A stretch of 48,006 nucleotides of DNA, taken from the IMG/VR virus record IMGVR_UViG_2541047905_000004, positions 1 to 48,006 of that record. One strand, 5' to 3'. Shown piece after piece: positions 1 to 48,006 of this stretch; the stretch's first letter is position 1; each line of letters begins with the position of its first letter. The stretch comes from a virus. Lineage: Duplodnaviria; Heunggongvirae; Uroviricota; Caudoviricetes. The notes below the pieces were generated by a model. The model did not search any database, had not been told where the DNA came from, and saw nothing but the letters and a program-made list of their open reading frames with translations. Both the position numbers and the translations under genes were made by a program.

Positions 1-478
1 GCGCCGGGTTCCCGGCATGTGTCTGGCGGGGGAAGGCTGCATCGTTCTCTGGTGTATCCGGTGTGCGCCAGAACACACCATCGATGGCCAGCAGGGTCAG
101 GCCGCACCAGTGCGGATGCGGCGTGGCGTTATGCCAGAGCTGCGCTGTTTTCGTGAACACGCGGCGGACAGCCTCACTTCCCAGGCGCTGGCGGGCCTGA
201 ATAACGGCACTGGGGGCAACGAAGGGGCGATTGCCCGGCAGCATGATGTCCAGGCGATTCACAATCTGGTGAAGAGGTTCTTTACGCTCAAGCGCCATGC
301 CAACAATACACCAGACCATCATTTCGAGGGGAAGACGGCGCTTGCGTAGCGTTACAGTACCTGATTCGGCAAGGCAACGAGAGATGAGTTCGGGGTCGAG
401 GTAATCCCCCAGAGAAGTCAGTGGGTTACGCAGAGAATCGTAACGGGATACCAGATCAAGAGCCTGTCCAATGTGCAT
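1..478 (-). CDS. insG: IS4-family transposase, N-terminal part (runs off the window start)
   Basis: Minus-strand ORF with ATG at 476-478 (rc). Translation MHIGQALDLVSRYDSLRNPLTSLGDYLDPELISRCLAESGTVTLRKRRLPLEMMVWCIVGMALERKEPLHQIVNRLD... recognised from memory as the IS4 transposase N-terminus. Track ORF 17..349 (+) is its antisense shadow. Confidence 0.75.
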   Translation of the reverse strand, partial: MHIGQALDLVSRYDSLRNPLTSLGDYLDPELISRCLAESGTVTLRKRRLPLEMMVWCIVGMALERKEPLHQIVNRLDIMLPGNRPFVAPSAVIQARQRLGSEAVRRVFTKTAQLWHNATPHPHWCGLTLLAIDGVFWRTPDTPENDAAFPRQTHAGNPA

Positions 479-511
479 AAAAAAATCCGGAAACAAGTGA
501 GCGTTTCCGGA
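479..511 (-). terminator. Hairpin plus T-run immediately 5' of the IS4 transposase ATG (read-through terminator or RBS-sequestering structure)
   Basis: Minus strand reads ATCCGGAAAC-GCTCACTT-GTTTCCGGAT followed by TTTTTT then ATG. 10-bp perfect stem seen directly; function inferred. Confidence 0.4.
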
Positions 512-741
512 TTCTTACACAGCCACTGGATCGGTCAACTGATCCTTAACTGATCGGCATTACCTCCAATAGAGAGCATTTTTACTGTATGTATAACCAG
601 TGTCAATGTATGAAATCCTGCGACCATACATCTCACTGAAGCCATAATGAAGTAGGCTATTCTTTTTGCTATGTGATCATGTAACTTTTGCGGTTAACCT
701 GTGGCTCATTTTTATTTTAGGCGCAGATATAAAAGCAAAAG

Positions 742-933
742 TTATCGTGAGTTTTTAGTACAGATTTTTTTGGATTTACTAATAGTTCCATCATTGCAAA
801 CGAATTTGCCATCAGAGGTACAGTGAGAAACACCTCCCTTTTTCCCTGAGCAGGGATAATTTCTAGCATAGGTAGCTAGTGGGTTTAATAACAAAGAACA
901 TGACAAAACCACAAAAAATACCTTACCAAGCAT
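742..933 (-). CDS. Small secreted or lipoprotein-like hypothetical protein (63 aa), AT-rich
   Basis: ATG at 933 (rc) preceded by GGGAGG; hydrophobic N-terminus [20 protein letters not shown]; Cys-rich mature part; AT-rich relative to the phage core. Sits where int would be expected downstream of cI. Confidence 0.4.
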
Positions 934-948
934 AATTTCCTCCCGGTA

Positions 949-1518
949 CTATTTAACATACTTGACTGTTAAACTTATAATTTTACCAATTATTTCAATG
1001 TCTTCTATCTTACATTCAAAGGCTCTGTTTCCACCCTCGACGAAGATTCTTCCACCGGGTAAACGAGTAATGTCACGGATCGTTATTTCGCCATCAATAC
1101 TTATTACCCATTTACCATCACGTATATCATCAAATTCCTTATCACAAATAAATTCAGAATTATTATCTGTGATTACAAAAAGATTCTTGAATGCCGACGG
1201 TAGAAATTCTCTATCGAAAATATAAAAACCGTCTTCACACAAGGCCCCATCAGATAATACATATTTAGCAACTTCCATAGTATTTGTATTACCTGAAGTT
1301 TGCTTTGAACCATGCCCGGTTGTGAGCCAATTAAGCGAGGTGCCTGTTTCAAGGGCGCACTGGATTACCCATTCTGCTGGGAATGAGTCACGCATGTAGC
1401 GTGTGGCGAGTGTACTTTTAGAGATTCCTAAATGATCGCACAACGCCTGTCGAGTCTTGAATCCATAAGCTTCTACCATGCGCTCTATGGCGCCTCGTCC
1501 GCCTTTCTCCAAATTCAT
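949..1518 (-). CDS. cI: Phage 186-type CI immunity repressor
   Basis: ATG at 1518 (rc) with GGAG upstream (the track ORF starts 6 nt earlier at GTG). N-terminal HTH-like region AYGFKTRQALCDHLGISKSTLATRYMRDSFPAEWVIQCALETGTSLNWLTTG typical of 186-family CI; leftward orientation facing the early operon. Confidence 0.7.
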   Translation of the reverse strand: MNLEKGGRGAIERMVEAYGFKTRQALCDHLGISKSTLATRYMRDSFPAEWVIQCALETGTSLNWLTTGHGSKQTSGNTNTMEVAKYVLSDGALCEDGFYIFDREFLPSAFKNLFVITDNNSEFICDKEFDDIRDGKWVISIDGEITIRDITRLPGGRIFVEGGNRAFECKIEDIEIIGKIISLTVKYVK

Positions 1519-1524
1519 GGTCAC

Positions 1525-1643
1525 TCCAAGTGAACTTTTATCTTGACGATTTCACCGTGCGATCGTATGTTTATGGTGTTCACAAAATACAAACGATCCG
1601 TATTCGTCCTGATTAATCATCATTAAACGAGGAATGTTGCATC
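1525..1643. promoter_or_regulatory. Immunity switch region with rightward lytic promoter candidate; leftward cI promoter and operators expected here
   Basis: -35 TTGACG at 1543-1548, 17-bp spacer, -10 TATGTT at 1566-1571 on the + strand; inverted GTGAAC...GTTCAC around it. A face-to-face pR/pL arrangement is inferred from 186 biology and not resolved here. Confidence 0.45.
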
Positions 1644-1865
1644 ATGAGACCTAACATTTCAATCACTCTTACCACGCCTCATGTGACTATTGAACGCTAT
1701 AGCGAGCTGACAGGGCTATCCATCGATACCATCAATGACATGTTGGCTGATGGACGCCTTATCCGTCACCGTCTGCGCAAAGATAAAAAACGCGAAAAAG
1801 TGATGATCAACATAGCAGCAATGACCGTTGATGCGCTTTCAGAATGCAATCTAAACCTTAATTAG
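1644..1865 (+). CDS. Small DNA-binding regulator at the Apl/Cox position (first gene of the rightward early operon)
   Basis: ATG at 1644; 73 aa, basic; position equivalent to 186 apl / P2 cox. Sequence homology not verifiable by eye. Confidence 0.45.
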
Positions 1866-1897
1866 TTCGATTCTGAAATACATCAGAGGCATTGACC

Positions 1898-2407
1898 ATG
1901 TTTGATTACCAAGTTTCCAAACATCCACATTTTGATGAAGCCTGTCGTGCATTTGCACTGCGCCACAATCTGGTGCAACTGGCAGAACGTGCAGGCATGA
2001 ATGTGCAGATTCTGCGGAACAAGCTGAACCCAGCTCAGCCTCATTTATTAACCGCACCAGAAATCTGGCTGCTTACCGATCTGACTGAAGATTCAACGCT
2101 GGTAGATGGTTTTCTGGCACAGATTCATTGTCTGCCATGTGTACCGATTAATGAGGTGGCAAAAGAGAAACTGCCACATTACGTCATGAGTGCAACCGCA
2201 GAGATCGGGCGTGTTGCTGCAGGTGCGGTGTCTGGCGATGTAAAAACCTGTGCCGGTCGTCGTGATGCTATCAGCAGCATTAACTCTGTAACACGACTGA
2301 TGGCGCTGGCGGCTGTTTCATTGCAGGCCCGTTTACAGGCTAATCCTGCGATGGCGAGTGCAGTTGATACCGTGACTGGCCTCGGTGCTTCATTTGGTTT
2401 GCTGTGA
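1898..2407 (+). CDS. cII: Phage regulatory protein CII (186 CII-like)
   Basis: ATG at 1898 with GAGG 8 nt upstream (track ORF starts at TTG 1892); about 169 aa; second gene of the early operon; sequence of the type I recall as 186 CII. Confidence 0.55.
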
Positions 2408-2414
2408 GGTGCTT

Positions 2415-2615
2415 ATGCTGACGAAAGAACCATCATTTGCATCGCTGCTGGTTAAACAAAGCCCGGCAATGCATTACGGTCACGGCTGGATCATGGGGGA
2501 GGATGGTAAACGCTGGCATCCGTGCCGTTCACAAGATGAATTGCTGGCAGAACTATCTACGAAAAAACGGGGGAACAAATGGCTATTGAAGGCACTGCGG
2601 CGACTGTTCCATTAA
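2415..2615 (+). CDS. Small early protein, possibly Fil-like
   Basis: ATG at 2415 after GAGG (track ORF starts at GTG 2385); 66 aa with HYGHGWIMGEDGKRWHPCRSQDELL; family assignment from memory only. Confidence 0.35.
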   Translation: MLTKEPSFASLLVKQSPAMHYGHGWIMGEDGKRWHPCRSQDELLAELSTKKRGNKWLLKALRRLFH

Positions 2616-2920
2616 GCCCCGGTGAACGCCTGAATGGACTTAATCACATTGCGGAGTTAAGGGCGAAAGTTTTTGGCCTGAATATTGAGTCAGAGCTTGA
2701 GCGGTTTATTAAAGATATGCGTGATTCACGGGATATTAATAGCGAACAAAATAAACGGGCACTGGCTGCCATATTCTTTATGGCAAAAATTCCAGCTGAA
2801 CGTCATAGCATCAGCATTAATGAGCTGACCACTGACGAAAAGCGGGAGTTGATTAAAGCAATGAATCATTTTCGTGCAGTGGTGAGCTTATTTCCCAGAC
2901 GGCTAACCATGCCGAATTAA
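2579..2920 (+). CDS. Hypothetical early-operon protein (113 aa)
   Basis: ATG at 2579 after GGGGGA; overlaps the previous gene end; same-strand operon context. Confidence 0.4.
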   Translation: MAIEGTAATVPLSPGERLNGLNHIAELRAKVFGLNIESELERFIKDMRDSRDINSEQNKRALAAIFFMAKIPAERHSISINELTTDEKRELIKAMNHFRAVVSLFPRRLTMPN

Positions 2921-2987
2921 CCAACTAATGAAATTAATGGCGTAAACCCGCCGGGCATCCCTTTATCTAAATTCAGGAGAATTGATT

Positions 2988-3221
2988 ATGCGTAATATTG
3001 AAACCCTCTCGACCAAAACCGGACCGGATGACGCAGGGCTTAATATTTTACTGACAGAGGCTCGTCTGGAAGAACGCCGGGCAAGGGCTGAAGCAATGGC
3101 AGCTCGCCTTGATAGCCTGGCGTGTCATATCACATCCCGCCAGCTAACCCACGTCGAAGCGGCAGAACTGCTTCGTGTGACTGCTGAAGCAATCCAGAAC
3201 GAAGCGCAGGAGATCCACTAA
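2988..3221 (+). CDS. Hypothetical early-operon protein (77 aa)
   Basis: ATG at 2988, 8 nt after AGGAGA (track ORF starts at TTG 2982). Confidence 0.4.
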   Translation: MRNIETLSTKTGPDDAGLNILLTEARLEERRARAEAMAARLDSLACHITSRQLTHVEAAELLRVTAEAIQNEAQEIH

Positions 3222-3448
3222 TGGCTGATGCAATGGATCTCGTACAGCAGCGCGTTGAAGAAGAACGCCAACGCCATATCCGTGCTGCCCGTGCCAAAAC
3301 GCCGGGCGTGTCCCGCGTGCTTTGCATTGAGTGTGAAGCGCCAATTCCGCCAGCACGCCGCCGTGCCATTCCGGGTGTGCAGCTTTGCATTACCTGTCAG
3401 GAAATCGCAGAGCTGAAAGGCAAACATTACAACGGAGGTGCTGTATGA
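3221..3448 (+). CDS. TraR/DksA-family C4 zinc-finger protein
   Basis: ATG at 3221 after AGGAG; motif CIECEAPIPPARRRAIPGVQLCITCQ...KHY matches the TraR/DksA C4 zinc finger (CxxC-N17-CxxC). Confidence 0.65.
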   Translation: MADAMDLVQQRVEEERQRHIRAARAKTPGVSRVLCIECEAPIPPARRRAIPGVQLCITCQEIAELKGKHYNGGAV

Positions 3449-4302
3449 GCACCATCCTGAAATGGGCGGGAAATAAAACTGCCATAATGTCCGAACTAAA
3501 AAAACATCTTCCTGCTGGCCCGCGACTGGTTGAACCTTTCGCGGGTTCCTGTGCTGTGATGATGGAGACGGATTATCCCAGCTATCTGGTTGCGGATATT
3601 AATCCTGATTTAATCAACCTCTATAAAAAGGTTGCCGCTGATTGTGAATCGTTTATATCTCGCGCCAGAGTTTTATTTGAGATCGCAAACAGGGAGGTGG
3701 CTTATTACAACATAAGGCAGGAGTTTAATTACTCAACTGAAATTACTGATTTCATGAAAGCGGTATATTTCCTGTATCTCAATCGTCACGGTTACCGTGG
3801 TTTATGTCGCTATAACAAGAGCGGGCATTTCAACATTCCCTACGGTAATTATAAAAATCCGTATTTCCCTGAAAAAGAAATTCGCGCATTTGCAGAAAAG
3901 GCCCAGCGAGCAACGTTTATCTGCGCCAGCTTTGATGAAACGCTGGCGATGTTGAAGGCGGGGGATGTGGTGTATTGCGATCCGCCGTATGACGGTACGT
4001 TTTCCGGCTATCACACTGACGGCTTCACTGAAGATGACCAGTATCACCTGGCATCTGTTCTTGAACATCGGTCATCAGAAGGACATCCGGTCATTGTTTC
4101 TAACAGTGACACATCCCTGATCCGTTCGCTGTATCGCAATTTTACTCACCACTACATCAAGGCAAAACGCAGCATCGGTGTGGCAGCTGGCGAGGGTAAA
4201 TCAGCAACAGAAATCATTGCTGTTTCCGGGCCGCGCTGCTGGGTGGGATTTGATTATTCGCGTGGCGTGGATAGTTCTGCCGTGTACGGAGTACGTGCAT
4301 GA
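3445..4302 (+). CDS. dam: DNA adenine methyltransferase (Dam-like, D12 class N6-MTase)
   Basis: ATG at 3445 after GGAGG (track ORF starts earlier). Motifs KWAGNK, FAGSCAV and DPPY in [11 protein letters not shown]...[10 protein letters not shown]...[11 protein letters not shown]. Overlaps the TraR stop and the A start (ATGA-type couplings). Confidence 0.8.
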
Positions 4303-6713
4303 GTCATGCCGATATGAACAACTGCTGCGGCTTTAACGAAGCTGCCGCATCGTTCTCATGGAACAGCTCGAAAAAGGCCATTAACCCTTATCTGGACCCG
4401 GTGGAAGTTGCGCCGGTTTCTACGCTTTCAAACCTGATCACTCTGTACGCTGCCGATAACGAGCAGGAACAGCTGCGCCGTGAGGCGCTGAGTGATCAGG
4501 TCTGGGAGCGTTATTTCTTTAATGAATCCCGTGATCCTGTCCAGCGCGAAATGGAACAGGATAAGCTCATTAGTCGGGCAAAGCTGGCGCATGAGCAGCA
4601 GCGTTTTAATCCGGATATGGTCATTCTGGCGGACGTCAACGCCCAGCCTTCCCATATCAGCAAGCCGCTGATGCAACGTATTGAATACTTCAGCAGCCTG
4701 GGCAGGCCAAAGGCTTATTCCCGCTATTTACGTGAGACGATTAAGCCATGTCTGGAACGACTGGAGCATGTACGCGACAGTCAGCTATCTGCATCTTTTC
4801 GCTTTATGGCAAGCCATGAAGGGCTGGACGGCCTGCTGATCCTGCCTGAAATGAGTCAGGATCAGGTGAAACGCCTGTCCACCCTGGTAGCTGCGCATAT
4901 GAGTATGTGCCTTGATGCCGCTTGTGGCGATTTGTATGCTACCGATGACGTTAAGCCAGAAGAAATCCGCAATACATGGGAAAGGGTGGCAGCGGAAACC
5001 CTGCGTCTGGATGTCATCCCGCCTGCGTTTGAGCAACTCCGTCGGAAAAGAAACCGCCGTAAACCCGTGCCCTATGAACTCATTCCGGGTTCGCTGGCGC
5101 GTATGTTGTGCGCCGACTGGTGGTATCGGAAATTATGGAAGATGCGTTGCGAATGGCGGGAAGAGCAGTTGCGTGCTGTCTGCCTTGTCAGCAAAAAAGC
5201 ATCTCCCTATGTCAGCTATGAAGCCGTGTTGCATAAACGTGAGCAGCGCCGTAAGTCGCTGGAGTTTTTCCGTTCTCATGAACTGGTGAACGAAGACGGC
5301 GACACGCTAGACATGGAGGATGTGGTAAACGCCAGCAGCAGCAACCCTGCGCATCGCCGCAATGAGATGATGGCCTGTGTTAAAGGTCTGGAGCTTATCG
5401 CGGAAATGCGCGGTGACTGCGCCGTTTTCTACACCATCACCTGTCCGTCACGTTTCCATTCCACGCTAAATAACGGCAGGCCCAACCCGACCTGGACAAA
5501 TGCGACGGTAAGACAAAGCAGCGATTATCTGGTCGGTATGTTTGCTGCATTTCGTAAGGCGATGCACAAAGCCGGGTTGCGCTGGTATGGCGTGCGGGTG
5601 GCTGAGCCGCATCACGACGGCACAGTTCACTGGCACCTGTTGTGTTTCATGCGCAAAAAAGACCGCCGCGCCATTACAGCATTGTTGCGTAAGTTTGCTA
5701 TCCGTGAAGACCGCGAGGAGCTGGGCAATAACACGGGGCCGCGCTTTAAGTCTGAGCTGATTAACCCGCGCAAAGGAACGCCGACAAGCTACATAGCGAA
5801 ATACATCAGTAAGAACATTGACGGGCGTGGTCTGGCTGGCGAGATCAGCAAGGAAACGGGTAAATCTCTGCGTGATAACGCTGAATACGTGAATGCCTGG
5901 GCGTCTTTGCATCGTGTTCAGCAATTCCGCTTCTTTGGCATTCCGGGGCGTCAGGCTTACCGTGAACTGCGATTGCTGGCTGGTCAGGCGGTAAGGCAAA
6001 AGGGGGACAAAAAAGCAGGTGCGCCGGTACTGGATAACCCGCGCCTTGATGCCATCCTGGCTGCTGCTGATGCTGGTTGTTTTGCCACCTACATCATGAA
6101 GCAGGGCGGCGTACTGGTTCCCCGTAAATATCACCTCATCAGAACCGCTTATGAAATCAACGAAGAGCCGACCGCCTATGGCGATCACGGCATTCGTATT
6201 TATGGCATCTGGTCACCCATTGCAGAGGGCAAGATCTGCACTCATGCAGTGAAGTGGAAAATGGTTCGTAAAGCCGTTGACGTTCAGGAGGCGGCAGCCG
6301 ACCAGGGCGCTTGCGCCCCTTGGACTCGTGGCAATAACTGTCCCCTTGCTGAAAATTTGAACCAACAGGAGAAAGATAAATCAGCTGATGGGGACACTAG
6401 AACGGACATTAACCGCATGGATGACAAGGAGTTGCACGATTACCTGCACAGTATGAGCAAAAAAGAGCGCCGGGAACTGGCAGCAAGGTTACGCCTGGTT
6501 AAACCGAAACGGCGTAAAGACTACAAACAGCGAATTACAGACCATCAGCGACTGCAGCTCGTCTATGAGCTGAAGTCCAGAGGATTTGATGGTAGCGAGA
6601 AAGAGGTCGATTTACTCCTTCGCGGCGGCAGTATTCCGTCAGGAGCAGGCCTGCGTATCTTCTATCGGAACCAGCGTTTGCGGGAAGATGATAAGTGGCG
6701 GGATCTGTATTAA
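4299..6713 (+). CDS. A: P2/186-type replication initiation protein A (rolling-circle HUH endonuclease)
   Basis: 804 aa; HUH-like VHWHLLCF and tyrosine motif YIAKYISK; position after the early regulators as in P2/186. Confidence 0.85.
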
Positions 6714-6805
6714 TTACGCGGGTTAACAATTCGTGCTCTTAATAATACCAGGCATATCAGGCTGATGAACGTAAAAAAACGTTTTACATCAGTAAGATTA
6801 TTATA

Positions 6806-6825
6806 TACTGTAAATATAAACAGTG
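6806..6825. promoter_or_regulatory. LexA (SOS) box candidate
   Basis: TACTGTAAATATAAACAGTG contains CTG-N10-CAG in an AT-rich spacer, matching the TACTGT(AT)4ACAGTA consensus; 40 bp upstream of the 6866 ORF. Confidence 0.55.
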
Positions 6826-6865
6826 ATTATATATACAGTATTGCTTTGGTGTCATAGGAGGAAAG

Positions 6866-7054
6866 ATGCAGGACTATTTTTTGGAGTCTTTGAAGCTCCA
6901 GCGCATTGATTTTTTTCTTAAGCTTGTAGCGGCTAGTGAGTGTAGTGATGAAGAGAAGGGGCTGGCTCTGCAGTGGGTTTCTGAGTTGACTGATGAACTC
7001 ATGGCAAAAATCAGAACTCACGAATACAACCGCTCAATGGATGTCATCAGTTGA
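6866..7054 (+). CDS. Hypothetical SOS-regulated small protein (62 aa)
   Basis: ATG at 6866 after AGGAGG; first ORF downstream of the LexA box. Confidence 0.4.
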   Translation: MQDYFLESLKLQRIDFFLKLVAASECSDEEKGLALQWVSELTDELMAKIRTHEYNRSMDVIS

Positions 7055-7064
7055 GGTGACTTTT

Positions 7065-7298
7065 ATGCGCATTGAAATAATGATCGATAAAGAGCAGAAG
7101 ATTAGCCAGTCTACCCTGGACGCTCTTGAATCAGAGCTTTACCGCAATCTGCGCCCCCTGTATCCCAAAACGGTAATTCGCATCCGCAAAGGTAGCTCTA
7201 ACGGTGTGGAACTGACCGGACTGCAACTGGACGAAGAAAGAAAACAAGTGATGAAAATTATGCAGAAGGTGTGGGAAGACGACAGCTGGCTGCATTAA
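7065..7298 (+). CDS. DinI-like protein (Tum-type antirepressor candidate)
   Basis: ATG at 7065 after GAGGTGA (track ORF starts earlier); MRIEIMIDKEQ...LDALESELYRNL...KIMQKVWEDDSWLH aligns by eye to E. coli DinI (MRIEV...DALAGEL...ILQETWESADDW). Confidence 0.6.
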   Translation: MRIEIMIDKEQKISQSTLDALESELYRNLRPLYPKTVIRIRKGSSNGVELTGLQLDEERKQVMKIMQKVWEDDSWLH

Positions 7299-7457
7299 GA
7301 AAAGTTGCTGGCGTCTGAACTTGGTTCTGGCGTCAGCAAGGTTGAACAACGAGTACAGTGAGGCGTTAGGTGTGGCGTTTATTTGATGAGTGAACGCCCG
7401 TTCTCCGACAGGTTCGGAGATTAAGGTTGAAACTACGGGCAAAATACCATCTTTTTC

Positions 7458-7883
7458 CTACTTAATTGAGTCCAGTAACAAGTTACAGTTACTCTCATTG
7501 TAGAGAGAACGAGCAATTAGTGTTACCTGCTTTCCATTCATTCCCGGCTTATCCCATAACACAGCTTCTTGCGACGCCACAAATTCAGCATAATCAATTA
7601 TGCGTTGTTCGTGATCTGGTTCCTCATAGCCAAAGTATGAGAGCGCATCGTTGTAAGCGTGGTAAGCTGCTTTCTGTAATATCTTGATATCGGCTGTAGG
7701 TACTTGCCCCGTGTAGCTAGGATCTAATTGTGTGCTACTGCCATAGAATGCACATGAAAGGTAAGATATTGATTTCTGTTGAGCTTTAGTTCCTTTCTCA
7801 TAGTTTTTAGCTGTTACCGCCTGAACTGGGACGCTAACAAAGCTTGCAACCAGAATTAAAATTAATACGTAAAAGCTTTTCAT
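7458..7883 (-). CDS. Secreted hypothetical protein (141 aa), AT-rich moron
   Basis: ATG at 7883 (rc) after GAGG; signal-peptide-like MKSFYVLILILVASFVSVPVQA; AT-rich; opposite strand to neighbours. Confidence 0.5.
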   Translation of the reverse strand: MKSFYVLILILVASFVSVPVQAVTAKNYEKGTKAQQKSISYLSCAFYGSSTQLDPSYTGQVPTADIKILQKAAYHAYNDALSYFGYEEPDHEQRIIDYAEFVASQEAVLWDKPGMNGKQVTLIARSLYNESNCNLLLDSIK

Positions 7884-8155
7884 TTTGACCTCAGCCGAAA
7901 CGTTAGAGAGACTATCGAAATTTGTAAAACCCGTGGCGATTCAGTTTGAGATCCTCCCCCTTACATGATTTTTAATCAAATATATGCTTTTGTAAGCATA
8001 CCTGTTAACCGAATTATTTATTTTTAGAGATCTTCCGACATACTGATTATACCCGCTGAGGAGTTCACCTTGCGTAAAGTCCGATTCGCTTTACTCGTTT
8101 GTGCATGTCTATGCTGCATGAGATTGCATGATCGTTTGAGGATCGTTTTTGCTAA

Positions 8156-8180
8156 GGCCCGCCAGAACTGGCGGGCTTTT
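8156..8180 (+). terminator. Rho-independent terminator-like hairpin with no upstream ORF
   Basis: GGCCCGCCAG-AACT-CTGGCGGGC followed by TTTT on the + strand. Confidence 0.4.
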
Positions 8181-8225
8181 GCGTAGATCATGCACCTGCA
8201 TGAAAACCACTACATAAAGCGGGCA

Positions 8226-8244
8226 GGCGTGGCGGGGATACGAG
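8226..8244. other. Candidate cos (cohesive end) site
   Basis: GGCGTGGCGGGGATACGAG resembles the 19-nt P2-family cos as I remember it (GGCGAGGCGGGGAAAGCAC); location between the replication/tum region and the portal gene is as expected. Confidence 0.3.
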
Positions 8245-8350
8245 CGCGCGGGATGACATAACAGATTGAATTGAAAAATATTGACTAAATGTAAAATGCG
8301 AAGGATATTTAGTCCCTCTATGAAGTTTTAGATATGGAAAATGATAGGTT

Positions 8351-8641
8351 ATGAAAACGATATATAGCTATGATTACCAATACTTGCCTAAAGGGTCCAC
8401 AAGACCAATTGATGACGGAGATATAGTAGGCTGTTCGTCAGAAGAAAATCCTTTTCTTCTACTTCCCAATGTAGGTGATTTTGTCTCTATATGTAATGAC
8501 AATAGTCGGTCTTCGTTTAGTGGTATTGTTAAAACTAGATATTTCACTTATACGAGAATAAGTGAGGAGTGCGTACAATGTTCAATTAATATTGTAGTTG
8601 CAGAATCTGATGTAGATTGGGGTACTCTTATTAAAGAATAA
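8351..8641 (+). CDS. Hypothetical small protein (96 aa), AT-rich, with 4 Cys
   Basis: ATG at 8351; AT-rich; Cys at GCSSEE, ICND and two in ECVQCS could form a small metal-binding fold (inference). Confidence 0.45.
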   Translation: MKTIYSYDYQYLPKGSTRPIDDGDIVGCSSEENPFLLLPNVGDFVSICNDNSRSSFSGIVKTRYFTYTRISEECVQCSINIVVAESDVDWGTLIKE

Positions 8642-8696
8642 TATGGGGCGTCTGCGTAAGTGGGCGCTATTAAAATAAAATGGAATCTTGTAATGT

Positions 8697-9383
8697 ATGG
8701 TTAAATTTAATAATAACTTTGATTTTCCATTGGTAACAATACTGACGGTGTTGCTATTTATATTGGCATATTTTTTTAAACTTGGTGAGGCCGTTTATTT
8801 TGGTTATCCAGCAATACTTATATCATTAGATTTAACGAGTGTTGCGAATATTTCTTTAAAGCTTTTTTTCTATTTTGGTAGTATTGTTATAGGTGTTTTT
8901 AATTTTATTTTGAATGATGGTGCGATTAAACTTAATAAAATTAAGTATGTTCTTTGGATTTTTATTGCCATAACAATATTTTCAGTTTTTTTAAGTTTTA
9001 AGAGGGGGGAGAAAGACTTAGTTAACTATCTTAATGGTGGTCTTTTTGGTATTTGTTCATGGTTGGTGGTAATGTCGTTGTTCAAAACATTTGAACGAAG
9101 TGGTGATTTGATTAATATAGATTTCGTATATGCCATATTAACGGTTTTCTTTATGTCAGTTACTAGTTTTCTTGGAGGGATTAATTATCATAATCAGTTT
9201 GCATCTGTTCTATGGAAAACCTTGGATGGAAAAATAGTAGTTGGAGAATATAACGGCAATTTTGTTTTAAAGAAATGCGTAGATGGCAAAGGGGTTTTTA
9301 GCTTTAGAGAGGTAAATGGTAGCGAATTTGTTGAGGTTGTAAATTATGTGGAAGGGAAGTTTAATCCAAGGTGCAATAGATAA
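8697..9383 (+). CDS. Hypothetical polytopic membrane protein (228 aa), AT-rich
   Basis: ATG at 8697; about five hydrophobic helices (LVTILTVLLFILAYFF, FYFGSIVIGVFNFIL, VLWIFIAITIFSVFLSF, LFGICSWLVVMSLF, VYAILTVFFMSVTSFLGGI) followed by a roughly 60-aa soluble tail. Confidence 0.5.
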   Translation: MVKFNNNFDFPLVTILTVLLFILAYFFKLGEAVYFGYPAILISLDLTSVANISLKLFFYFGSIVIGVFNFILNDGAIKLNKIKYVLWIFIAITIFSVFLSFKRGEKDLVNYLNGGLFGICSWLVVMSLFKTFERSGDLINIDFVYAILTVFFMSVTSFLGGINYHNQFASVLWKTLDGKIVVGEYNGNFVLKKCVDGKGVFSFREVNGSEFVEVVNYVEGKFNPRCNR

Positions 9384-9406
9384 AGGTGCCAGGGCACCTT
9401 TCAAAT
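9384..9406. terminator. Bidirectional hairpin between convergent genes
   Basis: AAAGGTGCC-AGG-GCACCTTT between the stops of the 8697..9383 ORF and the portal gene. Confidence 0.4.
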
Positions 9407-9411
9407 AATTA

Positions 9412-10437
9412 TTAAAGTTTGTAGGCGTCAAAACTGATAACAGTTTTACCTAACCATATATTCAATTCTTCAAATCTTTTTTGCAATGATGTTAGTTCAT
9501 TTCTTACAAAAACATTACTCGCCTTCTCCACATCCCCAAACCCTCCAACATTATTAGGCATAATCCCCATCATTTGCGGCGGCACGCGGTGCGCAGCCAT
9601 CATGTCATCCCGGCTCACGTTCTTGATATTCAAAAATTCATCCTTTGCCGCGACTTCTGACAGAGGAATAATCTGAAGCCCGTCCTTTTTGCCGTTAGGC
9701 GAGTACATAAACAGGTTGCGGAAGTTGCCTGGACCTTTGGCGCTTTTCATCGCGTTGCGGAGGTTGTTCACATCTTCCTGGTTCTGCGCGGCGTCGGTCA
9801 TATACATGATGAAGCCAGCATGACTGCCGTTAATGTAATACTTTCGACGGAACAGCGTGGCGGACTCATTGAGCAGGGCGGACGGAATGGCAGAAAGATA
9901 GCCGGGCAAGCCGTAGATCTCCTGGTTAATGTCCGGTTCCATCAGATGAAAAATGCTGCCTTTCGTGAACTGATATGGCTGGGTTGTCATACCGTATTGC
10001 ACAAACCAGTAGGTATCCAAGTCTAACCCGCGTCGGGTGTATTTTGCCAGCGCAGGCTCAAGGGCGATAACTTCACCGAAGCGGTTCGTGCGTTTCTCCA
10101 GGTAGGCGTTACCAAAAACCAAATAGTCCTGCACAAAACGCGAAAAAGCCTGCTGGCTGAGCAGCGGGTGAGGGATGTAGGTGCTGGTCAAAATGTTGCA
10201 TTTCACCGCAATCGGTGAGCTGTGATGCACGGCGGCACGGAAGGTTCGTGCCAGCCCGTCAAAGCTGACGGGCGGCTCATACCAGCGATCCATCTGTACG
10301 CATTCCACATAGTCCAGCAGTTCGCGGCGGTCCAGAACAGGAACGGGATCACCGAAGCTGAATGCTTCGGCTGAAGTCTGGCTTTTATGCTGGTTCTGGT
10401 TCGTCGACGCAGCGCGGTTCTTCTTACTCTTTCCCAT
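9412..10437 (-). CDS. Q: Portal protein (P2 gpQ-like)
   Basis: ATG at 10435-10437 (rc) overlapping the P stop (TGATG); track ORF starts 3 nt earlier at TTG. MGKSKKNRAAS...; size and order Q-P as in P2/186. Confidence 0.85.
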   Translation of the reverse strand: MGKSKKNRAASTNQNQHKSQTSAEAFSFGDPVPVLDRRELLDYVECVQMDRWYEPPVSFDGLARTFRAAVHHSSPIAVKCNILTSTYIPHPLLSQQAFSRFVQDYLVFGNAYLEKRTNRFGEVIALEPALAKYTRRGLDLDTYWFVQYGMTTQPYQFTKGSIFHLMEPDINQEIYGLPGYLSAIPSALLNESATLFRRKYYINGSHAGFIMYMTDAAQNQEDVNNLRNAMKSAKGPGNFRNLFMYSPNGKKDGLQIIPLSEVAAKDEFLNIKNVSRDDMMAAHRVPPQMMGIMPNNVGGFGDVEKASNVFVRNELTSLQKRFEELNIWLGKTVISFDAYKL

Positions 10438-12203
10438 CAAAAAATCTCCACAATATTGCTGGCATTGGCGGACTCGCCCTGCAGCGGTTCGTTAAACAGT
10501 GCGTGCATTGTTGCCCAGGCCAGATCGGCATGGCTGGCTTCTTCGCTGCGGCTGGCTTCATAGGTCGGGCGGTTGCCGCTGGCGGTGGTGGCGCGACGGA
10601 TTGCCATGAATGACTGCGCAATGTCGGTGTGTCCGGCGTCAAATTCCAGGCGGCGGTGACTGATAATGTCGTAGGCCTTGAGTACCAGGGCGTTTTTAAC
10701 GTTGGGGTTGTAGACAAACTCCCGGACGGCAGGAAAAAACGCTTTCACGTTCTCGTAAACCCCGTGACCGACGCCGGTCGAGTCGATGCCGATATAGGTC
10801 ACGTTATACTGTTCGGTCAGTTTTTTGATGGCGTCAGCCTGGGCGCGGAAGTCCATTCCGCGCCACTGGTGACGCTCAAGAATGCGGAACTTACCGCCCT
10901 GCACGGCTGGCGGTGCCACCACCACGCATCCGGCGCTGTCGCCGTTCTGCGTACCTTTTGCCGGGTCATAACCGATCCACACTTCGCGCCAGCCAAACGG
11001 GCGCAGGGCCAGTGCATGAAAGTCGGTCCAGACTTCCCAACTGTCCACCATGCACGCCTGCAGCTCGCTGAGCGGGAACACGGACGCGAGATCGTCCACG
11101 AACTCACACATCAGCAGGTTCTGGTATTCGTCCGGGCTGTATTCCATGCGCAACTGGTCAAGGTCGAACAGGTTACAGCCGCCGCGCACCGCATCTTCTA
11201 CGGTGACTATCTGGCGGTATTGCCCGTCTGCGCACAGCAGGCCGGGGGCCAGATTGCTGTGGGACAGGTCGATGTCCACCTTGTCGGCTTTGTTGCGTCC
11301 ACGGTTGAACAGCGCACCGGACCAGAACGGATAAGCACTGTGGGTCAGGCTGGATGGCGTGGAAAAATAGGTTTGTCGCCATTTTTTGTGAATAGCCATA
11401 CCGGAAGCCACTTTGCGCAGCTCCTGGAATTTCGGGATCCAGAAATATTCATCCAGATACAGGTTGCCGTGGTAACTCTGGGCAGTGCGGGCATTGGTGC
11501 CGAGGAAGTAAAGCGTGGCCCCGTTAGGAAGCACCATCGGATCACCTTTCAGCTCCACCTCGACTTCTTTGGCAAAATCGATGATGTACTGCTTAAAGAC
11601 GTGAGCCTGTGCCTTACTGGCAGAAAGGAAAATCTGGTTACGTCCGGTAAGCAGGGCGTCAATCAGGGCTTCACGGGCAAAATAGAAGGTCGCGCCGATC
11701 TGGCGTGACTTTAGCAGGTTGCGGATGCGGTTGGTTTTTCCGGCTTCCCACCAGTGGCGCTGGTAGTTGAACATGGAGGAATGGAAGATTTCTTCCAGCT
11801 TCTCAATCTGTTCATCGGTGAAAACGTTCTTTTCCGGCTGACGACGCGGGCCTTTGTTGCGGTTGGCGACGTTAGGGTTTAAGTCGGCTTCGTTGCCGCC
11901 ATTGTTAAACTTGCCGATCCGCGCGTGGCGCTCCGACTGGCGCGCCAGCAGGTCAATCTCTTTGAAATCTTTCCCTTCTTTGTGCTCCTTCATAATGAGC
12001 TGGCAGTAGCGTGCGGCGGTGGTGAGCTGCATCTGATCCAGCGGCCCATAGTCACCCCACTTGTCGCGTTTTTTCCAGCTGTGAACGGTTGCAACTTTCT
12101 CGCCCAGCATTTCAGCAATGCGGGCTACGCGGTATCCCTGAAAGTACAGCAGCATGGCCTGCCGACGGGGATCGAGATCTGCGGGTGTCAGTGTGGTGTT
12201 CAT
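10437..12203 (-). CDS. P: Terminase large (ATPase) subunit (P2 gpP-like)
   Basis: 588 aa, ATG at 12203 (rc); divergent from O as in P2; N-terminus MNTTLTPADLDPRRQAMLLYFQGYRVARIAEMLG recalled as gpP-like. Confidence 0.85.
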   Translation of the reverse strand: MNTTLTPADLDPRRQAMLLYFQGYRVARIAEMLGEKVATVHSWKKRDKWGDYGPLDQMQLTTAARYCQLIMKEHKEGKDFKEIDLLARQSERHARIGKFNNGGNEADLNPNVANRNKGPRRQPEKNVFTDEQIEKLEEIFHSSMFNYQRHWWEAGKTNRIRNLLKSRQIGATFYFAREALIDALLTGRNQIFLSASKAQAHVFKQYIIDFAKEVEVELKGDPMVLPNGATLYFLGTNARTAQSYHGNLYLDEYFWIPKFQELRKVASGMAIHKKWRQTYFSTPSSLTHSAYPFWSGALFNRGRNKADKVDIDLSHSNLAPGLLCADGQYRQIVTVEDAVRGGCNLFDLDQLRMEYSPDEYQNLLMCEFVDDLASVFPLSELQACMVDSWEVWTDFHALALRPFGWREVWIGYDPAKGTQNGDSAGCVVVAPPAVQGGKFRILERHQWRGMDFRAQADAIKKLTEQYNVTYIGIDSTGVGHGVYENVKAFFPAVREFVYNPNVKNALVLKAYDIISHRRLEFDAGHTDIAQSFMAIRRATTASGNRPTYEASRSEEASHADLAWATMHALFNEPLQGESANASNIVEIF

Positions 12204-12249
12204 GGCACAAACCTACAGCCTTGAATGAAGGCTTTCCCCGCCTGCGGTT

Positions 12250-12267
12250 TGTGTGGTTCTCGGTACA
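12250..12267. promoter_or_regulatory. Late promoter activator site (TGT-N12-ACA, Ogr/B type) in the P/O divergent region
   Basis: TGT at 12250-12252, 12-nt spacer, ACA at 12265-12267; about 80 bp upstream of the O ATG. Confidence 0.4.
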
Positions 12268-12345
12268 AATACCGCGCATTGTTTCACTGCCCCCATCACC
12301 GCAACCATAAGGCTCCAGTAAGTTTTTTCTAACGGAGCACGGCTC

Positions 12346-13179
12346 ATGACAGTGAAAGCAAAGCGTTTTCGCATCGGGGTGGAAGGTGCCACCACCGACG
12401 GACGCGAAATCCAGCGTGAATGGCTGGAACAGATGGCAGCCAGCTACAACCCGGCGGTGTATACCGCGCTGATTAACCTTGAGCACATCAAGTCTTATCT
12501 GCCGGACAGCACCTTTAACCGCTACGGCAAGGTGACGGAGCTGTTTGCTGAAGAAATCACGGAAGGTCCGCTGGCAGGCAAGATGGCGCTGTATGCCGAC
12601 GTTGAGCCAACGGAGTCCCTGGTGGAACTGGTGAAAAAAGGCCAGAAATTATTCACCTCTATGGAAGTCAGCCCGAAGTTCGCTGATACGGGCAAAGCCT
12701 ACCTGGTCGGCCTGGCTGCCACTGATGACCCTGCCAGTCTGGGTACGGAAATGCTGACATTCAGCGCCAGTGCAGCCCATAACCCACTGGCAAACCGCAA
12801 GCAGAATCCTGCCAATCTCTTTACCGCTGCAGAAGAAACGGTGATCGAACTGGAAGAAATCCAGGACGATAAACCGTCCCTGTTTGCCCGTGTCACGGCG
12901 CTGTTTACCAAAAAAGAGCAGTCCGATGACGCCCGGTTCTCTGATGTGCATAAGGCCGTGGAGCTGGTCGCCACTGAGCAGCAGAACCTGAGCGCACGCA
13001 CCGAAAAATCCCTGTCTGAGCAGGAAGAACGCCTGTCTGAGCTGGAGACAGCCCTGCAGGCACAGCAAACCGCCTTTAACGAACTGGTGGACAAGCTGAG
13101 TCATGAAGACAGCCGCCAGGACTACCGCCAGCGTGCAACAGGCGGTAACGCCCCCGTTGACACTCTGACCAATTGCTGA
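12346..13179 (+). CDS. O: Capsid scaffolding protein (gpO-like)
   Basis: ATG at 12346 after GGAG; 277 aa; order O-N-M as in P2. Confidence 0.85.
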   Translation: MTVKAKRFRIGVEGATTDGREIQREWLEQMAASYNPAVYTALINLEHIKSYLPDSTFNRYGKVTELFAEEITEGPLAGKMALYADVEPTESLVELVKKGQKLFTSMEVSPKFADTGKAYLVGLAATDDPASLGTEMLTFSASAAHNPLANRKQNPANLFTAAEETVIELEEIQDDKPSLFARVTALFTKKEQSDDARFSDVHKAVELVATEQQNLSARTEKSLSEQEERLSELETALQAQQTAFNELVDKLSHEDSRQDYRQRATGGNAPVDTLTNC

Positions 13180-13195
13180 TGGAGCACAAAACCCG

Positions 13196-14254
13196 ATGAA
13201 GAAGAATACCCGCTTTGCTTTTAACGCTTACCTGCAGCAGCTGGCGCGTCTGAACGGTGTGGCAGTTGAAGAACTGTCCAGCAAGTTCACCGTGGAGCCG
13301 TCTGTGCAGCAGACGCTGGAAGACCAGATCCAGCAGTCCGCCGCTTTCCTGACGCTGATTAACGTCACGCCAGTGACTGAGCAGTCCGGTCAGCTGCTGG
13401 GGCTGGGTGTTGGCAGCACCATTGCCGGAACCACTGACACCACCGCGAAAGAGCGTGAGCCTGTCGATCCGACGCTGATGGTCGATGTGGAATACAAATG
13501 CGAGCAGACCAACTTTGATACGGTGCTGACCTACGCGAAGCTGGACCTGTGGGCGAAATTTCAGGATTTCCAGGTGCGTATCCGTGACGCCATCGTGAAA
13601 CGTCAGGCACTGGACCGCATCATGATCGGCTTTAACGGCGTGAAGCGTGCGAAAACCTCCAACCGTAGTGAAAACCCGCTGCTGCAGGATGTGAACAAAG
13701 GCTGGCTGCAGAAAATCCGTGAGGATGCACCGGATCACGTCATGGGCAGCACCACCACAGGCGGTGAAACCACACCGGGCGCGGTGAAAGTCGGTAAAGG
13801 TGGCGAATATGCCAACCTGGACGCTGTGGTGATGGATGCCGTCAATGAGCTTATCGACGTGGTCTACCAGGACGATGACGATCTGGTGGTGATTTGCGGT
13901 CGTGAACTGTTGTCTGACAAGTATTTCCCACTGGTCAACAAAGAGCAGGAAAACAGTGAAAAACTGGCTGCCGATATGATCATCAGTCAGAAACGCATGG
14001 GTGGCCTGCAGGCCGTGCGTGCGCCGTTCTTTCCGCCGAATGCGCTGCTGATCACCCGTCTGGATAACCTGTCCATCTACTGGCAGGAAGACACCCGCCG
14101 CCGTTCAGTTATCGACAACCCGAAACGTGACCGGATTGAAAATTTTGAATCCGTTAACGAAGCCTATGTGGTTGAGGACTACCGCTGCGCCGCACTGGTG
14201 GAAAACATCCAGATTGGCGACTTCAGCGCCGCCGCAGCAGAAACCGGAGCGTAA
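13196..14254 (+). CDS. N: Major capsid protein (gpN-like)
   Basis: ATG at 13196 after GGAG; 352 aa; MKKNTRFAFNAYLQQLARLNGV N-terminus typical of P2 N. Confidence 0.9.
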   Translation: MKKNTRFAFNAYLQQLARLNGVAVEELSSKFTVEPSVQQTLEDQIQQSAAFLTLINVTPVTEQSGQLLGLGVGSTIAGTTDTTAKEREPVDPTLMVDVEYKCEQTNFDTVLTYAKLDLWAKFQDFQVRIRDAIVKRQALDRIMIGFNGVKRAKTSNRSENPLLQDVNKGWLQKIREDAPDHVMGSTTTGGETTPGAVKVGKGGEYANLDAVVMDAVNELIDVVYQDDDDLVVICGRELLSDKYFPLVNKEQENSEKLAADMIISQKRMGGLQAVRAPFFPPNALLITRLDNLSIYWQEDTRRRSVIDNPKRDRIENFESVNEAYVVEDYRCAALVENIQIGDFSAAAAETGA

Positions 14255-14257
14255 TCC

Positions 14258-14908
14258 ATGAGCCTGAGTCCCGCACGGCAGCATCGCCTGCGCGTTCAGG
14301 CTGAACAGGCCGCCCGTGAGGGCGGCAGTGTTCGCCACGCGTCGGGCTATGACCTGATGCTGCTGCAACTGGCGGAAGACCGTCGCCGTCTCAAGGGCGT
14401 TCAGTCCACGGTGAAAAAAGCGGAAATAAAGGTGGAGCTGCTGCCGAAATATGCCGCCTGGGCGGAGGGCGTCCTGGCTGCCGGAGGCGCTCAACAGGAT
14501 GACGTGCTGATGTATGTGATGCTGTGGCGCATTGATGCCGGAGATTATGCCGGGGCGCTGGAGATCGGGCGTCATGCCCTGCGTCATGGCTGGGTGATGC
14601 CGCTGGGTAACCGCAACGTGCAGACCGTGCTGGCAGAGGAAATGGCAGATGCAGCGCAGAGCGCAATGCTTGCCGCCACCGGCTTTGATGCCGATCTGTT
14701 GCTGCAGACGCTGGAGCTGACAGACGGTCTGGATATGCCGGACCAGTCACGGGCGCGTCTGCATAAAGCGATTGGCGCTGTCCTGAGTGAAAGCAATCCG
14801 GCTTCCGCCCTTAATCATCTCAACCATGCGTTACAGCTCGATCCCCGCTGTGGCGTGAAAAAAGACAAACAGCAGCTGGAGCGCAGACTGCGCAATGACA
14901 GCCGCTGA
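14258..14908 (+). CDS. M: Terminase small/endonuclease subunit (gpM-like)
   Basis: ATG at 14258 after GGAG; 216 aa; follows N. Confidence 0.85.
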   Translation: MSLSPARQHRLRVQAEQAAREGGSVRHASGYDLMLLQLAEDRRRLKGVQSTVKKAEIKVELLPKYAAWAEGVLAAGGAQQDDVLMYVMLWRIDAGDYAGALEIGRHALRHGWVMPLGNRNVQTVLAEEMADAAQSAMLAATGFDADLLLQTLELTDGLDMPDQSRARLHKAIGAVLSESNPASALNHLNHALQLDPRCGVKKDKQQLERRLRNDSR

Positions 14909-15002
14909 CAGAACGTGCCCCGCGCACGGGCGGCACGGGGTGGCGAAAGGCACTGCCACATCAAAACCCCGTCCACCGCCCTTTATTTCAGGAGAAAGCA
15001 GC

Positions 15003-15467
15003 ATGAAGTTTGTTGCGCCAGAACAGGCACCGGAACAGGCGGAAATCATCAGAAATACGCCGTTCTGGCCTGATGTGGACCTGTCGGAGTTTCGCAGTGT
15101 CATGCGCACTGACGGCACGGTGACGCAGCCGCGTTTAAAGCAGGTTGCGCTGTCGGCAATTTCGGAGGTCAACGCAGAGCTGTATGAGTTTCGCAGACGC
15201 CAGCAGATGCTGGGGTATGCCTCGCTGGCAGAAGTCCCGGCGGAACAACTGGACGGCAAAAGCGAGCGCATTCAGCACTATTTCAACGCGGTTTACTGCT
15301 GGGCACGCGCCATGCTCAACGAACGTTACCTGGACTATGACGCCACGGCATCGGGTGTGAAGCGAGGCGAGGAACTGGCAGAAGCCAGCGGTGATTTGTG
15401 GCGTGACGCCCGCTGGGCCATCAGCCGGGTACAGGATGCGCCGCACTGCACAGTGGAGCTTATCTGA
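15003..15467 (+). CDS. L: Head completion/stabilisation protein (gpL-like)
   Basis: ATG at 15003 after AGGAGAAAG (track ORF starts earlier); stop overlaps the X start. Confidence 0.75.
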   Translation: MKFVAPEQAPEQAEIIRNTPFWPDVDLSEFRSVMRTDGTVTQPRLKQVALSAISEVNAELYEFRRRQQMLGYASLAEVPAEQLDGKSERIQHYFNAVYCWARAMLNERYLDYDATASGVKRGEELAEASGDLWRDARWAISRVQDAPHCTVELI

Positions 15468-15670
15468 TGAAAGTGCGTGCGCATCAGTATGACACGGTGG
15501 ACGCGCTTTGCTGGCGTCATTACGGGCGCACGCAGGGTGTCACGGAGCAGGTACTGAAGGCAAATCCGGGGCTTGCCGAACACGGCCCCTTTTTACCTCA
15601 CGGGCTGCAGGTGGAGCTGCCGGACATTCCGATCACCACCACCGTGCAGACCGTCCAGCTATGGGACTGA
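15467..15670 (+). CDS. X: Tail protein X (gpX-like)
   Basis: 67 aa, MKVRAHQYDTVDALCWRHYGRT...; ATG overlaps the L stop. Confidence 0.8.
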   Translation: MKVRAHQYDTVDALCWRHYGRTQGVTEQVLKANPGLAEHGPFLPHGLQVELPDIPITTTVQTVQLWD

Positions 15671-15673
15671 ATT

Positions 15674-15889
15674 ATGACGCTTGAGCGAATCAGCGCCTTT
15701 ATCACGTATTGCATCGCCGTCGTGCTGGCCTGGCTGGGCGATTTGTCCATCAAGGATGCCTCAACGCTGGGCGGCCTGATGATTGGTGTACTGATGCTGG
15801 CTATCAACTGGTACTACAAACACAAAGCCTACCAGCTTCTGCGCGACGGGCAGATCTCGCGGGAGGACTATGAATCCATCAATCGTTAA
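15674..15889 (+). CDS. Holin (two TM segments; possible pinholin)
   Basis: 71 aa with two hydrophobic segments and a charged C-terminus; immediately upstream of and overlapping the endolysin. Confidence 0.6.
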   Translation: MTLERISAFITYCIAVVLAWLGDLSIKDASTLGGLMIGVLMLAINWYYKHKAYQLLRDGQISREDYESINR

Positions 15890-16385
15890 ACGCTGCCTTG
15901 TCGGGGCCGTGCTGGCTATTGCTGCCACGCTGCCGGGTTTTCAGCAGCTTCACACCTCCGTGGAAGGGCTGAAACTGATTGCCGATTACGAAGGTTGTCG
16001 TCTGCAGCCGTATCAGTGCAGCGCGGGTGTCTGGACCGACGGCATTGGTAATACATCGGGCGTCATCCCGGGCAAAACCATTACGGAACGACAGGCAGCG
16101 GAAGGGCTGATCTCCAACGTGCTGCGTGTGGAGCGGGCGCTGGAAAGGTGTGTGAAGCAACAGCCGCCGCAGAAGGTGTATGACGCTGCGGTGTCGTTTG
16201 CCTTCAACGTGGGAACGGGAAATGCCTGCAGTTCCACACTGGTGAAATTACTCAATCAGCGGCGCTGGGCGGATGCGTGCCGACAGTTGCCGCGCTGGGT
16301 TTATGTAAAAGGTGTTTTTAATCAGGGGCTGGATAACCGCCGTGCGCGGGAGATGGCCTGGTGCCTTAAAGGAGCTGGACTATGA
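15870..16385 (+). CDS. SAR-type endolysin (T4-lysozyme-like muramidase)
   Basis: ATG at 15870 after GGGAGGA; weakly hydrophobic Gly/Ala-rich N-terminus (CLVGAVLAIAATLPG) followed by an E...D...T catalytic pattern (EGLKLIADYEG...DGIGNT). Confidence 0.8.
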   Translation: MNPSIVKRCLVGAVLAIAATLPGFQQLHTSVEGLKLIADYEGCRLQPYQCSAGVWTDGIGNTSGVIPGKTITERQAAEGLISNVLRVERALERCVKQQPPQKVYDAAVSFAFNVGTGNACSSTLVKLLNQRRWADACRQLPRWVYVKGVFNQGLDNRRAREMAWCLKGAGL

Positions 16386-16810
16386 CGCGTGCTCTGGCAG
16401 TAGTGGTGGCGCTGGCACTCGTTGCGCTGGGCTGGCAGTCGAGGCGGCTTAACAGCGCCAGCCACACCATCGAAACGCAGCGCGCGGCGCTGAAAAGTAA
16501 AGCGCAGGAACTAACGAAGAAAAATAGCCAGCTGATCGGTCTGTCCATTCTGGCTGAAACCAACAACCGGGAGCAGGCGCGGCTCTATGCCGACGCAGAA
16601 CAGACCAGCGCACTGCTGAGACAACGACAACACCGGATTGAGGAACTGAAACGTGAGAACGAGGATTTACGCCGCTGGGCTGATACTCCTTTGCCTGCTG
16701 ACATTATCCGGCTGCGGGAACGCCCCACGCTCACCGGAGGTGCAGCTTACCGTCAGTGGTTGTCCGCGAGTGACGCCGTGTCGGCTGGAGCAGGCAGCGC
16801 CGCGCACTAA
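16382..16810 (+). CDS. i-spanin (Rz/LysB-like)
   Basis: N-terminal TM (ALAVVVALALVALGW) and a coiled-coil-like Q/R/E-rich body; start overlaps the endolysin stop. Confidence 0.6.
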   Translation: MTRALAVVVALALVALGWQSRRLNSASHTIETQRAALKSKAQELTKKNSQLIGLSILAETNNREQARLYADAEQTSALLRQRQHRIEELKRENEDLRRWADTPLPADIIRLRERPTLTGGAAYRQWLSASDAVSAGAGSAAH

Positions 16811-16943
16811 TGGTGATCTGAACGCGTTGCTGGATGAAACGGAGGCTGCCTGGGCGGTCTGTGCAGACAAAGTGGACATGATTATTGCGTGTCAGGAGCG
16901 AAACAGTGAACAAACCACAATCCCTGCGCCACGCCCTCAATAA
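16653..16943 (+). CDS. o-spanin lipoprotein (Rz1/LysC-like), overlapping the i-spanin in another frame
   Basis: GTG start at 16653; lipobox LTLSGC in MRTRIYAAGLILLCLLTLSGC; Pro-rich; overlaps the i-spanin 3' half and the start of R. Confidence 0.5.
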   Translation: MRTRIYAAGLILLCLLTLSGCGNAPRSPEVQLTVSGCPRVTPCRLEQAAPRTNGDLNALLDETEAAWAVCADKVDMIIACQERNSEQTTIPAPRPQ

Positions 16944-17337
16944 AGCGGTGCCTTATGTCCGCAATAACCCGGACAAACTGCATCTGTTTGTGGATAACGG
17001 TTCGCTGGTTGCCACAGGGGCCAGCTCCATGTCGTGGGAGTACCGTTACACCCTGAACGCGGTGATTGAGGATTTCAGCGGCGACCAGAATCTGCTGATG
17101 GCCCCGGTTTTGCTGTGGCTGAGGGATAACCAGCCCGATGCCATCAATAACCCGGCGTTACGGGAAAAACTATTCACCTTTGAGGTGGATATTCTGCGCA
17201 ACGATGTCTGTGATATCAGCCTGAACCTGCAACTGACGGAGCGTGTGCTGGTCCGCACTGACGGCAGTGTGTCGAGCGTTGAAGCTGTAGCAGAACCCGA
17301 TGAACCTGAAGAAATGTGGACGGTGAAACGTGGCTGA
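16906..17337 (+). CDS. R: Tail completion protein R (gpR-like)
   Basis: GTG at 16906, 8 nt after AGGAG (track ORF starts at TTG 16885); similar to P2 R as recalled (LRRAL...IFVDNGS...RYTLN). Confidence 0.75.
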   Translation: MNKPQSLRHALNKAVPYVRNNPDKLHLFVDNGSLVATGASSMSWEYRYTLNAVIEDFSGDQNLLMAPVLLWLRDNQPDAINNPALREKLFTFEVDILRNDVCDISLNLQLTERVLVRTDGSVSSVEAVAEPDEPEEMWTVKRG

Positions 17338-17773
17338 ACTGCAGAAGGTGGACGACTGGTTGAGTGCCTTGCTGGCGAATCTGGAACCAGCCACGAGAAG
17401 TCGCATGATGCGCCAGCTGGCGCAGGAACTGCGCAGGACACAACAGAAGAACATCAGGATGCAGCGCAATCCAGATGGCAGTAGTTATGAACCGCGACGG
17501 GTAACAGCACGCAGTAAAAAGGGGCGTATCAAACGTCAGATGTTTGCAAAGCTGCGCACCACAAAATACCTGAAAACTGCCGCCAGCGCCGATTCTGCCA
17601 GCGTGCAGTTTGAAGGTAAGGTACAGCGCATTGCCCGTGTTCACCATTACGGCCTGCGTGATCGCGTCAGCCGCAAAGGACCGGAGGTCCGTTATGCAGA
17701 GCGGCAGTTACTTGGCATAGATTCTAAAATAACCGCCGTTATTCGTAATAAGCTATTTGAGTTTATTAAATAA
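17330..17773 (+). CDS. S: Tail completion / virion morphogenesis protein S (gpS-like)
   Basis: GTG start at 17330 directly after the in-frame stop; 147 aa; follows R. Confidence 0.8.
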   Translation: MAELQKVDDWLSALLANLEPATRSRMMRQLAQELRRTQQKNIRMQRNPDGSSYEPRRVTARSKKGRIKRQMFAKLRTTKYLKTAASADSASVQFEGKVQRIARVHHYGLRDRVSRKGPEVRYAERQLLGIDSKITAVIRNKLFEFIK

Positions 17774-17779
17774 AAACTC

Positions 17780-19576
17780 TCAGGATTGTGATAAATGTAT
17801 TAAACATTGACAAAAATATTTAATGTCGTCACATATTTCATCTTTATTCATGTGTTCCAAAACTTCATCTCGAGTAATTGAGAAGTTATGTTTTAGTGAA
17901 TTTTCGCCACTAATGAAAATTTCTTTTCCATGTGCGTCTTTTAAGGCTGCAGCTATATCTGTAGATGTTATCGAATCAGGGATAGCTAACGCATGTCTAT
18001 CTCTAAAGAAATTACGTATATCTTCTTCAGATGTGTCTGCAGCTCTTGCGATGGCTGATATATCTAGAAAGTAATTTTCAATGTGTCTGCGACGCCATTT
18101 CATGGCTAAAAAATCACTATCGCCGTGATTTGTTGATTTATCTTTAAGATCAGCTCCTACAGAATGGTCGCTATCATCATCACGATCGCGCATGCTAATG
18201 GCTTTTAAGTCAGGAATTTCATTTTTTAATTGTTTGTATAATTGAAATCTTTCTGAAGATTTTCCAGTCCAAAGCCATGTGACAATATTTTTGGGCCATG
18301 TTAGTTCTAACTTTTCAAATATTTTTTTTAGGAATCTTTCATCGCTAACACCTTCAACAATCAACAATTTTTTGTCTTCGGTAAGCTTATGGATTTTAGG
18401 GCTAAAGATCGTGCCAATTCCACTTAATAGACCTATTTTTTCATTATCAGATCCAAGGTATTTCCCTCTGGACTTTGATAGTGCCAAAATTTTCTGTGGT
18501 TCATAAGCCCTGATTAATTCAGTAGAGTGTGTTGCCAATAGGACCTGCTTTCCTTTTTTAATTGTTATCTCTTCTAAACGTTCAGTTAGATTTTTCTGTA
18601 ATTGTGTATGCAGGTGAGCATCTGGTTCATCTAGTAGAATGACATTAAATTCTTCTGATAAGGCCAATGTATATACACTTAACCATTGAAGAAAACCGCT
18701 TCCTTCAACCATAATATCTCTAGCATTGAAGTTTTTGTGTTTTTTAAATTGATAACCATTGACAACGCCAGCGACACATTCAATTTTTAAGTAACTATGA
18801 TATTGTTCATTAAATGGAGTTACTTCAAGTTTTAAAGAAAAAAGGTCAAAGAGTGTTTTTTGTAATATTTCCCAAGGATCTGTTTCCCTTAATAAATTAA
18901 GGTCTTTATTGGCGATTTTGTTTCGCCCTTCTTTTAACTTCCGGCGTTTGTTTTGATTCTCTAAGTGAATATCGTAAATAGAATTTCTGATTACTCCACC
19001 AGAAAGCCCCTGACCGATTAGTCGATTCCTCATTGCTGGGCTAAGACGGCTTTCTCGGTCTGTAATACCTGCAAATGGAGGGAGATAAGCGATCTGGGGT
19101 ATATTCTCATTATTTGGAGAACCATCGTCATTCTGTATTTCTTGTAAAGCAAGGTTGCTAGATGTATTTTTTATAAATAATCTATCATTTGCTAATGATA
19201 AACCGATCTCTAAAAACTTCTCATTTTTTAAAATATCATCCCAAAAAAGCTTTATCTTTAGAGTATAACCATCATCTTCTGTTTGTTTTTGAGATTTTAA
19301 ATTGGTCCATAAGTGGCTTAAAGACGGTATAAACATCGGCGTGAAATCGACAATGCCTAGTCCGACACCTTGATTTGTCGCATTTTCAGTCCAACTCACT
19401 CTTCCTTTTTCAATTTCTAAAAGAGTCTTACAGAATTGCCACGTTGCCATTGCTTGCAGTAACGATGACTTACCGGAATTGTTCCCGCCGACTAGGAGGC
19501 TTAATTCGTCATTTAATTGTATTGTTGAGTTTTTATATTTTTTGAATTTCTTAAGCTCTACTTTTTTTATGTACAT
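17780..19576 (-). CDS. ABC-type ATPase fused to a Toprim-like C-terminal domain (OLD-family / PARIS AriA-AriB-like); candidate anti-phage defence or exclusion gene
   Basis: 598 aa, ATG at 19576 (rc). Walker A GGNNSGKSS, signature-like GLSGG, Walker B ILLDEPDAHLH, H-loop LLATHS; C-terminal LLIVEGVSDERF and SMRDRDDDSD acidic motifs. AT-rich, opposite strand, inserted between S and V. Confidence 0.6.
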   Translation of the reverse strand: MYIKKVELKKFKKYKNSTIQLNDELSLLVGGNNSGKSSLLQAMATWQFCKTLLEIEKGRVSWTENATNQGVGLGIVDFTPMFIPSLSHLWTNLKSQKQTEDDGYTLKIKLFWDDILKNEKFLEIGLSLANDRLFIKNTSSNLALQEIQNDDGSPNNENIPQIAYLPPFAGITDRESRLSPAMRNRLIGQGLSGGVIRNSIYDIHLENQNKRRKLKEGRNKIANKDLNLLRETDPWEILQKTLFDLFSLKLEVTPFNEQYHSYLKIECVAGVVNGYQFKKHKNFNARDIMVEGSGFLQWLSVYTLALSEEFNVILLDEPDAHLHTQLQKNLTERLEEITIKKGKQVLLATHSTELIRAYEPQKILALSKSRGKYLGSDNEKIGLLSGIGTIFSPKIHKLTEDKKLLIVEGVSDERFLKKIFEKLELTWPKNIVTWLWTGKSSERFQLYKQLKNEIPDLKAISMRDRDDDSDHSVGADLKDKSTNHGDSDFLAMKWRRRHIENYFLDISAIARAADTSEEDIRNFFRDRHALAIPDSITSTDIAAALKDAHGKEIFISGENSLKHNFSITRDEVLEHMNKDEICDDIKYFCQCLIHLSQS

Positions 19577-19666
19577 AGTGGAGATACCTAACCTTTATTA
19601 AACCAAATCGCCTCATCATGAGAACTGGGACAGTTTACTATCTACTGAATTGTTTCTAAAGAGAAT

Positions 19667-19684
19667 TGTATCAAGTTCCAGACA
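19667..19684. promoter_or_regulatory. Late promoter activator site (TGT-N12-ACA) upstream of V
   Basis: TGT at 19667-19669, ATCAAGTTCCAG, ACA at 19682-19684; about 50 bp upstream of the V ATG; -10-like TATGTG follows. Confidence 0.4.
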
Positions 19685-19732
19685 ATTACAATCCATTTGG
19701 GACACGCCCAATATGTGGCAATTTTTTAAGCT

Positions 19733-20311
19733 ATGAATGCACAATTAACCGAAATCATGCGCCTTATCACTAACCTGATCCGCACTGGTGTAGTCACCGA
19801 AGTGGACCGGGAAAACTGGCTTTGCCGGGTGAAAACGGGCGACCTTGAAACCAACTGGATCAGCTGGCTGACGCTGCGTGCCGGGAATGCCCGCACATGG
19901 TGGCGACCATCGGAAGGTGAGCAGGTGGTGGTGCTGAGTCTGGCAGGCAATCTGGAAACCGCGTTTGCGCTGCCCGCCATCTATTCGAATCAGTTCGCTC
20001 CACCGTCGACGTCGGCAGACGCCTGCGTGACAGAACATCCTGACGGCGGCTGGTTTGAATACGAACCCACCACCGGGCGCTGGTATGTCAGGGGCATCAA
20101 ATCCATGGTCATTGAGACTGCCGACAACATCACCCTGAAAACCAGTGAGTTTGTGCTGGAGGCTGACCGCACGCGTATTAACAGCGAAGTAGTGATCAAT
20201 GGTGGCGTTACCCAGGGCGGCGGAGTGATGAGTTCTAACGGGATCGTCGTTGATGCGCATCAGCATACTGGCGTCCTGAAAGGCGGCGACACAACCGGAG
20301 GCCCGGTATGA
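19733..20311 (+). CDS. V: Baseplate assembly / spike protein V (gpV-like)
   Basis: 192 aa; aligns by eye with P2 gpV (…RTWW.PS.GEQV…AF.LP.IYS…SNG…H.H.G…GGTTG). Confidence 0.85.
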   Translation: MNAQLTEIMRLITNLIRTGVVTEVDRENWLCRVKTGDLETNWISWLTLRAGNARTWWRPSEGEQVVVLSLAGNLETAFALPAIYSNQFAPPSTSADACVTEHPDGGWFEYEPTTGRWYVRGIKSMVIETADNITLKTSEFVLEADRTRINSEVVINGGVTQGGGVMSSNGIVVDAHQHTGVLKGGDTTGGPV

Positions 20312-20667
20312 CGCTTTATAGCGGGATGAACAATACCAGCGGTAAAGCCATTACTGATATTGACCATCTGCGCCAGTCGGTGCGGGACATTCTGCTGACA
20401 CCGCAGGGTAGCCGTATTGCCCGTCGTGAATATGGCTCCCTGCTGTTGGCGCTAATAGACCAGCCACAAAATCCGGCGTTACGCCTGCAGGTCATGTCGG
20501 CAGTGTATGTGGCGCTGAGTCGCTGGGAGCCACGGCTGACGCTGGATTCCATCACCATTAACAGCAATTTTGACGGTTCAATGGTGGTGGAGCTGACCGG
20601 GCGGCGTAATAACGGTGTGCCTGTTTCCCTTTCCGTATCAACAGGAGCAGAGAATGGCAGTGATTGA
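20308..20667 (+). CDS. W: Baseplate protein W (gpW / gp25-like)
   Basis: ATG at 20308 after GGAGG, overlapping the V stop; 119 aa. Confidence 0.8.
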   Translation: MTLYSGMNNTSGKAITDIDHLRQSVRDILLTPQGSRIARREYGSLLLALIDQPQNPALRLQVMSAVYVALSRWEPRLTLDSITINSNFDGSMVVELTGRRNNGVPVSLSVSTGAENGSD

Positions 20668-21562
20668 CCTTTCGCAGTTGCCTGCGCCGCAGATTGTGGA
20701 TGTGCCGGACTTTGAGACGCTGCTTGCCGAACGCAAGGCCGAATTTGTTGCGCTTCATCCGAAAGATGAGCAGGAAGCAGTGATCCGCACGCTTGAACTG
20801 GAATCTGAACCCGTCACCAAATTGCTGCAGGAGAACGCTTACCGTGAGTTGCTTCTGCGCCAGCGCATTAACGAAGCCGCGCAGGCTGTGATGGTGGCTT
20901 ACGCTATGGGCAGCGATCTTGACCAGCTCGCTGCCAACTACAACGTGAAACGCCTGACGGTGACGCCTGCTGATAATGACGCTGTGCCGCCCGTTGCAGC
21001 TGTGATGGAAAGCGATGAAGCGTTACGCCTGCGTGTGCCTGCAGCCTTTGAAGGGCTTTCAGTTGCGGGGCCAACTGCAGCTTATGAATTTCATGCCCGA
21101 AGCGCCGACGGTCGGGTGGCGGATGCCAGTGCAACCAGCCCGGCACCTGCAGAGGTGGTGCTGACTGTCCTTAGCCGCGAAGGCGATGGAACTGCAGAAA
21201 AAGATCTGCTGGACGTGGTGGAAAAAGCTCTGAACAGTGAGAACGTCCGCCCGGTGGCTGACCGTCTGACGGTTCGCAGCGCAGAAATCATCCCGTATCG
21301 CGTGGAAGCCACCATTTTTCTCTATCCGGGACCGGAAGCAGAGCCGGTAATGGCAGCGGCAAAAGCCAGCCTGCAGAAGTACATCGCCAGTCAGACGCGT
21401 CTTGGTCGGGATATTCGCCGTAGCGCCATCTTTGCCGCACTGCATGTTGAGGGTGTGCAGCGTGTGGAGCTGGCTTCTCCTCTGGCGGATGTGGTCCTGA
21501 ACAAAACACAGGCGGCATCATGTACGCAGTGGAGCGTAACCAACGGAGGAACGGATGAATAG
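20654..21562 (+). CDS. J: Baseplate assembly protein J (gpJ-like)
   Basis: ATG at 20654 after GGAGCAGAGA (track ORF starts earlier); about 302 aa. Confidence 0.85.
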   Translation: MAVIDLSQLPAPQIVDVPDFETLLAERKAEFVALHPKDEQEAVIRTLELESEPVTKLLQENAYRELLLRQRINEAAQAVMVAYAMGSDLDQLAANYNVKRLTVTPADNDAVPPVAAVMESDEALRLRVPAAFEGLSVAGPTAAYEFHARSADGRVADASATSPAPAEVVLTVLSREGDGTAEKDLLDVVEKALNSENVRPVADRLTVRSAEIIPYRVEATIFLYPGPEAEPVMAAAKASLQKYIASQTRLGRDIRRSAIFAALHVEGVQRVELASPLADVVLNKTQAASCTQWSVTNGGTDE

Positions 21563-22160
21563 TCTGCTGCCACCGGGTTCAACACCACTGGAGCGCCGAC
21601 TGGCGCAAACCTGCAGCGGGATTTCTGATCTGCAGGTGCCGCTTCGTGACTTGTGGAATCCGGCAACCTGCCCGGTCAGTTTCCTGCCTTATCTCGCCTG
21701 GGCGTTCTCTGTGGATCGCTGGGACGAGGGCTGGACAGAAAGCGTCAAGCGCCAGGTGGTGAAGGATGCTTTTTATATTCATCAGCATAAAGGGACCACC
21801 AGTGCCGTGCGTCGGGTGGTGGAGCCGTTCGGCTTTCTGATCCGCATTATTGAGTGGTGGCAGACCGGAGAGACACCGGGCACGTTTCGTCTGGATATCG
21901 GCGTGCAGGACCAGGGCATCACTGAAGATACCTATCTGGAACTTGAGCGACTGATAAGCGATGCCAAACCATGTAGCCGTCACATGATCGGCATGTCCAT
22001 CAACCTGCAGACCAGCGGCCCGCATTGGGTGGGAGCCGCCAGCTATCTTGGCGAAGAAATCACGATCTATCCGTATATCAACGAAACAATTATTTCCGGC
22101 GGCACCGCGCATGAAGGCGGGGCGGTCCATGTTATTGACACAATGAGAGTGAATCCATGA
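21555..22160 (+). CDS. I: Baseplate / tail formation protein I (gpI-like)
   Basis: ATG at 21555 after GGAGG; 201 aa; between J and H. Confidence 0.8.
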
Positions 22161-23557
22161 GCACAAAATTTTATACCCTGCTGACGGATATTGGCGCGGC
22201 GAAACTTGCCAGCGCCGCCGCGCTCGGTGTGCCTTTAAAAATTACCCATATGGCGGTCGGCGATGGCGGCGGAACATTGCCAACGCCGGACGCAAAGCAG
22301 ACAGCATTAGTAAATGAGAAACGCCGGGCTGCGCTGAATATGCTCTATATCGACCCGCAGAACAGCAGCCAGATTATTGCTGAACAGGTGATCCCTGAAA
22401 ACGAGGGCGGTTGGTGGATACGTGAAGTGGGCCTGTTTGATGAGTCCGGGGCATTGATTGCCGTGGGCAACTGCCCGGAAAGCTATAAGCCGCAACTGGC
22501 TGAAGGCAGCGGGCGTACCCAGACCGTGCGCATGGTGCTGATTACCAGCAGCACGGACAATATCACCCTGAAAATCGACCCTGCCGTAGTGCTGGCAACC
22601 CGCAAGTATGTGGATGACAAGGTACTGGAGCTGAAGGTGTACGTAGATGACCTGATGGCAAAACATCTTGCTGCACAGGACCCACATTCACAGTACGCGC
22701 CAAAAGCCAGCCCGACATTTACCGGAACCCCCAAAGCGCCAACGCCAGCGGCGGGGAATAATACCACGCGGGTTGCGACCACTGCGTTTGTACAGGCGGC
22801 ACTGACGGCCCTTATTAATGGTGCGCCAGCCACGCTGGACACGCTGAAAGAAATAGCCGCAGCCATTAACAATGATCCGAATTTCAGTACCACCATTAAC
22901 AATGCGCTGGCACTAAAAGCACCGTTGTCGAGTCCGGCACTCACCGGAACGCCAACAGCCCCCACGGCGGCGCAGTCGGTCAACAATACACAGATTGCCA
23001 CTACGGCTTTTGTGAAATCGGCGATTGCAGGAATGGTGGGTTCTGCACCTGCTGCACTGGATACACTGAACGAACTGGCGGCGGCACTGGGGAATGATCC
23101 GAACTTTGCCACGACAATGCTTAATGCGCTGGCAGGTAAACAACCGCTGGACAATACGCTTACCAATTTGAGTGGAAAGGATGTGGCTGGTCTTCTCGCA
23201 TACCTTGGTTTGGGAAAAGCGGCTAAAAGGAATGTAGGGACAGGGGCGAATCAGATACCTGATATGGGTAGCTTCACGCTTTCTGTTTCAGGTACTGGAT
23301 ATCAAAAATTACCATCAGGTTTTATTCTTCAGTGGGGCTCAATCGGCGCACCAGGCATTGCACAGGATGTAGTAACCCATTTCCCGATTGCATTTCCAAA
23401 CAGATGTCTGCGTGTTTTGGTCTCACAAGACTACACACCAGATAGCGGGGCTGTTGGTTATATTGCCTGTGCAGGTTTTAGTCCCGACCCGGTTAAATTT
23501 ATATCCAGAGCCAGTACTCCTGGCCTCGGCGCTTCATTTTTAGCGTTAGGCTGTTAA
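22157..23557 (+). CDS. H: Tail fibre protein H, variant 1 (constant N-terminal part plus Mu/P1 S-type C-terminal module)
   Basis: 466 aa; N-terminus [18 protein letters not shown]...MAVGDGGG typical of P2 gpH; C-terminal 114 aa (from 23216) unique to this copy, with [13 protein letters not shown]. Confidence 0.85.
23193..23218. other. Candidate serine-invertase crossover site (hix/gix/cix/pix-like), left
   Basis: TTCTCGCATACC-TT-GGTTTGGGAAAA: two 12-bp imperfect inverted half-sites (9/12) around a central dinucleotide; inverted copy of the right site with 25/26 identity; lies exactly at the constant/variable junction of H. Confidence 0.55.
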
Positions 23558-23578
23558 TTTAGCTATATGGAGTGAAAA

Positions 23579-24019
23579 ATGAATTACATATATTCCGCGA
23601 CTACAAACTCTTTCTATCCGCTGGAGATGAAAGAGGATTACACTCAAGCTGACTCATGGCCAGATGATGCTGTTGAAGTTGATGAGCAAGTGTATATTGA
23701 GTTTTCCGGATTACCGCCGAAAGGAAAAATCCGTATCGCTGGAGAAAATGGTTTTCCTGCATGGTCTGAAATTCCACCACCAACACATGAGGAACAGATT
23801 GCTGCAGCCGAACTGGAAAAGCAGCAACTGATTAATCAGGCCAACGATTATATGAACAGTAAACAATGGCCTGGTAAAGCGGCTATTGGCCGGCTGAAAG
23901 GTGAGGAACTGGCGCAATATAATTTGTGGCTGGATTATCTGGACGCACTGGAACTGGTCGATACTTCCGGTGCGCCAGATATTGAATGGCCTACGCCTCC
24001 GGCAGTTCAGGCCAGATGA
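23579..24019 (+). CDS. Tail fibre assembly protein (Tfa / gpG-like), cognate to H variant 1
   Basis: ATG at 23579, 21 nt after the H stop, with GGAGTGA; C-terminal WLDYLDAL...WPTPP Tfa-type motif. Confidence 0.75.
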   Translation: MNYIYSATTNSFYPLEMKEDYTQADSWPDDAVEVDEQVYIEFSGLPPKGKIRIAGENGFPAWSEIPPPTHEEQIAAAELEKQQLINQANDYMNSKQWPGKAAIGRLKGEELAQYNLWLDYLDALELVDTSGAPDIEWPTPPAVQAR

Positions 24020-24584
24020 CGTCCGGCGCTGTGCTGGTATCTGTTGCCGTCACCGCGTCAATGTAATCCAGCACAGCGTTAAGTCGGGTGTTTTCTGGCT
24101 GCGTCAGCTTCCGCCCAGCCTGTAATTTCAGTTGAATCAGACTGATGGAAGCCATTGCAGCATCAATCAGCGACTGGCGCTGTGCTTCTGCCGCTTCTAC
24201 TGCGGCGCTATGCTGTGCCTCGGTATCCGTCACCCATTTCTCACCATCCCATTTATCGTATGGCGTTAACGGTGAAAGCGTGACATAACCGTCTTTGATG
24301 GCACCGATATAATCCACTGTAACAGCTGCGCCATTTTCAGTTGAGTAAACGGTCTCATTGCGATGGTCTTCTTCATGGCTCCATCCCTTACCCGTAAATA
24401 CTGCCACTTTTCCCGGAATGTTTTCGCCCGGGTCAATACCAGTGGAACAGGCGGGTATACTTACGCCAGTATTAATATATTCATCAGACCAGCCGGTATA
24501 TTCATACGTTACTGCATTATAATAAAAACAACGCATATCGCCCGGCACTGTAGCCAGCCCATTTTCATCAAAAACAGGTTTCAT
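23991..24584 (-). CDS. Tail fibre assembly protein (Tfa / gpG-like), cognate to H variant 2
   Basis: ATG at 24584 (rc) overlapping the H-variant-2 stop (TAATG); C-terminal VLDYIDAV...WPELP Tfa motif; 3' end overlaps the other Tfa by 29 bp. Confidence 0.75.
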   Translation of the reverse strand: MKPVFDENGLATVPGDMRCFYYNAVTYEYTGWSDEYINTGVSIPACSTGIDPGENIPGKVAVFTGKGWSHEEDHRNETVYSTENGAAVTVDYIGAIKDGYVTLSPLTPYDKWDGEKWVTDTEAQHSAAVEAAEAQRQSLIDAAMASISLIQLKLQAGRKLTQPENTRLNAVLDYIDAVTATDTSTAPDVIWPELPEA

Positions 24585-26164
24585 TATTTAGCCCTCACCA
24601 GAAAGTTAAATGCAATATTTCGTGGACGGGTTTCTGTATCTACATTTCCACTAATTTCACCATAACGTTTAACACTACGAGAGCTAAGAGCTCGTAGTGA
24701 GGAAGGCACCTTAAGACCGGGTTCGTCCGTTTTAACTATTCCCCCGTCACCGTATGTGGCCAGTATTCCTGGGTTTACTCCCTCCCGTGCACTTCCTGCG
24801 GCAAGCCCGTCCCCCGTCCACAACTCCATATTGTGTGCATGATCCATAATTGTGTGTGATTGCCCTGAAAGTAGGGTACGTCCGACATCAATCCCGCGCC
24901 CATCATCCCAGATACGAATGAAATCACCCCGTGCGTCAGGTAATGCTAGCGCCGGAAACACTTTCGCCAGCACAGGGTAATCAGTGGCAGAGAATTTCGC
25001 GCCGTTGAACTTCAAAAACACCATACTGGACCAACTGTCGATTACAGTATTTGGCATTGCGGCGGACGGCCAGAAGAACGGAACGCCAATAGCTGGAGCA
25101 CCTTCTCCCAAACCAAGGTATGCGAGAAGACCAGCCACATCCTTTCCACTCAAATTGGTAAGCGTATTGTCCAGCGGTTGTTTACCTGCCAGCGCATTAA
25201 GCATTGTCGTGGCAAAGTTCGGATCATTCCCCAGTGCCGCCGCCAGTTCGTTCAGTGTATCCAGTGCAGCAGGTGCAGAACCCACCATTCCTGCAATCGC
25301 CGATTTCACAAAAGCCGTAGTGGCAATCTGTGTATTGTTGACCGACTGCGCCGCCGTGGGGGCTGTTGGCGTTCCGGTGAGTGCCGGACTCGACAACGGT
25401 GCTTTTAGTGCCAGCGCATTGTTAATGGTGGTACTGAAATTCGGATCATTGTTAATGGCTGCGGCTATTTCTTTCAGCGTGTCCAGCGTGGCTGGCGCAC
25501 CATTAATAAGGGCCGTCAGTGCCGCCTGTACAAACGCAGTGGTCGCAACCCGCGTGGTATTATTCCCCGCCGCTGGCGTTGGCGCTTTGGGGGTTCCGGT
25601 AAATGTCGGGCTGGCTTTTGGCGCGTACTGTGAATGTGGGTCCTGTGCAGCAAGATGTTTTGCCATCAGGTCATCTACGTACACCTTCAGCTCCAGTACC
25701 TTGTCATCCACATACTTGCGGGTTGCCAGCACTACGGCAGGGTCGATTTTCAGGGTGATATTGTCCGTGCTGCTGGTAATCAGCACCATGCGCACGGTCT
25801 GGGTACGCCCGCTGCCTTCAGCCAGTTGCGGCTTATAGCTTTCCGGGCAGTTGCCCACGGCAATCAATGCCCCGGACTCATCAAACAGGCCCACTTCACG
25901 TATCCACCAACCGCCCTCGTTTTCAGGGATCACCTGTTCAGCAATAATCTGGCTGCTGTTCTGCGGGTCGATATAGAGCATATTCAGCGCAGCCCGGCGT
26001 TTCTCATTTACTAATGCTGTCTGCTTTGCGTCCGGCGTTGGCAATGTTCCGCCGCCATCGCCGACCGCCATATGGGTAATTTTTAAAGGCACACCGAGCG
26101 CGGCGGCGCTGGCAAGTTTCGCCGCGCCAATATCCGTCAGCAGGGTATAAAATTTTGTGCTCAT
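24584..26164 (-). CDS. H: Tail fibre protein H, variant 2 (same constant N-terminus plus tail-collar-type C-terminal module)
   Basis: 526 aa; first ~347 aa identical to variant 1; unique C-terminus (coded 24584..25105) contains LPDARGDFIRIWDDGRGID...SGQSHTIMDHAH, typical of phage tail collar domains. Confidence 0.85.
   Translation of the reverse strand: MSTKFYTLLTDIGAAKLASAAALGVPLKITHMAVGDGGGTLPTPDAKQTALVNEKRRAALNMLYIDPQNSSQIIAEQVIPENEGGWWIREVGLFDESGALIAVGNCPESYKPQLAEGSGRTQTVRMVLITSSTDNITLKIDPAVVLATRKYVDDKVLELKVYVDDLMAKHLAAQDPHSQYAPKASPTFTGTPKAPTPAAGNNTTRVATTAFVQAALTALINGAPATLDTLKEIAAAINNDPNFSTTINNALALKAPLSSPALTGTPTAPTAAQSVNNTQIATTAFVKSAIAGMVGSAPAALDTLNELAAALGNDPNFATTMLNALAGKQPLDNTLTNLSGKDVAGLLAYLGLGEGAPAIGVPFFWPSAAMPNTVIDSWSSMVFLKFNGAKFSATDYPVLAKVFPALALPDARGDFIRIWDDGRGIDVGRTLLSGQSHTIMDHAHNMELWTGDGLAAGSAREGVNPGILATYGDGGIVKTDEPGLKVPSSLRALSSRSVKRYGEISGNVDTETRPRNIAFNFLVRAK
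25103..25128. other. Candidate serine-invertase crossover site, right
   Basis: TTCTCCCAAACC-AA-GGTATGCGAGAA; resembles hixL as I recall it (TTCTTGAAAACCAAGGTTTTTGATAA); inverted relative to the left site. Confidence 0.55.
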
Positions 26165-26766
26165 GGATTCACTCTCATTGTGTCAATAACATGGACCGCC
26201 CCGCCTTCATGCGCGGTGCCGCCGGAAATAATTGTTTCGTTGATATACGGATAGATCGTGATTTCTTCGCCAAGATAGCTGGCGGCTCCCACCCAATGCG
26301 GGCCGCTGGTCTGCAGGTTGATGGACATGCCGATCATGTGACGGCTACATGGTTTGGCATCGCTTATCAGTCGCTCAAGTTCCAGATAGGTATCTTCAGT
26401 GATGCCCTGGTCCTGCACGCCGATATCCAGACGAAACGTGCCCGGTGTCTCTCCGGTCTGCCACCACTCAATAATGCGGATCAGAAAGCCGAACGGCTCC
26501 ACCACCCGACGCACGGCACTGGTGGTCCCTTTATGCTGATGAATATAAAAAGCATCCTTCACCACCTGGCGCTTGACGCTTTCTGTCCAGCCCTCGTCCC
26601 AGCGATCCACAGAGAACGCCCAGGCGAGATAAGGCAGGAAACTGACCGGGCAGGTTGCCGGATTCCACAAGTCACGAAGCGGCACCTGCAGATCAGAAAT
26701 CCCGCTGCAGGTTTGCGCCAGTCGGCGCTCCAGTGGTGTTGAACCCGGTGGCAGCAGACTATTCAT
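26161..26766 (-). CDS. I: Baseplate / tail formation protein I (mirror copy)
   Basis: Mirror of 21555..22160; identical translation. Confidence 0.8.
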   Translation of the reverse strand: MNSLLPPGSTPLERRLAQTCSGISDLQVPLRDLWNPATCPVSFLPYLAWAFSVDRWDEGWTESVKRQVVKDAFYIHQHKGTTSAVRRVVEPFGFLIRIIEWWQTGETPGTFRLDIGVQDQGITEDTYLELERLISDAKPCSRHMIGMSINLQTSGPHWVGAASYLGEEITIYPYINETIISGGTAHEGGAVHVIDTMRVNP

Positions 26767-27667
26767 CCGTTCCTCCGTTGGTTACGCTCCACTGCGTACA
26801 TGATGCCGCCTGTGTTTTGTTCAGGACCACATCCGCCAGAGGAGAAGCCAGCTCCACACGCTGCACACCCTCAACATGCAGTGCGGCAAAGATGGCGCTA
26901 CGGCGAATATCCCGACCAAGACGCGTCTGACTGGCGATGTACTTCTGCAGGCTGGCTTTTGCCGCTGCCATTACCGGCTCTGCTTCCGGTCCCGGATAGA
27001 GAAAAATGGTGGCTTCCACGCGATACGGGATGATTTCTGCGCTGCGAACCGTCAGACGGTCAGCCACCGGGCGGACGTTCTCACTGTTCAGAGCTTTTTC
27101 CACCACGTCCAGCAGATCTTTTTCTGCAGTTCCATCGCCTTCGCGGCTAAGGACAGTCAGCACCACCTCTGCAGGTGCCGGGCTGGTTGCACTGGCATCC
27201 GCCACCCGACCGTCGGCGCTTCGGGCATGAAATTCATAAGCTGCAGTTGGCCCCGCAACTGAAAGCCCTTCAAAGGCTGCAGGCACACGCAGGCGTAACG
27301 CTTCATCGCTTTCCATCACAGCTGCAACGGGCGGCACAGCGTCATTATCAGCAGGCGTCACCGTCAGGCGTTTCACGTTGTAGTTGGCAGCGAGCTGGTC
27401 AAGATCGCTGCCCATAGCGTAAGCCACCATCACAGCCTGCGCGGCTTCGTTAATGCGCTGGCGCAGAAGCAACTCACGGTAAGCGTTCTCCTGCAGCAAT
27501 TTGGTGACGGGTTCAGATTCCAGTTCAAGCGTGCGGATCACTGCTTCCTGCTCATCTTTCGGATGAAGCGCAACAAATTCGGCCTTGCGTTCGGCAAGCA
27601 GCGTCTCAAAGTCCGGCACATCCACAATCTGCGGCGCAGGCAACTGCGAAAGGTCAATCACTGCCAT
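26759..27667 (-). CDS. J: Baseplate assembly protein J (mirror copy)
   Basis: Mirror of 20654..21562; identical translation. Confidence 0.85.
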   Translation of the reverse strand: MAVIDLSQLPAPQIVDVPDFETLLAERKAEFVALHPKDEQEAVIRTLELESEPVTKLLQENAYRELLLRQRINEAAQAVMVAYAMGSDLDQLAANYNVKRLTVTPADNDAVPPVAAVMESDEALRLRVPAAFEGLSVAGPTAAYEFHARSADGRVADASATSPAPAEVVLTVLSREGDGTAEKDLLDVVEKALNSENVRPVADRLTVRSAEIIPYRVEATIFLYPGPEAEPVMAAAKASLQKYIASQTRLGRDIRRSAIFAALHVEGVQRVELASPLADVVLNKTQAASCTQWSVTNGGTDE

Positions 27668-28013
27668 TCTCTGCTCCTGTTGATACGGAAAGGGAAACAG
27701 GCACACCGTTATTACGCCGCCCGGTCAGCTCCACCACCATTGAACCGTCAAAATTGCTGTTAATGGTGATGGAATCCAGCGTCAGCCGTGGCTCCCAGCG
27801 ACTCAGCGCCACATACACTGCCGACATGACCTGCAGGCGTAACGCCGGATTTTGTGGCTGGTCTATTAGCGCCAACAGCAGGGAGCCATATTCACGACGG
27901 GCAATACGGCTACCCTGCGGTGTCAGCAGAATGTCCCGCACCGACTGGCGCAGATGGTCAATATCAGTAATGGCTTTACCGCTGGTATTGTTCATCCCGC
28001 TATAAAGCGTCAT
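27654..28013 (-). CDS. W: Baseplate protein W (mirror copy)
   Basis: Mirror of 20308..20667; identical translation. Confidence 0.8.
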   Translation of the reverse strand: MTLYSGMNNTSGKAITDIDHLRQSVRDILLTPQGSRIARREYGSLLLALIDQPQNPALRLQVMSAVYVALSRWEPRLTLDSITINSNFDGSMVVELTGRRNNGVPVSLSVSTGAENGSD

Positions 28014-28588
28014 ACCGGGCCTCCGGTTGTGTCGCCGCCTTTCAGGACGCCAGTATGCTGATGCGCATCAACGACGATCCCGTTAGAACTCATCACTCCG
28101 CCGCCCTGGGTAACGCCACCATTGATCACTACTTCGCTGTTAATACGCGTGCGGTCAGCCTCCAGCACAAACTCACTGGTTTTCAGGGTGATGTTGTCGG
28201 CAGTCTCAATGACCATGGATTTGATGCCCCTGACATACCAGCGCCCGGTGGTGGGTTCGTATTCAAACCAGCCGCCGTCAGGATGTTCTGTCACGCAGGC
28301 GTCTGCCGACGTCGACGGTGGAGCGAACTGATTCGAATAGATGGCGGGCAGCGCAAACGCGGTTTCCAGATTGCCTGCCAGACTCAGCACCACCACCTGC
28401 TCACCTTCCGATGGTCGCCACCATGTGCGGGCATTCCCGGCACGCAGCGTCAGCCAGCTGATCCAGTTGGTTTCAAGGTCGCCCGTTTTCACCCGGCAAA
28501 GCCAGTTTTCCCGGTCCACTTCGGTGACTACACCAGTGCGGATCAGGTTAGTGATAAGGCGCATGATTTCGGTTAATTGTGCATTCAT
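28010..28588 (-). CDS. V: Baseplate spike protein V (mirror copy)
   Basis: Mirror of 19733..20311; identical translation. Confidence 0.85.
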   Translation of the reverse strand: MNAQLTEIMRLITNLIRTGVVTEVDRENWLCRVKTGDLETNWISWLTLRAGNARTWWRPSEGEQVVVLSLAGNLETAFALPAIYSNQFAPPSTSADACVTEHPDGGWFEYEPTTGRWYVRGIKSMVIETADNITLKTSEFVLEADRTRINSEVVINGGVTQGGGVMSSNGIVVDAHQHTGVLKGGDTTGGPV

Positions 28589-28636
28589 AGCTTAAAAAAT
28601 TGCCACATATTGGGCGTGTCCCAAATGGATTGTAAT

Positions 28637-28654
28637 TGTCTGGAACTTGATACA
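28637..28654. promoter_or_regulatory. Late promoter TGT-N12-ACA site upstream of V (mirror copy)
   Basis: Mirror of 19667..19684. Confidence 0.4.
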
Positions 28655-28744
28655 ATTCTCTTTAGAAACAATTCAGTAGATAGTAAACTGTCCCAGTTCT
28701 CATGATGAGGCGATTTGGTTTAATAAAGGTTAGGTATCTCCACT

Positions 28745-30541
28745 ATGTACATAAAAAAAGTAGAGCTTAAGAAATTCAAAAAATATAAAAACTCAACAAT
28801 ACAATTAAATGACGAATTAAGCCTCCTAGTCGGCGGGAACAATTCCGGTAAGTCATCGTTACTGCAAGCAATGGCAACGTGGCAATTCTGTAAGACTCTT
28901 TTAGAAATTGAAAAAGGAAGAGTGAGTTGGACTGAAAATGCGACAAATCAAGGTGTCGGACTAGGCATTGTCGATTTCACGCCGATGTTTATACCGTCTT
29001 TAAGCCACTTATGGACCAATTTAAAATCTCAAAAACAAACAGAAGATGATGGTTATACTCTAAAGATAAAGCTTTTTTGGGATGATATTTTAAAAAATGA
29101 GAAGTTTTTAGAGATCGGTTTATCATTAGCAAATGATAGATTATTTATAAAAAATACATCTAGCAACCTTGCTTTACAAGAAATACAGAATGACGATGGT
29201 TCTCCAAATAATGAGAATATACCCCAGATCGCTTATCTCCCTCCATTTGCAGGTATTACAGACCGAGAAAGCCGTCTTAGCCCAGCAATGAGGAATCGAC
29301 TAATCGGTCAGGGGCTTTCTGGTGGAGTAATCAGAAATTCTATTTACGATATTCACTTAGAGAATCAAAACAAACGCCGGAAGTTAAAAGAAGGGCGAAA
29401 CAAAATCGCCAATAAAGACCTTAATTTATTAAGGGAAACAGATCCTTGGGAAATATTACAAAAAACACTCTTTGACCTTTTTTCTTTAAAACTTGAAGTA
29501 ACTCCATTTAATGAACAATATCATAGTTACTTAAAAATTGAATGTGTCGCTGGCGTTGTCAATGGTTATCAATTTAAAAAACACAAAAACTTCAATGCTA
29601 GAGATATTATGGTTGAAGGAAGCGGTTTTCTTCAATGGTTAAGTGTATATACATTGGCCTTATCAGAAGAATTTAATGTCATTCTACTAGATGAACCAGA
29701 TGCTCACCTGCATACACAATTACAGAAAAATCTAACTGAACGTTTAGAAGAGATAACAATTAAAAAAGGAAAGCAGGTCCTATTGGCAACACACTCTACT
29801 GAATTAATCAGGGCTTATGAACCACAGAAAATTTTGGCACTATCAAAGTCCAGAGGGAAATACCTTGGATCTGATAATGAAAAAATAGGTCTATTAAGTG
29901 GAATTGGCACGATCTTTAGCCCTAAAATCCATAAGCTTACCGAAGACAAAAAATTGTTGATTGTTGAAGGTGTTAGCGATGAAAGATTCCTAAAAAAAAT
30001 ATTTGAAAAGTTAGAACTAACATGGCCCAAAAATATTGTCACATGGCTTTGGACTGGAAAATCTTCAGAAAGATTTCAATTATACAAACAATTAAAAAAT
30101 GAAATTCCTGACTTAAAAGCCATTAGCATGCGCGATCGTGATGATGATAGCGACCATTCTGTAGGAGCTGATCTTAAAGATAAATCAACAAATCACGGCG
30201 ATAGTGATTTTTTAGCCATGAAATGGCGTCGCAGACACATTGAAAATTACTTTCTAGATATATCAGCCATCGCAAGAGCTGCAGACACATCTGAAGAAGA
30301 TATACGTAATTTCTTTAGAGATAGACATGCGTTAGCTATCCCTGATTCGATAACATCTACAGATATAGCTGCAGCCTTAAAAGACGCACATGGAAAAGAA
30401 ATTTTCATTAGTGGCGAAAATTCACTAAAACATAACTTCTCAATTACTCGAGATGAAGTTTTGGAACACATGAATAAAGATGAAATATGTGACGACATTA
30501 AATATTTTTGTCAATGTTTAATACATTTATCACAATCCTGA
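28745..30541 (+). CDS. OLD/PARIS-like ABC ATPase-Toprim fusion (mirror copy)
   Basis: Mirror of 17780..19576; identical 598-aa translation. Confidence 0.6.
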   Translation: MYIKKVELKKFKKYKNSTIQLNDELSLLVGGNNSGKSSLLQAMATWQFCKTLLEIEKGRVSWTENATNQGVGLGIVDFTPMFIPSLSHLWTNLKSQKQTEDDGYTLKIKLFWDDILKNEKFLEIGLSLANDRLFIKNTSSNLALQEIQNDDGSPNNENIPQIAYLPPFAGITDRESRLSPAMRNRLIGQGLSGGVIRNSIYDIHLENQNKRRKLKEGRNKIANKDLNLLRETDPWEILQKTLFDLFSLKLEVTPFNEQYHSYLKIECVAGVVNGYQFKKHKNFNARDIMVEGSGFLQWLSVYTLALSEEFNVILLDEPDAHLHTQLQKNLTERLEEITIKKGKQVLLATHSTELIRAYEPQKILALSKSRGKYLGSDNEKIGLLSGIGTIFSPKIHKLTEDKKLLIVEGVSDERFLKKIFEKLELTWPKNIVTWLWTGKSSERFQLYKQLKNEIPDLKAISMRDRDDDSDHSVGADLKDKSTNHGDSDFLAMKWRRRHIENYFLDISAIARAADTSEEDIRNFFRDRHALAIPDSITSTDIAAALKDAHGKEIFISGENSLKHNFSITRDEVLEHMNKDEICDDIKYFCQCLIHLSQS

Positions 30542-30547
30542 GAGTTT

Positions 30548-30991
30548 TTATTTAATAAACTCAAATAGCTTATTACGAATAACGGCGGTTATTTTAGAAT
30601 CTATGCCAAGTAACTGCCGCTCTGCATAACGGACCTCCGGTCCTTTGCGGCTGACGCGATCACGCAGGCCGTAATGGTGAACACGGGCAATGCGCTGTAC
30701 CTTACCTTCAAACTGCACGCTGGCAGAATCGGCGCTGGCGGCAGTTTTCAGGTATTTTGTGGTGCGCAGCTTTGCAAACATCTGACGTTTGATACGCCCC
30801 TTTTTACTGCGTGCTGTTACCCGTCGCGGTTCATAACTACTGCCATCTGGATTGCGCTGCATCCTGATGTTCTTCTGTTGTGTCCTGCGCAGTTCCTGCG
30901 CCAGCTGGCGCATCATGCGACTTCTCGTGGCTGGTTCCAGATTCGCCAGCAAGGCACTCAACCAGTCGTCCACCTTCTGCAGTTCAGCCAC
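30548..30991 (-). CDS. S: Tail completion protein S (mirror copy)
   Basis: Mirror of 17330..17773; identical translation. Confidence 0.8.
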   Translation of the reverse strand: MAELQKVDDWLSALLANLEPATRSRMMRQLAQELRRTQQKNIRMQRNPDGSSYEPRRVTARSKKGRIKRQMFAKLRTTKYLKTAASADSASVQFEGKVQRIARVHHYGLRDRVSRKGPEVRYAERQLLGIDSKITAVIRNKLFEFIK

Positions 30992-31415
30992 GTTTCACCG
31001 TCCACATTTCTTCAGGTTCATCGGGTTCTGCTACAGCTTCAACGCTCGACACACTGCCGTCAGTGCGGACCAGCACACGCTCCGTCAGTTGCAGGTTCAG
31101 GCTGATATCACAGACATCGTTGCGCAGAATATCCACCTCAAAGGTGAATAGTTTTTCCCGTAACGCCGGGTTATTGATGGCATCGGGCTGGTTATCCCTC
31201 AGCCACAGCAAAACCGGGGCCATCAGCAGATTCTGGTCGCCGCTGAAATCCTCAATCACCGCGTTCAGGGTGTAACGGTACTCCCACGACATGGAGCTGG
31301 CCCCTGTGGCAACCAGCGAACCGTTATCCACAAACAGATGCAGTTTGTCCGGGTTATTGCGGACATAAGGCACCGCTTTATTGAGGGCGTGGCGCAGGGA
31401 TTGTGGTTTGTTCAC
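30984..31415 (-). CDS. R: Tail completion protein R (mirror copy)
   Basis: Mirror of 16906..17337. Confidence 0.75.
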   Translation of the reverse strand: MNKPQSLRHALNKAVPYVRNNPDKLHLFVDNGSLVATGASSMSWEYRYTLNAVIEDFSGDQNLLMAPVLLWLRDNQPDAINNPALREKLFTFEVDILRNDVCDISLNLQLTERVLVRTDGSVSSVEAVAEPDEPEEMWTVKRG

Positions 31416-31668
31416 TGTTTCGCTCCTGACACGCAATAATCATGTCCACTTTGTCTGCACAGACCGCCCAGGCAGCCTCCGTTTCATCCAGCAACGCGTT
31501 CAGATCACCATTAGTGCGCGGCGCTGCCTGCTCCAGCCGACACGGCGTCACTCGCGGACAACCACTGACGGTAAGCTGCACCTCCGGTGAGCGTGGGGCG
31601 TTCCCGCAGCCGGATAATGTCAGCAGGCAAAGGAGTATCAGCCCAGCGGCGTAAATCCTCGTTCTCAC
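31378..31668 (-). CDS. o-spanin lipoprotein (mirror copy)
   Basis: Mirror of 16653..16943. Confidence 0.5.
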   Translation of the reverse strand: MRTRIYAAGLILLCLLTLSGCGNAPRSPEVQLTVSGCPRVTPCRLEQAAPRTNGDLNALLDETEAAWAVCADKVDMIIACQERNSEQTTIPAPRPQ

Positions 31669-31939
31669 GTTTCAGTTCCTCAATCCGGTGTTGTCGTTGT
31701 CTCAGCAGTGCGCTGGTCTGTTCTGCGTCGGCATAGAGCCGCGCCTGCTCCCGGTTGTTGGTTTCAGCCAGAATGGACAGACCGATCAGCTGGCTATTTT
31801 TCTTCGTTAGTTCCTGCGCTTTACTTTTCAGCGCCGCGCGCTGCGTTTCGATGGTGTGGCTGGCGCTGTTAAGCCGCCTCGACTGCCAGCCCAGCGCAAC
31901 GAGTGCCAGCGCCACCACTACTGCCAGAGCACGCGTCAT
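31511..31939 (-). CDS. i-spanin (mirror copy)
   Basis: Mirror of 16382..16810. Confidence 0.6.
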   Translation of the reverse strand: MTRALAVVVALALVALGWQSRRLNSASHTIETQRAALKSKAQELTKKNSQLIGLSILAETNNREQARLYADAEQTSALLRQRQHRIEELKRENEDLRRWADTPLPADIIRLRERPTLTGGAAYRQWLSASDAVSAGAGSAAH

Positions 31940-32451
31940 AGTCCAGCTCCTTTAAGGCACCAGGCCATCTCCCGCGCACGGCGGTTATCCAGCCCCTGAT
32001 TAAAAACACCTTTTACATAAACCCAGCGCGGCAACTGTCGGCACGCATCCGCCCAGCGCCGCTGATTGAGTAATTTCACCAGTGTGGAACTGCAGGCATT
32101 TCCCGTTCCCACGTTGAAGGCAAACGACACCGCAGCGTCATACACCTTCTGCGGCGGCTGTTGCTTCACACACCTTTCCAGCGCCCGCTCCACACGCAGC
32201 ACGTTGGAGATCAGCCCTTCCGCTGCCTGTCGTTCCGTAATGGTTTTGCCCGGGATGACGCCCGATGTATTACCAATGCCGTCGGTCCAGACACCCGCGC
32301 TGCACTGATACGGCTGCAGACGACAACCTTCGTAATCGGCAATCAGTTTCAGCCCTTCCACGGAGGTGTGAAGCTGCTGAAAACCCGGCAGCGTGGCAGC
32401 AATAGCCAGCACGGCCCCGACAAGGCAGCGTTTAACGATTGATGGATTCAT
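31936..32451 (-). CDS. SAR-type endolysin (mirror copy)
   Basis: Mirror of 15870..16385. Confidence 0.8.
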   Translation of the reverse strand: MNPSIVKRCLVGAVLAIAATLPGFQQLHTSVEGLKLIADYEGCRLQPYQCSAGVWTDGIGNTSGVIPGKTITERQAAEGLISNVLRVERALERCVKQQPPQKVYDAAVSFAFNVGTGNACSSTLVKLLNQRRWADACRQLPRWVYVKGVFNQGLDNRRAREMAWCLKGAGL

Positions 32452-32647
32452 AGTCCTCCCGCGAGATCTGCCCGTCGCGCAGAAGCTGGTAGGCTTTGTG
32501 TTTGTAGTACCAGTTGATAGCCAGCATCAGTACACCAATCATCAGGCCGCCCAGCGTTGAGGCATCCTTGATGGACAAATCGCCCAGCCAGGCCAGCACG
32601 ACGGCGATGCAATACGTGATAAAGGCGCTGATTCGCTCAAGCGTCAT
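32432..32647 (-). CDS. Holin (mirror copy)
   Basis: Mirror of 15674..15889. Confidence 0.6.
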   Translation of the reverse strand: MTLERISAFITYCIAVVLAWLGDLSIKDASTLGGLMIGVLMLAINWYYKHKAYQLLRDGQISREDYESINR

Positions 32648-32650
32648 AAT

Positions 32651-32854
32651 TCAGTCCCATAGCTGGACGGTCTGCACGGTGGTGGTGATCGGAATGTCCG
32701 GCAGCTCCACCTGCAGCCCGTGAGGTAAAAAGGGGCCGTGTTCGGCAAGCCCCGGATTTGCCTTCAGTACCTGCTCCGTGACACCCTGCGTGCGCCCGTA
32801 ATGACGCCAGCAAAGCGCGTCCACCGTGTCATACTGATGCGCACGCACTTTCAT
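32651..32854 (-). CDS. X: Tail protein X (mirror copy)
   Basis: Mirror of 15467..15670. Confidence 0.8.
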   Translation of the reverse strand: MKVRAHQYDTVDALCWRHYGRTQGVTEQVLKANPGLAEHGPFLPHGLQVELPDIPITTTVQTVQLWD

Positions 32855-33318
32855 CAGATAAGCTCCACTGTGCAGTGCGGCGCATCCTGTACCCGGCTGA
32901 TGGCCCAGCGGGCGTCACGCCACAAATCACCGCTGGCTTCTGCCAGTTCCTCGCCTCGCTTCACACCCGATGCCGTGGCGTCATAGTCCAGGTAACGTTC
33001 GTTGAGCATGGCGCGTGCCCAGCAGTAAACCGCGTTGAAATAGTGCTGAATGCGCTCGCTTTTGCCGTCCAGTTGTTCCGCCGGGACTTCTGCCAGCGAG
33101 GCATACCCCAGCATCTGCTGGCGTCTGCGAAACTCATACAGCTCTGCGTTGACCTCCGAAATTGCCGACAGCGCAACCTGCTTTAAACGCGGCTGCGTCA
33201 CCGTGCCGTCAGTGCGCATGACACTGCGAAACTCCGACAGGTCCACATCAGGCCAGAACGGCGTATTTCTGATGATTTCCGCCTGTTCCGGTGCCTGTTC
33301 TGGCGCAACAAACTTCAT
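32854..33318 (-). CDS. L: Head completion protein L (mirror copy)
   Basis: Mirror of 15003..15467. Confidence 0.75.
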   Translation of the reverse strand: MKFVAPEQAPEQAEIIRNTPFWPDVDLSEFRSVMRTDGTVTQPRLKQVALSAISEVNAELYEFRRRQQMLGYASLAEVPAEQLDGKSERIQHYFNAVYCWARAMLNERYLDYDATASGVKRGEELAEASGDLWRDARWAISRVQDAPHCTVELI

Positions 33319-33412
33319 GCTGCTTTCTCCTGAAATAAAGGGCGGTGGACGGGGTTTTGATGTGGCAGTGCCTTTCGCCACCCCGTGCCGCCCGTGCGCG
33401 GGGCACGTTCTG

Positions 33413-34063
33413 TCAGCGGCTGTCATTGCGCAGTCTGCGCTCCAGCTGCTGTTTGTCTTTTTTCACGCCACAGCGGGGATCGAGCTGTAACGCATGGTTG
33501 AGATGATTAAGGGCGGAAGCCGGATTGCTTTCACTCAGGACAGCGCCAATCGCTTTATGCAGACGCGCCCGTGACTGGTCCGGCATATCCAGACCGTCTG
33601 TCAGCTCCAGCGTCTGCAGCAACAGATCGGCATCAAAGCCGGTGGCGGCAAGCATTGCGCTCTGCGCTGCATCTGCCATTTCCTCTGCCAGCACGGTCTG
33701 CACGTTGCGGTTACCCAGCGGCATCACCCAGCCATGACGCAGGGCATGACGCCCGATCTCCAGCGCCCCGGCATAATCTCCGGCATCAATGCGCCACAGC
33801 ATCACATACATCAGCACGTCATCCTGTTGAGCGCCTCCGGCAGCCAGGACGCCCTCCGCCCAGGCGGCATATTTCGGCAGCAGCTCCACCTTTATTTCCG
33901 CTTTTTTCACCGTGGACTGAACGCCCTTGAGACGGCGACGGTCTTCCGCCAGTTGCAGCAGCATCAGGTCATAGCCCGACGCGTGGCGAACACTGCCGCC
34001 CTCACGGGCGGCCTGTTCAGCCTGAACGCGCAGGCGATGCTGCCGTGCGGGACTCAGGCTCAT
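33413..34063 (-). CDS. M: Terminase small/endonuclease subunit M (mirror copy)
   Basis: Mirror of 14258..14908. Confidence 0.85.
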   Translation of the reverse strand: MSLSPARQHRLRVQAEQAAREGGSVRHASGYDLMLLQLAEDRRRLKGVQSTVKKAEIKVELLPKYAAWAEGVLAAGGAQQDDVLMYVMLWRIDAGDYAGALEIGRHALRHGWVMPLGNRNVQTVLAEEMADAAQSAMLAATGFDADLLLQTLELTDGLDMPDQSRARLHKAIGAVLSESNPASALNHLNHALQLDPRCGVKKDKQQLERRLRNDSR

Positions 34064-34066
34064 GGA

Positions 34067-35125
34067 TTACGCTCCGGTTTCTGCTGCGGCGGCGCTGAAG
34101 TCGCCAATCTGGATGTTTTCCACCAGTGCGGCGCAGCGGTAGTCCTCAACCACATAGGCTTCGTTAACGGATTCAAAATTTTCAATCCGGTCACGTTTCG
34201 GGTTGTCGATAACTGAACGGCGGCGGGTGTCTTCCTGCCAGTAGATGGACAGGTTATCCAGACGGGTGATCAGCAGCGCATTCGGCGGAAAGAACGGCGC
34301 ACGCACGGCCTGCAGGCCACCCATGCGTTTCTGACTGATGATCATATCGGCAGCCAGTTTTTCACTGTTTTCCTGCTCTTTGTTGACCAGTGGGAAATAC
34401 TTGTCAGACAACAGTTCACGACCGCAAATCACCACCAGATCGTCATCGTCCTGGTAGACCACGTCGATAAGCTCATTGACGGCATCCATCACCACAGCGT
34501 CCAGGTTGGCATATTCGCCACCTTTACCGACTTTCACCGCGCCCGGTGTGGTTTCACCGCCTGTGGTGGTGCTGCCCATGACGTGATCCGGTGCATCCTC
34601 ACGGATTTTCTGCAGCCAGCCTTTGTTCACATCCTGCAGCAGCGGGTTTTCACTACGGTTGGAGGTTTTCGCACGCTTCACGCCGTTAAAGCCGATCATG
34701 ATGCGGTCCAGTGCCTGACGTTTCACGATGGCGTCACGGATACGCACCTGGAAATCCTGAAATTTCGCCCACAGGTCCAGCTTCGCGTAGGTCAGCACCG
34801 TATCAAAGTTGGTCTGCTCGCATTTGTATTCCACATCGACCATCAGCGTCGGATCGACAGGCTCACGCTCTTTCGCGGTGGTGTCAGTGGTTCCGGCAAT
34901 GGTGCTGCCAACACCCAGCCCCAGCAGCTGACCGGACTGCTCAGTCACTGGCGTGACGTTAATCAGCGTCAGGAAAGCGGCGGACTGCTGGATCTGGTCT
35001 TCCAGCGTCTGCTGCACAGACGGCTCCACGGTGAACTTGCTGGACAGTTCTTCAACTGCCACACCGTTCAGACGCGCCAGCTGCTGCAGGTAAGCGTTAA
35101 AAGCAAAGCGGGTATTCTTCTTCAT
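34067..35125 (-). CDS. N: Major capsid protein N (mirror copy)
   Basis: Mirror of 13196..14254. Confidence 0.9.
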   Translation of the reverse strand: MKKNTRFAFNAYLQQLARLNGVAVEELSSKFTVEPSVQQTLEDQIQQSAAFLTLINVTPVTEQSGQLLGLGVGSTIAGTTDTTAKEREPVDPTLMVDVEYKCEQTNFDTVLTYAKLDLWAKFQDFQVRIRDAIVKRQALDRIMIGFNGVKRAKTSNRSENPLLQDVNKGWLQKIREDAPDHVMGSTTTGGETTPGAVKVGKGGEYANLDAVVMDAVNELIDVVYQDDDDLVVICGRELLSDKYFPLVNKEQENSEKLAADMIISQKRMGGLQAVRAPFFPPNALLITRLDNLSIYWQEDTRRRSVIDNPKRDRIENFESVNEAYVVEDYRCAALVENIQIGDFSAAAAETGA

Positions 35126-35141
35126 CGGGTTTTGTGCTCCA

Positions 35142-35975
35142 TCAGCAATTGGTCAGAGTGTCAACGGGGGCGTTACCGCCTGTTGCACGCTGGCGGTAGT
35201 CCTGGCGGCTGTCTTCATGACTCAGCTTGTCCACCAGTTCGTTAAAGGCGGTTTGCTGTGCCTGCAGGGCTGTCTCCAGCTCAGACAGGCGTTCTTCCTG
35301 CTCAGACAGGGATTTTTCGGTGCGTGCGCTCAGGTTCTGCTGCTCAGTGGCGACCAGCTCCACGGCCTTATGCACATCAGAGAACCGGGCGTCATCGGAC
35401 TGCTCTTTTTTGGTAAACAGCGCCGTGACACGGGCAAACAGGGACGGTTTATCGTCCTGGATTTCTTCCAGTTCGATCACCGTTTCTTCTGCAGCGGTAA
35501 AGAGATTGGCAGGATTCTGCTTGCGGTTTGCCAGTGGGTTATGGGCTGCACTGGCGCTGAATGTCAGCATTTCCGTACCCAGACTGGCAGGGTCATCAGT
35601 GGCAGCCAGGCCGACCAGGTAGGCTTTGCCCGTATCAGCGAACTTCGGGCTGACTTCCATAGAGGTGAATAATTTCTGGCCTTTTTTCACCAGTTCCACC
35701 AGGGACTCCGTTGGCTCAACGTCGGCATACAGCGCCATCTTGCCTGCCAGCGGACCTTCCGTGATTTCTTCAGCAAACAGCTCCGTCACCTTGCCGTAGC
35801 GGTTAAAGGTGCTGTCCGGCAGATAAGACTTGATGTGCTCAAGGTTAATCAGCGCGGTATACACCGCCGGGTTGTAGCTGGCTGCCATCTGTTCCAGCCA
35901 TTCACGCTGGATTTCGCGTCCGTCGGTGGTGGCACCTTCCACCCCGATGCGAAAACGCTTTGCTTTCACTGTCAT
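35142..35975 (-). CDS. O: Capsid scaffolding protein O (mirror copy)
   Basis: Mirror of 12346..13179. Confidence 0.85.
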   Translation of the reverse strand: MTVKAKRFRIGVEGATTDGREIQREWLEQMAASYNPAVYTALINLEHIKSYLPDSTFNRYGKVTELFAEEITEGPLAGKMALYADVEPTESLVELVKKGQKLFTSMEVSPKFADTGKAYLVGLAATDDPASLGTEMLTFSASAAHNPLANRKQNPANLFTAAEETVIELEEIQDDKPSLFARVTALFTKKEQSDDARFSDVHKAVELVATEQQNLSARTEKSLSEQEERLSELETALQAQQTAFNELVDKLSHEDSRQDYRQRATGGNAPVDTLTNC

Positions 35976-36053
35976 GAGCCGTGCTCCGTTAGAAAAAACT
36001 TACTGGAGCCTTATGGTTGCGGTGATGGGGGCAGTGAAACAATGCGCGGTATT

Positions 36054-36071
36054 TGTACCGAGAACCACACA
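36054..36071. promoter_or_regulatory. Late promoter TGT-N12-ACA site in the P/O divergent region (mirror copy)
   Basis: Mirror of 12250..12267. Confidence 0.4.
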
Positions 36072-36117
36072 AACCGCAGGCGGGGAAAGCCTTCATTCAA
36101 GGCTGTAGGTTTGTGCC

Positions 36118-37884
36118 ATGAACACCACACTGACACCCGCAGATCTCGATCCCCGTCGGCAGGCCATGCTGCTGTACTTTCAGGGATACCGCGTAGCCCG
36201 CATTGCTGAAATGCTGGGCGAGAAAGTTGCAACCGTTCACAGCTGGAAAAAACGCGACAAGTGGGGTGACTATGGGCCGCTGGATCAGATGCAGCTCACC
36301 ACCGCCGCACGCTACTGCCAGCTCATTATGAAGGAGCACAAAGAAGGGAAAGATTTCAAAGAGATTGACCTGCTGGCGCGCCAGTCGGAGCGCCACGCGC
36401 GGATCGGCAAGTTTAACAATGGCGGCAACGAAGCCGACTTAAACCCTAACGTCGCCAACCGCAACAAAGGCCCGCGTCGTCAGCCGGAAAAGAACGTTTT
36501 CACCGATGAACAGATTGAGAAGCTGGAAGAAATCTTCCATTCCTCCATGTTCAACTACCAGCGCCACTGGTGGGAAGCCGGAAAAACCAACCGCATCCGC
36601 AACCTGCTAAAGTCACGCCAGATCGGCGCGACCTTCTATTTTGCCCGTGAAGCCCTGATTGACGCCCTGCTTACCGGACGTAACCAGATTTTCCTTTCTG
36701 CCAGTAAGGCACAGGCTCACGTCTTTAAGCAGTACATCATCGATTTTGCCAAAGAAGTCGAGGTGGAGCTGAAAGGTGATCCGATGGTGCTTCCTAACGG
36801 GGCCACGCTTTACTTCCTCGGCACCAATGCCCGCACTGCCCAGAGTTACCACGGCAACCTGTATCTGGATGAATATTTCTGGATCCCGAAATTCCAGGAG
36901 CTGCGCAAAGTGGCTTCCGGTATGGCTATTCACAAAAAATGGCGACAAACCTATTTTTCCACGCCATCCAGCCTGACCCACAGTGCTTATCCGTTCTGGT
37001 CCGGTGCGCTGTTCAACCGTGGACGCAACAAAGCCGACAAGGTGGACATCGACCTGTCCCACAGCAATCTGGCCCCCGGCCTGCTGTGCGCAGACGGGCA
37101 ATACCGCCAGATAGTCACCGTAGAAGATGCGGTGCGCGGCGGCTGTAACCTGTTCGACCTTGACCAGTTGCGCATGGAATACAGCCCGGACGAATACCAG
37201 AACCTGCTGATGTGTGAGTTCGTGGACGATCTCGCGTCCGTGTTCCCGCTCAGCGAGCTGCAGGCGTGCATGGTGGACAGTTGGGAAGTCTGGACCGACT
37301 TTCATGCACTGGCCCTGCGCCCGTTTGGCTGGCGCGAAGTGTGGATCGGTTATGACCCGGCAAAAGGTACGCAGAACGGCGACAGCGCCGGATGCGTGGT
37401 GGTGGCACCGCCAGCCGTGCAGGGCGGTAAGTTCCGCATTCTTGAGCGTCACCAGTGGCGCGGAATGGACTTCCGCGCCCAGGCTGACGCCATCAAAAAA
37501 CTGACCGAACAGTATAACGTGACCTATATCGGCATCGACTCGACCGGCGTCGGTCACGGGGTTTACGAGAACGTGAAAGCGTTTTTTCCTGCCGTCCGGG
37601 AGTTTGTCTACAACCCCAACGTTAAAAACGCCCTGGTACTCAAGGCCTACGACATTATCAGTCACCGCCGCCTGGAATTTGACGCCGGACACACCGACAT
37701 TGCGCAGTCATTCATGGCAATCCGTCGCGCCACCACCGCCAGCGGCAACCGCCCGACCTATGAAGCCAGCCGCAGCGAAGAAGCCAGCCATGCCGATCTG
37801 GCCTGGGCAACAATGCACGCACTGTTTAACGAACCGCTGCAGGGCGAGTCCGCCAATGCCAGCAATATTGTGGAGATTTTTTGA
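36118..37884 (+). CDS. P: Terminase large subunit P (mirror copy)
   Basis: Mirror of 10437..12203. Confidence 0.85.
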   Translation: MNTTLTPADLDPRRQAMLLYFQGYRVARIAEMLGEKVATVHSWKKRDKWGDYGPLDQMQLTTAARYCQLIMKEHKEGKDFKEIDLLARQSERHARIGKFNNGGNEADLNPNVANRNKGPRRQPEKNVFTDEQIEKLEEIFHSSMFNYQRHWWEAGKTNRIRNLLKSRQIGATFYFAREALIDALLTGRNQIFLSASKAQAHVFKQYIIDFAKEVEVELKGDPMVLPNGATLYFLGTNARTAQSYHGNLYLDEYFWIPKFQELRKVASGMAIHKKWRQTYFSTPSSLTHSAYPFWSGALFNRGRNKADKVDIDLSHSNLAPGLLCADGQYRQIVTVEDAVRGGCNLFDLDQLRMEYSPDEYQNLLMCEFVDDLASVFPLSELQACMVDSWEVWTDFHALALRPFGWREVWIGYDPAKGTQNGDSAGCVVVAPPAVQGGKFRILERHQWRGMDFRAQADAIKKLTEQYNVTYIGIDSTGVGHGVYENVKAFFPAVREFVYNPNVKNALVLKAYDIISHRRLEFDAGHTDIAQSFMAIRRATTASGNRPTYEASRSEEASHADLAWATMHALFNEPLQGESANASNIVEIF

Positions 37885-38909
37885 TGGGAAAGAGTAAGAA
37901 GAACCGCGCTGCGTCGACGAACCAGAACCAGCATAAAAGCCAGACTTCAGCCGAAGCATTCAGCTTCGGTGATCCCGTTCCTGTTCTGGACCGCCGCGAA
38001 CTGCTGGACTATGTGGAATGCGTACAGATGGATCGCTGGTATGAGCCGCCCGTCAGCTTTGACGGGCTGGCACGAACCTTCCGTGCCGCCGTGCATCACA
38101 GCTCACCGATTGCGGTGAAATGCAACATTTTGACCAGCACCTACATCCCTCACCCGCTGCTCAGCCAGCAGGCTTTTTCGCGTTTTGTGCAGGACTATTT
38201 GGTTTTTGGTAACGCCTACCTGGAGAAACGCACGAACCGCTTCGGTGAAGTTATCGCCCTTGAGCCTGCGCTGGCAAAATACACCCGACGCGGGTTAGAC
38301 TTGGATACCTACTGGTTTGTGCAATACGGTATGACAACCCAGCCATATCAGTTCACGAAAGGCAGCATTTTTCATCTGATGGAACCGGACATTAACCAGG
38401 AGATCTACGGCTTGCCCGGCTATCTTTCTGCCATTCCGTCCGCCCTGCTCAATGAGTCCGCCACGCTGTTCCGTCGAAAGTATTACATTAACGGCAGTCA
38501 TGCTGGCTTCATCATGTATATGACCGACGCCGCGCAGAACCAGGAAGATGTGAACAACCTCCGCAACGCGATGAAAAGCGCCAAAGGTCCAGGCAACTTC
38601 CGCAACCTGTTTATGTACTCGCCTAACGGCAAAAAGGACGGGCTTCAGATTATTCCTCTGTCAGAAGTCGCGGCAAAGGATGAATTTTTGAATATCAAGA
38701 ACGTGAGCCGGGATGACATGATGGCTGCGCACCGCGTGCCGCCGCAAATGATGGGGATTATGCCTAATAATGTTGGAGGGTTTGGGGATGTGGAGAAGGC
38801 GAGTAATGTTTTTGTAAGAAATGAACTAACATCATTGCAAAAAAGATTTGAAGAATTGAATATATGGTTAGGTAAAACTGTTATCAGTTTTGACGCCTAC
38901 AAACTTTAA
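37884..38909 (+). CDS. Q: Portal protein Q (mirror copy)
   Basis: Mirror of 9412..10437; ATG at 37884 checked in sequence. Confidence 0.85.
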   Translation: MGKSKKNRAASTNQNQHKSQTSAEAFSFGDPVPVLDRRELLDYVECVQMDRWYEPPVSFDGLARTFRAAVHHSSPIAVKCNILTSTYIPHPLLSQQAFSRFVQDYLVFGNAYLEKRTNRFGEVIALEPALAKYTRRGLDLDTYWFVQYGMTTQPYQFTKGSIFHLMEPDINQEIYGLPGYLSAIPSALLNESATLFRRKYYINGSHAGFIMYMTDAAQNQEDVNNLRNAMKSAKGPGNFRNLFMYSPNGKKDGLQIIPLSEVAAKDEFLNIKNVSRDDMMAAHRVPPQMMGIMPNNVGGFGDVEKASNVFVRNELTSLQKRFEELNIWLGKTVISFDAYKL

Positions 38910-38914
38910 TAATT

Positions 38915-38937
38915 ATTTGAAAGGTGCCCTGGCACCT
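38915..38937. terminator. Bidirectional hairpin (mirror copy)
   Basis: Mirror of 9384..9406. Confidence 0.4.
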
Positions 38938-39624
38938 TTATCTATTGCACCTTGGATTAAACTTCCCTTCCACATAATTTACAACCTCAACAAATTCGCT
39001 ACCATTTACCTCTCTAAAGCTAAAAACCCCTTTGCCATCTACGCATTTCTTTAAAACAAAATTGCCGTTATATTCTCCAACTACTATTTTTCCATCCAAG
39101 GTTTTCCATAGAACAGATGCAAACTGATTATGATAATTAATCCCTCCAAGAAAACTAGTAACTGACATAAAGAAAACCGTTAATATGGCATATACGAAAT
39201 CTATATTAATCAAATCACCACTTCGTTCAAATGTTTTGAACAACGACATTACCACCAACCATGAACAAATACCAAAAAGACCACCATTAAGATAGTTAAC
39301 TAAGTCTTTCTCCCCCCTCTTAAAACTTAAAAAAACTGAAAATATTGTTATGGCAATAAAAATCCAAAGAACATACTTAATTTTATTAAGTTTAATCGCA
39401 CCATCATTCAAAATAAAATTAAAAACACCTATAACAATACTACCAAAATAGAAAAAAAGCTTTAAAGAAATATTCGCAACACTCGTTAAATCTAATGATA
39501 TAAGTATTGCTGGATAACCAAAATAAACGGCCTCACCAAGTTTAAAAAAATATGCCAATATAAATAGCAACACCGTCAGTATTGTTACCAATGGAAAATC
39601 AAAGTTATTATTAAATTTAACCAT
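38938..39624 (-). CDS. Hypothetical polytopic membrane protein (mirror copy)
   Basis: Mirror of 8697..9383. Confidence 0.5.
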   Translation of the reverse strand: MVKFNNNFDFPLVTILTVLLFILAYFFKLGEAVYFGYPAILISLDLTSVANISLKLFFYFGSIVIGVFNFILNDGAIKLNKIKYVLWIFIAITIFSVFLSFKRGEKDLVNYLNGGLFGICSWLVVMSLFKTFERSGDLINIDFVYAILTVFFMSVTSFLGGINYHNQFASVLWKTLDGKIVVGEYNGNFVLKKCVDGKGVFSFREVNGSEFVEVVNYVEGKFNPRCNR

Positions 39625-39679
39625 ACATTACAAGATTCCATTTTATTTTAATAGCGCCCACTTACGCAGACGCCCCATA

Positions 39680-39970
39680 TTATTCTTTAATAAGAGTACC
39701 CCAATCTACATCAGATTCTGCAACTACAATATTAATTGAACATTGTACGCACTCCTCACTTATTCTCGTATAAGTGAAATATCTAGTTTTAACAATACCA
39801 CTAAACGAAGACCGACTATTGTCATTACATATAGAGACAAAATCACCTACATTGGGAAGTAGAAGAAAAGGATTTTCTTCTGACGAACAGCCTACTATAT
39901 CTCCGTCATCAATTGGTCTTGTGGACCCTTTAGGCAAGTATTGGTAATCATAGCTATATATCGTTTTCAT
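39680..39970 (-). CDS. Hypothetical Cys-containing small protein (mirror copy)
   Basis: Mirror of 8351..8641. Confidence 0.45.
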   Translation of the reverse strand: MKTIYSYDYQYLPKGSTRPIDDGDIVGCSSEENPFLLLPNVGDFVSICNDNSRSSFSGIVKTRYFTYTRISEECVQCSINIVVAESDVDWGTLIKE

Positions 39971-40076
39971 AACCTATCATTTTCCATATCTAAAACTTCA
40001 TAGAGGGACTAAATATCCTTCGCATTTTACATTTAGTCAATATTTTTCAATTCAATCTGTTATGTCATCCCGCGCG

Positions 40077-40095
40077 CTCGTATCCCCGCCACGCC
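40077..40095. other. Candidate cos site (mirror copy)
   Basis: Mirror of 8226..8244. Confidence 0.3.
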
Positions 40096-40140
40096 TGCCC
40101 GCTTTATGTAGTGGTTTTCATGCAGGTGCATGATCTACGC

Positions 40141-40165
40141 AAAAGCCCGCCAGTTCTGGCGGGCC
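40141..40165 (-). terminator. Terminator-like hairpin (mirror copy)
   Basis: Mirror of 8156..8180. Confidence 0.4.
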
Positions 40166-40437
40166 TTAGCAAAAACGATCCTCAAACGATCATGCAATCT
40201 CATGCAGCATAGACATGCACAAACGAGTAAAGCGAATCGGACTTTACGCAAGGTGAACTCCTCAGCGGGTATAATCAGTATGTCGGAAGATCTCTAAAAA
40301 TAAATAATTCGGTTAACAGGTATGCTTACAAAAGCATATATTTGATTAAAAATCATGTAAGGGGGAGGATCTCAAACTGAATCGCCACGGGTTTTACAAA
40401 TTTCGATAGTCTCTCTAACGTTTCGGCTGAGGTCAAA

Positions 40438-40863
40438 ATGAAAAGCTTTTACGTATTAATTTTAATTCTGGTTGCAAGCTTTGTTAGCGTCCCAGTTCAG
40501 GCGGTAACAGCTAAAAACTATGAGAAAGGAACTAAAGCTCAACAGAAATCAATATCTTACCTTTCATGTGCATTCTATGGCAGTAGCACACAATTAGATC
40601 CTAGCTACACGGGGCAAGTACCTACAGCCGATATCAAGATATTACAGAAAGCAGCTTACCACGCTTACAACGATGCGCTCTCATACTTTGGCTATGAGGA
40701 ACCAGATCACGAACAACGCATAATTGATTATGCTGAATTTGTGGCGTCGCAAGAAGCTGTGTTATGGGATAAGCCGGGAATGAATGGAAAGCAGGTAACA
40801 CTAATTGCTCGTTCTCTCTACAATGAGAGTAACTGTAACTTGTTACTGGACTCAATTAAGTAG
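40438..40863 (+). CDS. Secreted hypothetical protein (mirror copy)
   Basis: Mirror of 7458..7883. Confidence 0.5.
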   Translation: MKSFYVLILILVASFVSVPVQAVTAKNYEKGTKAQQKSISYLSCAFYGSSTQLDPSYTGQVPTADIKILQKAAYHAYNDALSYFGYEEPDHEQRIIDYAEFVASQEAVLWDKPGMNGKQVTLIARSLYNESNCNLLLDSIK

Positions 40864-41022
40864 GAAAAAGATGGTATTTTGCCCGTAGTTTCAACCTTAA
40901 TCTCCGAACCTGTCGGAGAACGGGCGTTCACTCATCAAATAAACGCCACACCTAACGCCTCACTGTACTCGTTGTTCAACCTTGCTGACGCCAGAACCAA
41001 GTTCAGACGCCAGCAACTTTTC

Positions 41023-41256
41023 TTAATGCAGCCAGCTGTCGTCTTCCCACACCTTCTGCATAATTTTCATCACTTGTTTTCTTTCTTCGTCCAGTTGCAG
41101 TCCGGTCAGTTCCACACCGTTAGAGCTACCTTTGCGGATGCGAATTACCGTTTTGGGATACAGGGGGCGCAGATTGCGGTAAAGCTCTGATTCAAGAGCG
41201 TCCAGGGTAGACTGGCTAATCTTCTGCTCTTTATCGATCATTATTTCAATGCGCAT
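41023..41256 (-). CDS. DinI-like protein (mirror copy)
   Basis: Mirror of 7065..7298. Confidence 0.6.
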   Translation of the reverse strand: MRIEIMIDKEQKISQSTLDALESELYRNLRPLYPKTVIRIRKGSSNGVELTGLQLDEERKQVMKIMQKVWEDDSWLH

Positions 41257-41266
41257 AAAAGTCACC

Positions 41267-41455
41267 TCAACTGATGACATCCATTGAGCGGTTGTATTCG
41301 TGAGTTCTGATTTTTGCCATGAGTTCATCAGTCAACTCAGAAACCCACTGCAGAGCCAGCCCCTTCTCTTCATCACTACACTCACTAGCCGCTACAAGCT
41401 TAAGAAAAAAATCAATGCGCTGGAGCTTCAAAGACTCCAAAAAATAGTCCTGCAT
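41267..41455 (-). CDS. Hypothetical SOS-regulated small protein (mirror copy)
   Basis: Mirror of 6866..7054. Confidence 0.4.
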   Translation of the reverse strand: MQDYFLESLKLQRIDFFLKLVAASECSDEEKGLALQWVSELTDELMAKIRTHEYNRSMDVIS

Positions 41456-41495
41456 CTTTCCTCCTATGACACCAAAGCAATACTGTATATATAAT

Positions 41496-41515
41496 CACTG
41501 TTTATATTTACAGTA
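41496..41515. promoter_or_regulatory. LexA box candidate (mirror copy)
   Basis: Mirror of 6806..6825. Confidence 0.55.
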
Positions 41516-41607
41516 TATAATAATCTTACTGATGTAAAACGTTTTTTTACGTTCATCAGCCTGATATGCCTGGTATTATTAAGAGCACGAATTGTTAACC
41601 CGCGTAA

Positions 41608-44022
41608 TTAATACAGATCCCGCCACTTATCATCTTCCCGCAAACGCTGGTTCCGATAGAAGATACGCAGGCCTGCTCCTGACGGAATACTGCCGCCGCG
41701 AAGGAGTAAATCGACCTCTTTCTCGCTACCATCAAATCCTCTGGACTTCAGCTCATAGACGAGCTGCAGTCGCTGATGGTCTGTAATTCGCTGTTTGTAG
41801 TCTTTACGCCGTTTCGGTTTAACCAGGCGTAACCTTGCTGCCAGTTCCCGGCGCTCTTTTTTGCTCATACTGTGCAGGTAATCGTGCAACTCCTTGTCAT
41901 CCATGCGGTTAATGTCCGTTCTAGTGTCCCCATCAGCTGATTTATCTTTCTCCTGTTGGTTCAAATTTTCAGCAAGGGGACAGTTATTGCCACGAGTCCA
42001 AGGGGCGCAAGCGCCCTGGTCGGCTGCCGCCTCCTGAACGTCAACGGCTTTACGAACCATTTTCCACTTCACTGCATGAGTGCAGATCTTGCCCTCTGCA
42101 ATGGGTGACCAGATGCCATAAATACGAATGCCGTGATCGCCATAGGCGGTCGGCTCTTCGTTGATTTCATAAGCGGTTCTGATGAGGTGATATTTACGGG
42201 GAACCAGTACGCCGCCCTGCTTCATGATGTAGGTGGCAAAACAACCAGCATCAGCAGCAGCCAGGATGGCATCAAGGCGCGGGTTATCCAGTACCGGCGC
42301 ACCTGCTTTTTTGTCCCCCTTTTGCCTTACCGCCTGACCAGCCAGCAATCGCAGTTCACGGTAAGCCTGACGCCCCGGAATGCCAAAGAAGCGGAATTGC
42401 TGAACACGATGCAAAGACGCCCAGGCATTCACGTATTCAGCGTTATCACGCAGAGATTTACCCGTTTCCTTGCTGATCTCGCCAGCCAGACCACGCCCGT
42501 CAATGTTCTTACTGATGTATTTCGCTATGTAGCTTGTCGGCGTTCCTTTGCGCGGGTTAATCAGCTCAGACTTAAAGCGCGGCCCCGTGTTATTGCCCAG
42601 CTCCTCGCGGTCTTCACGGATAGCAAACTTACGCAACAATGCTGTAATGGCGCGGCGGTCTTTTTTGCGCATGAAACACAACAGGTGCCAGTGAACTGTG
42701 CCGTCGTGATGCGGCTCAGCCACCCGCACGCCATACCAGCGCAACCCGGCTTTGTGCATCGCCTTACGAAATGCAGCAAACATACCGACCAGATAATCGC
42801 TGCTTTGTCTTACCGTCGCATTTGTCCAGGTCGGGTTGGGCCTGCCGTTATTTAGCGTGGAATGGAAACGTGACGGACAGGTGATGGTGTAGAAAACGGC
42901 GCAGTCACCGCGCATTTCCGCGATAAGCTCCAGACCTTTAACACAGGCCATCATCTCATTGCGGCGATGCGCAGGGTTGCTGCTGCTGGCGTTTACCACA
43001 TCCTCCATGTCTAGCGTGTCGCCGTCTTCGTTCACCAGTTCATGAGAACGGAAAAACTCCAGCGACTTACGGCGCTGCTCACGTTTATGCAACACGGCTT
43101 CATAGCTGACATAGGGAGATGCTTTTTTGCTGACAAGGCAGACAGCACGCAACTGCTCTTCCCGCCATTCGCAACGCATCTTCCATAATTTCCGATACCA
43201 CCAGTCGGCGCACAACATACGCGCCAGCGAACCCGGAATGAGTTCATAGGGCACGGGTTTACGGCGGTTTCTTTTCCGACGGAGTTGCTCAAACGCAGGC
43301 GGGATGACATCCAGACGCAGGGTTTCCGCTGCCACCCTTTCCCATGTATTGCGGATTTCTTCTGGCTTAACGTCATCGGTAGCATACAAATCGCCACAAG
43401 CGGCATCAAGGCACATACTCATATGCGCAGCTACCAGGGTGGACAGGCGTTTCACCTGATCCTGACTCATTTCAGGCAGGATCAGCAGGCCGTCCAGCCC
43501 TTCATGGCTTGCCATAAAGCGAAAAGATGCAGATAGCTGACTGTCGCGTACATGCTCCAGTCGTTCCAGACATGGCTTAATCGTCTCACGTAAATAGCGG
43601 GAATAAGCCTTTGGCCTGCCCAGGCTGCTGAAGTATTCAATACGTTGCATCAGCGGCTTGCTGATATGGGAAGGCTGGGCGTTGACGTCCGCCAGAATGA
43701 CCATATCCGGATTAAAACGCTGCTGCTCATGCGCCAGCTTTGCCCGACTAATGAGCTTATCCTGTTCCATTTCGCGCTGGACAGGATCACGGGATTCATT
43801 AAAGAAATAACGCTCCCAGACCTGATCACTCAGCGCCTCACGGCGCAGCTGTTCCTGCTCGTTATCGGCAGCGTACAGAGTGATCAGGTTTGAAAGCGTA
43901 GAAACCGGCGCAACTTCCACCGGGTCCAGATAAGGGTTAATGGCCTTTTTCGAGCTGTTCCATGAGAACGATGCGGCAGCTTCGTTAAAGCCGCAGCAGT
44001 TGTTCATATCGGCATGACTCAT
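41608..44022 (-). CDS. A: Replication initiation protein A (mirror copy)
   Basis: Mirror of 4299..6713. Confidence 0.85.
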
Positions 44023-44876
44023 GCACGTACTCCGTACACGGCAGAACTATCCACGCCACGCGAATAATCAAATCCCACCCAGCAGCGCGGCCCGGAAACA
44101 GCAATGATTTCTGTTGCTGATTTACCCTCGCCAGCTGCCACACCGATGCTGCGTTTTGCCTTGATGTAGTGGTGAGTAAAATTGCGATACAGCGAACGGA
44201 TCAGGGATGTGTCACTGTTAGAAACAATGACCGGATGTCCTTCTGATGACCGATGTTCAAGAACAGATGCCAGGTGATACTGGTCATCTTCAGTGAAGCC
44301 GTCAGTGTGATAGCCGGAAAACGTACCGTCATACGGCGGATCGCAATACACCACATCCCCCGCCTTCAACATCGCCAGCGTTTCATCAAAGCTGGCGCAG
44401 ATAAACGTTGCTCGCTGGGCCTTTTCTGCAAATGCGCGAATTTCTTTTTCAGGGAAATACGGATTTTTATAATTACCGTAGGGAATGTTGAAATGCCCGC
44501 TCTTGTTATAGCGACATAAACCACGGTAACCGTGACGATTGAGATACAGGAAATATACCGCTTTCATGAAATCAGTAATTTCAGTTGAGTAATTAAACTC
44601 CTGCCTTATGTTGTAATAAGCCACCTCCCTGTTTGCGATCTCAAATAAAACTCTGGCGCGAGATATAAACGATTCACAATCAGCGGCAACCTTTTTATAG
44701 AGGTTGATTAAATCAGGATTAATATCCGCAACCAGATAGCTGGGATAATCCGTCTCCATCATCACAGCACAGGAACCCGCGAAAGGTTCAACCAGTCGCG
44801 GGCCAGCAGGAAGATGTTTTTTTAGTTCGGACATTATGGCAGTTTTATTTCCCGCCCATTTCAGGATGGTGCTCAT
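44019..44876 (-). CDS. dam: Dam-like DNA adenine methyltransferase (mirror copy)
   Basis: Mirror of 3445..4302. Confidence 0.8.
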
Positions 44877-45100
44877 ACAGCACCTCCGTTGTAATGTTTG
44901 CCTTTCAGCTCTGCGATTTCCTGACAGGTAATGCAAAGCTGCACACCCGGAATGGCACGGCGGCGTGCTGGCGGAATTGGCGCTTCACACTCAATGCAAA
45001 GCACGCGGGACACGCCCGGCGTTTTGGCACGGGCAGCACGGATATGGCGTTGGCGTTCTTCTTCAACGCGCTGCTGTACGAGATCCATTGCATCAGCCAT
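44873..45100 (-). CDS. TraR/DksA-family zinc-finger protein (mirror copy)
   Basis: Mirror of 3221..3448. Confidence 0.65.
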   Translation of the reverse strand: MADAMDLVQQRVEEERQRHIRAARAKTPGVSRVLCIECEAPIPPARRRAIPGVQLCITCQEIAELKGKHYNGGAV

Positions 45101-45333
45101 TAGTGGATCTCCTGCGCTTCGTTCTGGATTGCTTCAGCAGTCACACGAAGCAGTTCTGCCGCTTCGACGTGGGTTAGCTGGCGGGATGTGATATGACACG
45201 CCAGGCTATCAAGGCGAGCTGCCATTGCTTCAGCCCTTGCCCGGCGTTCTTCCAGACGAGCCTCTGTCAGTAAAATATTAAGCCCTGCGTCATCCGGTCC
45301 GGTTTTGGTCGAGAGGGTTTCAATATTACGCAT
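45100..45333 (-). CDS. Hypothetical early protein, 77 aa (mirror copy)
   Basis: Mirror of 2988..3221. Confidence 0.4.
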   Translation of the reverse strand: MRNIETLSTKTGPDDAGLNILLTEARLEERRARAEAMAARLDSLACHITSRQLTHVEAAELLRVTAEAIQNEAQEIH

Positions 45334-45400
45334 AATCAATTCTCCTGAATTTAGATAAAGGGATGCCCGGCGGGTTTACGCCATTAATTTCATTAGTTGG

Positions 45401-45742
45401 TTAATTCGGCATGGTTAGCCGTCTGGGAAATAAGCTCACCACTGCACGAAAATGATTCATTGCTTTAATCAACTCCCGCTTTTCGTCAGTGGTCAGCTCA
45501 TTAATGCTGATGCTATGACGTTCAGCTGGAATTTTTGCCATAAAGAATATGGCAGCCAGTGCCCGTTTATTTTGTTCGCTATTAATATCCCGTGAATCAC
45601 GCATATCTTTAATAAACCGCTCAAGCTCTGACTCAATATTCAGGCCAAAAACTTTCGCCCTTAACTCCGCAATGTGATTAAGTCCATTCAGGCGTTCACC
45701 GGGGCTTAATGGAACAGTCGCCGCAGTGCCTTCAATAGCCAT
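45401..45742 (-). CDS. Hypothetical early protein, 113 aa (mirror copy)
   Basis: Mirror of 2579..2920. Confidence 0.4.
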   Translation of the reverse strand: MAIEGTAATVPLSPGERLNGLNHIAELRAKVFGLNIESELERFIKDMRDSRDINSEQNKRALAAIFFMAKIPAERHSISINELTTDEKRELIKAMNHFRAVVSLFPRRLTMPN

Positions 45743-45906
45743 TTGTTCCCCCGTTTTTTCGTAGATAGTTCTGCCAGCAATTCATCTTGTGAACGGCACG
45801 GATGCCAGCGTTTACCATCCTCCCCCATGATCCAGCCGTGACCGTAATGCATTGCCGGGCTTTGTTTAACCAGCAGCGATGCAAATGATGGTTCTTTCGT
45901 CAGCAT
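45706..45906 (-). CDS. Small early protein, possibly Fil-like (mirror copy)
   Basis: Mirror of 2415..2615. Confidence 0.35.
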   Translation of the reverse strand: MLTKEPSFASLLVKQSPAMHYGHGWIMGEDGKRWHPCRSQDELLAELSTKKRGNKWLLKALRRLFH

Positions 45907-45913
45907 AAGCACC

Positions 45914-46423
45914 TCACAGCAAACCAAATGAAGCACCGAGGCCAGTCACGGTATCAACTGCACTCGCCATCGCAGGATTAGCCTGTAAACGGGCCTGCAA
46001 TGAAACAGCCGCCAGCGCCATCAGTCGTGTTACAGAGTTAATGCTGCTGATAGCATCACGACGACCGGCACAGGTTTTTACATCGCCAGACACCGCACCT
46101 GCAGCAACACGCCCGATCTCTGCGGTTGCACTCATGACGTAATGTGGCAGTTTCTCTTTTGCCACCTCATTAATCGGTACACATGGCAGACAATGAATCT
46201 GTGCCAGAAAACCATCTACCAGCGTTGAATCTTCAGTCAGATCGGTAAGCAGCCAGATTTCTGGTGCGGTTAATAAATGAGGCTGAGCTGGGTTCAGCTT
46301 GTTCCGCAGAATCTGCACATTCATGCCTGCACGTTCTGCCAGTTGCACCAGATTGTGGCGCAGTGCAAATGCACGACAGGCTTCATCAAAATGTGGATGT
46401 TTGGAAACTTGGTAATCAAACAT
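45914..46423 (-). CDS. cII: CII-like regulator (mirror copy)
   Basis: Mirror of 1898..2407. Confidence 0.55.
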
Positions 46424-46455
46424 GGTCAATGCCTCTGATGTATTTCAGAATCGAA

Positions 46456-46677
46456 CTAATTAAGGTTTAGATTGCATTCTGAAAGCGCATCAACGGTCAT
46501 TGCTGCTATGTTGATCATCACTTTTTCGCGTTTTTTATCTTTGCGCAGACGGTGACGGATAAGGCGTCCATCAGCCAACATGTCATTGATGGTATCGATG
46601 GATAGCCCTGTCAGCTCGCTATAGCGTTCAATAGTCACATGAGGCGTGGTAAGAGTGATTGAAATGTTAGGTCTCAT
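46456..46677 (-). CDS. Apl/Cox-position small regulator (mirror copy)
   Basis: Mirror of 1644..1865. Confidence 0.45.
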
Positions 46678-46796
46678 GATGCAACATTCCTCGTTTAATG
46701 ATGATTAATCAGGACGAATACGGATCGTTTGTATTTTGTGAACACCATAAACATACGATCGCACGGTGAAATCGTCAAGATAAAAGTTCACTTGGA
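46678..46796. promoter_or_regulatory. Immunity switch region (mirror copy)
   Basis: Mirror of 1525..1643. Confidence 0.45.
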
Positions 46797-46802
46797 GTGA
46801 CC

Positions 46803-47372
46803 ATGAATTTGGAGAAAGGCGGACGAGGCGCCATAGAGCGCATGGTAGAAGCTTATGGATTCAAGACTCGACAGGCGTTGTGCGATCATTTAGGAATCTC
46901 TAAAAGTACACTCGCCACACGCTACATGCGTGACTCATTCCCAGCAGAATGGGTAATCCAGTGCGCCCTTGAAACAGGCACCTCGCTTAATTGGCTCACA
47001 ACCGGGCATGGTTCAAAGCAAACTTCAGGTAATACAAATACTATGGAAGTTGCTAAATATGTATTATCTGATGGGGCCTTGTGTGAAGACGGTTTTTATA
47101 TTTTCGATAGAGAATTTCTACCGTCGGCATTCAAGAATCTTTTTGTAATCACAGATAATAATTCTGAATTTATTTGTGATAAGGAATTTGATGATATACG
47201 TGATGGTAAATGGGTAATAAGTATTGATGGCGAAATAACGATCCGTGACATTACTCGTTTACCCGGTGGAAGAATCTTCGTCGAGGGTGGAAACAGAGCC
47301 TTTGAATGTAAGATAGAAGACATTGAAATAATTGGTAAAATTATAAGTTTAACAGTCAAGTATGTTAAATAG
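46803..47372 (+). CDS. cI: 186-type CI repressor (mirror copy)
   Basis: Mirror of 949..1518; ATG at 46803 checked in sequence. Confidence 0.7.
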   Translation: MNLEKGGRGAIERMVEAYGFKTRQALCDHLGISKSTLATRYMRDSFPAEWVIQCALETGTSLNWLTTGHGSKQTSGNTNTMEVAKYVLSDGALCEDGFYIFDREFLPSAFKNLFVITDNNSEFICDKEFDDIRDGKWVISIDGEITIRDITRLPGGRIFVEGGNRAFECKIEDIEIIGKIISLTVKYVK

Positions 47373-47387
47373 TACCGGGAGGAAATT

Positions 47388-47579
47388 ATGCTTGGTAAGG
47401 TATTTTTTGTGGTTTTGTCATGTTCTTTGTTATTAAACCCACTAGCTACCTATGCTAGAAATTATCCCTGCTCAGGGAAAAAGGGAGGTGTTTCTCACTG
47501 TACCTCTGATGGCAAATTCGTTTGCAATGATGGAACTATTAGTAAATCCAAAAAAATCTGTACTAAAAACTCACGATAA
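47388..47579 (+). CDS. Small secreted hypothetical protein (mirror copy)
   Basis: Mirror of 742..933. Confidence 0.4.
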
Positions 47580-47809
47580 CTTTTGCTTTTATATCTGCGC
47601 CTAAAATAAAAATGAGCCACAGGTTAACCGCAAAAGTTACATGATCACATAGCAAAAAGAATAGCCTACTTCATTATGGCTTCAGTGAGATGTATGGTCG
47701 CAGGATTTCATACATTGACACTGGTTATACATACAGTAAAAATGCTCTCTATTGGAGGTAATGCCGATCAGTTAAGGATCAGTTGACCGATCCAGTGGCT
47801 GTGTAAGAA

Positions 47810-47842
47810 TCCGGAAACGCTCACTTGTTTCCGGATTTTTTT
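47810..47842 (+). terminator. Hairpin plus T-run 5' of the IS4 transposase ATG (mirror copy)
   Basis: Mirror of 479..511. Confidence 0.4.
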
Positions 47843-48006
47843 ATGCACATTGGACAGGCTCTTGATCTGGTATCCCGTTACGATTCTCTGCGTAACCCAC
47901 TGACTTCTCTGGGGGATTACCTCGACCCCGAACTCATCTCTCGTTGCCTTGCCGAATCAGGTACTGTAACGCTACGCAAGCGCCGTCTTCCCCTCGAAAT
48001 GATGGT
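47843..48006 (+). CDS. insG: IS4-family transposase, first ~54 codons (mirror copy, truncated by window end)
   Basis: ATG at 47843; MHIGQALDLVSRYDSLRNPLTSLGDYLDPELISRCLAESGTVTLRKRRLPLEMM... Confidence 0.75.
   Translation, partial: MHIGQALDLVSRYDSLRNPLTSLGDYLDPELISRCLAESGTVTLRKRRLPLEMM

Follow-up and report, generated by a model that had tools for sequence, protein, structure and literature searches.

Does a scaffold that reads almost as its own reverse complement reflect a structure in the cell, or was it made during assembly? The question is raised by the stretch of DNA analyzed here (the window), 48,006 nucleotides that constitute the complete NCBI scaffold KE701826.1 of the draft E. coli assembly GCA_000460555.1. 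In a base-level comparison, positions 315..23215 and 25106..48006 (22,901 bp each) proved to be reverse complements of one another with 0 mismatches; the window has 0 Ns, and the axis lies between 24160 and 24161. Identity of the arms stops at 23216, where the window has an A and the complement of 25105 is a G. The 1,890 bp between the arms (23216..25105) are complementary about their own axis at 235 of 945 positions (~25%), which is the chance level. A perfect inverted repeat of 22.9 kb cannot have arisen by chance. These measurements bear out a first-pass annotation of the same DNA, which had described a base-perfect palindrome with a 1.9-kb asymmetric centre and this same axis; in line with its claim that ORFs have mirror partners, mirror ORFs appear in the ORF listing. 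It was wrong in supposing that the palindrome probably extends further: the public record comprises the window and nothing more, so there is no palindrome beyond its end, and the partnerless positions 1..314 are internal IS4 sequence.

The window encodes the left two-thirds of a 186/P2-like prophage. The arms and the insertion sequence at their outer ends are arranged as follows, with genes assigned by PHROG and Pfam.

1..562, minus strand: partial IS4, with the N-terminal part of the transposase at 1..496 and the terminal inverted repeat at 544..562; it holds the left end of the scaffold.
315..23215, plus strand: left arm, comprising 248 bp of IS4 and the left part of the 186/P2-like prophage.
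Left arm, first genes: cI, cII, fil, Dam methylase, A, a dinI-like gene and cargo genes.
Left arm, next genes: portal Q, terminase P, O, N, M, L, X, holin, lysozyme, LysB/C, R and S.
Left arm, last genes: a cargo gene for a 598-aa ATPase, V, W, J, I and, of fibre gene H, the constant part (Sc).
25106..48006, minus strand: right arm, matching 315..23215 base for base in reverse complement.
47759..48006, plus strand: mirror IS4 end of 248 bp, with the terminal repeat at 47759..47777; it holds the right end of the scaffold.

The centre is an invertible tail-fibre cassette of the Mu-G/P1-C type, in the order Sv, tfa, tfa', Sv', and its features overlap the inner ends of both arms.

22157..23557, plus strand: tail-fibre gene H in state A, Sc (~353 codons) plus Sv, 466 aa, with a Phage_tail_fib N-terminal domain and Gp53-like_C.
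23193..23218, plus strand: left 26-bp crossover site, TTCTCGCATACC-TT-GGTTTGGGAAAA (outer half-site, core at 23205..23206, inner half-site).
23216..25105, no strand assigned: interior of the invertible segment, with Sv (the C-terminal end of H), tfa (plus), tfa' (minus) and Sv' (minus); not self-complementary.
23579..24019, plus strand: tfa, cognate to Sv, 146 aa (PF02413 Caudo_TAP, E = 8.4e-38).
23991..24584, minus strand: tfa', cognate to Sv', 197 aa (PF02413 Caudo_TAP, E = 1.2e-27).
24584..26164, minus strand: tail-fibre gene H' in state B, Sc plus Sv', 526 aa (domain assignment and protein comparison).
25103..25128, plus strand: right 26-bp site, TTCTCCCAAACC-AA-GGTATGCGAGAA, core AA at 25115..25116.

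Two Caudo_TAP tail-fibre assembly genes thus lie on opposite strands in the centre of the segment, together with a gp53-like C-terminal domain, and this centre is 100% identical to the finished chromosome OZ038772.1 (L007), which also encodes the 466-aa H protein. The 466-aa and 526-aa fibre proteins have their first 354 aa in common and diverge afterwards. Among finished or near-finished chromosomes, L001, L005, L007 and L014 are in state A, and L021 and L022 are in state B. The full-length 526-aa protein is present in finished genomes of state B, for example L022, and at the position of H' the state A genome L007 has an Sv' fragment of only 189 aa. The window contains H' at full length only because the fold-back provides a second copy of Sc.

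The arms terminate inside two 26-bp sites of the Hin/Gin/Cin/Pin type, which lie in inverted orientation and each consist of two 12-bp half-sites and a 2-bp core. Both agree with the 26-bp invertase crossover consensus and with the EC958 Phi2 sites tabulated in PMC4134206, and a search allowing up to 2 substitutions gave no further crossover sites in the window. The left site falls within gene H, at the Sc/Sv boundary, and is identical in L007. The right site is a hybrid, in which the true right inner half-site and the core AA are followed by the left site's outer half-site in reverse complement. The corresponding site of L007 is TTCTCCCAAACC-AA-CGTTTATGAAAA, which the window matches through 25116 and from which it diverges after. 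Read backwards, the right site of the window is the junction that joins Sc to Sv' (Sc::Sv') in the flipped state, and the state B junction produced by in silico inversion was found on the minus strand.

What should follow the segment is seen in the finished relatives. L007 and window positions 12157..25116 agree at every one of 12,960 bp, and L007 leaves the window at 25117, the first base past the core AA. Past this divergence L007 has, in order, the 189-aa Sv' fragment, a 188-aa invertase, sheath, tube, tape measure, U, D, ogr and ybjL; the true continuation past the segment is seen in L001 and L005 as well. The L007 invertase carries Resolvase and HTH_7 domains (PF00239 and PF02796), directly adjoins the right-hand site and matches PDB chain 3uj3_X, deposited as 'DNA-invertase', with E = 2.6e-92; entry 3uj3 we take to be phage Mu Gin. 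An invertase is also found beside the segment in L001, L002, L005, L012-L014, L021 and L022. No recombinase gene was found among the ORFs or called genes of the window, and none of sheath, tube, tape measure, U, D and ogr lies within it. The first-pass annotation had predicted, correctly, that invertase, sheath, tube, tape measure, D and ogr would be missing here; in finished relatives they directly follow the segment. From 25117 on, the place of the true continuation (invertase, sheath, tube, E/E', tape measure, U, D and ogr) is taken by the right arm, which here runs into the reverse complement of Sc. By symmetry, the label of false continuation fits either arm equally.

The cassette itself belongs with known switches. 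The Din family of DNA-invertase tail-fibre switches was reviewed by Sandmeier 1994, as cited in PMC4134206. Like the Mu G segment with Gin, the P1 C segment with Cin and the e14 P segment with Pin, the cassette here has the constant fibre part outside the segment, the alternative C-terminal parts and cognate assembly genes mirrored inside it, two inverted 26-bp sites with a 2-bp core and, in the 100%-identical finished prophage of L007, a serine invertase of ~188 aa adjoining one site. Compared with Mu and P1, the host element is a 186/P2-like prophage and the cassette measures 1.9 kb. In contrast to the family, the window is without the invertase and everything beyond it and has a second, inverted left side instead, and no natural member is so arranged. 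The E. coli EC958 prophages Phi1, Phi2 and Phi4 likewise carry tail-fibre switches with 26-bp sites, and the Phi2 sites, TCCTCAATTACCTT-GGTTTAGGAGAA and GAGAGATAAACGTT-GGTTTGGGGGAA, are closely similar to those described here (PMC4134206).

Collectively, these findings indicate that the palindrome very probably arose when the assembly graph folded back at an invertible segment present in mixed orientations, and is not a chromosomal structure. In the 186/P2-like prophage of the strain, gene H ends in a 1.9-kb cassette of the Mu G/P1 C type, with Sc outside, Sv/tfa and Sv'/tfa' mirrored inside and the two 26-bp sites as bounds, and a Gin-like serine invertase gene would lie just past the right-hand site. 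We infer both that the sequenced culture was a mixture of the two cassette orientations and at which step of the assembly the wrong choice was made. With both orientations in the culture, reads would have backed Sc to Sv as well as Sc to Sv'; because Sc would then be joined to both ends of the cassette in a strand-symmetric graph, a walk from Sc through the cassette into the reverse complement of Sc is locally valid, and the assembler would have chosen this walk over the exit to the invertase side. The same 22.9-kb path would be written twice in opposite orientation, making the arms identical by construction, and the walk would have halted at both ends in the multi-copy IS4 that interrupts the prophage beside int. 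If so, the palindrome is an artefact of the database record rather than new biology; the underlying tail-fibre switch is already known.

Several observations point to this walk, which the first-pass annotation had preferred in the form Sc, Sv, tfa, tfa', Sv', reverse complement of Sc. The arm ends are internal to the sites, L007 exits after the core AA, and of the junctions of the two orientation states the window has both on the Sc side and 0 on the invertase side. Furthermore, L007 and its in silico inversion between them contain every k-mer of window 12157..36164 for k up to 1913; the first k-mer specific to the window appears at k = 1914 and covers 23204..25117. In other short-read assemblies, too, the same prophage is broken at this place, L016 ending at window position 23215 and L015 at 23219, and further ones give the two Sc junction variants, at 100% identity, as separate small contigs of ~2 kb (L004 and L009). 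Mixtures of about 50:50 in the orientation of prophage tail-fibre segments in E. coli culture have been reported to yield spurious contigs (Forde et al. 2014, PMC4134206). In EC958, as here, mixed orientation in culture led to assembly artefacts; the artefact there was an extra contig with the alternative orientation in PacBio data, whereas here 22.9 kb were duplicated inversely and the right third of the prophage was dropped (PMC4134206). Mate-pair or jumping libraries, if used, should have favoured exit into the invertase side, which would count against a fold-back.

A real head-to-head inverted duplication in the cell, which the first-pass annotation had judged less likely, is very improbable. 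It could arise if the invertase joined the left site of one prophage copy to the right site of a sister copy, on sister chromosomes or replicating phage DNA, or if replication switched template at the inverted sites. On paper, the intermolecular route gives precisely the order A - cassette - rc(A), including both observed junctions, and these junctions are legitimate invertase products with exchange at the core dinucleotide, a signature that an intermolecular event would share. Wild-type invertases of the Hin/Gin type, however, depend on an enhancer bound by Fis and on a supercoiled synapse formed within one molecule, so that recombination between molecules is strongly disfavoured; chromosomes joined head to head into a dimer would moreover be inviable. 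An independent assembly, E. coli 2-222-05_S3_C2, seems to share the arrangement: its 466-aa KDX85802.1 and 526-aa KDX85805.1 are both full-length and three accessions apart, and the contig that carries them, at most 70,934 bp long, fell into one group with the window as a 'similar place'. Sister 2-222-05 assemblies, however, give two separate small junction contigs and no palindrome, which fits a choice made by the assembler. Neither the 5,426 complete E. coli genomes nor the 50,697 phage records searched have both arms around the centre, as judged by a single place that covers 80% or more of window 21500..26800; the 100%-identical prophage of L007 has the normal order, unique chromosomal flank is missing at both scaffold ends, with IS4 instead, and the sequence up to 1,913 nt is accounted for without such a structure. 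The first-pass annotation had also invoked instability through SbcCD/RecBCD. This instability concerns near-perfect palindromes, for which the argument holds; it is weak for inverted repeats with a 1.9-kb spacer and so should not be the main case against a real structure. Real inverted repeats measuring 38-76 kb have been reported from the replication terminus in some Lactobacillus chromosomes (PMC5345009), and like the window they span tens of kilobases around a short unique centre. As described there, they lie at the terminus within finished chromosomes and have unique flanks, whereas the window is a free-standing draft scaffold with IS4 at both ends, absent from all finished E. coli genomes searched.

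Two further origins have to be weighed. A chimeric fold-back molecule or read (the first-pass annotation had named a fold-back chimeric long read as an alternative), such as a long read with a missed hairpin adapter or a template-switch chimera of multiple-displacement amplification, is more improbable still. Such artefacts do yield inverted-duplicate sequences, and short inverted repeats such as the two crossover sites favour template switching. However, the arms are without errors over 22.9 kb, unlike a single noisy read; fold-back reads usually turn with little or no loop, and the loop here is exactly the invertible cassette; both junctions are exact recombinant sites, 1.9 kb apart, with the switch at the core dinucleotide; and both ends halt in a repeat, as is typical of graph walks, in what appears to be an older draft with many scaffolds. 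The least probable reading is that two near-identical prophage copies, fixed in opposite cassette orientations, were collapsed by the assembler and then folded back. The graph topology would be the same as for a mixed culture, and many E. coli genomes carry several P2-like prophages. Yet this demands identity over 22.9 kb, including the same IS4 insertion, and orientation mixtures within a culture, which are documented (PMC4134206), are simpler. It would in any case still be an assembly artefact, leaving the verdict on the palindrome unchanged.

In the preferred reading, a graph walk folded back through the cassette, the scaffold ends mark where the walk halted. Both fall inside multi-copy IS4, with no unique chromosomal flank on either side. 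Window positions 1..587 match IS4 in more than 3,000 genomes, and the called gene at 1..496 (minus strand) matches PF13006 Nterm_IS4. The ends are asymmetric, the left arm reaching 314 bp deeper into IS4; this is unexplained by a pure model of a unitig plus its reverse complement and counts against the fold-back model. No marking feature was found in IS4 around position 314/315. Positions 1..562 are 100% identical to the IS4 of E. coli SMS-3-5, with the terminal repeat finishing at 562, and prophage identity to L017 begins at 563, 9 bp upstream of the start of int in L017. In relatives, ybjL/rcdA adjoin the integrated prophage.

Direct comparison of positions 315..23215 with the reverse complement of 25106..48006 revealed two arms of 22,901 bp each with 0 differences between them. 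The window is free of ambiguous bases and its list of open reading frames (ORFs) is mirror-symmetric, confirming the perfect palindrome with an asymmetric centre described in the first-pass annotation. Arm identity breaks off sharply, position 23216 not being complementary to 25105, and the 1,890-bp centre (23216..25105) is self-complementary at 235 of 945 positions, which is the level expected by chance. The palindrome had also been expected to continue past the window; however, an exact-protein look-up showed that the window is the entire NCBI record KE701826.1 (48,006 bp), one scaffold from the draft E. coli assembly GCA_000460555.1, with nothing past 48006. Positions 1..314 are unpaired sequence.

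PHROG, Pfam and called-gene tables assign the encoded content to a 186/P2-like prophage, of which the left two-thirds are present, ending in a tail-fibre switch. Sc denotes the constant part of fibre gene H, Sv and Sv' its alternative C-terminal parts, and tfa and tfa' the cognate assembly genes.

Features of KE701826.1 in order along the left arm and centre
1..562, mirror 47759..48006: IS4 end, 100% identical to canonical IS4
949..1518, minus strand: CI repressor (PHROG, Pfam and called genes)
next after CI: CII, Fil, Dam-type methylase, replication protein A, DinI-like protein
7458..9383, mirror 38938..40863: three cargo ORFs without known function, of 141 aa (minus strand), 96 aa (plus strand) and 228 aa (plus strand)
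next, minus strand: portal and large terminase
next: scaffold, capsid, small terminase, head completion, tail X, holin, lysozyme, LysB/LysC, R, S
17780..19576, minus strand, mirror 28745..30541, plus strand: ABC-type ATPase of 598 aa (AAA_15/AAA_21) ending in a DUF3226 region, on the opposite strand
next: baseplate V, W, J, I, then fibre gene H
23193..23218: left 26-bp site, TTCTCGCATACC-TT-GGTTTGGGAAAA
centre: end of H (Sv), tfa (plus strand), tfa' (minus strand), end of a second fibre ORF (Sv', minus strand)
25103..25128: right 26-bp site, TTCTCCCAAACC-AA-GGTATGCGAGAA

The two fibre ORFs, of 466 aa and 526 aa, are identical over their first 354 residues and unrelated in the remainder. This layout, with a constant start and mirrored ends and assembly genes, is that of an invertible cassette of the Mu G/P1 C type. 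The final bases of each arm belong to one of the 26-bp sites. These sites are built like the Hin/Gin/Cin/Pin crossover sites, with a 2-bp core between two half-sites, and they are close to the sites of EC958 prophage Phi2 and the consensus tabulated in PMC4134206. The edge of the palindrome is a single-base difference between the inner half-sites, 23216 versus 25105 (GGTTTGGGAAAA versus GGTTTGGGAGAA). The corresponding right-hand site in the finished chromosome OZ038772.1 (L007) is TTCTCCCAAACC-AA-CGTTTATGAAAA, where CGTTTATGAAAA is the outer half. Set against it, the right site of the window is a hybrid of the true inner half, the core and the reverse complement of the left outer half; it is the Sc::Sv' junction produced by inversion, read backwards. 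The inner half-sites are identical to each other in three relatives (L001, L005 and L014); there the inverted repeat naturally extends over a few more bases, and the arms of an artefact would lengthen slightly.

The gene order at this place in other genomes was determined by searching 5,426 complete E. coli genomes and 50,697 phage records with window positions 21500..26800. Matches were found in 2,946 of the E. coli genomes, yet a single place covering 80% of the query was found in none of the 5,426 genomes and none of the 50,697 phage records. Instead, the matches comprised either the left arm and centre, ending near 25116-25119, or the stretch from near 23202 through the right arm. The gene past the cassette in finished genomes encodes a 188-aa serine recombinase, followed by sheath, tube, E/E', tape measure, U, D and ogr. 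L007 is 100.000% identical to window positions 12157..25116 (12,960 bp) and departs from the window at 25117, the first base past the central AA of the right site. Downstream, it continues with a 189-aa Sv' fragment, the invertase, the entire right third of the prophage to ogr, and chromosomal ybjL. Resolvase and HTH_7 domains make up its invertase, for which PDB chain 3uj3_X ("DNA-invertase") was a match with an E value of 2.6e-92. None of the invertase, sheath, tube, E/E', tape measure, U, D and ogr genes is among the genes of the window. Both cassette orientations occur in finished genomes: the flipped state in L021 and L022 and the unflipped state in many, including L001, L005, L007 and L014, the last of which has the same order displayed reversed. 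In one further relative, L002 (NZ_LT599825.1, locus 7383..8888), the fibre gene is interrupted and one piece bears the label of a partial "integrase" pseudogene; this looks to be either mis-annotated or the result of an insertion within the fibre gene.

Next to this comparison, k-mers of window positions 12157..36164 were checked on either strand against two cassette states, state A being the 21.4-kb L007 locus itself, with Sc joined to Sv, and state B being L007 with the cassette inverted in silico between the core dinucleotides, with Sc joined to Sv'. No window-only k-mer was found at the tested values of k from 1,913 downwards, and the first appeared at k = 1,914, spanning exactly 23204..25117. 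Reads or fragments shorter than about 1.9 kb therefore cannot tell the scaffold from a mixture of the two states. Each state contributes its Sc-side junction to the window, state A on the plus strand and state B on the minus strand; neither invertase-side junction of the two states is present in it.

These observations argue strongly that the palindrome arose when the assembly folded back at an invertible tail-fibre switch, of a kind already known, and that it has no counterpart in the genome. With the cassette in both orientations, Sc would join both cassette ends in a strand-symmetric assembly graph, so that Sc to cassette to reverse-complemented Sc becomes a valid walk. The arms would be identical by construction, because one path is traversed twice, and a walk ending in IS4 on one side would have an IS4 end on the other side too. 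The first-pass annotation had proposed such a fold-back from mixed cassette orientations, and the switch point at the core dinucleotides, the k-mer test and the gene order of finished genomes all support it. Published work on palindromic unitigs in bidirected de Bruijn graphs deals with true palindromes and does not bear on invertible segments. Because one assembly contains both Sc junctions, there is also indirect evidence for an active switch in this lysogen.

Other assemblies also break or branch at the switch. Short-read contigs of the same prophage stop at window position 23219 in L015 and at 23215 in the Logan contig L016, and in sister assemblies the two junction variants are present as separate contigs of about 2 kb (L004 and L009), 100% identical to the window. 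The records in this KE/EQX range are presumably Broad Institute Illumina/ALLPATHS-LG drafts. Previous work found such segments in both orientations, at approximately 50:50, within an E. coli culture, reported that spurious contigs resulted and warned against integrating those contigs (Forde et al. 2014, PMC4134206). An independent draft, E. coli 2-222-05_S3_C2, encodes full-length 466-aa and 526-aa proteins (KDX85802.1 and KDX85805.1) with accessions three apart, like those of the window, and the protein look-up placed its contig, at most 70,934 bp long, together with the window as a "similar place". This draft probably carries the same fold-back, which suggests that the error is recurrent among public assemblies. 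A literature search on the accessions and the strain found nothing.

A real inverted dimer, formed by intermolecular invertase recombination, would carry the same junctions as the window. However, such a dimer is absent from every finished genome searched, the 100%-identical finished prophage in L007 has normal gene order, the scaffold is without unique flanks, and the dimer would have lost essential tail genes. Invertases of the Hin/Gin type are moreover known for their bias towards intramolecular events, and we regard this origin as improbable. Slightly less credible again is its specific form, a head-to-head dimer in which a Gin-like invertase joins the left site on one copy of the prophage or phage genome to the right site on another, abundantly enough in lysogen cultures to enter two independent assemblies; if true, it would mean that a tail-fibre invertase makes frequent intermolecular recombination in vivo, yielding giant inverted dimers. 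The first-pass annotation had also reasoned that SbcCD would destabilize so long a palindrome. This speaks less strongly against a real structure than was stated and is not decisive, because a 1.9-kb spacer separates the repeats.

A chimeric fold-back long read, which had been offered as another source of the palindrome, would fit poorly both with error-free arms and with a turn-round at two exact recombinant junctions that lie 1.9 kb from each other; we consider it very improbable. Two prophage copies fixed in opposite states, a scarcely credible arrangement here, would still make the palindrome an assembly artefact.

Position 1 of the scaffold lies in IS4 and 48006 mirrors 315, so both ends lie within a multi-copy repeat. 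The IS4 insertion, located 9 bp upstream of the int start position in sister prophages (L017 and L019), separates int from the remaining prophage and is why the scaffold stops at this point; expression of int, or excision, may be affected by it in this strain. The scaffold reaches 562 bp into IS4 on the left and 248 bp on the right, the left arm extending 314 bp further. Divergence of IS4 was ruled out as the cause of this asymmetry, since 1..562 is canonical IS4, and comparison with canonical IS4 found neither a variant nor a boundary at 314/315.

It has been established for decades that invertases switch the tail fibres of E. coli prophages, and the confusion of assemblers by such switches is already published; the main value of the present case is thus database quality control, with little new biology. 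On the fold-back reading, a public NCBI scaffold holds 22.9 kb of prophage falsely duplicated and inverted, with the right third of the phage missing. Every arm gene has two GenBank protein entries from this scaffold (around EQX44326-EQX44339), and the accession list confirmed that the 598-aa ATPase was entered twice (EQX44326.1 and EQX44339.1). About 30 proteins have duplicate GenBank entries because the falsely duplicated scaffold was annotated. Two fibre genes are also recorded at full length, against one full gene and one fragment in the real genome, and the scaffold risks being mistaken for a 48-kb phage or a natural giant palindrome. Similar cases could be screened for by perfect arms ending within 26-bp invertase sites, a mirrored tfa centre, the lack of an invertase and contig ends in repeats.

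Two groups of cargo genes are carried by the arms. The 598-aa ATPase sits between tail genes S and V on the opposite strand, in a slot that is empty in the related locus L001 and occupied by a different gene in L002; this site differs from the classic old/tin hotspot. Its best PADLOC matches were fused PARIS (AriAB, 8.5e-26) and Gabija GajA (2.8e-23), with a clean fit to neither, and it is likely an anti-phage cargo gene. The three-ORF block is flanked by the replication gene A region on one side and the portal gene on the other. None of its 141-, 96- and 228-aa ORFs has a PADLOC match, the two longer have no Pfam match, and all three match only PHROGs of unknown function. The same slot in related prophages holds SIR2, RES, AIPR, DUF262, TIGR02391 or ATPase genes. 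A P2 defence hotspot was reportedly described by Rousset et al. in 2022, and we take the slot between A and portal to be that hotspot; the trio is therefore a candidate for an uncharacterised defence system.

Follow-up and report, generated by a model that had tools for sequence, protein, structure and literature searches.

A 186-like prophage in which cI is followed by the end of an insertion sequence, and in which no integrase gene can be found, raises a simple question: has int been lost from this genome, or does it lie beyond the element? An earlier note on this DNA favoured loss. The stretch analysed here (48,006 nucleotides, hereafter the window) is the entire draft scaffold KE701826.1 (48,006 bp) of assembly GCA_000460555.1, so that the edges of the window are the ends of the scaffold, and they lie inside a repeat (IS4). 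The absence of the integrase gene is thus explained by where the sequence ends, the scaffold stopping inside the IS4 repeat. More generally, a gene missing at the edge of an IS-ended draft scaffold is not evidence of gene loss.

The IS4 end and the cI-orf63 unit

The arrangement at the left edge of the window was as the earlier note had described it. The cI gene (949..1518, minus strand) is followed by an ORF of 63 aa (742..933, minus strand), by non-coding DNA given as about 180 bp (179 bp by our count) and by an IS4 end with an outward-reading transposase. cI encodes a 186-type CI repressor of 189 aa (Pfam Phage_CI_repr and Phage_CI_C; labelled 'phage repressor protein CI'), and an intact gene for an Apl/Cox-like excisionase-repressor lies at 1644..1865 on the plus strand (PHROG 575, 'Cox-like excisionase and repressor', E=6e-31). 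The 186-type immunity region (CI, Apl/Cox and CII), GpA and P2-type head and baseplate genes are present in the window.

The left-end portion of IS4 covers positions 1..562 (minus strand) and comprises the terminal inverted repeat and the start of the transposase gene. The repeat, ccttaactgatcggcatta, occupies 544-562, and the transposase ATG is at 478 on the minus strand, the first 159 codons (478 to 2) reading out of the left edge. This N-terminal part of the transposase matched Pfam Nterm_IS4 (E=7e-34) and NCBIfam transpos_IS4_1; the catalytic DDE part lies beyond the window. Bases 1-562 matched a 1426-bp IS4 copy (L029) at 561 of 562 nt, and the RefSeq label on matching copies is 'IS4-like element IS4 family transposase / insG'. 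The element has the orientation of the cI-orf63-int transcription unit.

The 63-aa ORF, named orf63 here, belongs to the YdcA family (WP_001513672.1; PHROG 6000). It matched NCBIfam NF007463 (PRK10040 group) with 114.6 bits for a cutoff of 93; the label PF27300:YdcA came from a precomputed gene index, the local copy of Pfam giving no match. orf63 starts 15 nt past the cI stop behind a strong ribosome-binding site (GGGAGG), and inspection of its product revealed an N-terminal hydrophobic signal-like segment and four Cys residues in the mature part. The index lists the exact protein in 19,603 blocks; its gene stands between cI and int in the intact loci shown. A literature search on YdcA was uninformative. 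As far as can be judged from its sequence, orf63 is a cargo (moron) gene that encodes a putative small secreted Cys-rich protein and is normal in the cI-int slot; it is probably co-transcribed with cI and expressed in the lysogen. The slot is variable and holds orf63, GmrSD + HEPN, a SNIPE-type nuclease, a 662-aa AAA_15 ATPase, or nothing.

Between orf63 and IS4 lies the orf63-int intergenic spacer (563..741, minus strand), which is non-coding over its 179 bp and contains no convincing ORF. Among the matches listed, more than 20 complete E. coli genomes carried it with 100% identity. Both orf63 (35.9% GC) and the spacer are AT-rich, at 36-37% GC versus 50.1% in the prophage arm. A sigma-70-like site (TTGACA-17-AAAAAT, 10/12) is found at 606-578 on the minus strand, just upstream of the hairpin described below.

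That the window contains no tyrosine-recombinase-like ORF, as had been reported, was borne out. The cognate 350-aa Int gave a best E of 0.96 in tblastn, and PF00589 was absent from the precomputed Pfam labels of all called genes at 563-36164, the rest of the window mirroring that stretch. No serine recombinase or other integration module was found elsewhere in the window, and a search for fragments of int and attL with the int/attL-region DNA of a relative gave no match in it. The lack of a tyrosine recombinase carries little weight, since the unique prophage sequence in the window amounts to only about 24.5 kb, which the palindrome presents twice.

A scaffold folded at its tail-fibre segment

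Comparison of the two arms of the scaffold (315-23215 and 25106-48006) showed each to be the exact reverse complement of the other: no mismatch interrupts the 22.9 kb, and position x pairs with 48321-x. The first arm mismatch falls at 23216, and only the centre of about 1.9 kb (23216-25105) is asymmetric. The right arm carries mirrored copies of cI (46803-47372) and orf63 (47388-47579), and the right scaffold edge is a mirrored IS4 end (47759..48006, plus strand), the exact reverse complement of 315-562; the identical IS4 junction therefore closes the scaffold at both ends. The left part of the prophage (about 23 kb) is present twice and the right part, about a third, is missing: no part of the window covers the invertase, sheath, tube, tape-measure, D, ogr or attR regions. 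Because the scaffold ends at IS4 and folds back, the lack of sheath, tube, tape-measure, D, ogr and int is uninformative about the genome.

The hinge of the palindrome is an invertible tail-fibre segment (Hv, tfa, tfa', H'v; 23216..25105), which contains the variable end of H, a pair of tail-fibre assembly genes facing in opposite directions and another variable fibre end. Its left crossover site, a 26-bp sequence of Hin/Gin/Cin type (TTCTCGCATACC-TT-GGTTTGGGAAAA; 23193..23218), coincides with the constant/variable boundary of the tail-fibre gene H and with the inner end of the left arm; we take it to resemble the hix, gix and cix sites. Two such Hin/Gin/Cin-like 26-bp sites, inverted relative to each other, bound the segment (23193-25128). 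Full-length fibre variants of 466 aa (22157-23557, plus strand) and 526 aa (24584-26164, minus strand) are both present, which means that both orientations of the segment existed in the sequenced culture. The inner junctions, Hc-Hv and H'v-Hc, genuinely arise from the invertible segment lying in one or the other orientation.

Beyond the segment, S40 and CE0021a carry a serine invertase ('recombinase family protein') and then sheath, tube, tape-measure, D and ogr, and the right end of the prophage is attR adjoining ybjL. The window and this genuine right-end flank part at the core of the mirrored crossover site. No gene for the tail-fibre invertase, which is present in complete relatives, was found in the scaffold.

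Other cargo is carried in the arms. A 598-aa ABC-type ATPase with a C-terminal DUF3226 region is encoded at 17780-19576 (minus strand), mirrored at 28745-30541 (plus strand), between the tail gene S and the baseplate gene V, and is absent from the S40 prophage. Its best PADLOC matches were AriAB (PARIS) and GajA (E=1e-23 to 1e-26, partial coverage), which makes it a candidate single-gene anti-phage cargo. Two further cargo genes, at 7458-7883 (minus strand; PHROG 7437) and 8697-9383 (plus strand; PHROG 35408), had no Pfam, NCBIfam or PADLOC matches. They lie in the GpA-portal hotspot, where relatives carry a Thoeris-like TIR, GmrSD, AIPR, a retron RT, HipA or DarT-macro.

The uninterrupted site and the targets of IS4

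The phage DNA that borders IS4 was then compared with complete genomes. Positions 563-3000 were 99.9-100% identical in every complete E. coli genome listed, the match always starting at 563, and 448 complete E. coli genomes covered at least 80% of this query. The annotated order in S40 and H1 is rcdA, integrase (350 aa), a 188-bp gap, the 63-aa hypothetical protein and CI. The sequence at the site reads ...gtacagccat aaaaaatgc/cctccaatagagagcattttt... in both, and the ATG of int is found 9 nt to the left of the counterpart of window position 563. Contrary to the earlier note, which had IS4 and the ORF in the integrase position, the ORF and the spacer do not lie there; intact relatives have both of them between cI and int. 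The empty site of two loci, L001 and L023, reads cat-AAAAAATGC-CCTCCAATAGAGA-GCATTTTT.

The closest relative is L023 (a 20-kb locus, OZ038772.1), whose cargo genes (141 aa, 228 aa and 598 aa) are the same as those of the window. It aligned to window positions 563-17883 with 100.000% identity, ungapped, over 17,321 bp; past the equivalent of 563 it continues with gcattttttATG, the int ATG, the 350-aa integrase gene and rcdA. This identity over 17.3 kb indicates that the IS4 insertion is recent and that the visible prophage is undecayed. In this test for decay (563-17883 against OZ038772.1), the IS4 insertion was the only visible lesion. The domestication that had been proposed is not supported by a prophage of which 17.3 kb is 100% identical to an int+ prophage beside rcdA, with no sign of decay.

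Several side results came from the same comparisons. One apparent case of natural int loss, L008 (CP088580.1), was rejected, as tblastn found a full-length, 100% identical int there and the gap was one of gene calling. The int gene (WP_000290937.1) occurs in thousands of assemblies. The cI/orf63 region had no deposited phage record at megablast level. Some relatives carry extra genes between int and rcdA (L013, L014/L015 and L011), namely a SocA_Panacea pair, an 89-aa ORF and DUF4917. PMC13586616 describes a minor integrase-att hotspot, which these extra genes fit.

On the int-sense strand the uninterrupted site contains a hairpin, AAAAAUGCUCUC-UAU-UGGAGGGCAUUUUUU, followed directly by AUG. 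In the uninterrupted relative (L001, 5975-6050; this corresponds to window 563-612 together with the int start that the window lacks), the int leader hairpin had a dG of -21.7 kcal/mol (z=-4.95) and a 13-bp stem, and was bounded by runs of A and of U. The int Shine-Dalgarno sequence forms the 3' arm of the hairpin, the 5' arm of which lies inside the spacer seen in the window. These features suggest that the hairpin may act as a terminator or as a translational mask regulating Int. The IS4 insertion splits it.

The target rule of IS4 was derived from 36 IMG/VR loci with this IS4 end (L024-L059). Exact duplications of 12-14 bp flanked 12 of the 14 complete IS4 copies in IMG/VR, and one copy had a duplication with a single mismatch. 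The copy in L056 has no duplication and joins the flanks of two different targets, the left flank being the target of L055, which indicates IS4-IS4 recombination. An A-run and a T-run enclose the pseudo-palindromic targets, many of which are plainly intrinsic terminators (one terminator-like example is AAAAAACGC-CACCGAAAAGGTG-GCGTTTG). The profile of 30 distinct flanks showed C at +1 (26/30), C at +4 (25/30), G at +14 (19/30) and T at +17 to +20 (20-24/30). All strong positions are found in the window flank (C+1, C+4, G+14 and T+17-21), and the uninterrupted site (AAAAAA-TGC-CCTCCAATAGAGA-GCA-TTTTT) makes up a whole, symmetric IS4 target. Striking specificity in the target arms has been described for IS4-subgroup elements (PMC2266710). 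A literature search turned up no paper giving an IS4 target consensus. Mayaux et al. reportedly gave one in 1984, AAA-N20-TTT.

From this rule, the target-site duplication is predicted at 563..575 (12-13 bp, CCTCCAATAGAG[A]), its second copy falling outside the window; on the minus strand the predicted duplication carries the int Shine-Dalgarno sequence (GGAGG). The predicted int-TSD-IS4 junction is ...CATAAAAAATGCCCTCCAATAGAG(A)/TAATGCCAGTCAGTTAAGC. The observed IS4/phage junction, searched as a 40-mer, had zero matches in genome, viral and metagenome contig collections, and neither the observed nor the predicted int-side junction was present in 5,426 complete E. coli genomes.

Another IS4 copy, independent of this one, was found abutting CCTCCAGTGGAGAGCATTT in an IMG/VR contig (L036) that also ends in IS4. 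The phage is a different P2-like phage, with a CI 43-63% identical, and its IS4 site is apparently homologous to the int-leader site of the window. The idea that the int-leader hairpin of P2/186-like prophages is a recurrent hot target of IS4, which would make IS4 a repeatable and potentially reversible prophage lock, is a rather doubtful conjecture, and so is its wider form, in which IS4 would home preferentially to bidirectional intrinsic terminators.

Origin of the junction and comparison with known systems

Simple transposition of IS4 into the int leader hairpin of an intact prophage is the likely origin of the junction, with int, attL and rcdA beyond the 1.4-kb element and on another scaffold. 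IS4 would have landed by ordinary cut-and-paste transposition in a preferred hairpin (A-run, pseudo-palindrome, T-run), 9 nt upstream of the int start, and int, attL and the host gene rcdA would stand on its far side. We infer that int is intact there, on a side of the insertion that is out of view. The duplication of 12-13 bp would restore CTCTATTGGAGG before int, without the 5' arm of the hairpin or the upstream promoter-like site. The insertion would also uncouple int from upstream transcription of the pL/pE type and from the promoter-like site at 606-578, and this uncoupling would lower Int synthesis and excision, even with Apl/Cox intact. Given the polarity of insertion sequences, an IS4 in the same orientation should cut int off from leftward transcription. 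An excision defect through polarity is plausible. Of the relation drawn earlier between IS4 and cI-orf63-int, the interruption of the leftward unit stands. The loss of int and attL, caused or marked by IS4, does not: the scaffold ends inside IS4, and the junction lies 9 nt before the int ATG in a canonical target.

A different history would be an IS4-linked deletion, either as an adjacent deletion or through IS4-IS4 recombination, by which int and attL were removed and the prophage was left locked in and domesticated. The window is indeed without int or attL sequence, but it stops in IS4 because the scaffold does, and the absence of int is uninformative. Rearrangements of this kind exist, as one of the 14 IS4 copies (L056) has no duplication, and the far side of the element was not recovered from the collections searched; yet the junction lies in a complete canonical target, the other half of which is present in the empty-site allele. 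The undecayed 17.3 kb identical to an int+ prophage, and a large survey (PMC13586616), in which 98% of P2 intervals had integrases, also speak against a deletion, which we consider unlikely. Still less credible, to the point of being highly implausible, is that the IS4-phage junction is an assembly chimera and that no IS4 stands beside the prophage. Although the scaffold has at least one probable mis-join, the fold-back, the junction is base-precise both at the IS4 terminus and at a flank with the target profile, as a random mis-join would not be.

The palindrome could in turn be physically real, that is, an inverted duplication of the left half made by the invertase and bounded by two inverted IS4 copies, in a grossly rearranged or defective prophage. 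The deposited scaffold has that structure, and the Hc-Hv and H'v-Hc junctions are precise recombination products at the crossover core. However, a culture with both orientations yields exactly these junctions, and an assembler can chain them. The arms do not differ at a single position over 22.9 kb and both scaffold ends stop in a repeat. Moreover, no complete E. coli genome among those searched continues on the same strand past the tail-fibre segment into the mirrored arm, S40 and CE0021a having invertase and sheath there. Exchange between inverted sites on sister chromosomes leads to dicentric products, which also counts against a real palindrome. We regard such a structure as very unlikely. 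The palindrome is very probably an assembly fold-back from a culture with mixed segment orientations, not a physical 23-kb inverted duplication; the assembler would chain both segment-orientation junctions into Left-Segment-Left(rc). The fold-back distorts any gene count or 'complete prophage' reading of the window, and a palindromic scaffold of this sort can make half a prophage look whole but odd.

Returning to simple transposition as the preferred reading, region 1-948 is a canonical IS4 in a canonical 186/P2-like prophage, with no departure from known kinds, and the event is a routine IS insertion in a prophage regulatory region. Should int be silenced, the 186-like prophage of this strain would be fully intact yet non-excising, which would represent a very early step of domestication. 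By-products of modest value are the empirical target profile of IS4, with its terminator-like hairpins, and the hairpin that may mask the int ribosome-binding site.

The tail-fibre segment resembles those of Mu (G/Gin), P1 (C/Cin) and e14 (P/Pin) in its constant N-terminal fibre part with two alternative C-terminal parts, in its opposed assembly proteins, in its 26-bp crossover sites and in the neighbouring serine invertase, found here in complete relatives. Unlike these systems, the scaffold has the mirrored constant side where the invertase side belongs, most likely through mixed-orientation assembly. The IS4 end is like IS4 of E. coli (1426 bp, insG; IS4 family/subgroup) in its terminal repeat, transposase N-terminus, nucleotide sequence (561/562 nt) and type of target, with nothing different detectable in a comparison that covers 562 bp of the element. 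Like the accessory and defence hotspots of P2-like phages (PMC9122126; PMC13586616), the cI-int slot has variable contents; its occupant here differs in that orf63 matches no PADLOC defence model. Finally, the prophage as a whole is like the 186/P2-like (Peduovirinae) prophages that lie between rcdA and ybjL. It shares with them the 186-type CI, Apl/Cox, CII, Fil and GpA, the portal, terminase, P2 capsid, baseplate and tail-fibre genes in canonical order, and the placing of cI and int on the leftward unit. It differs from them in having YdcA-like cargo between cI and int, which are directly adjacent in L021, and in having IS4 inserted 9 nt upstream of int.

Follow-up and report, generated by a model that had tools for sequence, protein, structure and literature searches.

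Three AT-rich genes lie beside the cos site of an E. coli P2-like prophage, and the question they raise is whether they make up one new defence system or are independent pieces of cargo. The initial annotation had treated them as a single island, in which a gene for a secreted protein accompanied a pair encoding a small cysteine-containing protein and a polytopic membrane protein, and had put the pair forward as a possible abortive-infection or superinfection-exclusion module. All three open reading frames were found at the coordinates and on the strands originally given (Table 1) and are referred to here as sec141, small96 and mem228. Since homologues of all three occur in further genera, at identities down to 29–69%, the three can be regarded as real genes. 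The window, by which we mean the whole 48,006-nt stretch of DNA that was analysed, is a near-perfect fold-back palindrome in which positions 315–23219 are the reverse complement of positions 25102–48006; the two inverted repeat arms of 22,905 bp are 99.996% identical.

Table 1. Features of the cos-proximal region, in window coordinates.
Feature	Position	Strand	Remarks
62-aa conserved hypothetical ORF	6866..7054	+	gpA–gpQ backbone, not cargo
DinI-like gene	7065..7298	+	Backbone; Pfam DinI, E = 1.3e-22
sec141	7458..7883	-	141-aa predicted Sec-exported protein; tin/old side of cos
Promoter-like site upstream of sec141	7979..8008	-	TTAACA-18-TATATT; consensus scan, 10/12 matches
Strong GC-rich terminator hairpin	8155..8184	+	Just upstream of cos; GGCCCGCCAG-AACU-CUGGCGGGC then UUUU
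P2-type cos core	8226..8249		GGCGTGGCGGGGATACGAGCGCGC; found once per window arm
sigma-70-like promoter of small96	8281..8309	+	TTGACT-17-GATATT; consensus scan and conservation
small96	8351..8641	+	96-aa acidic cytoplasmic all-beta protein; loop motif LPNVGD[FY]V, tail WGxLIKE
Conserved GC hairpin after small96 stop	8647..8668	+	Weak terminator/attenuator; -13.5 kcal/mol, z = -2.1
mem228	8697..9383	+	228-aa inner-membrane protein; five TM helices, N-in/C-out (topology predicted)
Hairpin between convergent mem228 and portal genes	9382..9401		AAAGGUGC-CAGG-GCACCUUU; z = -1.7 only
Portal gene (gpQ)	9412..10440	-	Right edge of variable interval; Phage_portal family in all related loci
Mirror copy of whole region	38938..40863		Opposite strand, position i -> 48321-i

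The cos-proximal placement of the genes was borne out. With the gpA gene at 4299–6713, the cargo falls within the gpA–gpQ interval and adjoins cos, and in P2-like phages this interval has been shown to be a place where anti-phage systems concentrate (Rousset et al. 2022, PMC9122126). The base composition is also as described, with a GC content of 0.29–0.34 at positions 8501–9500 and 0.40 at 7501–8000, that is 29–40% against about 55% (0.50–0.60) in the flanks. The two genes listed before sec141 belong to the backbone: the 62-aa ORF corresponds to the hypothetical protein WP_001154434 of E. coli GD33 and is present in most loci of Table S5A of Rousset et al., and for the DinI-like gene, whose mechanically called ORF starts at 6993, the RefSeq annotation of a 99.8% identical E. 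coli locus gives a 77-aa product.

Family scans of the three proteins gave no virion or replication homologues, in agreement with the original description, and no match naming any of them was obtained in Pfam, NCBIfam, PADLOC, PDB or BFVD; the PHROGs scan assigned no function. The proposed defence system found no counterpart among the profiles, as none of the PADLOC defence HMM families matched sec141, small96 or mem228 at E values up to 1. The INPHARED phage collection held no copy of the three genes, the sole match in the plasmid collection was 140 bp at 72% identity within the small96 gene, and neither Rfam families nor tRNAs were detected in the region. The available part of Table S5B of Rousset et al. 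does not include small96, mem228 or the sec141 protein among its curated or tested systems.

The cos site itself lies inside the supposed island. Positions 8200–8250 are 100% identical to the site recorded in phage Cartapus as 'putative cos site, homologous to the cos of P2 phage', and 23 of the 24 nucleotides of the core are invariant across eight P2-like loci. The terminator hairpin just upstream has a folding energy of -28.8 kcal/mol (z = -3.9), and none of 200 shuffled sequences folded equally well. The position on the tin/old side that had been ascribed to all three genes therefore holds for sec141 only, whereas the 1.1 kb that holds small96 and mem228 is inserted between cos and the portal gene. 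In the prophage of E. coli GD33, otherwise 99.8% identical, sec141 is present, the pair is absent and the portal gene follows directly after cos, and E. coli prophages with an identical pair carry a 141-aa, a 386-aa or a 243-aa gene to the left of cos; such variation in content among closely related prophages is the mark of hotspot cargo. The pair itself has no match in 5426 complete E. coli genomes. The claim of a single island thus fails, since cos divides the genes and the cargo to the left of it differs among prophages with an identical pair, and sec141 is a cargo gene that varies independently of the pair rather than a part of any module with it.

The signal-peptide-like N-terminus reported for sec141 was recognised by hydropathy and inspection: residues 1–26, with a hydropathy peak of 2.35, consist of MK, a hydrophobic stretch of 18 residues and a terminal VQA followed by valine, and a lipobox cysteine is absent. 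The protein belongs to PHROG 7437, of unknown function, and its family forms seven clusters confined to Enterobacterales. Of the 5426 complete E. coli genomes 101 carry it, in every case under the label of hypothetical protein, and its locus or accession appears, as untested, in the raw locus list of Table S5A of Rousset et al. A sequence search against solved structures returned no match. From these features sec141 would be an exported protein occupying the slot left of cos that is used by tin/old.

Relatives of the prophage carry recognisable or validated defence genes in the neighbouring slot, namely PD-Lambda-5 (locus L064) and SIR2 (L051), and SieB-type membrane proteins are catalogued cargo of the same hotspot (Rousset et al. 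2022). We consider it somewhat doubtful that the genes serve purposes other than defence, either lysogenic conversion or functions intrinsic to the phage, for example envelope or stress adaptation (sec141, mem228) and packaging or a role in early infection (small96), or that in the extreme they are near-neutral passengers. Many hotspot cargoes are of that sort, such as partition systems and cytolethal distending toxin (Rousset et al.), and the database names of homologues of the three genes are all 'hypothetical'. The composition and the presence/absence pattern, on the other hand, are typical of hotspot cargo, and because most E. coli P2-like prophages lack the interval it must be dispensable, which argues against a core phage function. 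Of the proteins without assigned role in the P2 hotspot only a minority, 15–32%, are predicted to be antiviral by machine-learning methods, which weighs against an exclusion role for mem228; 6 of 8 randomly chosen loci of this kind from the P4 hotspot were active, which weighs against a non-defensive role (PMC13586616).

In small96 the four cysteines of the original description are present, but only C77 is kept in the family, so there is no cysteine motif. What is conserved is the invariant loop motif and the C-terminal tail, which is disordered, acidic and tryptophan-containing; an export signal is absent. The family is spread across Proteobacteria, and its members recur at terminase/portal junctions and in defence-island-like neighbourhoods. 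Two settings of its relatives favour a non-defensive function: in an unrelated phage (L087) they are found between terminase and portal genes, and in Rhizomicrobium they are conserved chromosomal genes in single copy, with icd, cinA and map nearby and no phage context. The Rhizomicrobium clade, however, is without the LIKE tail and may differ from small96 in function. A Pfam scan of 28 small96 relatives yielded chance matches only.

small96 carries conserved transcription signals of its own. The TTGAC and GATATT/TATT elements of its promoter are kept in the window and in Enterobacter, Klebsiella, Pantoea and IMG/VR loci, and the hairpin downstream, 5–9 nt past the stop codon, retains its position and shows compensatory stem changes in eight of nine enterobacterial loci, including loci where small96 has a different partner, a 298-aa protein, or none. 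Morons of lambdoid phages are autonomous promoter–gene–terminator units of deviant base composition that lie between conserved genes. small96 likewise has its own promoter and terminator and a deviant GC content, and would form a self-contained promoter–gene–terminator unit on the right of the cos cut, at a distance of about 55 nt. For mem228 only the downstream hairpin was found, probably a bidirectional terminator, and there is no space for a promoter of its own.

The upstream position of small96, its small, acidic product and its variable partners bring promiscuous antitoxins to mind, and the gene could be the labile antitoxin of an addiction module whose toxin, mem228 or the 298-aa protein, is freed when host expression is shut off. 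The disordered, acidic, tryptophan-containing tail would suit such a role, as would a weak profile match (E = 0.006) of residues 14–50 to designed double-psi beta-barrel proteins; this match covers a cradle-loop-like 'P.D.G..V...VGDYV.I' that is also typical of AbrB/MazE-fold proteins. We regard a toxin–antitoxin module as very improbable. The specific proposal of an AbrB/MazE-fold (cradle-loop barrel) antitoxin was rejected after an hhalign test proved negative, the similarity not being significant, and homology of small96 to the C-terminal domain of mem228 was likewise compared and rejected.

The pairing of small96 with mem228 stands insofar as about seven diverged lineages keep the two genes adjacent and co-directional, with 41–55 bp between them; these lineages are from E. 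coli, Enterobacter, Kosakonia and Pantoea and from metagenomic or IMG/VR contigs. The linkage proved not to be obligate, however, when co-occurrence was tested. Homologues of small96 with 60–75% identity occur without a partner between cos and the portal gene in at least six P2-like phages (loci L079–L084 and L055/56) and also in 12 of the 5426 complete E. coli genomes. In Klebsiella and Nissabacter the small96 homologue is followed by the unrelated, soluble 298-aa protein, whose family is common without small96; when the window is compared with the Klebsiella prophage, homology runs from cos through small96, ends at 8644 with the small96 stop codon and restarts in the portal gene. In four lineages (L059/66, L062/65, L060/67/68 and L061), mem228 homologues with 29–40% identity lie by cos without small96. 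Every mem228 homologue above about 50% identity nevertheless has small96 upstream, and the divergence of the small and membrane proteins is roughly correlated (84/75%, 76/55%, 69/52% and 69/40%), and for these reasons the two may be functionally linked within that clade.

Such a link is the core of the two-component system that had been suggested, an abortive-infection or exclusion device in which cytoplasmic small96, by analogy with RexA and RexB, would sense infection or act as a restraint and so gate mem228. The adjacency over some seven lineages, down to 40% identity for the membrane protein and 69% for the small one despite fast turnover nearby, speaks for it, and the conserved, disordered WGxLIKE tail could be a docking motif. 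One ancestral linkage could account for much of the association, however, and each gene is found without the other at the same site. In the small-gene tree the Klebsiella protein with the 298-aa partner nests within the clade that has membrane partners, which points to an exchange of partners. In Kosakonia-type phages the pair has moved together to the left of the functional cos, and its occurrence on both sides of cos could be taken as evidence for linkage; but the Kosakonia pair is preceded by a second, degenerate cos region, and the move across cos is therefore a block duplication, not independent evidence. Unrelated membrane proteins follow small96 relatives at 52–203 bp in four loci (L012, L013, L018 and L022), yet 4 of about 12 downstream proteins is close to the genomic background for membrane proteins. 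The promoter and terminator hairpin belonging to small96 alone also tell against a two-gene system, and the PADLOC search returned neither RexA/RexB nor any other match. RexA/RexB of lambda do resemble the pair in placing a soluble gene beside a polytopic inner-membrane gene, in being prophage-borne and in being expressed independently of lytic genes, but there is no sequence match, small96 is a 96-aa all-beta protein, the two genes are separable and the conserved face of mem228 is predicted to be periplasmic. On balance a two-component system appears unlikely.

A broader version, in which small96 would be a portable, promiscuous sensor or regulator that teams with unrelated effectors in an unrecognised modular family of phage-exclusion systems, we judge more unlikely still. 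The effectors would be mem228, the soluble 298-aa protein, which is rich in Cys and His, and single-TM coiled-coil proteins of other Proteobacteria; the sites would be junctions of phage packaging modules and defence islands, and coupling would occur through the invariant WGxLIKE tail.

The five-helix description of mem228 agrees with topology prediction (residues 11–35, 46–68, 79–103, 108–131 and 143–168) and with hydropathy. Counts of Lys plus Arg over the whole family alternate in a positive-inside pattern, with 2.0 in the N-terminus, 0.08 in loop 1, 1.65 in loop 2, 0.19 in loop 3 and 2.12 in loop 4. The helices are followed by a two-cysteine beta domain (about residues 170–228), predicted to be periplasmic, and exactly two cysteines are present in this domain in 24 of 26 members; the AlphaFold2 model, from an alignment of six sequences, is of modest confidence (pLDDT 69). 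Invariant positions concentrate in loops 1 and 3, at the end of TM5 and in the C-terminal domain, and the cytoplasmic loops are short and poorly conserved. The conserved surfaces of mem228 are thus predicted to face the periplasm, which sets them apart from small96 with its lack of an export signal and argues against the pair-effector model.

The mem228 family is rare, with 28 representatives among 1.84 billion proteins. All members with recovered context but one lie about 0.1–1.2 kb from the cos core in P2-like phages; the remaining member belongs to a P4-like satellite, where it neighbours a TIR-domain gene and has Psu/cos on one side and the integrase gene on the other. A sequence search of mem228 against solved structures gave no match, and a Pfam scan of 26 relatives gave chance matches only. 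A faint precomputed 'PF27470 TfpB' tag on an Enterobacter homologue was not reproduced in Pfam. No homology to SieA, SieB, Imm, Sp or gp15 was detected in Pfam, PHROG function assignments, BFVD or PDB.

Taken together, the three genes are separately exchangeable cargo rather than one demonstrable new defence system. The reading that we favour, with a probability of roughly 0.4, is that they are cos-proximal morons of which mem228 would act by itself in phage exclusion, with small96 as a neighbour or optional accessory; this is a more likely role for small96 than that of obligate partner. As far as the sequences go, we take the region to be ordinary hotspot cargo and mem228 to be a plausible candidate for an exclusion factor. 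The mem228 gene is inserted behind the hairpin of small96 and reaches up to the portal gene's 3' end, which leaves it no space to carry its own promoter, so that low-level expression by read-through of the weak hairpin is probable. With the N-terminus in the cytoplasm, the loop-1 motif GE[AS]x[YF]FGYP..LD would be exposed to the periplasm together with a disulfide-bonded beta domain of about 60 residues. The most likely function of mem228 would then be to exclude phages at the envelope by itself; it might block entry of a superinfecting genome at the periplasmic face of the inner membrane or, less likely, collapse the membrane once phage entry is sensed. This exclusion role is an inference, and mem228 is not homologous to any exclusion or defence protein that has been characterised.

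If mem228 does exclude phages, whether or not small96 takes part, it would represent a new and very rare family of prophage envelope defences, its disulfide-bonded domain facing the periplasm would be unusual, and the short gap from cos to the portal gene would prove to be a separate slot for cargo inside the P2 hotspot. Otherwise the region is another example of the hypothetical genes already known to populate this hotspot. The small96 family, being widespread, unnamed and repeatedly found by terminase and portal genes, is a reasonable target for functional work.

Known systems resemble parts of the locus. The tin/old ('TO') cargo of P2 occupies the same interval between A and Q, is cos-adjacent and AT-rich, and is likewise present or absent among near-identical prophages, and in relatives the region lies beside the known systems PD-Lambda-5 and SIR2; sec141, small96 and mem228 match neither tin nor old nor any PADLOC model, however, and tin and old lie on the gpA side of cos whereas small96 and mem228 lie on the portal side. 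The validated '2TM + 1TM + TIR' system AC1 of a P2-like phage (Rousset 2022) also combines membrane and TIR proteins in the P2 hotspot, and the mem228 relative beside a TIR-domain gene (29% identity) is reminiscent of it. This adjacency is a single instance; the AC1 membrane proteins have one or two TM helices and by inspection are unrelated in sequence to mem228, and the window has no TIR gene. Several inner-membrane exclusion proteins of phages and prophages act alone at the envelope, among them SieA and SieB of P22, Imm and Sp of T4 and gp15 of HK97. In this respect they are similar to what is proposed for mem228, but none of them is known to have its predicted architecture of five TM helices and a two-cysteine periplasmic beta domain. 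phiCTX, a P2-like Pseudomonas phage, carries beside cos the gene ctx for a pore-forming toxin; ctx and the lambdoid morons share the autonomous-unit layout seen next to cos in the window, although ctx has a known toxin role and the window genes are without an assigned function. Elsewhere, the same prophage already encodes a PARIS/OLD-like ATPase at 17780–19576, which counts against the exclusion reading of mem228.

All three ORFs named in the initial annotation were found as it described them: sec141, encoding a predicted secreted protein, small96, encoding a cytoplasmic all-beta protein, and mem228, encoding a membrane protein. The AT-richness also held: GC content is 0.50-0.60 on both flanks but drops to 0.40 in 7501-8000 and to 0.29-0.34 in 8501-9500. 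The neighbouring genes are a P2-like prophage set. The genes do not, however, form the single island described, since the cos core splits sec141 from the small96/mem228 pair and thereby places sec141 on the tin/old side. The segment 8200-8250 recurs without a mismatch in over 1200 E. coli genomes and at the cos annotated in phage Cartapus. The pair occupies the space that separates cos from the portal gene's 3' end. E. coli GD33 (99.8% identity over 6700-8250) has sec141 but lacks the pair, its portal gene coming directly after cos, so the pair is a 1.1-kb insertion. Exact-sequence matches to small96 and mem228 are from Escherichia coli, named only 'hypothetical' or 'putative membrane protein'. 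The pair was absent from 5426 complete RefSeq E. coli genomes by megablast and blastn, and present in draft E. coli and sequencing-run assemblies. A very stable terminator hairpin at 8155-8184 (-28.8 kcal/mol, z = -3.9) precedes the cos core by 40 nt and is kept together with cos in related prophages.

Features of the cos-proximal region and neighbouring genes, in window coordinates
Feature	Position	Strand	Details
Replication gene A	4299-6713		
62-aa ORF	between replication gene A and sec141		conserved
DinI-like gene			Pfam E = 1.3e-22
sec141	7458-7883	-	141-aa ORF
cos core	8226-8249		GGCGTGGCGGGGATACGAGCGCGC; 23/24 nt invariant across eight related loci
Promoter-like site	8281-8309		TTGACT-17-GATATT; conserved in five lineages
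small96	8351-8641	+	96-aa ORF
GC-rich hairpin	8647-8668		5-9 nt after small96 stop codon
mem228	8697-9383	+	228-aa ORF
Hairpin	overlaps mem228 stop codon		
Portal gene	9412-10440	-	
Terminase gene	10437-12203	-	

The region is ordinary in kind, being uncharacterised cargo in a known hotspot that Rousset et al. 2022 (PMC9122126) delineated. A later paper that re-examined this hotspot (PMC13586616) considers many unknown hotspot genes probably antiviral, though in P2 only a minority of them (15-32% by prediction). We favour, with a probability of about 0.4, separable modules in which mem228 would be a stand-alone, envelope-acting exclusion protein; non-defence or passenger functions are a less probable reading and come second.

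An obligate two-component system made up of small96 and mem228 is unlikely and ranks third. In its favour, they sit side by side on the same strand, with 41-55 bp between them, in E. coli, Enterobacter, Kosakonia, Pantoea and three metagenomic/IMG/VR lineages, and diverge roughly in parallel (84/75, 76/55, 69/52 and 69/40% identity, small/membrane). Against it, each gene is also found at cos without the other. Lone small96 homologues (60-70% identity) occupy the cos-portal gap in L079-L084, L055/56 and 12 complete E. coli genomes, and mem228 relatives (29-40% identity) come after cos where the small gene is lacking. The small gene of Klebsiella and Nissabacter (67-75% identity) precedes an unrelated soluble 298-aa protein, from a family common in other phages lacking small96, and the nucleotide homology that Klebsiella shares with the window ends at 8644, exactly the small96 stop codon. 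Rough trees suggest that one ancestral linkage with partner replacement could account for much of the association. The pair in Kosakonia lies left of the functional cos, with a second, degenerate cos-region copy in front of it, so that the whole block has moved and gives no independent evidence of linkage. A toxin-antitoxin function is improbable and stands last in our ranking.

The two cos-flanking copies around the pair in this Kosakonia P2-like prophage lie at L005:5800-5908 and 7242-7381, the degenerate upstream one being without the cos core; they suggest either a duplication of cos or an acquisition of the interval together with a cos end. The 298-aa protein (L001:6397-7293, L052:5413-6309) carries CxxC...C/H and HYH motifs and has no Pfam or PADLOC match. 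It represents one more family of uncharacterised cargo and is widespread, at 43-74% identity, among diverse viral contigs lacking small96, such as L094-L106.

With its own promoter-like site and the hairpin after its stop codon, small96 is a self-contained unit. The position of this hairpin is kept, with compensatory stem changes, at 8/9 enterobacterial loci, including ones with another partner or none, and it becomes a strong bidirectional terminator at loci whose small gene directly adjoins the portal gene. Given the approximately 28 nt between the hairpin and the mem228 start codon, mem228 would most likely be transcribed by read-through of the small96 hairpin.

The mem228 protein, proposed earlier as part of a possibly undescribed defence or exclusion system, gave no match in Pfam, NCBIfam, the PADLOC defence profiles, PDB sequences or BFVD folds. 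A profile search run exhaustively over 1.84 billion representatives returned only 28 family members, almost all of about 230 aa with a few shorter fragments. The AlphaFold2 model of this membrane protein (pLDDT 69) shows the five helices claimed for it and, after them, a beta domain at 170-214. Mean K+R counts over 26 members alternated along the chain, being 2.0 for the N-terminus and 0.08, 1.65, 0.19 and 2.12 for loops 1-4, and exactly two cysteines, C194 and C226, occur in the C-terminal domain of 24 of the 26. Invariant residues cluster where TM1 ends and in loop 1 (GE[AS]x[YF]FGYP..LD), as well as in loop 3, where TM5 ends and throughout parts of the C-terminal domain. mem228 is predicted to be an N-in/C-out inner-membrane protein whose functional face, with a disulfide-bonded domain, would be periplasmic. 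Relatives with recoverable context all lie just downstream of a cos core in P2-like phages, with one P4-like exception. In this satellite (L061:2881-7279) the order is Psu, cos core, the mem228 relative (29% identity), a TIR-domain protein of 421 aa and a P4-type integrase, with McrBC upstream; the family is therefore also P4-hotspot cargo, there beside a TIR gene.

The small96 profile search grazed designed double-psi beta-barrel proteins through a 'P.D.G..V...VGDYV.I' motif (E = 0.006, no stretch significant alone), a likeness that may serve as a weak lead. Comparison with MazE and AbrB was not significant for either. Forty loci of the family were recovered from representative genomes of Alpha-, Beta- and Gammaproteobacteria and cyanobacteria; a Rhizomicrobium clade has a syntenic stand-alone chromosomal gene, and homologues elsewhere adjoin FRG/PDC-S15 or DitA-like genes. 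Packaging-module junctions are a recurrent site of the family: a phage not related to P2 (L087:2064-6088) has a homologue (51% identity) between its large terminase and portal genes, with a Mu F-like gene after it. In Candidatus Rhodoferax (L023:4995-5755) two tandem family genes, 165 bp apart, precede what by inspection only is a dCTP deaminase-like gene.

sec141 is independent of the pair, and nothing ties it to small96/mem228. Its N-terminus has a typical hydrophobic stretch ending in VQA, and its family comprises seven clusters, confined to Enterobacterales. Of 5426 complete E. coli genomes, 101 carry it, annotated as a hypothetical protein, and the raw locus table of Rousset et al. lists its locus, as a candidate only, as 'hypothetical + DinI + hypothetical'. 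Beside identical small96/mem228 pairs the left slot holds sec141, a 386-aa gene or a 243-aa gene, and in relatives a PD-Lambda-5 or SIR2 gene. Left and right of cos are separate cargo slots, as in an IMG/VR P2-like phage (L064:828-3341) with PD-Lambda-5 (subunit A, E = 4e-169, plus a 294-aa neighbour) on the left and the pair on the right.

The window is a fold-back palindrome in which 315-23219 is the reverse complement of 25102-48006 (22,905 bp, one mismatch, 99.996%), so that left-arm features are mirrored at position 48321-i and the three-gene region is repeated at 38938-40863. The 1.9-kb centre (23220-25101), within 22157-26164, is a tail-fibre invertible segment with one constant fibre N-terminus (~355 aa), two alternative C-termini (466-aa and 526-aa ORFs) and, between these, two assembly genes (146 aa and 197 aa) in opposite orientations. 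The palindrome is most likely an assembly fold-back artefact at this segment rather than two prophages. Among the late genes lies an AT-rich (GC 0.33-0.39) gene for a 598-aa ABC-ATPase (17780-19576, minus strand; mirror 28745-30541). In PADLOC it best matches fused AriAB/PARIS (E = 8.5e-26), AriA and GajA, and it stands as a recognisable defence candidate at a second cargo site of the prophage.

What the first reader, a model, noticed from the sequence alone, without database searches (positions are those of the whole stretch)
17780..19576. AT-rich OLD/PARIS-like ABC ATPase-Toprim fusion inserted between tail genes S and V
The 598-aa protein has a complete ABC-ATPase motif set (Walker A GGNNSGKSS, GLSGG, Walker B ILLDEPDAHLH, H-loop LLATHS) followed by a C-terminal region with Toprim-like acidic motifs (LLIVEGVSDERF, DRDDDSD). 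This is the layout of OLD-family nucleases and of fused AriA-AriB (PARIS) defence proteins. It is strongly AT-rich compared with the flanking structural genes, on the opposite strand, and sits at the S-V junction, a known moron locus in P2-like phages. A second identical copy lies at 28745..30541 in the mirror arm.
Basis: partly seen in the sequence, partly recalled or inferred. Interest (0 to 1): 0.8.

Follow-up and report, generated by a model that had tools for sequence, protein, structure and literature searches.

The report
Prophage OLD/PARIS-like ATPase-nuclease defence gene
A P2/186-like prophage carries, at a known cargo site between tail genes S and V, one intact gene fusing an ABC-type ATPase to a Toprim nuclease; it looks like an untested relative of the OLD and PARIS anti-phage systems, and the "second copy" is an assembly mirror image.

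Summary
ORF 17780..19576 (-) encodes a 598-aa protein at 34% GC between 56-57% GC flanks, on the opposite strand, between tail genes S and V. That is the site and orientation of P2 orf30.

The best defence-library match is the fused PARIS model AriAB, but it is weak (88.8 bits). Pfam DUF4435 does not match, and OLD-like_TOPRIM is below threshold.

I therefore read it as an uncharacterised single-gene branch of the OLD/PARIS superfamily. Membership of PARIS is not demonstrated.

Two corrections:
- "GLSGG" (190-194) is not at the ABC signature position. S293-G294 is.
- The window is a fold-back scaffold (KE701826.1). Its arms are identical, so the second copy is an artefact. Other assemblies carry one copy.

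The gene is rare (5 of 5426 complete E. coli genomes). Relatives sit at other prophage cargo sites and in decayed prophage islands. No function has been tested.

The parts
17780..19576 (-). Single gene for a 598-aa ABC ATPase-Toprim fusion protein (NCBI name 'AAA family ATPase'; a 98.6% nt-identical copy in strain EC931 is WP_061548811.1)
   Evidence: ORF. Pfam AAA_15 5e-23 and AAA_21 4e-16. PADLOC AriAB 8.5e-26. 1525 homologs. AF2 model pLDDT 81.
18425..19576 (-). ABC ATPase domain, residues 1-384. Walker A 30-38 = nt 19463-19489. Signature-position EGSGFLQW 291-298 = nt 18683-18706. Walker B 311-317 = nt 18626-18646. H-loop 345-351 = nt 18524-18544. Short helical insert at about residues 193-246. 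Invariant but low-confidence loop 169-194, containing LIGQGLSGG (possibly the Q-loop).
   Evidence: Invariant columns. Secondary structure of the model. Alignments to Rad50 and AriA. Foldseek hits to TsOLD, GajA, PtuA and AriA.
17783..18424 (-). Toprim nuclease domain plus C-terminal helical bundle, residues 385-598. E408/D412 = nt 18341-18355. D464/D466 = nt 18179-18187. KWRRRHIENY 493-502 (includes E500) = nt 18071-18100.
17704..19730 (.). Variable cargo module. Similarity to empty-site and other-cargo phages stops at 17703 and resumes at 19731. The module replaces the last 23 codons of S and the whole S-V intergenic region.
   Evidence: blastn against phage 500465-1 (empty site) and Kp4865-2 (different cargo). 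GC 0.344.
19577..19732 (.). Divergent intergenic region between the ATPase gene and V. It contains a TGT-N12-ACA element at 19667-19684, 49 nt before the V start, positioned like P2's pV activator-binding site. No consensus sigma-70 promoter for the ATPase gene was found.
   Evidence: Pattern search. P2 annotation of the pV activator site. Promoter scan negative in this interval. Sequence.
17330..17773 (+). Tail completion gene S (left flank). Its 3' end is part of the variable module.
   Evidence: PF05069 Phage_tail_S. Annotated 'phage virion morphogenesis protein' in EC931.
19733..20311 (+). Baseplate spike gene V (right flank).
   Evidence: PF04717 Phage_base_V. Annotation in EC931.
28745..30541 (+). 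Mirror-image copy of the same gene in the second arm of the fold-back scaffold. Not an independent gene.
   Evidence: Identical sequence. Palindrome. Single copy in other assemblies with the identical protein.

Best explanation
The gene encodes a stand-alone member of the OLD/PARIS superfamily: an ABC-type ATPase fused to a two-metal Toprim nuclease. It is carried as exchangeable cargo at the S-V (orf30) site of a P2/186-like prophage.

Shown:
- the domain architecture;
- intact, invariant ATP-binding and hydrolysis residues;
- an invariant acidic set, E408-x3-D412 ... D464-x-D466 ... E500;
- horizontal-transfer signature and single-gene organisation;
- presence at several different prophage cargo sites.

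Inferred mechanism:
- It is expressed from the lysogen, antisense to the late operons.
- The ATPase heads dimerise or oligomerise and keep the attached nuclease inactive.
- A signal from an infecting phage changes the ATP-dependent conformation. By analogy, the signal could be an anti-restriction or other phage protein, as for PARIS, or a disturbance of RecBCD or DNA replication, as for P2 Old.
- The Toprim domains then become active, probably as a pair.
- They cut an essential nucleic acid. The most likely target is a tRNA anticodon stem, as for AriB and P2 Old; DNA nicking is the alternative.
- Translation stops and the infection aborts, which protects the lysogen population.

Because sensor and effector are one chain, activation must happen in cis. 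The effector cannot be released as AriB is released from AriA.
For: - Architecture and motifs.
- Toprim fold nearest to AriB, PH0156 and OLD.
- Full-length model nearest to TsOLD and GajA.
- Best defence-library model is AriAB, and the C-terminal domain alone matches it at 1.1e-10.
- Remote homology to P2 Old through the first Toprim motif (hhalign probability 70%, E 4e-5).
- AriB's catalytic residues E26, D30, D88, E90 and E122 (PMC11464382) have the same spacing pattern as the invariant residues here.

Context:
- The gene occupies the same site and strand as the non-essential P2 orf30, between the O-operon terminator and pV.
- The S-V site was occupied in 20 of 53 sampled E. coli prophages. 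Cargo there includes TIR, FRG, DUF5677 and P-loop NTPase proteins.
- A 68%-identical homolog sits beside the CI repressor and integrase of a Mixta prophage.
- An 81%-identical homolog survives with S and V remnants next to a SEFIR/TIR protein in Enterobacter.
- A 57%-identical homolog lies after the prophage lysis genes in Burkholderia.
- No conserved partner gene appears in any context.

Literature: AriB and P2 Old are both tRNA anticodon-stem nucleases, and ATP hydrolysis activates P2 Old (PMC12409363, PMC12445682).
Against: - No experiment exists for this protein or, as far as the searched literature shows, for any fused AriAB.
- Pfam DUF4435 gives no hit, and OLD-like_TOPRIM is below threshold.
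- The profile of the C-terminal domain finds no solved Toprim protein by sequence.
- No promoter was identified, so expression in the lysogen is assumed.
- Trigger, substrate and oligomeric state are all analogies.
- The segment 169-194 is invariant but is modelled with low confidence. Part of the regulatory machinery is therefore not understood.
Confidence: 0.7

Rival explanations
1. It is a true member of the fused PARIS lineage (the 'merged' AriAB clades). On this reading it senses anti-restriction DNA mimics such as T7 Ocr and cleaves tRNA-Lys(UUU) or related tRNAs in the anticodon stem.
Against: - DUF4435 (PF14491), the domain used to define PARIS, gives no hit in this protein or in 29 homologs, even at E<=1 to 10.
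- The AriAB profile has 694 positions and only 428-536 of its nuclease half align. The protein is about 100 aa shorter.
- GajA models score almost as well (80 bits) through the ATPase.
- Foldseek ties class 2 OLD with AriB.
- AriA ranks only 37th for the full-length model.
Confidence: 0.25
2. It is a DNA-targeting class 1 OLD or Gabija-like enzyme. On this reading it nicks or degrades phage or host DNA rather than tRNA, and is gated by nucleotide levels or DNA ends.
For: The full-length model best matches TsOLD and GajA. The gene has the single-gene context that defines class 1 (PMC10568477). The Vibrio cholerae class 1 OLD is a DNA-nicking defence nuclease (PMC12392090, title and abstract). 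The basic KWRRRH patch next to the active site could bind any nucleic acid.
Against: OLD-like_TOPRIM scores only 13-15 bits against a cut-off of 23.2. The hhalign match to P2 Old has only 70% probability and stops after the first Toprim motif. P2 Old itself is now reported to act on tRNA (PMC12445682).
Confidence: 0.25
3. It is not a defence gene. Instead it could be a selfish addiction or maintenance module, or a Rad50/SbcC-like DNA-processing factor that the phage uses itself.
For: The ATPase resembles Rad50, SMC and RecF. No phenotype is known.
Against: - 33 of 53 sampled related prophages have nothing at this site and are otherwise intact, so the gene is dispensable for the phage.
- None of 50,697 deposited phage genomes carries it.
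- It is retained in a decayed prophage fragment next to a TIR protein.
- There is no Mre11- or SbcD-like partner.
Confidence: 0.08
4. The two mirror copies are real. On this reading the genome holds a head-to-head inverted duplication of half the prophage.
For: The deposited scaffold really has this sequence.
Against: - The arms are identical over 22,901 nt.
- The join lies exactly in the invertible tail-fibre segment, with two alternative H C-termini and two tfa genes.
- The window lacks the invertase, sheath and tube genes that follow this segment in normal prophages.
- Assemblies of 102 kb and 255 kb that encode the identical protein have one copy (L014 and L015).
Confidence: 0.05

Closest known systems
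PARIS (AriA ABC ATPase + AriB DUF4435/Toprim tRNase), including the fused 'merged' AriAB forms
   Same: - AAA_15/21 ABC ATPase plus a Toprim nuclease followed by a helical domain.
- The same E-x3-D ... D-x-[DE] ... E acidic pattern.
- Carried by a mobile element of the P2/P4 world.
   Different: - No Pfam DUF4435 match.
- About 100 aa shorter than the AriAB profile, and the C-terminal part of that profile (537-694) is unaligned.
- One chain, so AriB-style release from an AriA hexamer is impossible.
- Located in the P2-type helper phage, not the P4 satellite.
- Trigger and substrate are unknown.
Class 1 OLD family nucleases (P2 Old, Thermus scotoductus OLD, Vibrio cholerae OLD)
   Same: - Single polypeptide with an N-terminal ABC ATPase carrying a helical insert and a C-terminal Toprim.
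- Single gene with no partner.
- Prophage lysogenic-conversion cargo in P2-type phages.
- TsOLD is the best full-length structural match.
   Different: - OLD-like_TOPRIM is below threshold.
- Only 70% hhalign probability to P2 Old.
- Sits at the S-V (orf30) site rather than the gpA-portal (old/tin) site.
- Has a distinctive invariant KWRRRHxENY motif and an LIGQGLSGG loop.
Gabija GajA (class 2 OLD) and retron-associated OLD/Toprim effectors (class 3)
   Different: No GajB/UvrD helicase and no reverse transcriptase next to the gene in any context examined.
Pfam DUF3226 / Pyrococcus horikoshii PH0156 (PDB 2p62)
   Different: The score is just under the 27-bit cut-off. DUF3226 has no described function, and no paper in the searched library mentions it. 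I did not verify that PH0156 belongs to DUF3226.
P2 orf30
   Same: Same site and same minus-strand orientation between S and V. Non-essential AT-rich cargo.
   Different: No sequence similarity (BLASTP E >= 0.17). Orf30 is 261 aa and of unknown function.

Membership tests
PARIS (AriA/AriB or fused AriAB) | ABC ATPase matching Pfam AAA_15 (>=32 bits) or AAA_21 (>=27 bits), as used by Rousset et al. 2022 | tested here: met
   AAA_15 82.7 bits, AAA_21 60.4 bits. Detection rule quoted from PMC9122126.
PARIS (AriA/AriB or fused AriAB) | Effector domain matching Pfam DUF4435 (PF14491, >=27 bits) | tested here: not met
   No DUF4435 hit for the full protein at E<=1, for the C-terminal domain at E<=10, or for any of 29 homolog C-terminal domains at E<=1.
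PARIS (AriA/AriB or fused AriAB) | Match to a fused AriAB profile | tested here: inconclusive
   PADLOC PDLC02981 is the top model: 88.8 bits for the whole protein, and 38.9 bits (1.1e-10) for the C-terminal domain, covering profile positions 428-536 of 694. The score is low for a family member, GajA models reach 80 bits, and DefenseFinder/PADLOC system calls could not be run.
PARIS (AriA/AriB or fused AriAB) | AriB-type Toprim catalytic set (E26, D30, D88, E90, E122) followed by a helical domain | tested here: inconclusive
PARIS (AriA/AriB or fused AriAB) | AriA hexamer sequestering AriB; activation by anti-restriction proteins; cleavage of the tRNA-Lys anticodon stem | not testable with these tools
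   Needs biochemistry and phage assays.
OLD family, class 1 | N-terminal ABC ATPase and C-terminal Toprim in one polypeptide | tested here: met
   The full-length Foldseek top hit is TsOLD 6p74, E 7.7e-12.
OLD family, class 1 | Single gene without a conserved neighbouring partner (context-based class definition, PMC10568477) | tested here: met
   The neighbours differ in E. coli, Enterobacter, Mixta, Burkholderia and Pseudomonas.
OLD family, class 1 | Pfam OLD-like_TOPRIM (PF20469, >=23.2 bits) | tested here: not met
   13.4-15.1 bits. 10 of 29 homologs hit weakly, best E 0.016.
OLD family, class 1 | Detectable homology to the archetype P2 Old | tested here: inconclusive
   hhalign of the family profile against P2 Old gives probability 69.7% and E 4.2e-5. 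The alignment covers residues 3-441 and includes the first Toprim motif.
Gabija (GajA, class 2 OLD) | Adjacent GajB UvrD-like helicase gene | tested here: not met
   The flanks are S and V. No helicase appears in any homolog context.
Retron-associated OLD (class 3) | Adjacent reverse transcriptase and ncRNA | tested here: not met
   No RT ORF lies in or beside the 2.0-kb module. No ncRNA search was run.
Pfam DUF3226 | PF11536 at >=27 bits | tested here: inconclusive
   24.3 bits in the full protein and 26.6 bits in the isolated domain. 17 of 29 homologs match at E<=1.
P2 orf30 family | Sequence similarity to P2 Orf30 | tested here: not met
   BLASTP best E 0.17 over 29 residues.

The most novel reading that the evidence does not exclude
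This roughly 598-aa family may be a separate, unnamed class of OLD-type immunity proteins. It would have a DUF3226/AriB-like Toprim domain permanently tethered to its ABC ATPase sensor. It would be activated in cis, without effector release, by a trigger different from those of PARIS and P2 Old, and it would have its own nucleic-acid target. If so, the little-studied S-V (orf30) junction of P2-like phages would be a third productive defence hotspot.
Probability: 0.3. Interest if true: 0.55.

Novelty: new member of a known kind. Interest (0 to 1): 0.4.

Why it matters
ATPase-Toprim proteins (Old, Gabija, PARIS and retron effectors) are a major class of bacterial immunity. Two questions about them are still open: whether single-gene forms give broad defence, and how fused AriAB-type proteins are switched on when the nuclease cannot be released.

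This family is well suited to address both:
- It is compact and strongly conserved, at 54-60% identity between enterobacteria and Pseudomonas or Burkholderia.
- It works as a single gene.
- It comes with a natural 2.0-kb cassette.

The data also document that the S-V (orf30) junction of P2/186-like prophages is a real cargo-exchange site. About 38% of sampled E. coli prophages have it occupied, and the cargo includes TIR, FRG, DUF5677 and P-loop proteins. Published work has concentrated on the old/tin and Z/fun hotspots instead.

None of this is surprising in kind. The value is a clean candidate and a site to mine.

Tried and rejected
I could not map how far the Toprim domain family extends, or whether stand-alone versions exist.
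- The afdb50 fold library was unavailable.
- Sequence searches of the PDB found only ATPase similarity for the full protein and full-length profile. The C-terminal profile found no Toprim protein at all.
- I tried to obtain a real AriB sequence for a profile-profile test by looking for PARIS in P4-like satellites of E. coli. I built a 6-kb P4 query. None of the 60 sampled rows showed a DUF4435 cargo, so I dropped this route.
- tblastn against 50,697 phage records found nothing, even though phrog_9802 ('unknown function') matches strongly.
- A literature search for DUF3226 returned nothing.
- The promoter scan found no sigma-70 consensus in the upstream intergenic region. TACAAT and TTGTAA hexamers can be seen by eye, but their 15-nt spacing is poor and I do not count them as evidence.
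- I considered and rejected: a chance ORF, a pseudogene (all motifs are invariant and full length is conserved), homology to P2 orf30, a two-gene system, and a genuine duplication.
Full report
**Observation**

Its GC content is 0.344 and its GC3 is 0.27. The structural genes on either side are at 0.574 and 0.562, and GC3 of S, V and N is 0.55-0.68.

The gene is flanked by S (17330..17773, Phage_tail_S) and V (19733..20311, Phage_base_V), both on the plus strand. It is a real gene. The database holds 1525 homologs, and full-length relatives of about 597-600 aa at 54-60% identity occur in Pseudomonas, Burkholderia, Paraburkholderia, Cupriavidus and Comamonas. In an alignment of 44 of them, mean column identity is 67%.

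**The window is a fold-back scaffold**

The window is one large palindrome. Arms 315-23224 and 25097-48006 are reverse complements. They have zero mismatches up to 23215 and only three, at 23216-23221.

An exact-sequence look-up shows that the window is the whole NCBI scaffold KE701826.1 (GCA_000460555.1, 48,006 bp). The 1.9-kb centre holds two alternative tail-fibre C-termini and two tail-fibre assembly genes in opposite orientation. This is an invertible tail-fibre segment.

Normal prophages that encode the identical protein have one copy of everything. These are L014 and L015, on contigs of 102 and 255 kb, and E. coli EC931. In them a Resolvase-type invertase, then the sheath and tube genes, follow the segment. 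The window has none of those genes.

The copy at 28745..30541 is therefore base-identical but is an assembly artefact. It is not a second gene.

**ATPase domain**

Pfam gives AAA_15 (82.7 bits) and AAA_21 (60.4 bits), both above their cut-offs, plus weaker SMC_N, AAA_23 and AAA_27 hits. These motifs are invariant in the family:
- Walker A G30-S38, with K36;
- Walker B 311-317, with D316-E317;
- the D-loop, with D319;
- the H-loop, with H350.

It lies about 120 residues before Walker B, inside segment 169-194, which the model predicts with pLDDT below 50. The canonical position is the N-terminus of the helix preceding the Walker B strand. In the model this is helix 294-306 followed by strand 312-316, and that position holds the invariant E291-G292-S293-G294-x-L296-Q297-W298. 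The AriA and Rad50 alignments cover this same block.

LIGQGLSGG looks more like an SMC/Rad50-type Q-loop. That is my inference. The whole stretch YLPPFAGITDRE...AMRxRLIGQGLSGGVIRN is invariant yet poorly modelled, and I leave it unexplained.

**Nuclease domain**

Residues 385-598 were modelled alone with 29 homologs. The model has pLDDT 93 and pTM 0.88. It shows a four-stranded alpha/beta Toprim core followed by a helical bundle.

Foldseek ties BpOLD, XccOLD and AriB at E about 0.02, with probability 0.95-0.99. The fold assignment is therefore solid, but the sub-family is not resolved.

By sequence:
- the isolated domain matches only the PADLOC AriAB model significantly (1.1e-10, profile positions 428-536 of 694);
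- Pfam DUF3226 falls just under its cut-off (26.6 against 27 bits; 17 of 29 homologs);
- OLD-like_TOPRIM is weak (15 bits; 10 of 29 homologs);
- DUF4435 does not match at all;
- a profile search of PDB sequences finds no Toprim protein.

E408, D412, D464, D466 and E500 are invariant. They reproduce the spacing of AriB's metal-binding residues E26, D30, D88, E90 and E122 (PMC11464382). This correspondence is inferred, not aligned residue by residue. An invariant basic motif, K493-W-R-R-R-H498, sits next to E500.

**Whole protein**

The full-length model has pLDDT 81. Its best matches are the ATPase-Toprim fusions TsOLD (E 7.7e-12) and GajA, followed by PtuA, Rad50, RecF and, at rank 37, AriA.

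PADLOC ranks AriAB first (88.8 bits), then AriA (83 bits) and GajA (80 bits). NCBIfam has no model that comes near its cut-off.

A profile of the family aligns to P2 Old with 69.7% probability (E 4e-5). The alignment runs from the N-terminus through LLIVEGVSDERFL, which pairs with Old's VLLVEGKTETNVL.

PHROGs holds phrog_9802, of 'unknown function', which matches residues 1-463 at 6e-136. Even so, none of the 50,697 deposited phage genomes carries a detectable homolog.

**Site and mobility**

In the P2 record, the S-V interval contains the O-operon terminator, the non-essential minus-strand orf30, and the pV activator-binding site. The present gene has the same place and orientation, but shows no similarity to Orf30.

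Comparison with an empty-site phage (500465-1) and with a phage carrying different cargo (Kp4865-2, a 503-aa P-loop protein) puts the exchange boundaries at 17703/17704 and 19730/19731. The 2.0-kb module therefore brings its own last 23 codons of S and its own S-V intergenic region. That region includes a TGT-N12-ACA element at 19667-19684, positioned like P2's pV activator site.

Among complete E. coli genomes, 1041 of 5426 have related S and V flanks, and only 5 carry this gene, at 98.4-98.6% nucleotide identity. I examined 53 evenly sampled sites that had both flanks:
- 33 are empty;
- 20 hold other cargo, including TIR-domain, DUF6216, FRG-domain, DUF5677 and P-loop NTPase proteins, hypothetical proteins, and IS1.

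Homologs in other contexts:
- In Mixta calida, a 68%-identical homolog lies beside the CI repressor and integrase of a P2/186-type prophage.
- In Enterobacter, an 81%-identical homolog persists with 70%-identical remnants of S and V, next to a SEFIR/TIR protein and a GIY-YIG protein.
- In Burkholderia it follows the prophage lysis genes and a Dam methylase.
- In Pseudomonas it sits among small unknown genes.

No partner gene recurs in these contexts.

**What it most likely is and does**

The shown facts are:
- an intact, strongly conserved ABC ATPase-Toprim fusion;
- carried as a single-gene, horizontally exchanged prophage cargo;
- at sites where other defence-type genes occur.

The rest is inference from the characterised relatives:
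- PARIS AriA senses phage proteins and releases AriB, which dimerises and cuts the tRNA-Lys anticodon stem (PMC11464382, PMC12409363).
- P2 Old is activated by ATP hydrolysis and severs tRNA anticodon stems (PMC12445682).
- Other OLD enzymes nick DNA.

I therefore propose an abortive-infection or superinfection-exclusion nuclease. Its ATPase acts as sensor and gate, and its tethered Toprim domain is activated in cis.
- Confidence in this general statement is about 0.7.
- Probability of a tRNA substrate is about 0.45.
- Probability that it is true PARIS is about 0.25.

**Comparison with known systems**

It works like OLD and PARIS. For membership:
- The PARIS-defining DUF4435 match was tested and not met.
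- The AriAB profile hit is the best available, but it is weak and partial.
- The context-based definition of class 1 OLD (single gene, ATPase plus Toprim) is met, but the OLD Toprim Pfam model is not.
- The Gabija and retron classes are excluded, because the partner genes are absent.

Fused ariAB clades ('merged 1 and 2') are described only bioinformatically (PMC11464382 section 11). A review notes that their status is unclear (PMC10568477). I found no experiment on a fused form.

**Verdict**

The finding is real and correctly interpreted in outline, with two corrections: the signature motif and the artefactual second copy.

It is a new, uncharacterised member of a well-known kind of system, sitting at a known P2 cargo locus. 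This is moderately interesting as a clean experimental candidate and as evidence that the S-V site is a cargo hotspot. It is not surprising to a specialist.

Noticed in passing
window 1-48006 (arms 315-23215 and 25106-48006; centre 23225-25096): The whole window is NCBI scaffold KE701826.1. It is a perfect fold-back palindrome joined inside the invertible tail-fibre segment. Two H variants (466 and 526 aa) share an N-terminus, and there are two tfa genes. The invertase, sheath and tube genes that follow this segment in normal prophages are absent. Every feature of one arm is therefore duplicated artificially.
   Followed up: yes
window 17704-19730; E. coli hits H31-H83: The S-V (P2 orf30) junction is a cargo-exchange site. 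In 53 sampled E. coli prophages with both flanks, 33 sites are empty and 20 carry other cargo: TIR, DUF6216, FRG, DUF5677 and P-loop NTPase proteins, hypothetical proteins, and IS1. The exchanged module includes the last 23 codons of S and the pV promoter region.
   Followed up: partly
window 6713-9412 (mirror 38909-41608): The classical gpA-portal (old/tin) hotspot holds unknown cargo. It is partly AT-rich (GC 0.35 over 8001-9000). The ORFs are a DinI-like protein (6993-7298), a 141-aa protein (7458-7883, minus strand), a 96-aa protein (8351-8641) and a 228-aa protein (8697-9383). By eye, the 141-aa protein starts with a signal-peptide-like segment and the 228-aa protein is very hydrophobic. 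Apart from DinI, none has a Pfam or PADLOC match.
   Followed up: partly
L002 2083-3594 (Klebsiella phage Kp4865-2): A different S-V cargo: a 503-aa protein with a P-loop (GRKGTGKT) on the plus strand. It has no PADLOC hit and only sub-threshold Pfam AAA_7 and ORC-CDC6-like hits. Similar 'P-loop NTPase fold protein' cargo occurs at the same site in E. coli (H81, H83).
   Followed up: partly
L008/L009 2594-8951 (Enterobacter roggenkampii): An 81%-identical homolog survives in a chromosomal island. It is flanked by 70%-identical remnants of S and V, and lies next to a 478-aa SEFIR/TIR_2 protein and a GIY-YIG_2 protein. This looks like a decayed P2-like prophage that has kept its cargo.
   Followed up: partly
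window residues 169-194 of the protein (nt 18995-19072): The stretch YLPPFAGITDRE...AMRxRLIGQGLSGGVIRN is almost entirely invariant across 44 homologs, yet it is modelled with pLDDT below 50. It may be a Q-loop or an interface or regulatory segment that orders only in an oligomer or with a ligand.
   Followed up: no
window 949-6713: The early region is 186-like rather than P2-like. It has a CI repressor with Phage_CI_repr and CI_C domains (949-1524, minus strand), CII/CP76 (1892-2407), DUF5347 (2579-2920), a Dam-type D12 methyltransferase (3385-4302) and gpA (4299-6713).
   Followed up: partly
window 12192-12209, 12250-12267, 19667-19684: TGT-N12-ACA elements lie where P2 has its Ogr/activator-binding sites for pP/pO and pV. 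The count in the window as a whole (6) is not above chance (expected about 12). Only the positions are meaningful.
   Followed up: partly
L012 20219-21797: In another prophage encoding the identical ATPase-Toprim protein, the old/tin hotspot next to the portal gene carries a 778-aa AAA_13/AAA_21 protein instead of the window's cargo. The two hotspots therefore vary independently.
   Followed up: no

Follow-up and report, generated by a model that had tools for sequence, protein, structure and literature searches.

A palindromic 48-kb scaffold of a P2-like Escherichia coli prophage, very probably folded back by misassembly at a tail-fibre crossover site

The window, the whole 48,006-nt stretch analyzed here, is very probably a misassembled draft scaffold, and the real element an ordinary P2-like prophage of E. 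coli. It corresponds in full to KE701826.1, a 48,006-bp scaffold of the draft assembly GCA_000460555.1, and contains zero N characters. A tail-fibre cassette at 22157-26164 carries H and G on the plus strand and G' and a second full-length H on the minus strand. From there the window reads on into a reverse-complement copy of its own H gene and not into a tail module. The preliminary description had preferred the reading that the true downstream sequence was replaced by a fold-back, and this is supported by the continuation of an identical finished prophage and by scaffold ends that lie in IS4.

Mirrored arms and missing genes

Positions 315-23215 are the exact reverse complement of 25106-48006 (22,901 nt, 0 mismatches), confirming the earlier observation that a mirror image of the upstream genome follows the fibre cassette. 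The arms are identical base for base and turn at a sequence present in inverted copies; their pairing first fails at 23216, within a 26-bp crossover site. The proteins deposited in GenBank are likewise mirrored about the central segment (EQX44309/44356, EQX44326/44339, EQX44331/44334). The large-scale features are the following:

1..562, minus strand: end of an IS4 copy, 98.6% identical to the IS4 of many E. coli genomes
315..23215, plus strand: left arm, read as true sequence from the left part of a P2-like prophage; collinear with prophages of finished E. coli genomes
25106..48006, minus strand: right arm, read as an artefactual reverse-complement copy of 315-23215 (0 mismatches in 22,901 nt)

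The left arm runs through CI, CII, Dam, A, cargo, Q, P, O, N, M, L and X, followed by holin, lysozyme, LysB/C, R, S, an ATPase cargo, V, W, J, I and the constant part of H. It differs from a relative (L029) by 2 mismatches across 563-16712. Multicopy IS4 sequence lies at both scaffold ends, reached to different depths by the two arms (562 and 248 nt). On the left, the N-terminal 165 codons of the transposase are present and truncated by the scaffold end, and the called gene at 1-496 (minus strand) contains the PF13006 Nterm_IS4 domain. Comparison with an int-bearing relative places the junction between IS4 and the prophage (562/563) between the Shine-Dalgarno sequence and the ATG of int. Exact-pattern scans for this junction in viral, genome and metagenome contig collections returned no match.

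The right arm occupies the place of the invertase, FI, FII, E, E', T, U, D, ogr and attR. A six-frame tblastn search of the window with the proteins of a close relative (L001) gave only chance matches (best E = 0.69) for invertase, FI, FII, E, E', T, U, D and ogr, while I, H, G, G' and the alternative C-terminus of H were recovered at 96-100% identity. The same search thereby confirms, for the window, the absence of the invertase, sheath, tube, E, tape measure, U, D and ogr genes to which the preliminary description had drawn attention.

The invertible segment and its hybrid right junction

A search of the window with the Hin/Gin pattern identified exactly two 26-bp sites, at 23193-23218 and 25103-25128, where 0 were expected by chance. 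They form an inverted pair with imperfect dyad symmetry around a 2-bp core, fit the published consensus (PMC4134206, Table 3) and delimit a segment within the fibre cassette:

22157..23557, plus strand: H in orientation 1, 466 aa, constant part and variable C-terminus 1 (ORF)
23193..23218, plus strand: left (H-side) crossover site, TTCTCGCATACC TT GGTTTGGGAAAA (pattern search)
23219..25102, no strand assigned: invertible segment between the sites (ORFs; 100% identical to L009, the finished chromosome OZ038772.1)
23579..24019, plus strand: G, tail-fibre assembly chaperone for Hv1, 146 aa (PF02413 Caudo_TAP)
23991..24584, minus strand: G', alternative tail-fibre assembly chaperone for Hv2, 197 aa (PF28596 and PF02413)
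24584..26164, minus strand: full-length H in orientation 2, 526 aa, constant part and variable C-terminus 2 (ORF)
25103..25128, plus strand: right site, hybrid, TTCTCCCAAACC AA GGTATGCGAGAA (pattern search, relatives compared)

The segment holds the C-terminal part of Hv1 and G on the plus strand, and G' and Hv2 on the minus strand. The constant N-terminal part of H thus lies outside, and the alternative C-termini with their cognate chaperones lie inside on opposite strands. The 466-aa H contains the Pfam domains Phage_tail_fib and Gp53-like_C, the latter forming a gp53-like C domain, and is 96% identical to the annotated H of L001, whose G counterpart is 100% identical to that of the window. 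The 466-aa and 526-aa H proteins share residues 1-353 and diverge straight after LAYLGLG; the left site falls within the codons for LLAYLGLG. The exact 526-aa protein is present in other assemblies, and the finished genome KOr024, which is in the flipped state, contains a contiguous 98% match. The 526-aa H is a real product of the flipped state, and the artefact is its co-occurrence with the 466-aa H on one molecule.

Both orientations of the segment occur among finished genomes, with L009, L001 and L003 in one state and KOr024 (L028) in the other. Both states are also found among Mu-like carriers of the same module. The exact G' protein is shared by Mu-like and e14-like elements.

While the left site has the same sequence in L009, the right site of the window is a hybrid, combining the segment-side half of the invertase-side site with the outer half of the H-side site. 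In all finished relatives the right-site outer half reads CGTTTA[AT]GAAAA. This invertase-side outer half-site (CGTTTATGAAAA) is absent from the right junction of the window, which differs from L009 at 25117, 25120, 25122, 25123, 25126 and 25129. Each of the seven finished relatives (7/7) has one H-side and one invertase-side site, and two H-side outer halves occur in the window only. The fold-back break must fall within 25106-25116, an interval that ends at the core AA in the right site, and the turn falls inside an 11-nt identity between the two crossover sites. Judged by its sequence, the half-site combination is the exact product expected of inversion, namely the junction between the H constant part and the alternative C-terminus in the flipped state.

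The position of this break bears on whether the palindrome arose independently of the inversion system, through a chimeric molecule in the library or through a long read in which an overlooked hairpin adapter links a forward insert to its reverse complement. Unremoved SMRTbell adapters are known to produce spurious palindromic contigs through false hairpins (PMC4134206), but such an event should turn at random, with no loop or one the size of an adapter; here the loop consists of the invertible segment (1.9 kb), and the break lies right at a crossover site, yielding the exact recombinant combination of half-sites. An origin of this kind is vanishingly unlikely. A random chimeric read was ruled out by the same coincidence of break and site. 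A replicon with hairpin telomeres was also considered and ruled out by the P2-like gene content, the arm ends in IS4 and the loop of 1.9 kb.

Continuation in finished genomes and a proposed assembly path

The finished E. coli chromosome OZ038772.1 (L009) is identical to the window across 12157-25116 (100.000% identity over 12,960 nt, 0 mismatches) and departs from it just past the central AA of the right crossover site. Beyond that site, L009 encodes a 188-aa Gin-like invertase followed by FI, FII, E, T, U, D, ogr and ybjL, the products after the invertase being sheath, tube, tail assembly protein, tape measure, U, D, ogr and ybjL. The invertase contains Resolvase and HTH_7 domains and matches the Gin structure 3uj3 (E = 2.6e-92). 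All the finished P2-like relatives that were inspected have an invertase gene starting ∼30 nt past the segment, with FI-FII-E-E'-T-U-D-ogr after it; in KOr024, finished in the flipped state, the invertase and tail genes are still downstream. The neighbours that the preliminary description expected, an adjacent invertase and the genes from FI to ogr, are therefore borne out in each of these relatives. The window itself has neither a serine invertase adjoining one of its sites, a lack attributed here to the misassembly, nor a complete P2-like tail module downstream of its fibre genes; the former is found in OZ038772.1 and all finished relatives, the latter in every finished relative. L009 is an independent finished assembly that lacks the fold-back, and no finished genome contains such a structure.

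These comparisons also weigh on the proposal that the prophage is truly defective, having lost its invertase and the FI-to-ogr module and depending for any inversion on an invertase from elsewhere in the genome. The window contains none of these genes, and inversion in trans by the invertase of another prophage has been documented for Phi4 of EC958 (PMC4134206). IS4 lies at the int end of the element, and some decay has therefore occurred. However, a deletion would leave unexplained both the 22.9-kb perfect mirror after the segment and the H-side outer half in the right site, and the full module is present in the identical prophage of L009 and in all other finished relatives inspected. The preliminary description had raised a defective element with a trans-acting invertase as its alternative; the sole support for it was the absence of the genes, which the structure of the scaffold explains. 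We regard a defective prophage as very unlikely.

Under the preferred reading, misassembly of an ordinary prophage, the H gene would end in a Gin/Hin-type invertible segment bounded by two inverted 26-bp sites, with a serine invertase gene directly downstream and then FI, FII, E, E', T, U, D and ogr. The sequenced culture would have contained the segment in both orientations, so that reads would support the H-constant/Hv1 and H-constant/Hv2 junctions alike. The assembler may then have entered the segment by the H-constant/Hv1 junction, left it by the H-constant/Hv2 junction, and retraced the same prophage arm on the opposite strand, stopping in the repeated IS4. The window carries both H-constant junctions (Hv1 and Hv2), and because the right one corresponds to the flipped-state junction, the scaffold, as its sequence reads, brings together two junctions of a switching segment, one per orientation. 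Since this right junction is a genuine junction of the flipped orientation, the culture probably held both orientations. A genuine flipped junction would also argue for an active invertase rather than a missing one.

The invertase and tail-shaft genes are very probably not deleted; they are off this scaffold and most probably carried by a different one in the assembly. Proteins that match the L009 tape measure and U exactly have been deposited as EQX56765.1 and EQX56766.1, in the same EQX accession series as the proteins of the scaffold (EQX44309-44356). Their numbers are ∼12,400 away from those of the scaffold, which exceeds one genome if numbering is contiguous, and they may come from another isolate. 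Among the listed records, the exact H, A and ATPase proteins had no second EQX copy.

A real 48-kb palindromic molecule could in principle arise as an inverted duplication, through an invertase joining the sites of sister copies, or by template switching. If the H-side site in one copy were joined to the invertase-side site in its sister, exactly the observed junctions would result, and a chimeric assembly path and a real recombinant molecule give identical junctions. Template switching is possible at the 11-nt identity of the sites, and the break can be placed no more finely than these 11 nt. A second assembly apparently has the same order of H, G, G' and full-length H' (KDX85802, KDX85805; 70.9-kb contig), but recurrence in a second draft equally fits systematic assembler behaviour. 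Gin and Hin invertases act on inverted sites in cis, within a supercoiled complex that depends on the Fis enhancer, and intermolecular exchange is strongly disfavoured, which counts against exchange between copies. Moreover, such an event in the chromosome would leave an inverted structure, dimeric or dicentric, E. coli does not stably maintain a perfect palindrome of 23 kb, the unequal depths at which the arms end in IS4 are typical of assembly breaks, and the structure is absent from finished genomes. A real palindrome is accordingly judged highly improbable. If true, it would make invertible segments the seeds of large palindromic rearrangements.

Relation to known inversion systems and consequences

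The module corresponds to the Gin/Cin/Pin/Hin family, represented by the G segment of Mu, the C segment of P1 and the P segment of e14. These likewise have two inverted 26-bp sites with a 2-bp core, a constant H part outside, and inside two alternative C-termini, encoded on opposite strands and each paired with a separate chaperone. In the identical or near-identical prophages, a Gin-like serine invertase of 188 aa likewise stands directly beside the segment. There is no biological difference from this family; what sets the window apart is the mirrored arm, which stands in place of the invertase gene and of the outer half-site on the invertase side. In gene order, the left arm matches the late region of P2/186 (V W J I H G, FI FII E E' T U D ogr) through H and G, and the finished relatives supply the remainder after G. 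P2 itself is not known to have an invertible segment or an invertase. Unlike P2, the lineage of the window has both inserted between G and FI, and carries cargo between S and V as well as between the DinI-like gene and Q.

The nearest parallels are the segments of P2-like and other prophages in E. coli EC958 and EPEC E2348/69, and the sites tabulated for EC958 resemble those of the window (PMC4134206). Clonal cultures of strains that carry P2-like prophages contain the two orientations side by side (PMC4272514). Little was found in the literature on palindromic contigs and misassembly, the relevant source being the EC958 study, which reported that tail-fibre inversions in E. coli prophages generate spurious contigs and warned of artefactual duplications in phage regions (Forde et al. 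2014, PMC4134206). There too, a population of mixed orientation led the assembler to output both alleles; the alternative allele of EC958 appeared as separate contigs of 8.7-12.7 kb (PMC4134206), whereas here the two are chained into one palindromic scaffold of 48 kb. Both the biology and artefacts of this kind are already described in print.

The fold-back is very probably an ordinary assembly artefact and involves no new biology. Its value lies in curation: KE701826.1 carries ∼23 kb of artefactual mirrored sequence together with duplicated protein records, and it would mislead the scoring of prophage completeness, inverted terminal repeats and gene content. The same fault seems to be present in at least one other draft assembly. 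A fold-back that turns at a crossover site and carries recombinant half-sites is, at the same time, an indirect record of segment switching in culture.

Fold-back structure of the scaffold

The feature is very probably an artefact of assembly that arose at an invertible tail-fibre segment of a familiar type, carried by an ordinary P2-like prophage. An inverted-repeat search resolves the 48,006-base window into two ∼22.9-kb arms with ∼1.9 kb between them, and a base-by-base check reveals that 25106-48006 is the exact reverse complement of 315-23215 (22,901 nt, 0 mismatches), the first mismatch between the arms falling at 23216. There is no N anywhere in the window, which an exact-protein match identifies as the entire scaffold KE701826.1 (48,006 bp) of the NCBI draft assembly GCA_000460555.1. 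The left end is part of an IS4 copy, and the mirrored right end runs 248 nt into the same IS4, then stops; short-read assemblies typically end in multicopy insertion sequences, at repeats. A relative without IS4 aligns to the window from 563 on (2 mismatches in 16 kb). The genes of the left arm are those of a P2/186-like prophage and follow the customary order.

Features of the left arm and fibre cassette (window coordinates)
1-562, end of an IS4 copy (98.6% identity to IS4), with a called gene carrying Nterm_IS4
Left arm, first block: CI, CII, Fil, Dam methylase and replication protein A, then cargo genes
Left arm, middle block: Q, P, O, N, M, L, X, holin, lysozyme, LysB/C, R, S
17780-19576, minus strand (mirror 28745-30541, plus strand), 598-aa AAA_15/AAA_21 ATPase, opposite to its neighbours, between S and V
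Left arm, last block: V, W, J, I, H
22157-23557, plus strand, tail-fibre gene H, 466 aa
23193-23218, left crossover site, TTCTCGCATACC TT GGTTTGGGAAAA
23579-24019, plus strand, chaperone G, 146 aa
23991-24584, minus strand, chaperone G', 197 aa
24584-26164, minus strand, second full-length H, 526 aa
25103-25128, right crossover site, TTCTCCCAAACC AA GGTATGCGAGAA

The IS4 end adjoins the prophage at 562/563 (mirror copy 47760-48006), between the int Shine-Dalgarno (GGAGG, minus strand) and the int start codon of relatives, so that int in this strain is separated from its ribosome-binding site or lost; this neighbourhood is common to two other contigs in the collection. The best PADLOC matches of the 598-aa ATPase are AriAB (E = 8.5e-26), AriA and GajA, and it is therefore likely an anti-phage defence cargo gene. 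Among relatives, the S-V slot holds nothing in L001, a 288-aa hypothetical protein in L002 and a 176-aa protein in L012. A variable cargo region (7458-9383), from a DinI-like gene to the portal gene Q, encodes a 141-aa protein whose hydrophobic N-terminus may be a signal peptide, a 96-aa protein and, judging by its sequence, a putative 228-aa multi-pass membrane protein, none of the three with a PADLOC match. Relatives carry in its place a TIGR02391 protein, a P-loop NTPase with a RES protein, ABC-three-component genes or a 520-aa hypothetical protein.

Crossover sites and the point of turn

Residues 1-353 are common to both H products, which diverge immediately afterwards. The cassette is built like a Mu G-type invertible segment, with the constant fibre part, two alternative C-termini (Hv1 and Hv2) and two cognate chaperones all present. 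A search with the Hin/Gin-type pattern TTCTCNNNNACCNNGGTNNNNGAGAA (≤2 mismatches) finds exactly two matches in the window, where shuffles predict 0; both agree with the 26-bp sites and consensus tabulated, after Sandmeier 1994, for the E. coli EC958 prophages (PMC4134206).

Since identity to the finished chromosome OZ038772.1 (L009) stops at 25116 and mirroring of the left arm starts at 25106, the break is confined to the 11 nt TCCCAAACCAA. These end in the central AA, the position of strand exchange for the Gin/Hin invertase family. Across seven finished relatives, the site beside the H constant part (H-side) has the outer half TTCTC[GA]CATACC, and the site beside the invertase gene (invertase-side) has the outer half CGTTTA[AT]GAAAA. 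The right site of the window combines the segment-side half of the invertase-side site, including the diagnostic base 25105, with the outer half of the H-side site: exactly the H-side recombinant site made by segment inversion. The left junction is the parental H-side junction, the right one its flipped-state counterpart, and neither invertase-side junction occurs in the window, which is thus a chain of one junction from each segment orientation.

For a genuine flipped-state junction to be present in the data, an active invertase must have been at work on this prophage. This counts against a truly defective prophage lacking an invertase, the other option in the preliminary description, which also leaves the mirror image and the hybrid site unexplained and is highly improbable. 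The least credible explanation, its probability close to negligible, is a randomly formed read chimera or an overlooked hairpin adapter, neither of which would place the turn at a crossover site and leave a loop of 1.9 kb. The assembly artefact would instead start from a culture holding both orientations, with reads supporting every junction along H constant, Hv1, G, G', Hv2 and reverse-complement H constant; the assembler would walk this path and then presumably return down the same prophage arm. Such a path agrees with clonal E. coli cultures holding both orientations of P2-like prophage segments (PMC4272514) and with EC958, where about half of the reads had a prophage tail-fibre segment in the alternative orientation and inversion led to spurious contigs, the authors warning of artefactual duplications (PMC4134206).

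Downstream sequence in finished relatives

A tblastn search of all six frames with a close relative's proteins found no invertase, FI, FII, E, E', T, U, D or ogr in the window (best E = 0.69, chance), whereas identities of 96-100% were obtained for I, H, G, G' and the alternative C-terminus; the preliminary description had rightly reported the invertase, sheath, tube, tape measure, D and ogr as missing. The same cassette occurs at ∼96% identity in complete E. coli genomes. In CE0021a, NRZ14408 and EC931, a 188-aa 'recombinase family protein' lies ∼30 nt beyond the alternative C-terminal fragment, as expected of an invertase normally adjacent to its segment, followed by sheath, tube, E, E', tape measure, U, D, ogr and the attR flank beside ybjL.

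L009 carries an identical prophage over 12157-25116 (12,960 nt, 0 mismatches). From 25117 it reads CGTTTATGAAAATGCAGAG..., whereas the window reads GGTATGCGAGAAGACCAGCC..., which repeats its H constant part in reverse complement. L009 continues with a Resolvase/HTH_7 protein, sheath, tube, tail assembly protein, tape measure, U, D, ogr and ybjL, which upholds the previously preferred reading that the fold-back replaced the true downstream sequence. Its recombinase matches the Gin invertase crystal-structure sequences 3uj3 and 4m6f (E about 1e-92). The flipped state by itself is natural, since finished KOr024 has the order I, H-constant/Hv2, G', G (minus), Hv1 fragment (minus), invertase, sheath, tube. 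The exact 526-aa H protein is also found in other assemblies.

A real palindromic duplication, through intermolecular recombination or template switching, would yield identical junctions and the same sequence. However, enzymes of the Gin/Hin family act in cis and under topological constraints, long palindromes are unstable in E. coli, the arms end in IS4, and none of the finished genomes examined has the structure; all of this speaks against such a duplication, and we consider it very unlikely.

Traces in other assemblies and spread of the cassette

Annotation was applied to the scaffold in its deposited form, and so the protein accessions run symmetrically on either side of the segment (A, EQX44309/EQX44356; ATPase, EQX44326/EQX44339; H/H', EQX44331/EQX44334), every pair summing to 88665. 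Each arm gene thereby has two accessions (range EQX44309-EQX44356), artefactual duplicates in public protein databases. A tape measure and U identical to those of L009 are deposited as EQX56765.1 and EQX56766.1, and the exact H, A and ATPase sequences have no further EQX copy among the exact-match entries listed. The right half of the prophage may therefore be located elsewhere in this project, whether in GCA_000460555.1 or, as the EQX numbers are ∼12,400 apart, in another assembly. In a second assembly (KDX85779-KDX85805), H-466 (KDX85802) and full-length H'-526 (KDX85805) are three genes apart, apparently on a 70.9-kb contig grouped with the fold-back as having the same neighbours; the artefact was thus probably produced at least twice, the second time in an independent draft genome. 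Two further draft assemblies have the prophage H alone on ∼2-kb contigs (L007, JOSM01000001.1, 1,925 bp; L011, JOSN01000180.1, 2,047 bp), one in the Hv2 and one in the Hv1 form. Inversion heterogeneity probably both fragments assemblies and folds them back.

The exact 197-aa G' also occurs in Mu-like prophages and in an e14-like element beside a 184-aa invertase (loci L013-L018 and L021; window 23579-25100), where it is joined by a 146-aa chaperone and alternative fibre ends similar, by description, to those of the window. With G' present in both orientations among finished genomes, its distribution suggests that the switch cassette travels as a module between unrelated tail types.

Follow-up and report, generated by a model that had tools for sequence, protein, structure and literature searches.

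The P segment of e14 in Escherichia coli K-12, which is inverted by Pin (pinE), consists of a constant part, a site, two opposed modules (variable end and chaperone, then chaperone' and variable end'), a second site and the invertase, and the locus described here has the same layout. Both have the TT/AA core, the left sites are identical at 22/26 positions, the true right site of our locus (see below) is identical to that of e14 at 26/26 positions, and the invertases are 86% identical. The two elements differ in that e14 is a lambdoid remnant, whereas the host element here is an intact-looking P2/186-like myovirus prophage, with a constant part that is a P2 gpH-type fibre and with variable modules unlike those of e14. 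In the P2-like phages Cartapus and Fels-2, the same cassette lies between gpI and the sheath gene FI, with an annotated invertase between the cassette and FI. Such P2-like cassettes (Cartapus, 500465-1 and Salmonella phage Fels-2) differ from ours only in the variable C-terminus/chaperone pair and in prophage cargo elsewhere, except that the Fels-2 core is TC/GA, as in Mu. The two Cartapus sites are equal to ours apart from one base, at the A/G position that corresponds to 23216 of our sequence, and the Cartapus invertase is 98.9% identical; invertases with 97-99% identity are present in Escherichia phages Cartapus and 500465-1 and in Klebsiella phage KP12. The G segment of Mu, inverted by Gin, belongs to the same mechanism class, as do P1 C/Cin and Salmonella hix/Hin, with S-U / U'-S' logic and 26-bp sites built of 12-bp half-sites. 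Gin is 74% identical to the invertase of our locus, however, Mu is of another phage family, its sites are 18/26 identical to ours with a TC/GA core, and its segment measures 3 kb as opposed to 1.9 kb. For P2-like prophages of EPEC E2348/69, inversion has been demonstrated by sequencing and PCR (PMC4272514).

A preliminary description of the present locus took special interest in finding such a switch within a late operon of P2/186 type that lacked an adjacent invertase. That interest falls away, as databases already contain the cassette together with its invertase (Cartapus, 500465-1, Fels-2) and inversion of such a cassette is published. The switch is of a known type, Pin/Gin-type tail-fibre switches of P2-like prophages of E. 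coli and Salmonella being annotated in reference phage genomes and shown to invert, and it is not new biologically. The window, by which we mean the whole 48,006-bp stretch of DNA analysed, is the entire draft scaffold KE701826.1 of assembly GCA_000460555.1. We interpret it, with a probability of roughly 0.9, as a host-range switch in a P2/186-like E. coli prophage, worked by a serine invertase of the Pin/Gin/Hin family and contained in a scaffold that was misassembled by folding back on itself. The features are collected in Table 1.

Table 1. Features of the invertible tail-fibre locus, in coordinates of the window.
Feature	Position	Strand	Remarks
Constant N-terminal part of the tail-fibre gene (P2 gpH homologue)	22157..23206	+	Codons 1-350, to the crossover core; Pfam Phage_tail_fib 2.7e-65; follows gpV-W-J-I as in P2
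Left crossover site	23193..23218	+	TTCTCGCATACC-TT-GGTTTGGGAAAA; core TT at 23205-23206
Invertible segment between the two cores	23207..25114	.	Centre-to-centre 1,910 bp; sole unique, non-palindromic part of the window
Variable fibre C-terminus 1	23207..23557	+	Completes the 466-aa form; Gp53-like_C 1.2e-13; ORF 22157-23557
Tail-fibre assembly chaperone 1	23579..24019	+	146 aa; Caudo_TAP 8.4e-38
Tail-fibre assembly chaperone 2	23991..24584	-	197 aa; Caudo_TAP 1.2e-27
Variable fibre C-terminus 2	24584..25114	-	Completes the 526-aa form after inversion; ORF 24584-26164
Right crossover site, as the scaffold writes it	25103..25128	+	TTCTCCCAAACC-AA-GGTATGCGAGAA; core AA at 25115-25116
Fold-back arm	25117..48006	-	Exact reverse complement of 315-23204, zero mismatches

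Each of the two sites is an imperfect dyad of 12-bp half-sites around a 2-bp core, and the two are mutually inverted. Their sequences and coordinates are as the preliminary description gave them, and its figure of 25/26 for their inverted identity was reproduced: once reverse-complemented, the right site departs from the left one at a single position, 23216 (A versus G). A search with the family consensus TTCTCNNAAACCNNGGTTTNNGAGAA, allowing up to 3 mismatches, returned exactly two matches in the 48,006 bases, which are these two sites, compared with none in 100 dinucleotide-preserving shuffles. The half-site columns agree with the sites of e14, Mu, Fels-2 and Cartapus, all taken straight from the genome records, which bears out the earlier remark that the sites resemble hix and gix. 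Religation after strand rotation requires an identical core dinucleotide in the inverted reading. The TT and AA cores found here are compatible in inverted orientation, and the same cores occur in e14, in Cartapus and in a closed-genome copy of the prophage (L006, described below). Judged by their sequence, the 26-bp sites are Pin-type crossover sites of the pix/hix/gix family.

The crossover sites are in frame with the tail-fibre gene, at codon 350. The 466-aa and 526-aa fibre ORFs have an identical 353-aa N-terminus in common, with the Phage_tail_fib domain present in both forms, and diverge within the inner half-site. Each C-terminus is accompanied by its own chaperone gene, and the two chaperone genes are convergent with an overlap of 29 bp. 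This is the layout of the Mu G, P1 C and e14 P segments, with the N-terminus outside the segment and convergent pairs of C-terminus and chaperone inside. Together the sites, ORFs and domains support the proposal of a G-segment-like invertible tail-fibre cassette between inverted hix/gix/pix-type sites, and the 353-aa common prefix puts the sites, as had been proposed, where the constant N-terminus gives way to either of two alternative C-termini. In L006, the counterpart of C-terminus 2 is a promoterless 189-aa fragment whose ORF start is located in the invertase-side flank.

Outside the segment, position x of the window pairs with position 48321-x with zero mismatches (315..23215 against 25106..48006, 22,901 bp), and the whole window is one palindrome that pivots on the 1.9-kb unique cassette. 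It had been seen correctly that the identity of the arms stops inside the sites, but the length of the arms had been understated. We infer that the arms are a fold-back misassembly, i.e. a path taken by the assembler, rather than natural inverted repeats or a real molecule, although a real duplication, if very recent, could in principle also leave a perfect palindrome. For draft bacterial genomes, it has been remarked in general terms that contigs running into their own reverse complement are likely to be errors of assembly (PMC9455707). In contrast to those reported palindromic contigs, the pivot here is not arbitrary but coincides with the invertible segment, whose two junctions represent the two genuine orientation states. 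A hairpin chimera arising in the library or in long reads was also considered and rejected, since pivots of that origin are arbitrary fragment ends and not a 1.9-kb segment with exact recombinant junctions at the cores.

The closed chromosome OZ038772.1, compared on its 21-kb locus L006, is 100.000% identical to the window over 12,960 bp (12157-25116). The match ends at 25116, the second core base of the right site, and CGTTTATGAAAA comes next. The left site is unchanged in this copy, and the genuine right site of the identical prophage is TTCTCCCAAACC-AA-CGTTTATGAAAA (L006 12947-12972). The right site as the scaffold writes it instead matches, base for base, the junction at the constant part in L003 (5827-5852), a genome in which the segment is flipped. 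The inner half and core of the scaffold's right site are genuine, whereas its outer half is the reverse-complemented left flank, which makes it the junction of the flipped state. Beginning 56 bp past the right site, L006 has a 188-aa serine invertase ORF with Resolvase (3.3e-53) and HTH_7 (1.4e-15) domains, which is intact and includes the conserved N-terminal catalytic motif. It is followed by the sheath, tube, tape measure, U, D and ogr genes.

A serine invertase, which the preliminary description had suggested looking for, was thus found in L006 but not in the window, where tblastn with a related invertase gave nothing better than E = 7. The claim of a late-operon switch without an adjacent invertase does not survive this comparison, as the invertase seems to be missing because the scaffold folds back and the fold-back arm occupies its place. 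From the sequence of the identical prophage, we predict that the true right flank is a different one from the fold-back arm and carries the invertase gene, the sheath and tube genes and those that come after them. If the scaffold is misassembled, another scaffold would be expected to start at or near ...CCAAACCAACGTTTATGAAAA and to carry the invertase, sheath and tube genes. The identical prophage elsewhere also suggests that the GCA_000460555.1 genome itself encodes the invertase, and the enzyme is probably active in this strain. Its activity would presumably depend on Fis and an enhancer. The first 260 bp of the L006 invertase gene align well with pinE and gin, this stretch being coding sequence, and a scan of the 5′ regions of the L006 invertase gene, pinE and gin with a simple, degenerate Fis motif revealed no two sites that were clearly conserved and spaced as expected.

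Among complete E. coli genomes, the segment occurs in either orientation relative to the constant part, with the breakpoints at the sites. A 160-bp probe for the left-type junction was fully covered in 281 of the 5,426 genomes, and one for the right-type junction in 76 of the 5,426. Alignments to the window break at 25116 and at 23202-23205. The scaffold itself holds both junction types; because it joins two orientation states, mixed orientations are implied in the sequenced culture. Moreover, the hybrid junction at 25103-25128 is absent from the other orientation state and must therefore stem from reads of flipped molecules. This implies that the scaffold records inversion of the segment in the culture that was sequenced.

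We hypothesize that the late operon V-W-J-I-H would be transcribed into the constant 350-codon fibre N-terminus, which ends in a 26-bp site and is followed by the 1.9-kb segment, with its two convergent modules of variable C-terminus and own chaperone, and by the second, inverted 26-bp site. Past the second site, the real prophage would carry the 188-aa invertase gene at a distance of 56 bp, and then the tail sheath gene. The invertase would cleave the two sites at their TT/AA cores and rotate the segment. The constant part would thereby be fused either to the 116-aa C-terminus, yielding a 466-aa fibre with the 146-aa chaperone, or to the 176-aa C-terminus, yielding a 526-aa fibre with the 197-aa chaperone. 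The outcome of this choice would be particles of two receptor specificities, and a consequence for host range is likely. The scaffold itself would be a path through the assembly graph leading from the left flank through site, segment and site into the reverse-complemented left flank, and such a path would require reads from both orientation states.

The 46-kb palindrome could instead be real, if the invertase had joined one copy's left site to the right site of a second copy, on a sister chromosome or a replicating phage circle. The left flank would then be stably present as two perfect inverted copies, head to head on either side of the segment, both in this strain and in that of a second assembly. 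An intermolecular exchange of this sort yields the order flank-site-segment-site-flank' and precisely the hybrid right site observed, the arms are perfect, and the structure recurs in two assemblies, the second being GCA_000704145.1, where JNQN01000024.1 ends in the same fold-back. The short arm of that contig, however, is only 1,375 bp long: the mirrored arm halts mid-gene at the contig end after 1.4 kb, which is typical of a graph path that retraces itself. Both ends of KE701826.1 stop inside the same IS4 copy, with distinct outer flanks absent, the palindrome was found in 0 of 5,426 complete E. coli genomes, and in the closed genome the identical prophage is organised normally. In addition, enzymes of this family are known to act almost exclusively within a single supercoiled molecule, where they invert the DNA between two inverted sites. 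We consider a real palindrome very improbable; if true, it would be a chromosomal rearrangement thought to be beyond this family.

It is just as hard to credit that the cassette is an orphan lacking an invertase of its own and is inverted in trans by one from elsewhere, such as the Pin of e14. The window does lack an invertase, its site is nearly identical to the e14 pix site, on which Pin could probably act, and members of the invertase family cross-complement. Against this, the fold-back replaces the very region where the invertase belongs, the identical prophage has its own invertase beside the site, and an invertase adjoins the cassette at every related locus inspected (L001, L003, L004, Cartapus and Fels-2). 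The switch might also be a fossil with relic sites, in which the orientation differences are old and the assembler was misled merely by a short inverted repeat. Disrupted fibre genes, annotated as pseudogenes, at some related loci would be in keeping with this, as would the fact that e14 is a defective prophage. However, in one orientation state the sites share only ~11-13 exact bases, too few to fool an assembler, and the hybrid junction requires reads from flipped molecules. With the invertase ORF and its catalytic motif intact, and with either junction present at 100% identity on contigs of different draft assemblies (L008, L014), a fossil is highly unlikely.

A misassembled switch, our preferred reading, means that the public scaffold KE701826.1 is a 48-kb palindromic misassembly in which ~23 kb of prophage genes are duplicated and both fibre forms are shown complete, and from which the invertase and tail genes are omitted. 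A fold-back that pivots on a site-bounded segment would be the fingerprint of a locus actively inverting in the sequenced culture, and should not be taken for a long inverted repeat or an orphan switch.

The gene order of the prophage is ...R-S-V-W-J-I-H-(chaperone), followed by sheath FI and tube FII (Pfam families, L005 and L006), and is P2/186-like (Peduoviridae). The FI/FII part of this late region is visible in L006 only and is absent from the window. By comparison with L011, the left arm carries cI, cII, fil, dam and the replication gene A, a 186-type early region.

The 48,006-bp window, traced through the 466-aa tail fibre, is the whole of scaffold KE701826.1 from draft assembly GCA_000460555.1. 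Its two arms of 22,901 bp (315-23215 against 25106-48006) pair base for base, x with 48321-x, at zero mismatches, and the 1.9-kb unique centre is the pivot of a palindrome spanning the whole window. These are no ordinary inverted repeats, and everything from 25117 on reads as the window's left flank in reverse complement. Contigs of palindromic form are known as one kind of assembly error (PMC9455707), and KE701826.1 is most likely a fold-back misassembly. Since the scaffold is a perfect palindrome, the left-arm genes are all present twice and both fibre forms seem complete. Both scaffold ends fall within an IS4 element, and an IS element is a typical stopping place for an assembly path. At the IS4 end of the window, related prophages have an integrase in the matching position, and matches to other genomes start at window position 563.

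Features of the tail-fibre cassette and its surroundings in the window
Feature	Position	Strand	Detail
Left crossover site	23193-23218		TTCTCGCATACC-TT-GGTTTGGGAAAA, read from the window
Right crossover site, as in the scaffold	25103-25128		TTCTCCCAAACC-AA-GGTATGCGAGAA, read from the window
Tail-fibre ORF, 466-aa form	22157-23557	+	
Tail-fibre ORF, 526-aa form	24584-26164	-	
Caudo_TAP chaperone genes, 146 aa and 197 aa	between the two sites		convergent
AAA_15/AAA_21 ATPase, 598 aa	17780-19576, mirrored 28745-30541	-, mirrored +	between gpS and gpV
IS4 element, N-terminus of IS4 transposase	1-480, mirrored 47842-48006	-	Pfam Nterm_IS4 6.8e-34

The preliminary description had placed two 26-bp sites at the edges of the central segment as inverted copies of each other, and both points were confirmed: the left site matches the reverse complement of the right at 25/26 positions, with 23216 the sole mismatch, and the TT and AA cores are compatible. 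When all 48,006 bases were scanned with the family consensus TTCTCNNAAACCNNGGTTTNNGAGAA, allowing up to three mismatches, only these two sites matched, while 100 shuffles yielded no match at the same threshold. The sites are in frame with the tail-fibre gene and, as had been proposed, lie where a constant N-terminus meets alternative C-termini. The 466-aa and 526-aa ORFs share an identical 353-residue N-terminus and part inside the inner half-site. The N-terminus is constant, and each of the two alternative C-termini comes with a chaperone of its own.

Both orientation states of the segment exist. With 160-bp probes across each junction, the left junction was fully covered in 281 of 5,426 complete E. 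coli genomes and the right junction, which represents the flipped state, in 76 of the same 5,426. None of these genomes covered the 4-kb palindromic core to at least 80%, and the alignments from that search stop at 25116-25119 or 23202-23205, that is, at the sites. That the palindrome is a real inverted duplication made by intermolecular recombination is, in our judgement, very improbable. In several complete genomes the flipped-state fibre gene is annotated as two pseudogene pieces (L003 5383-6888, L002 1365-2870, L004 5116-6424), one of these records labelling a piece 'integrase'. About 650 bp with no match in the window separate the pieces, perhaps because the middle of the constant region is divergent or mosaic, perhaps through an annotation problem.

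The right site in the scaffold is a hybrid, in which the genuine inner half-site and core run into the left-flank half-site in reverse complement. The same 26-mer joins constant part and segment in genomes with a flipped segment (L003 5827-5852). For one of the orientation states, exact identity between the two natural sites is limited to roughly a dozen bases, and therefore an assembler cannot slide between them through repeat confusion; the hybrid junction must derive from reads of opposite-orientation molecules. In a mixed culture, a path of left flank, segment and reverse complement of left flank would be valid in the assembly graph, and the scaffold follows such a path. We strongly infer that the sequenced culture held mixed orientations. 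A second draft assembly, independent of the first, lends further weight to this, as it folds back in the same way: over its last 7,920 bp, JNQN01000024.1 (GCA_000704145.1) matches window 26503-18584 at 100% identity, and the mirrored arm reaches the contig end after just 1,375 bp. In further drafts (L008 and L014), short contigs that match the window at 100% identity carry either one junction or the other.

The natural right flank is found in L006, a locus of the closed chromosome OZ038772.1 that encodes the identical 466-aa fibre and holds the same prophage. It is 100.000% identical to window 12157-25116 (12,960 bp, 0 mismatches), and identity stops at the second base of the right-site AA core. 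Past the core L006 reads CGTTTATGAAAA, and therefore its right site is TTCTCCCAAACC-AA-CGTTTATGAAAA. This equals the right site of the e14 P segment in the K-12 record at 26/26 positions, bearing out the suggested likeness to Hin/Gin/Cin/Pin sites. An ORF of 188 aa begins 56 bases further on, with Resolvase (3.3e-53) and HTH_7 (1.4e-15) domains and 86% identity to PinE and 74% to Mu Gin; it is followed by tail sheath, tube, tape measure, U, D and ogr. A recombinase gene also lies between cassette and sheath gene in all three further complete E. coli genomes inspected (L001, L003 and L004). The earlier statement that no invertase adjoins the switch holds for the window, where tblastn found none, but not for the identical prophage in L006, which has the PinE-like gene beside the cassette. 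Judged from these sequences, the missing invertase is a scaffold artefact.

The switch is already known, since in reference Peduoviridae genomes this cassette lies between gpI/H and FI together with an annotated invertase, and inversion phase variation has been demonstrated in EPEC P2-like prophages by whole-genome sequencing and PCR (PMC4272514). Among characterised systems, the e14 P segment with Pin stands nearest to it, with near-identical sites and an invertase 86% identical. Escherichia phage Cartapus differs in the sites by a single base and has an invertase 98.9% identical; the invertases of Escherichia phage 500465-1 and Fels-2 are 97.9% and 85.7% identical.

The PinE-like invertase is intact in L006. 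Members of the Hin/Gin/Cin/Pin family cleave at the 2-bp cores in a synapse built with Fis on an enhancer within the invertase gene. By analogy, this invertase would cut the cores in such a synapse, then rotate and religate the strands. When the 5' regions of the L006 invertase gene, pinE and gin were scanned with a degenerate Fis motif, no convincing pair of conserved sites emerged, which leaves the enhancer a presumed element here. Inversion would place the other C-terminus and chaperone under expression from the late promoter, and the particle may then recognise another receptor.

The 598-aa ATPase lies in an island of 34% GC and probably represents cargo for defence against phages, carried in a P2 hotspot; PADLOC matches it best to AriAB (fused PARIS, 8.5e-26) and to GajA-like models. 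The related prophage L003 has a SIR2 protein in its place. A second island of about 35% GC (7100-9400) separates replication gene A from the portal gene; its ORFs of 141, 96 and 228 aa had no Pfam or PADLOC match. This is probably another cargo hotspot, because the related prophage L011 carries a retron St85 effector in the matching region.
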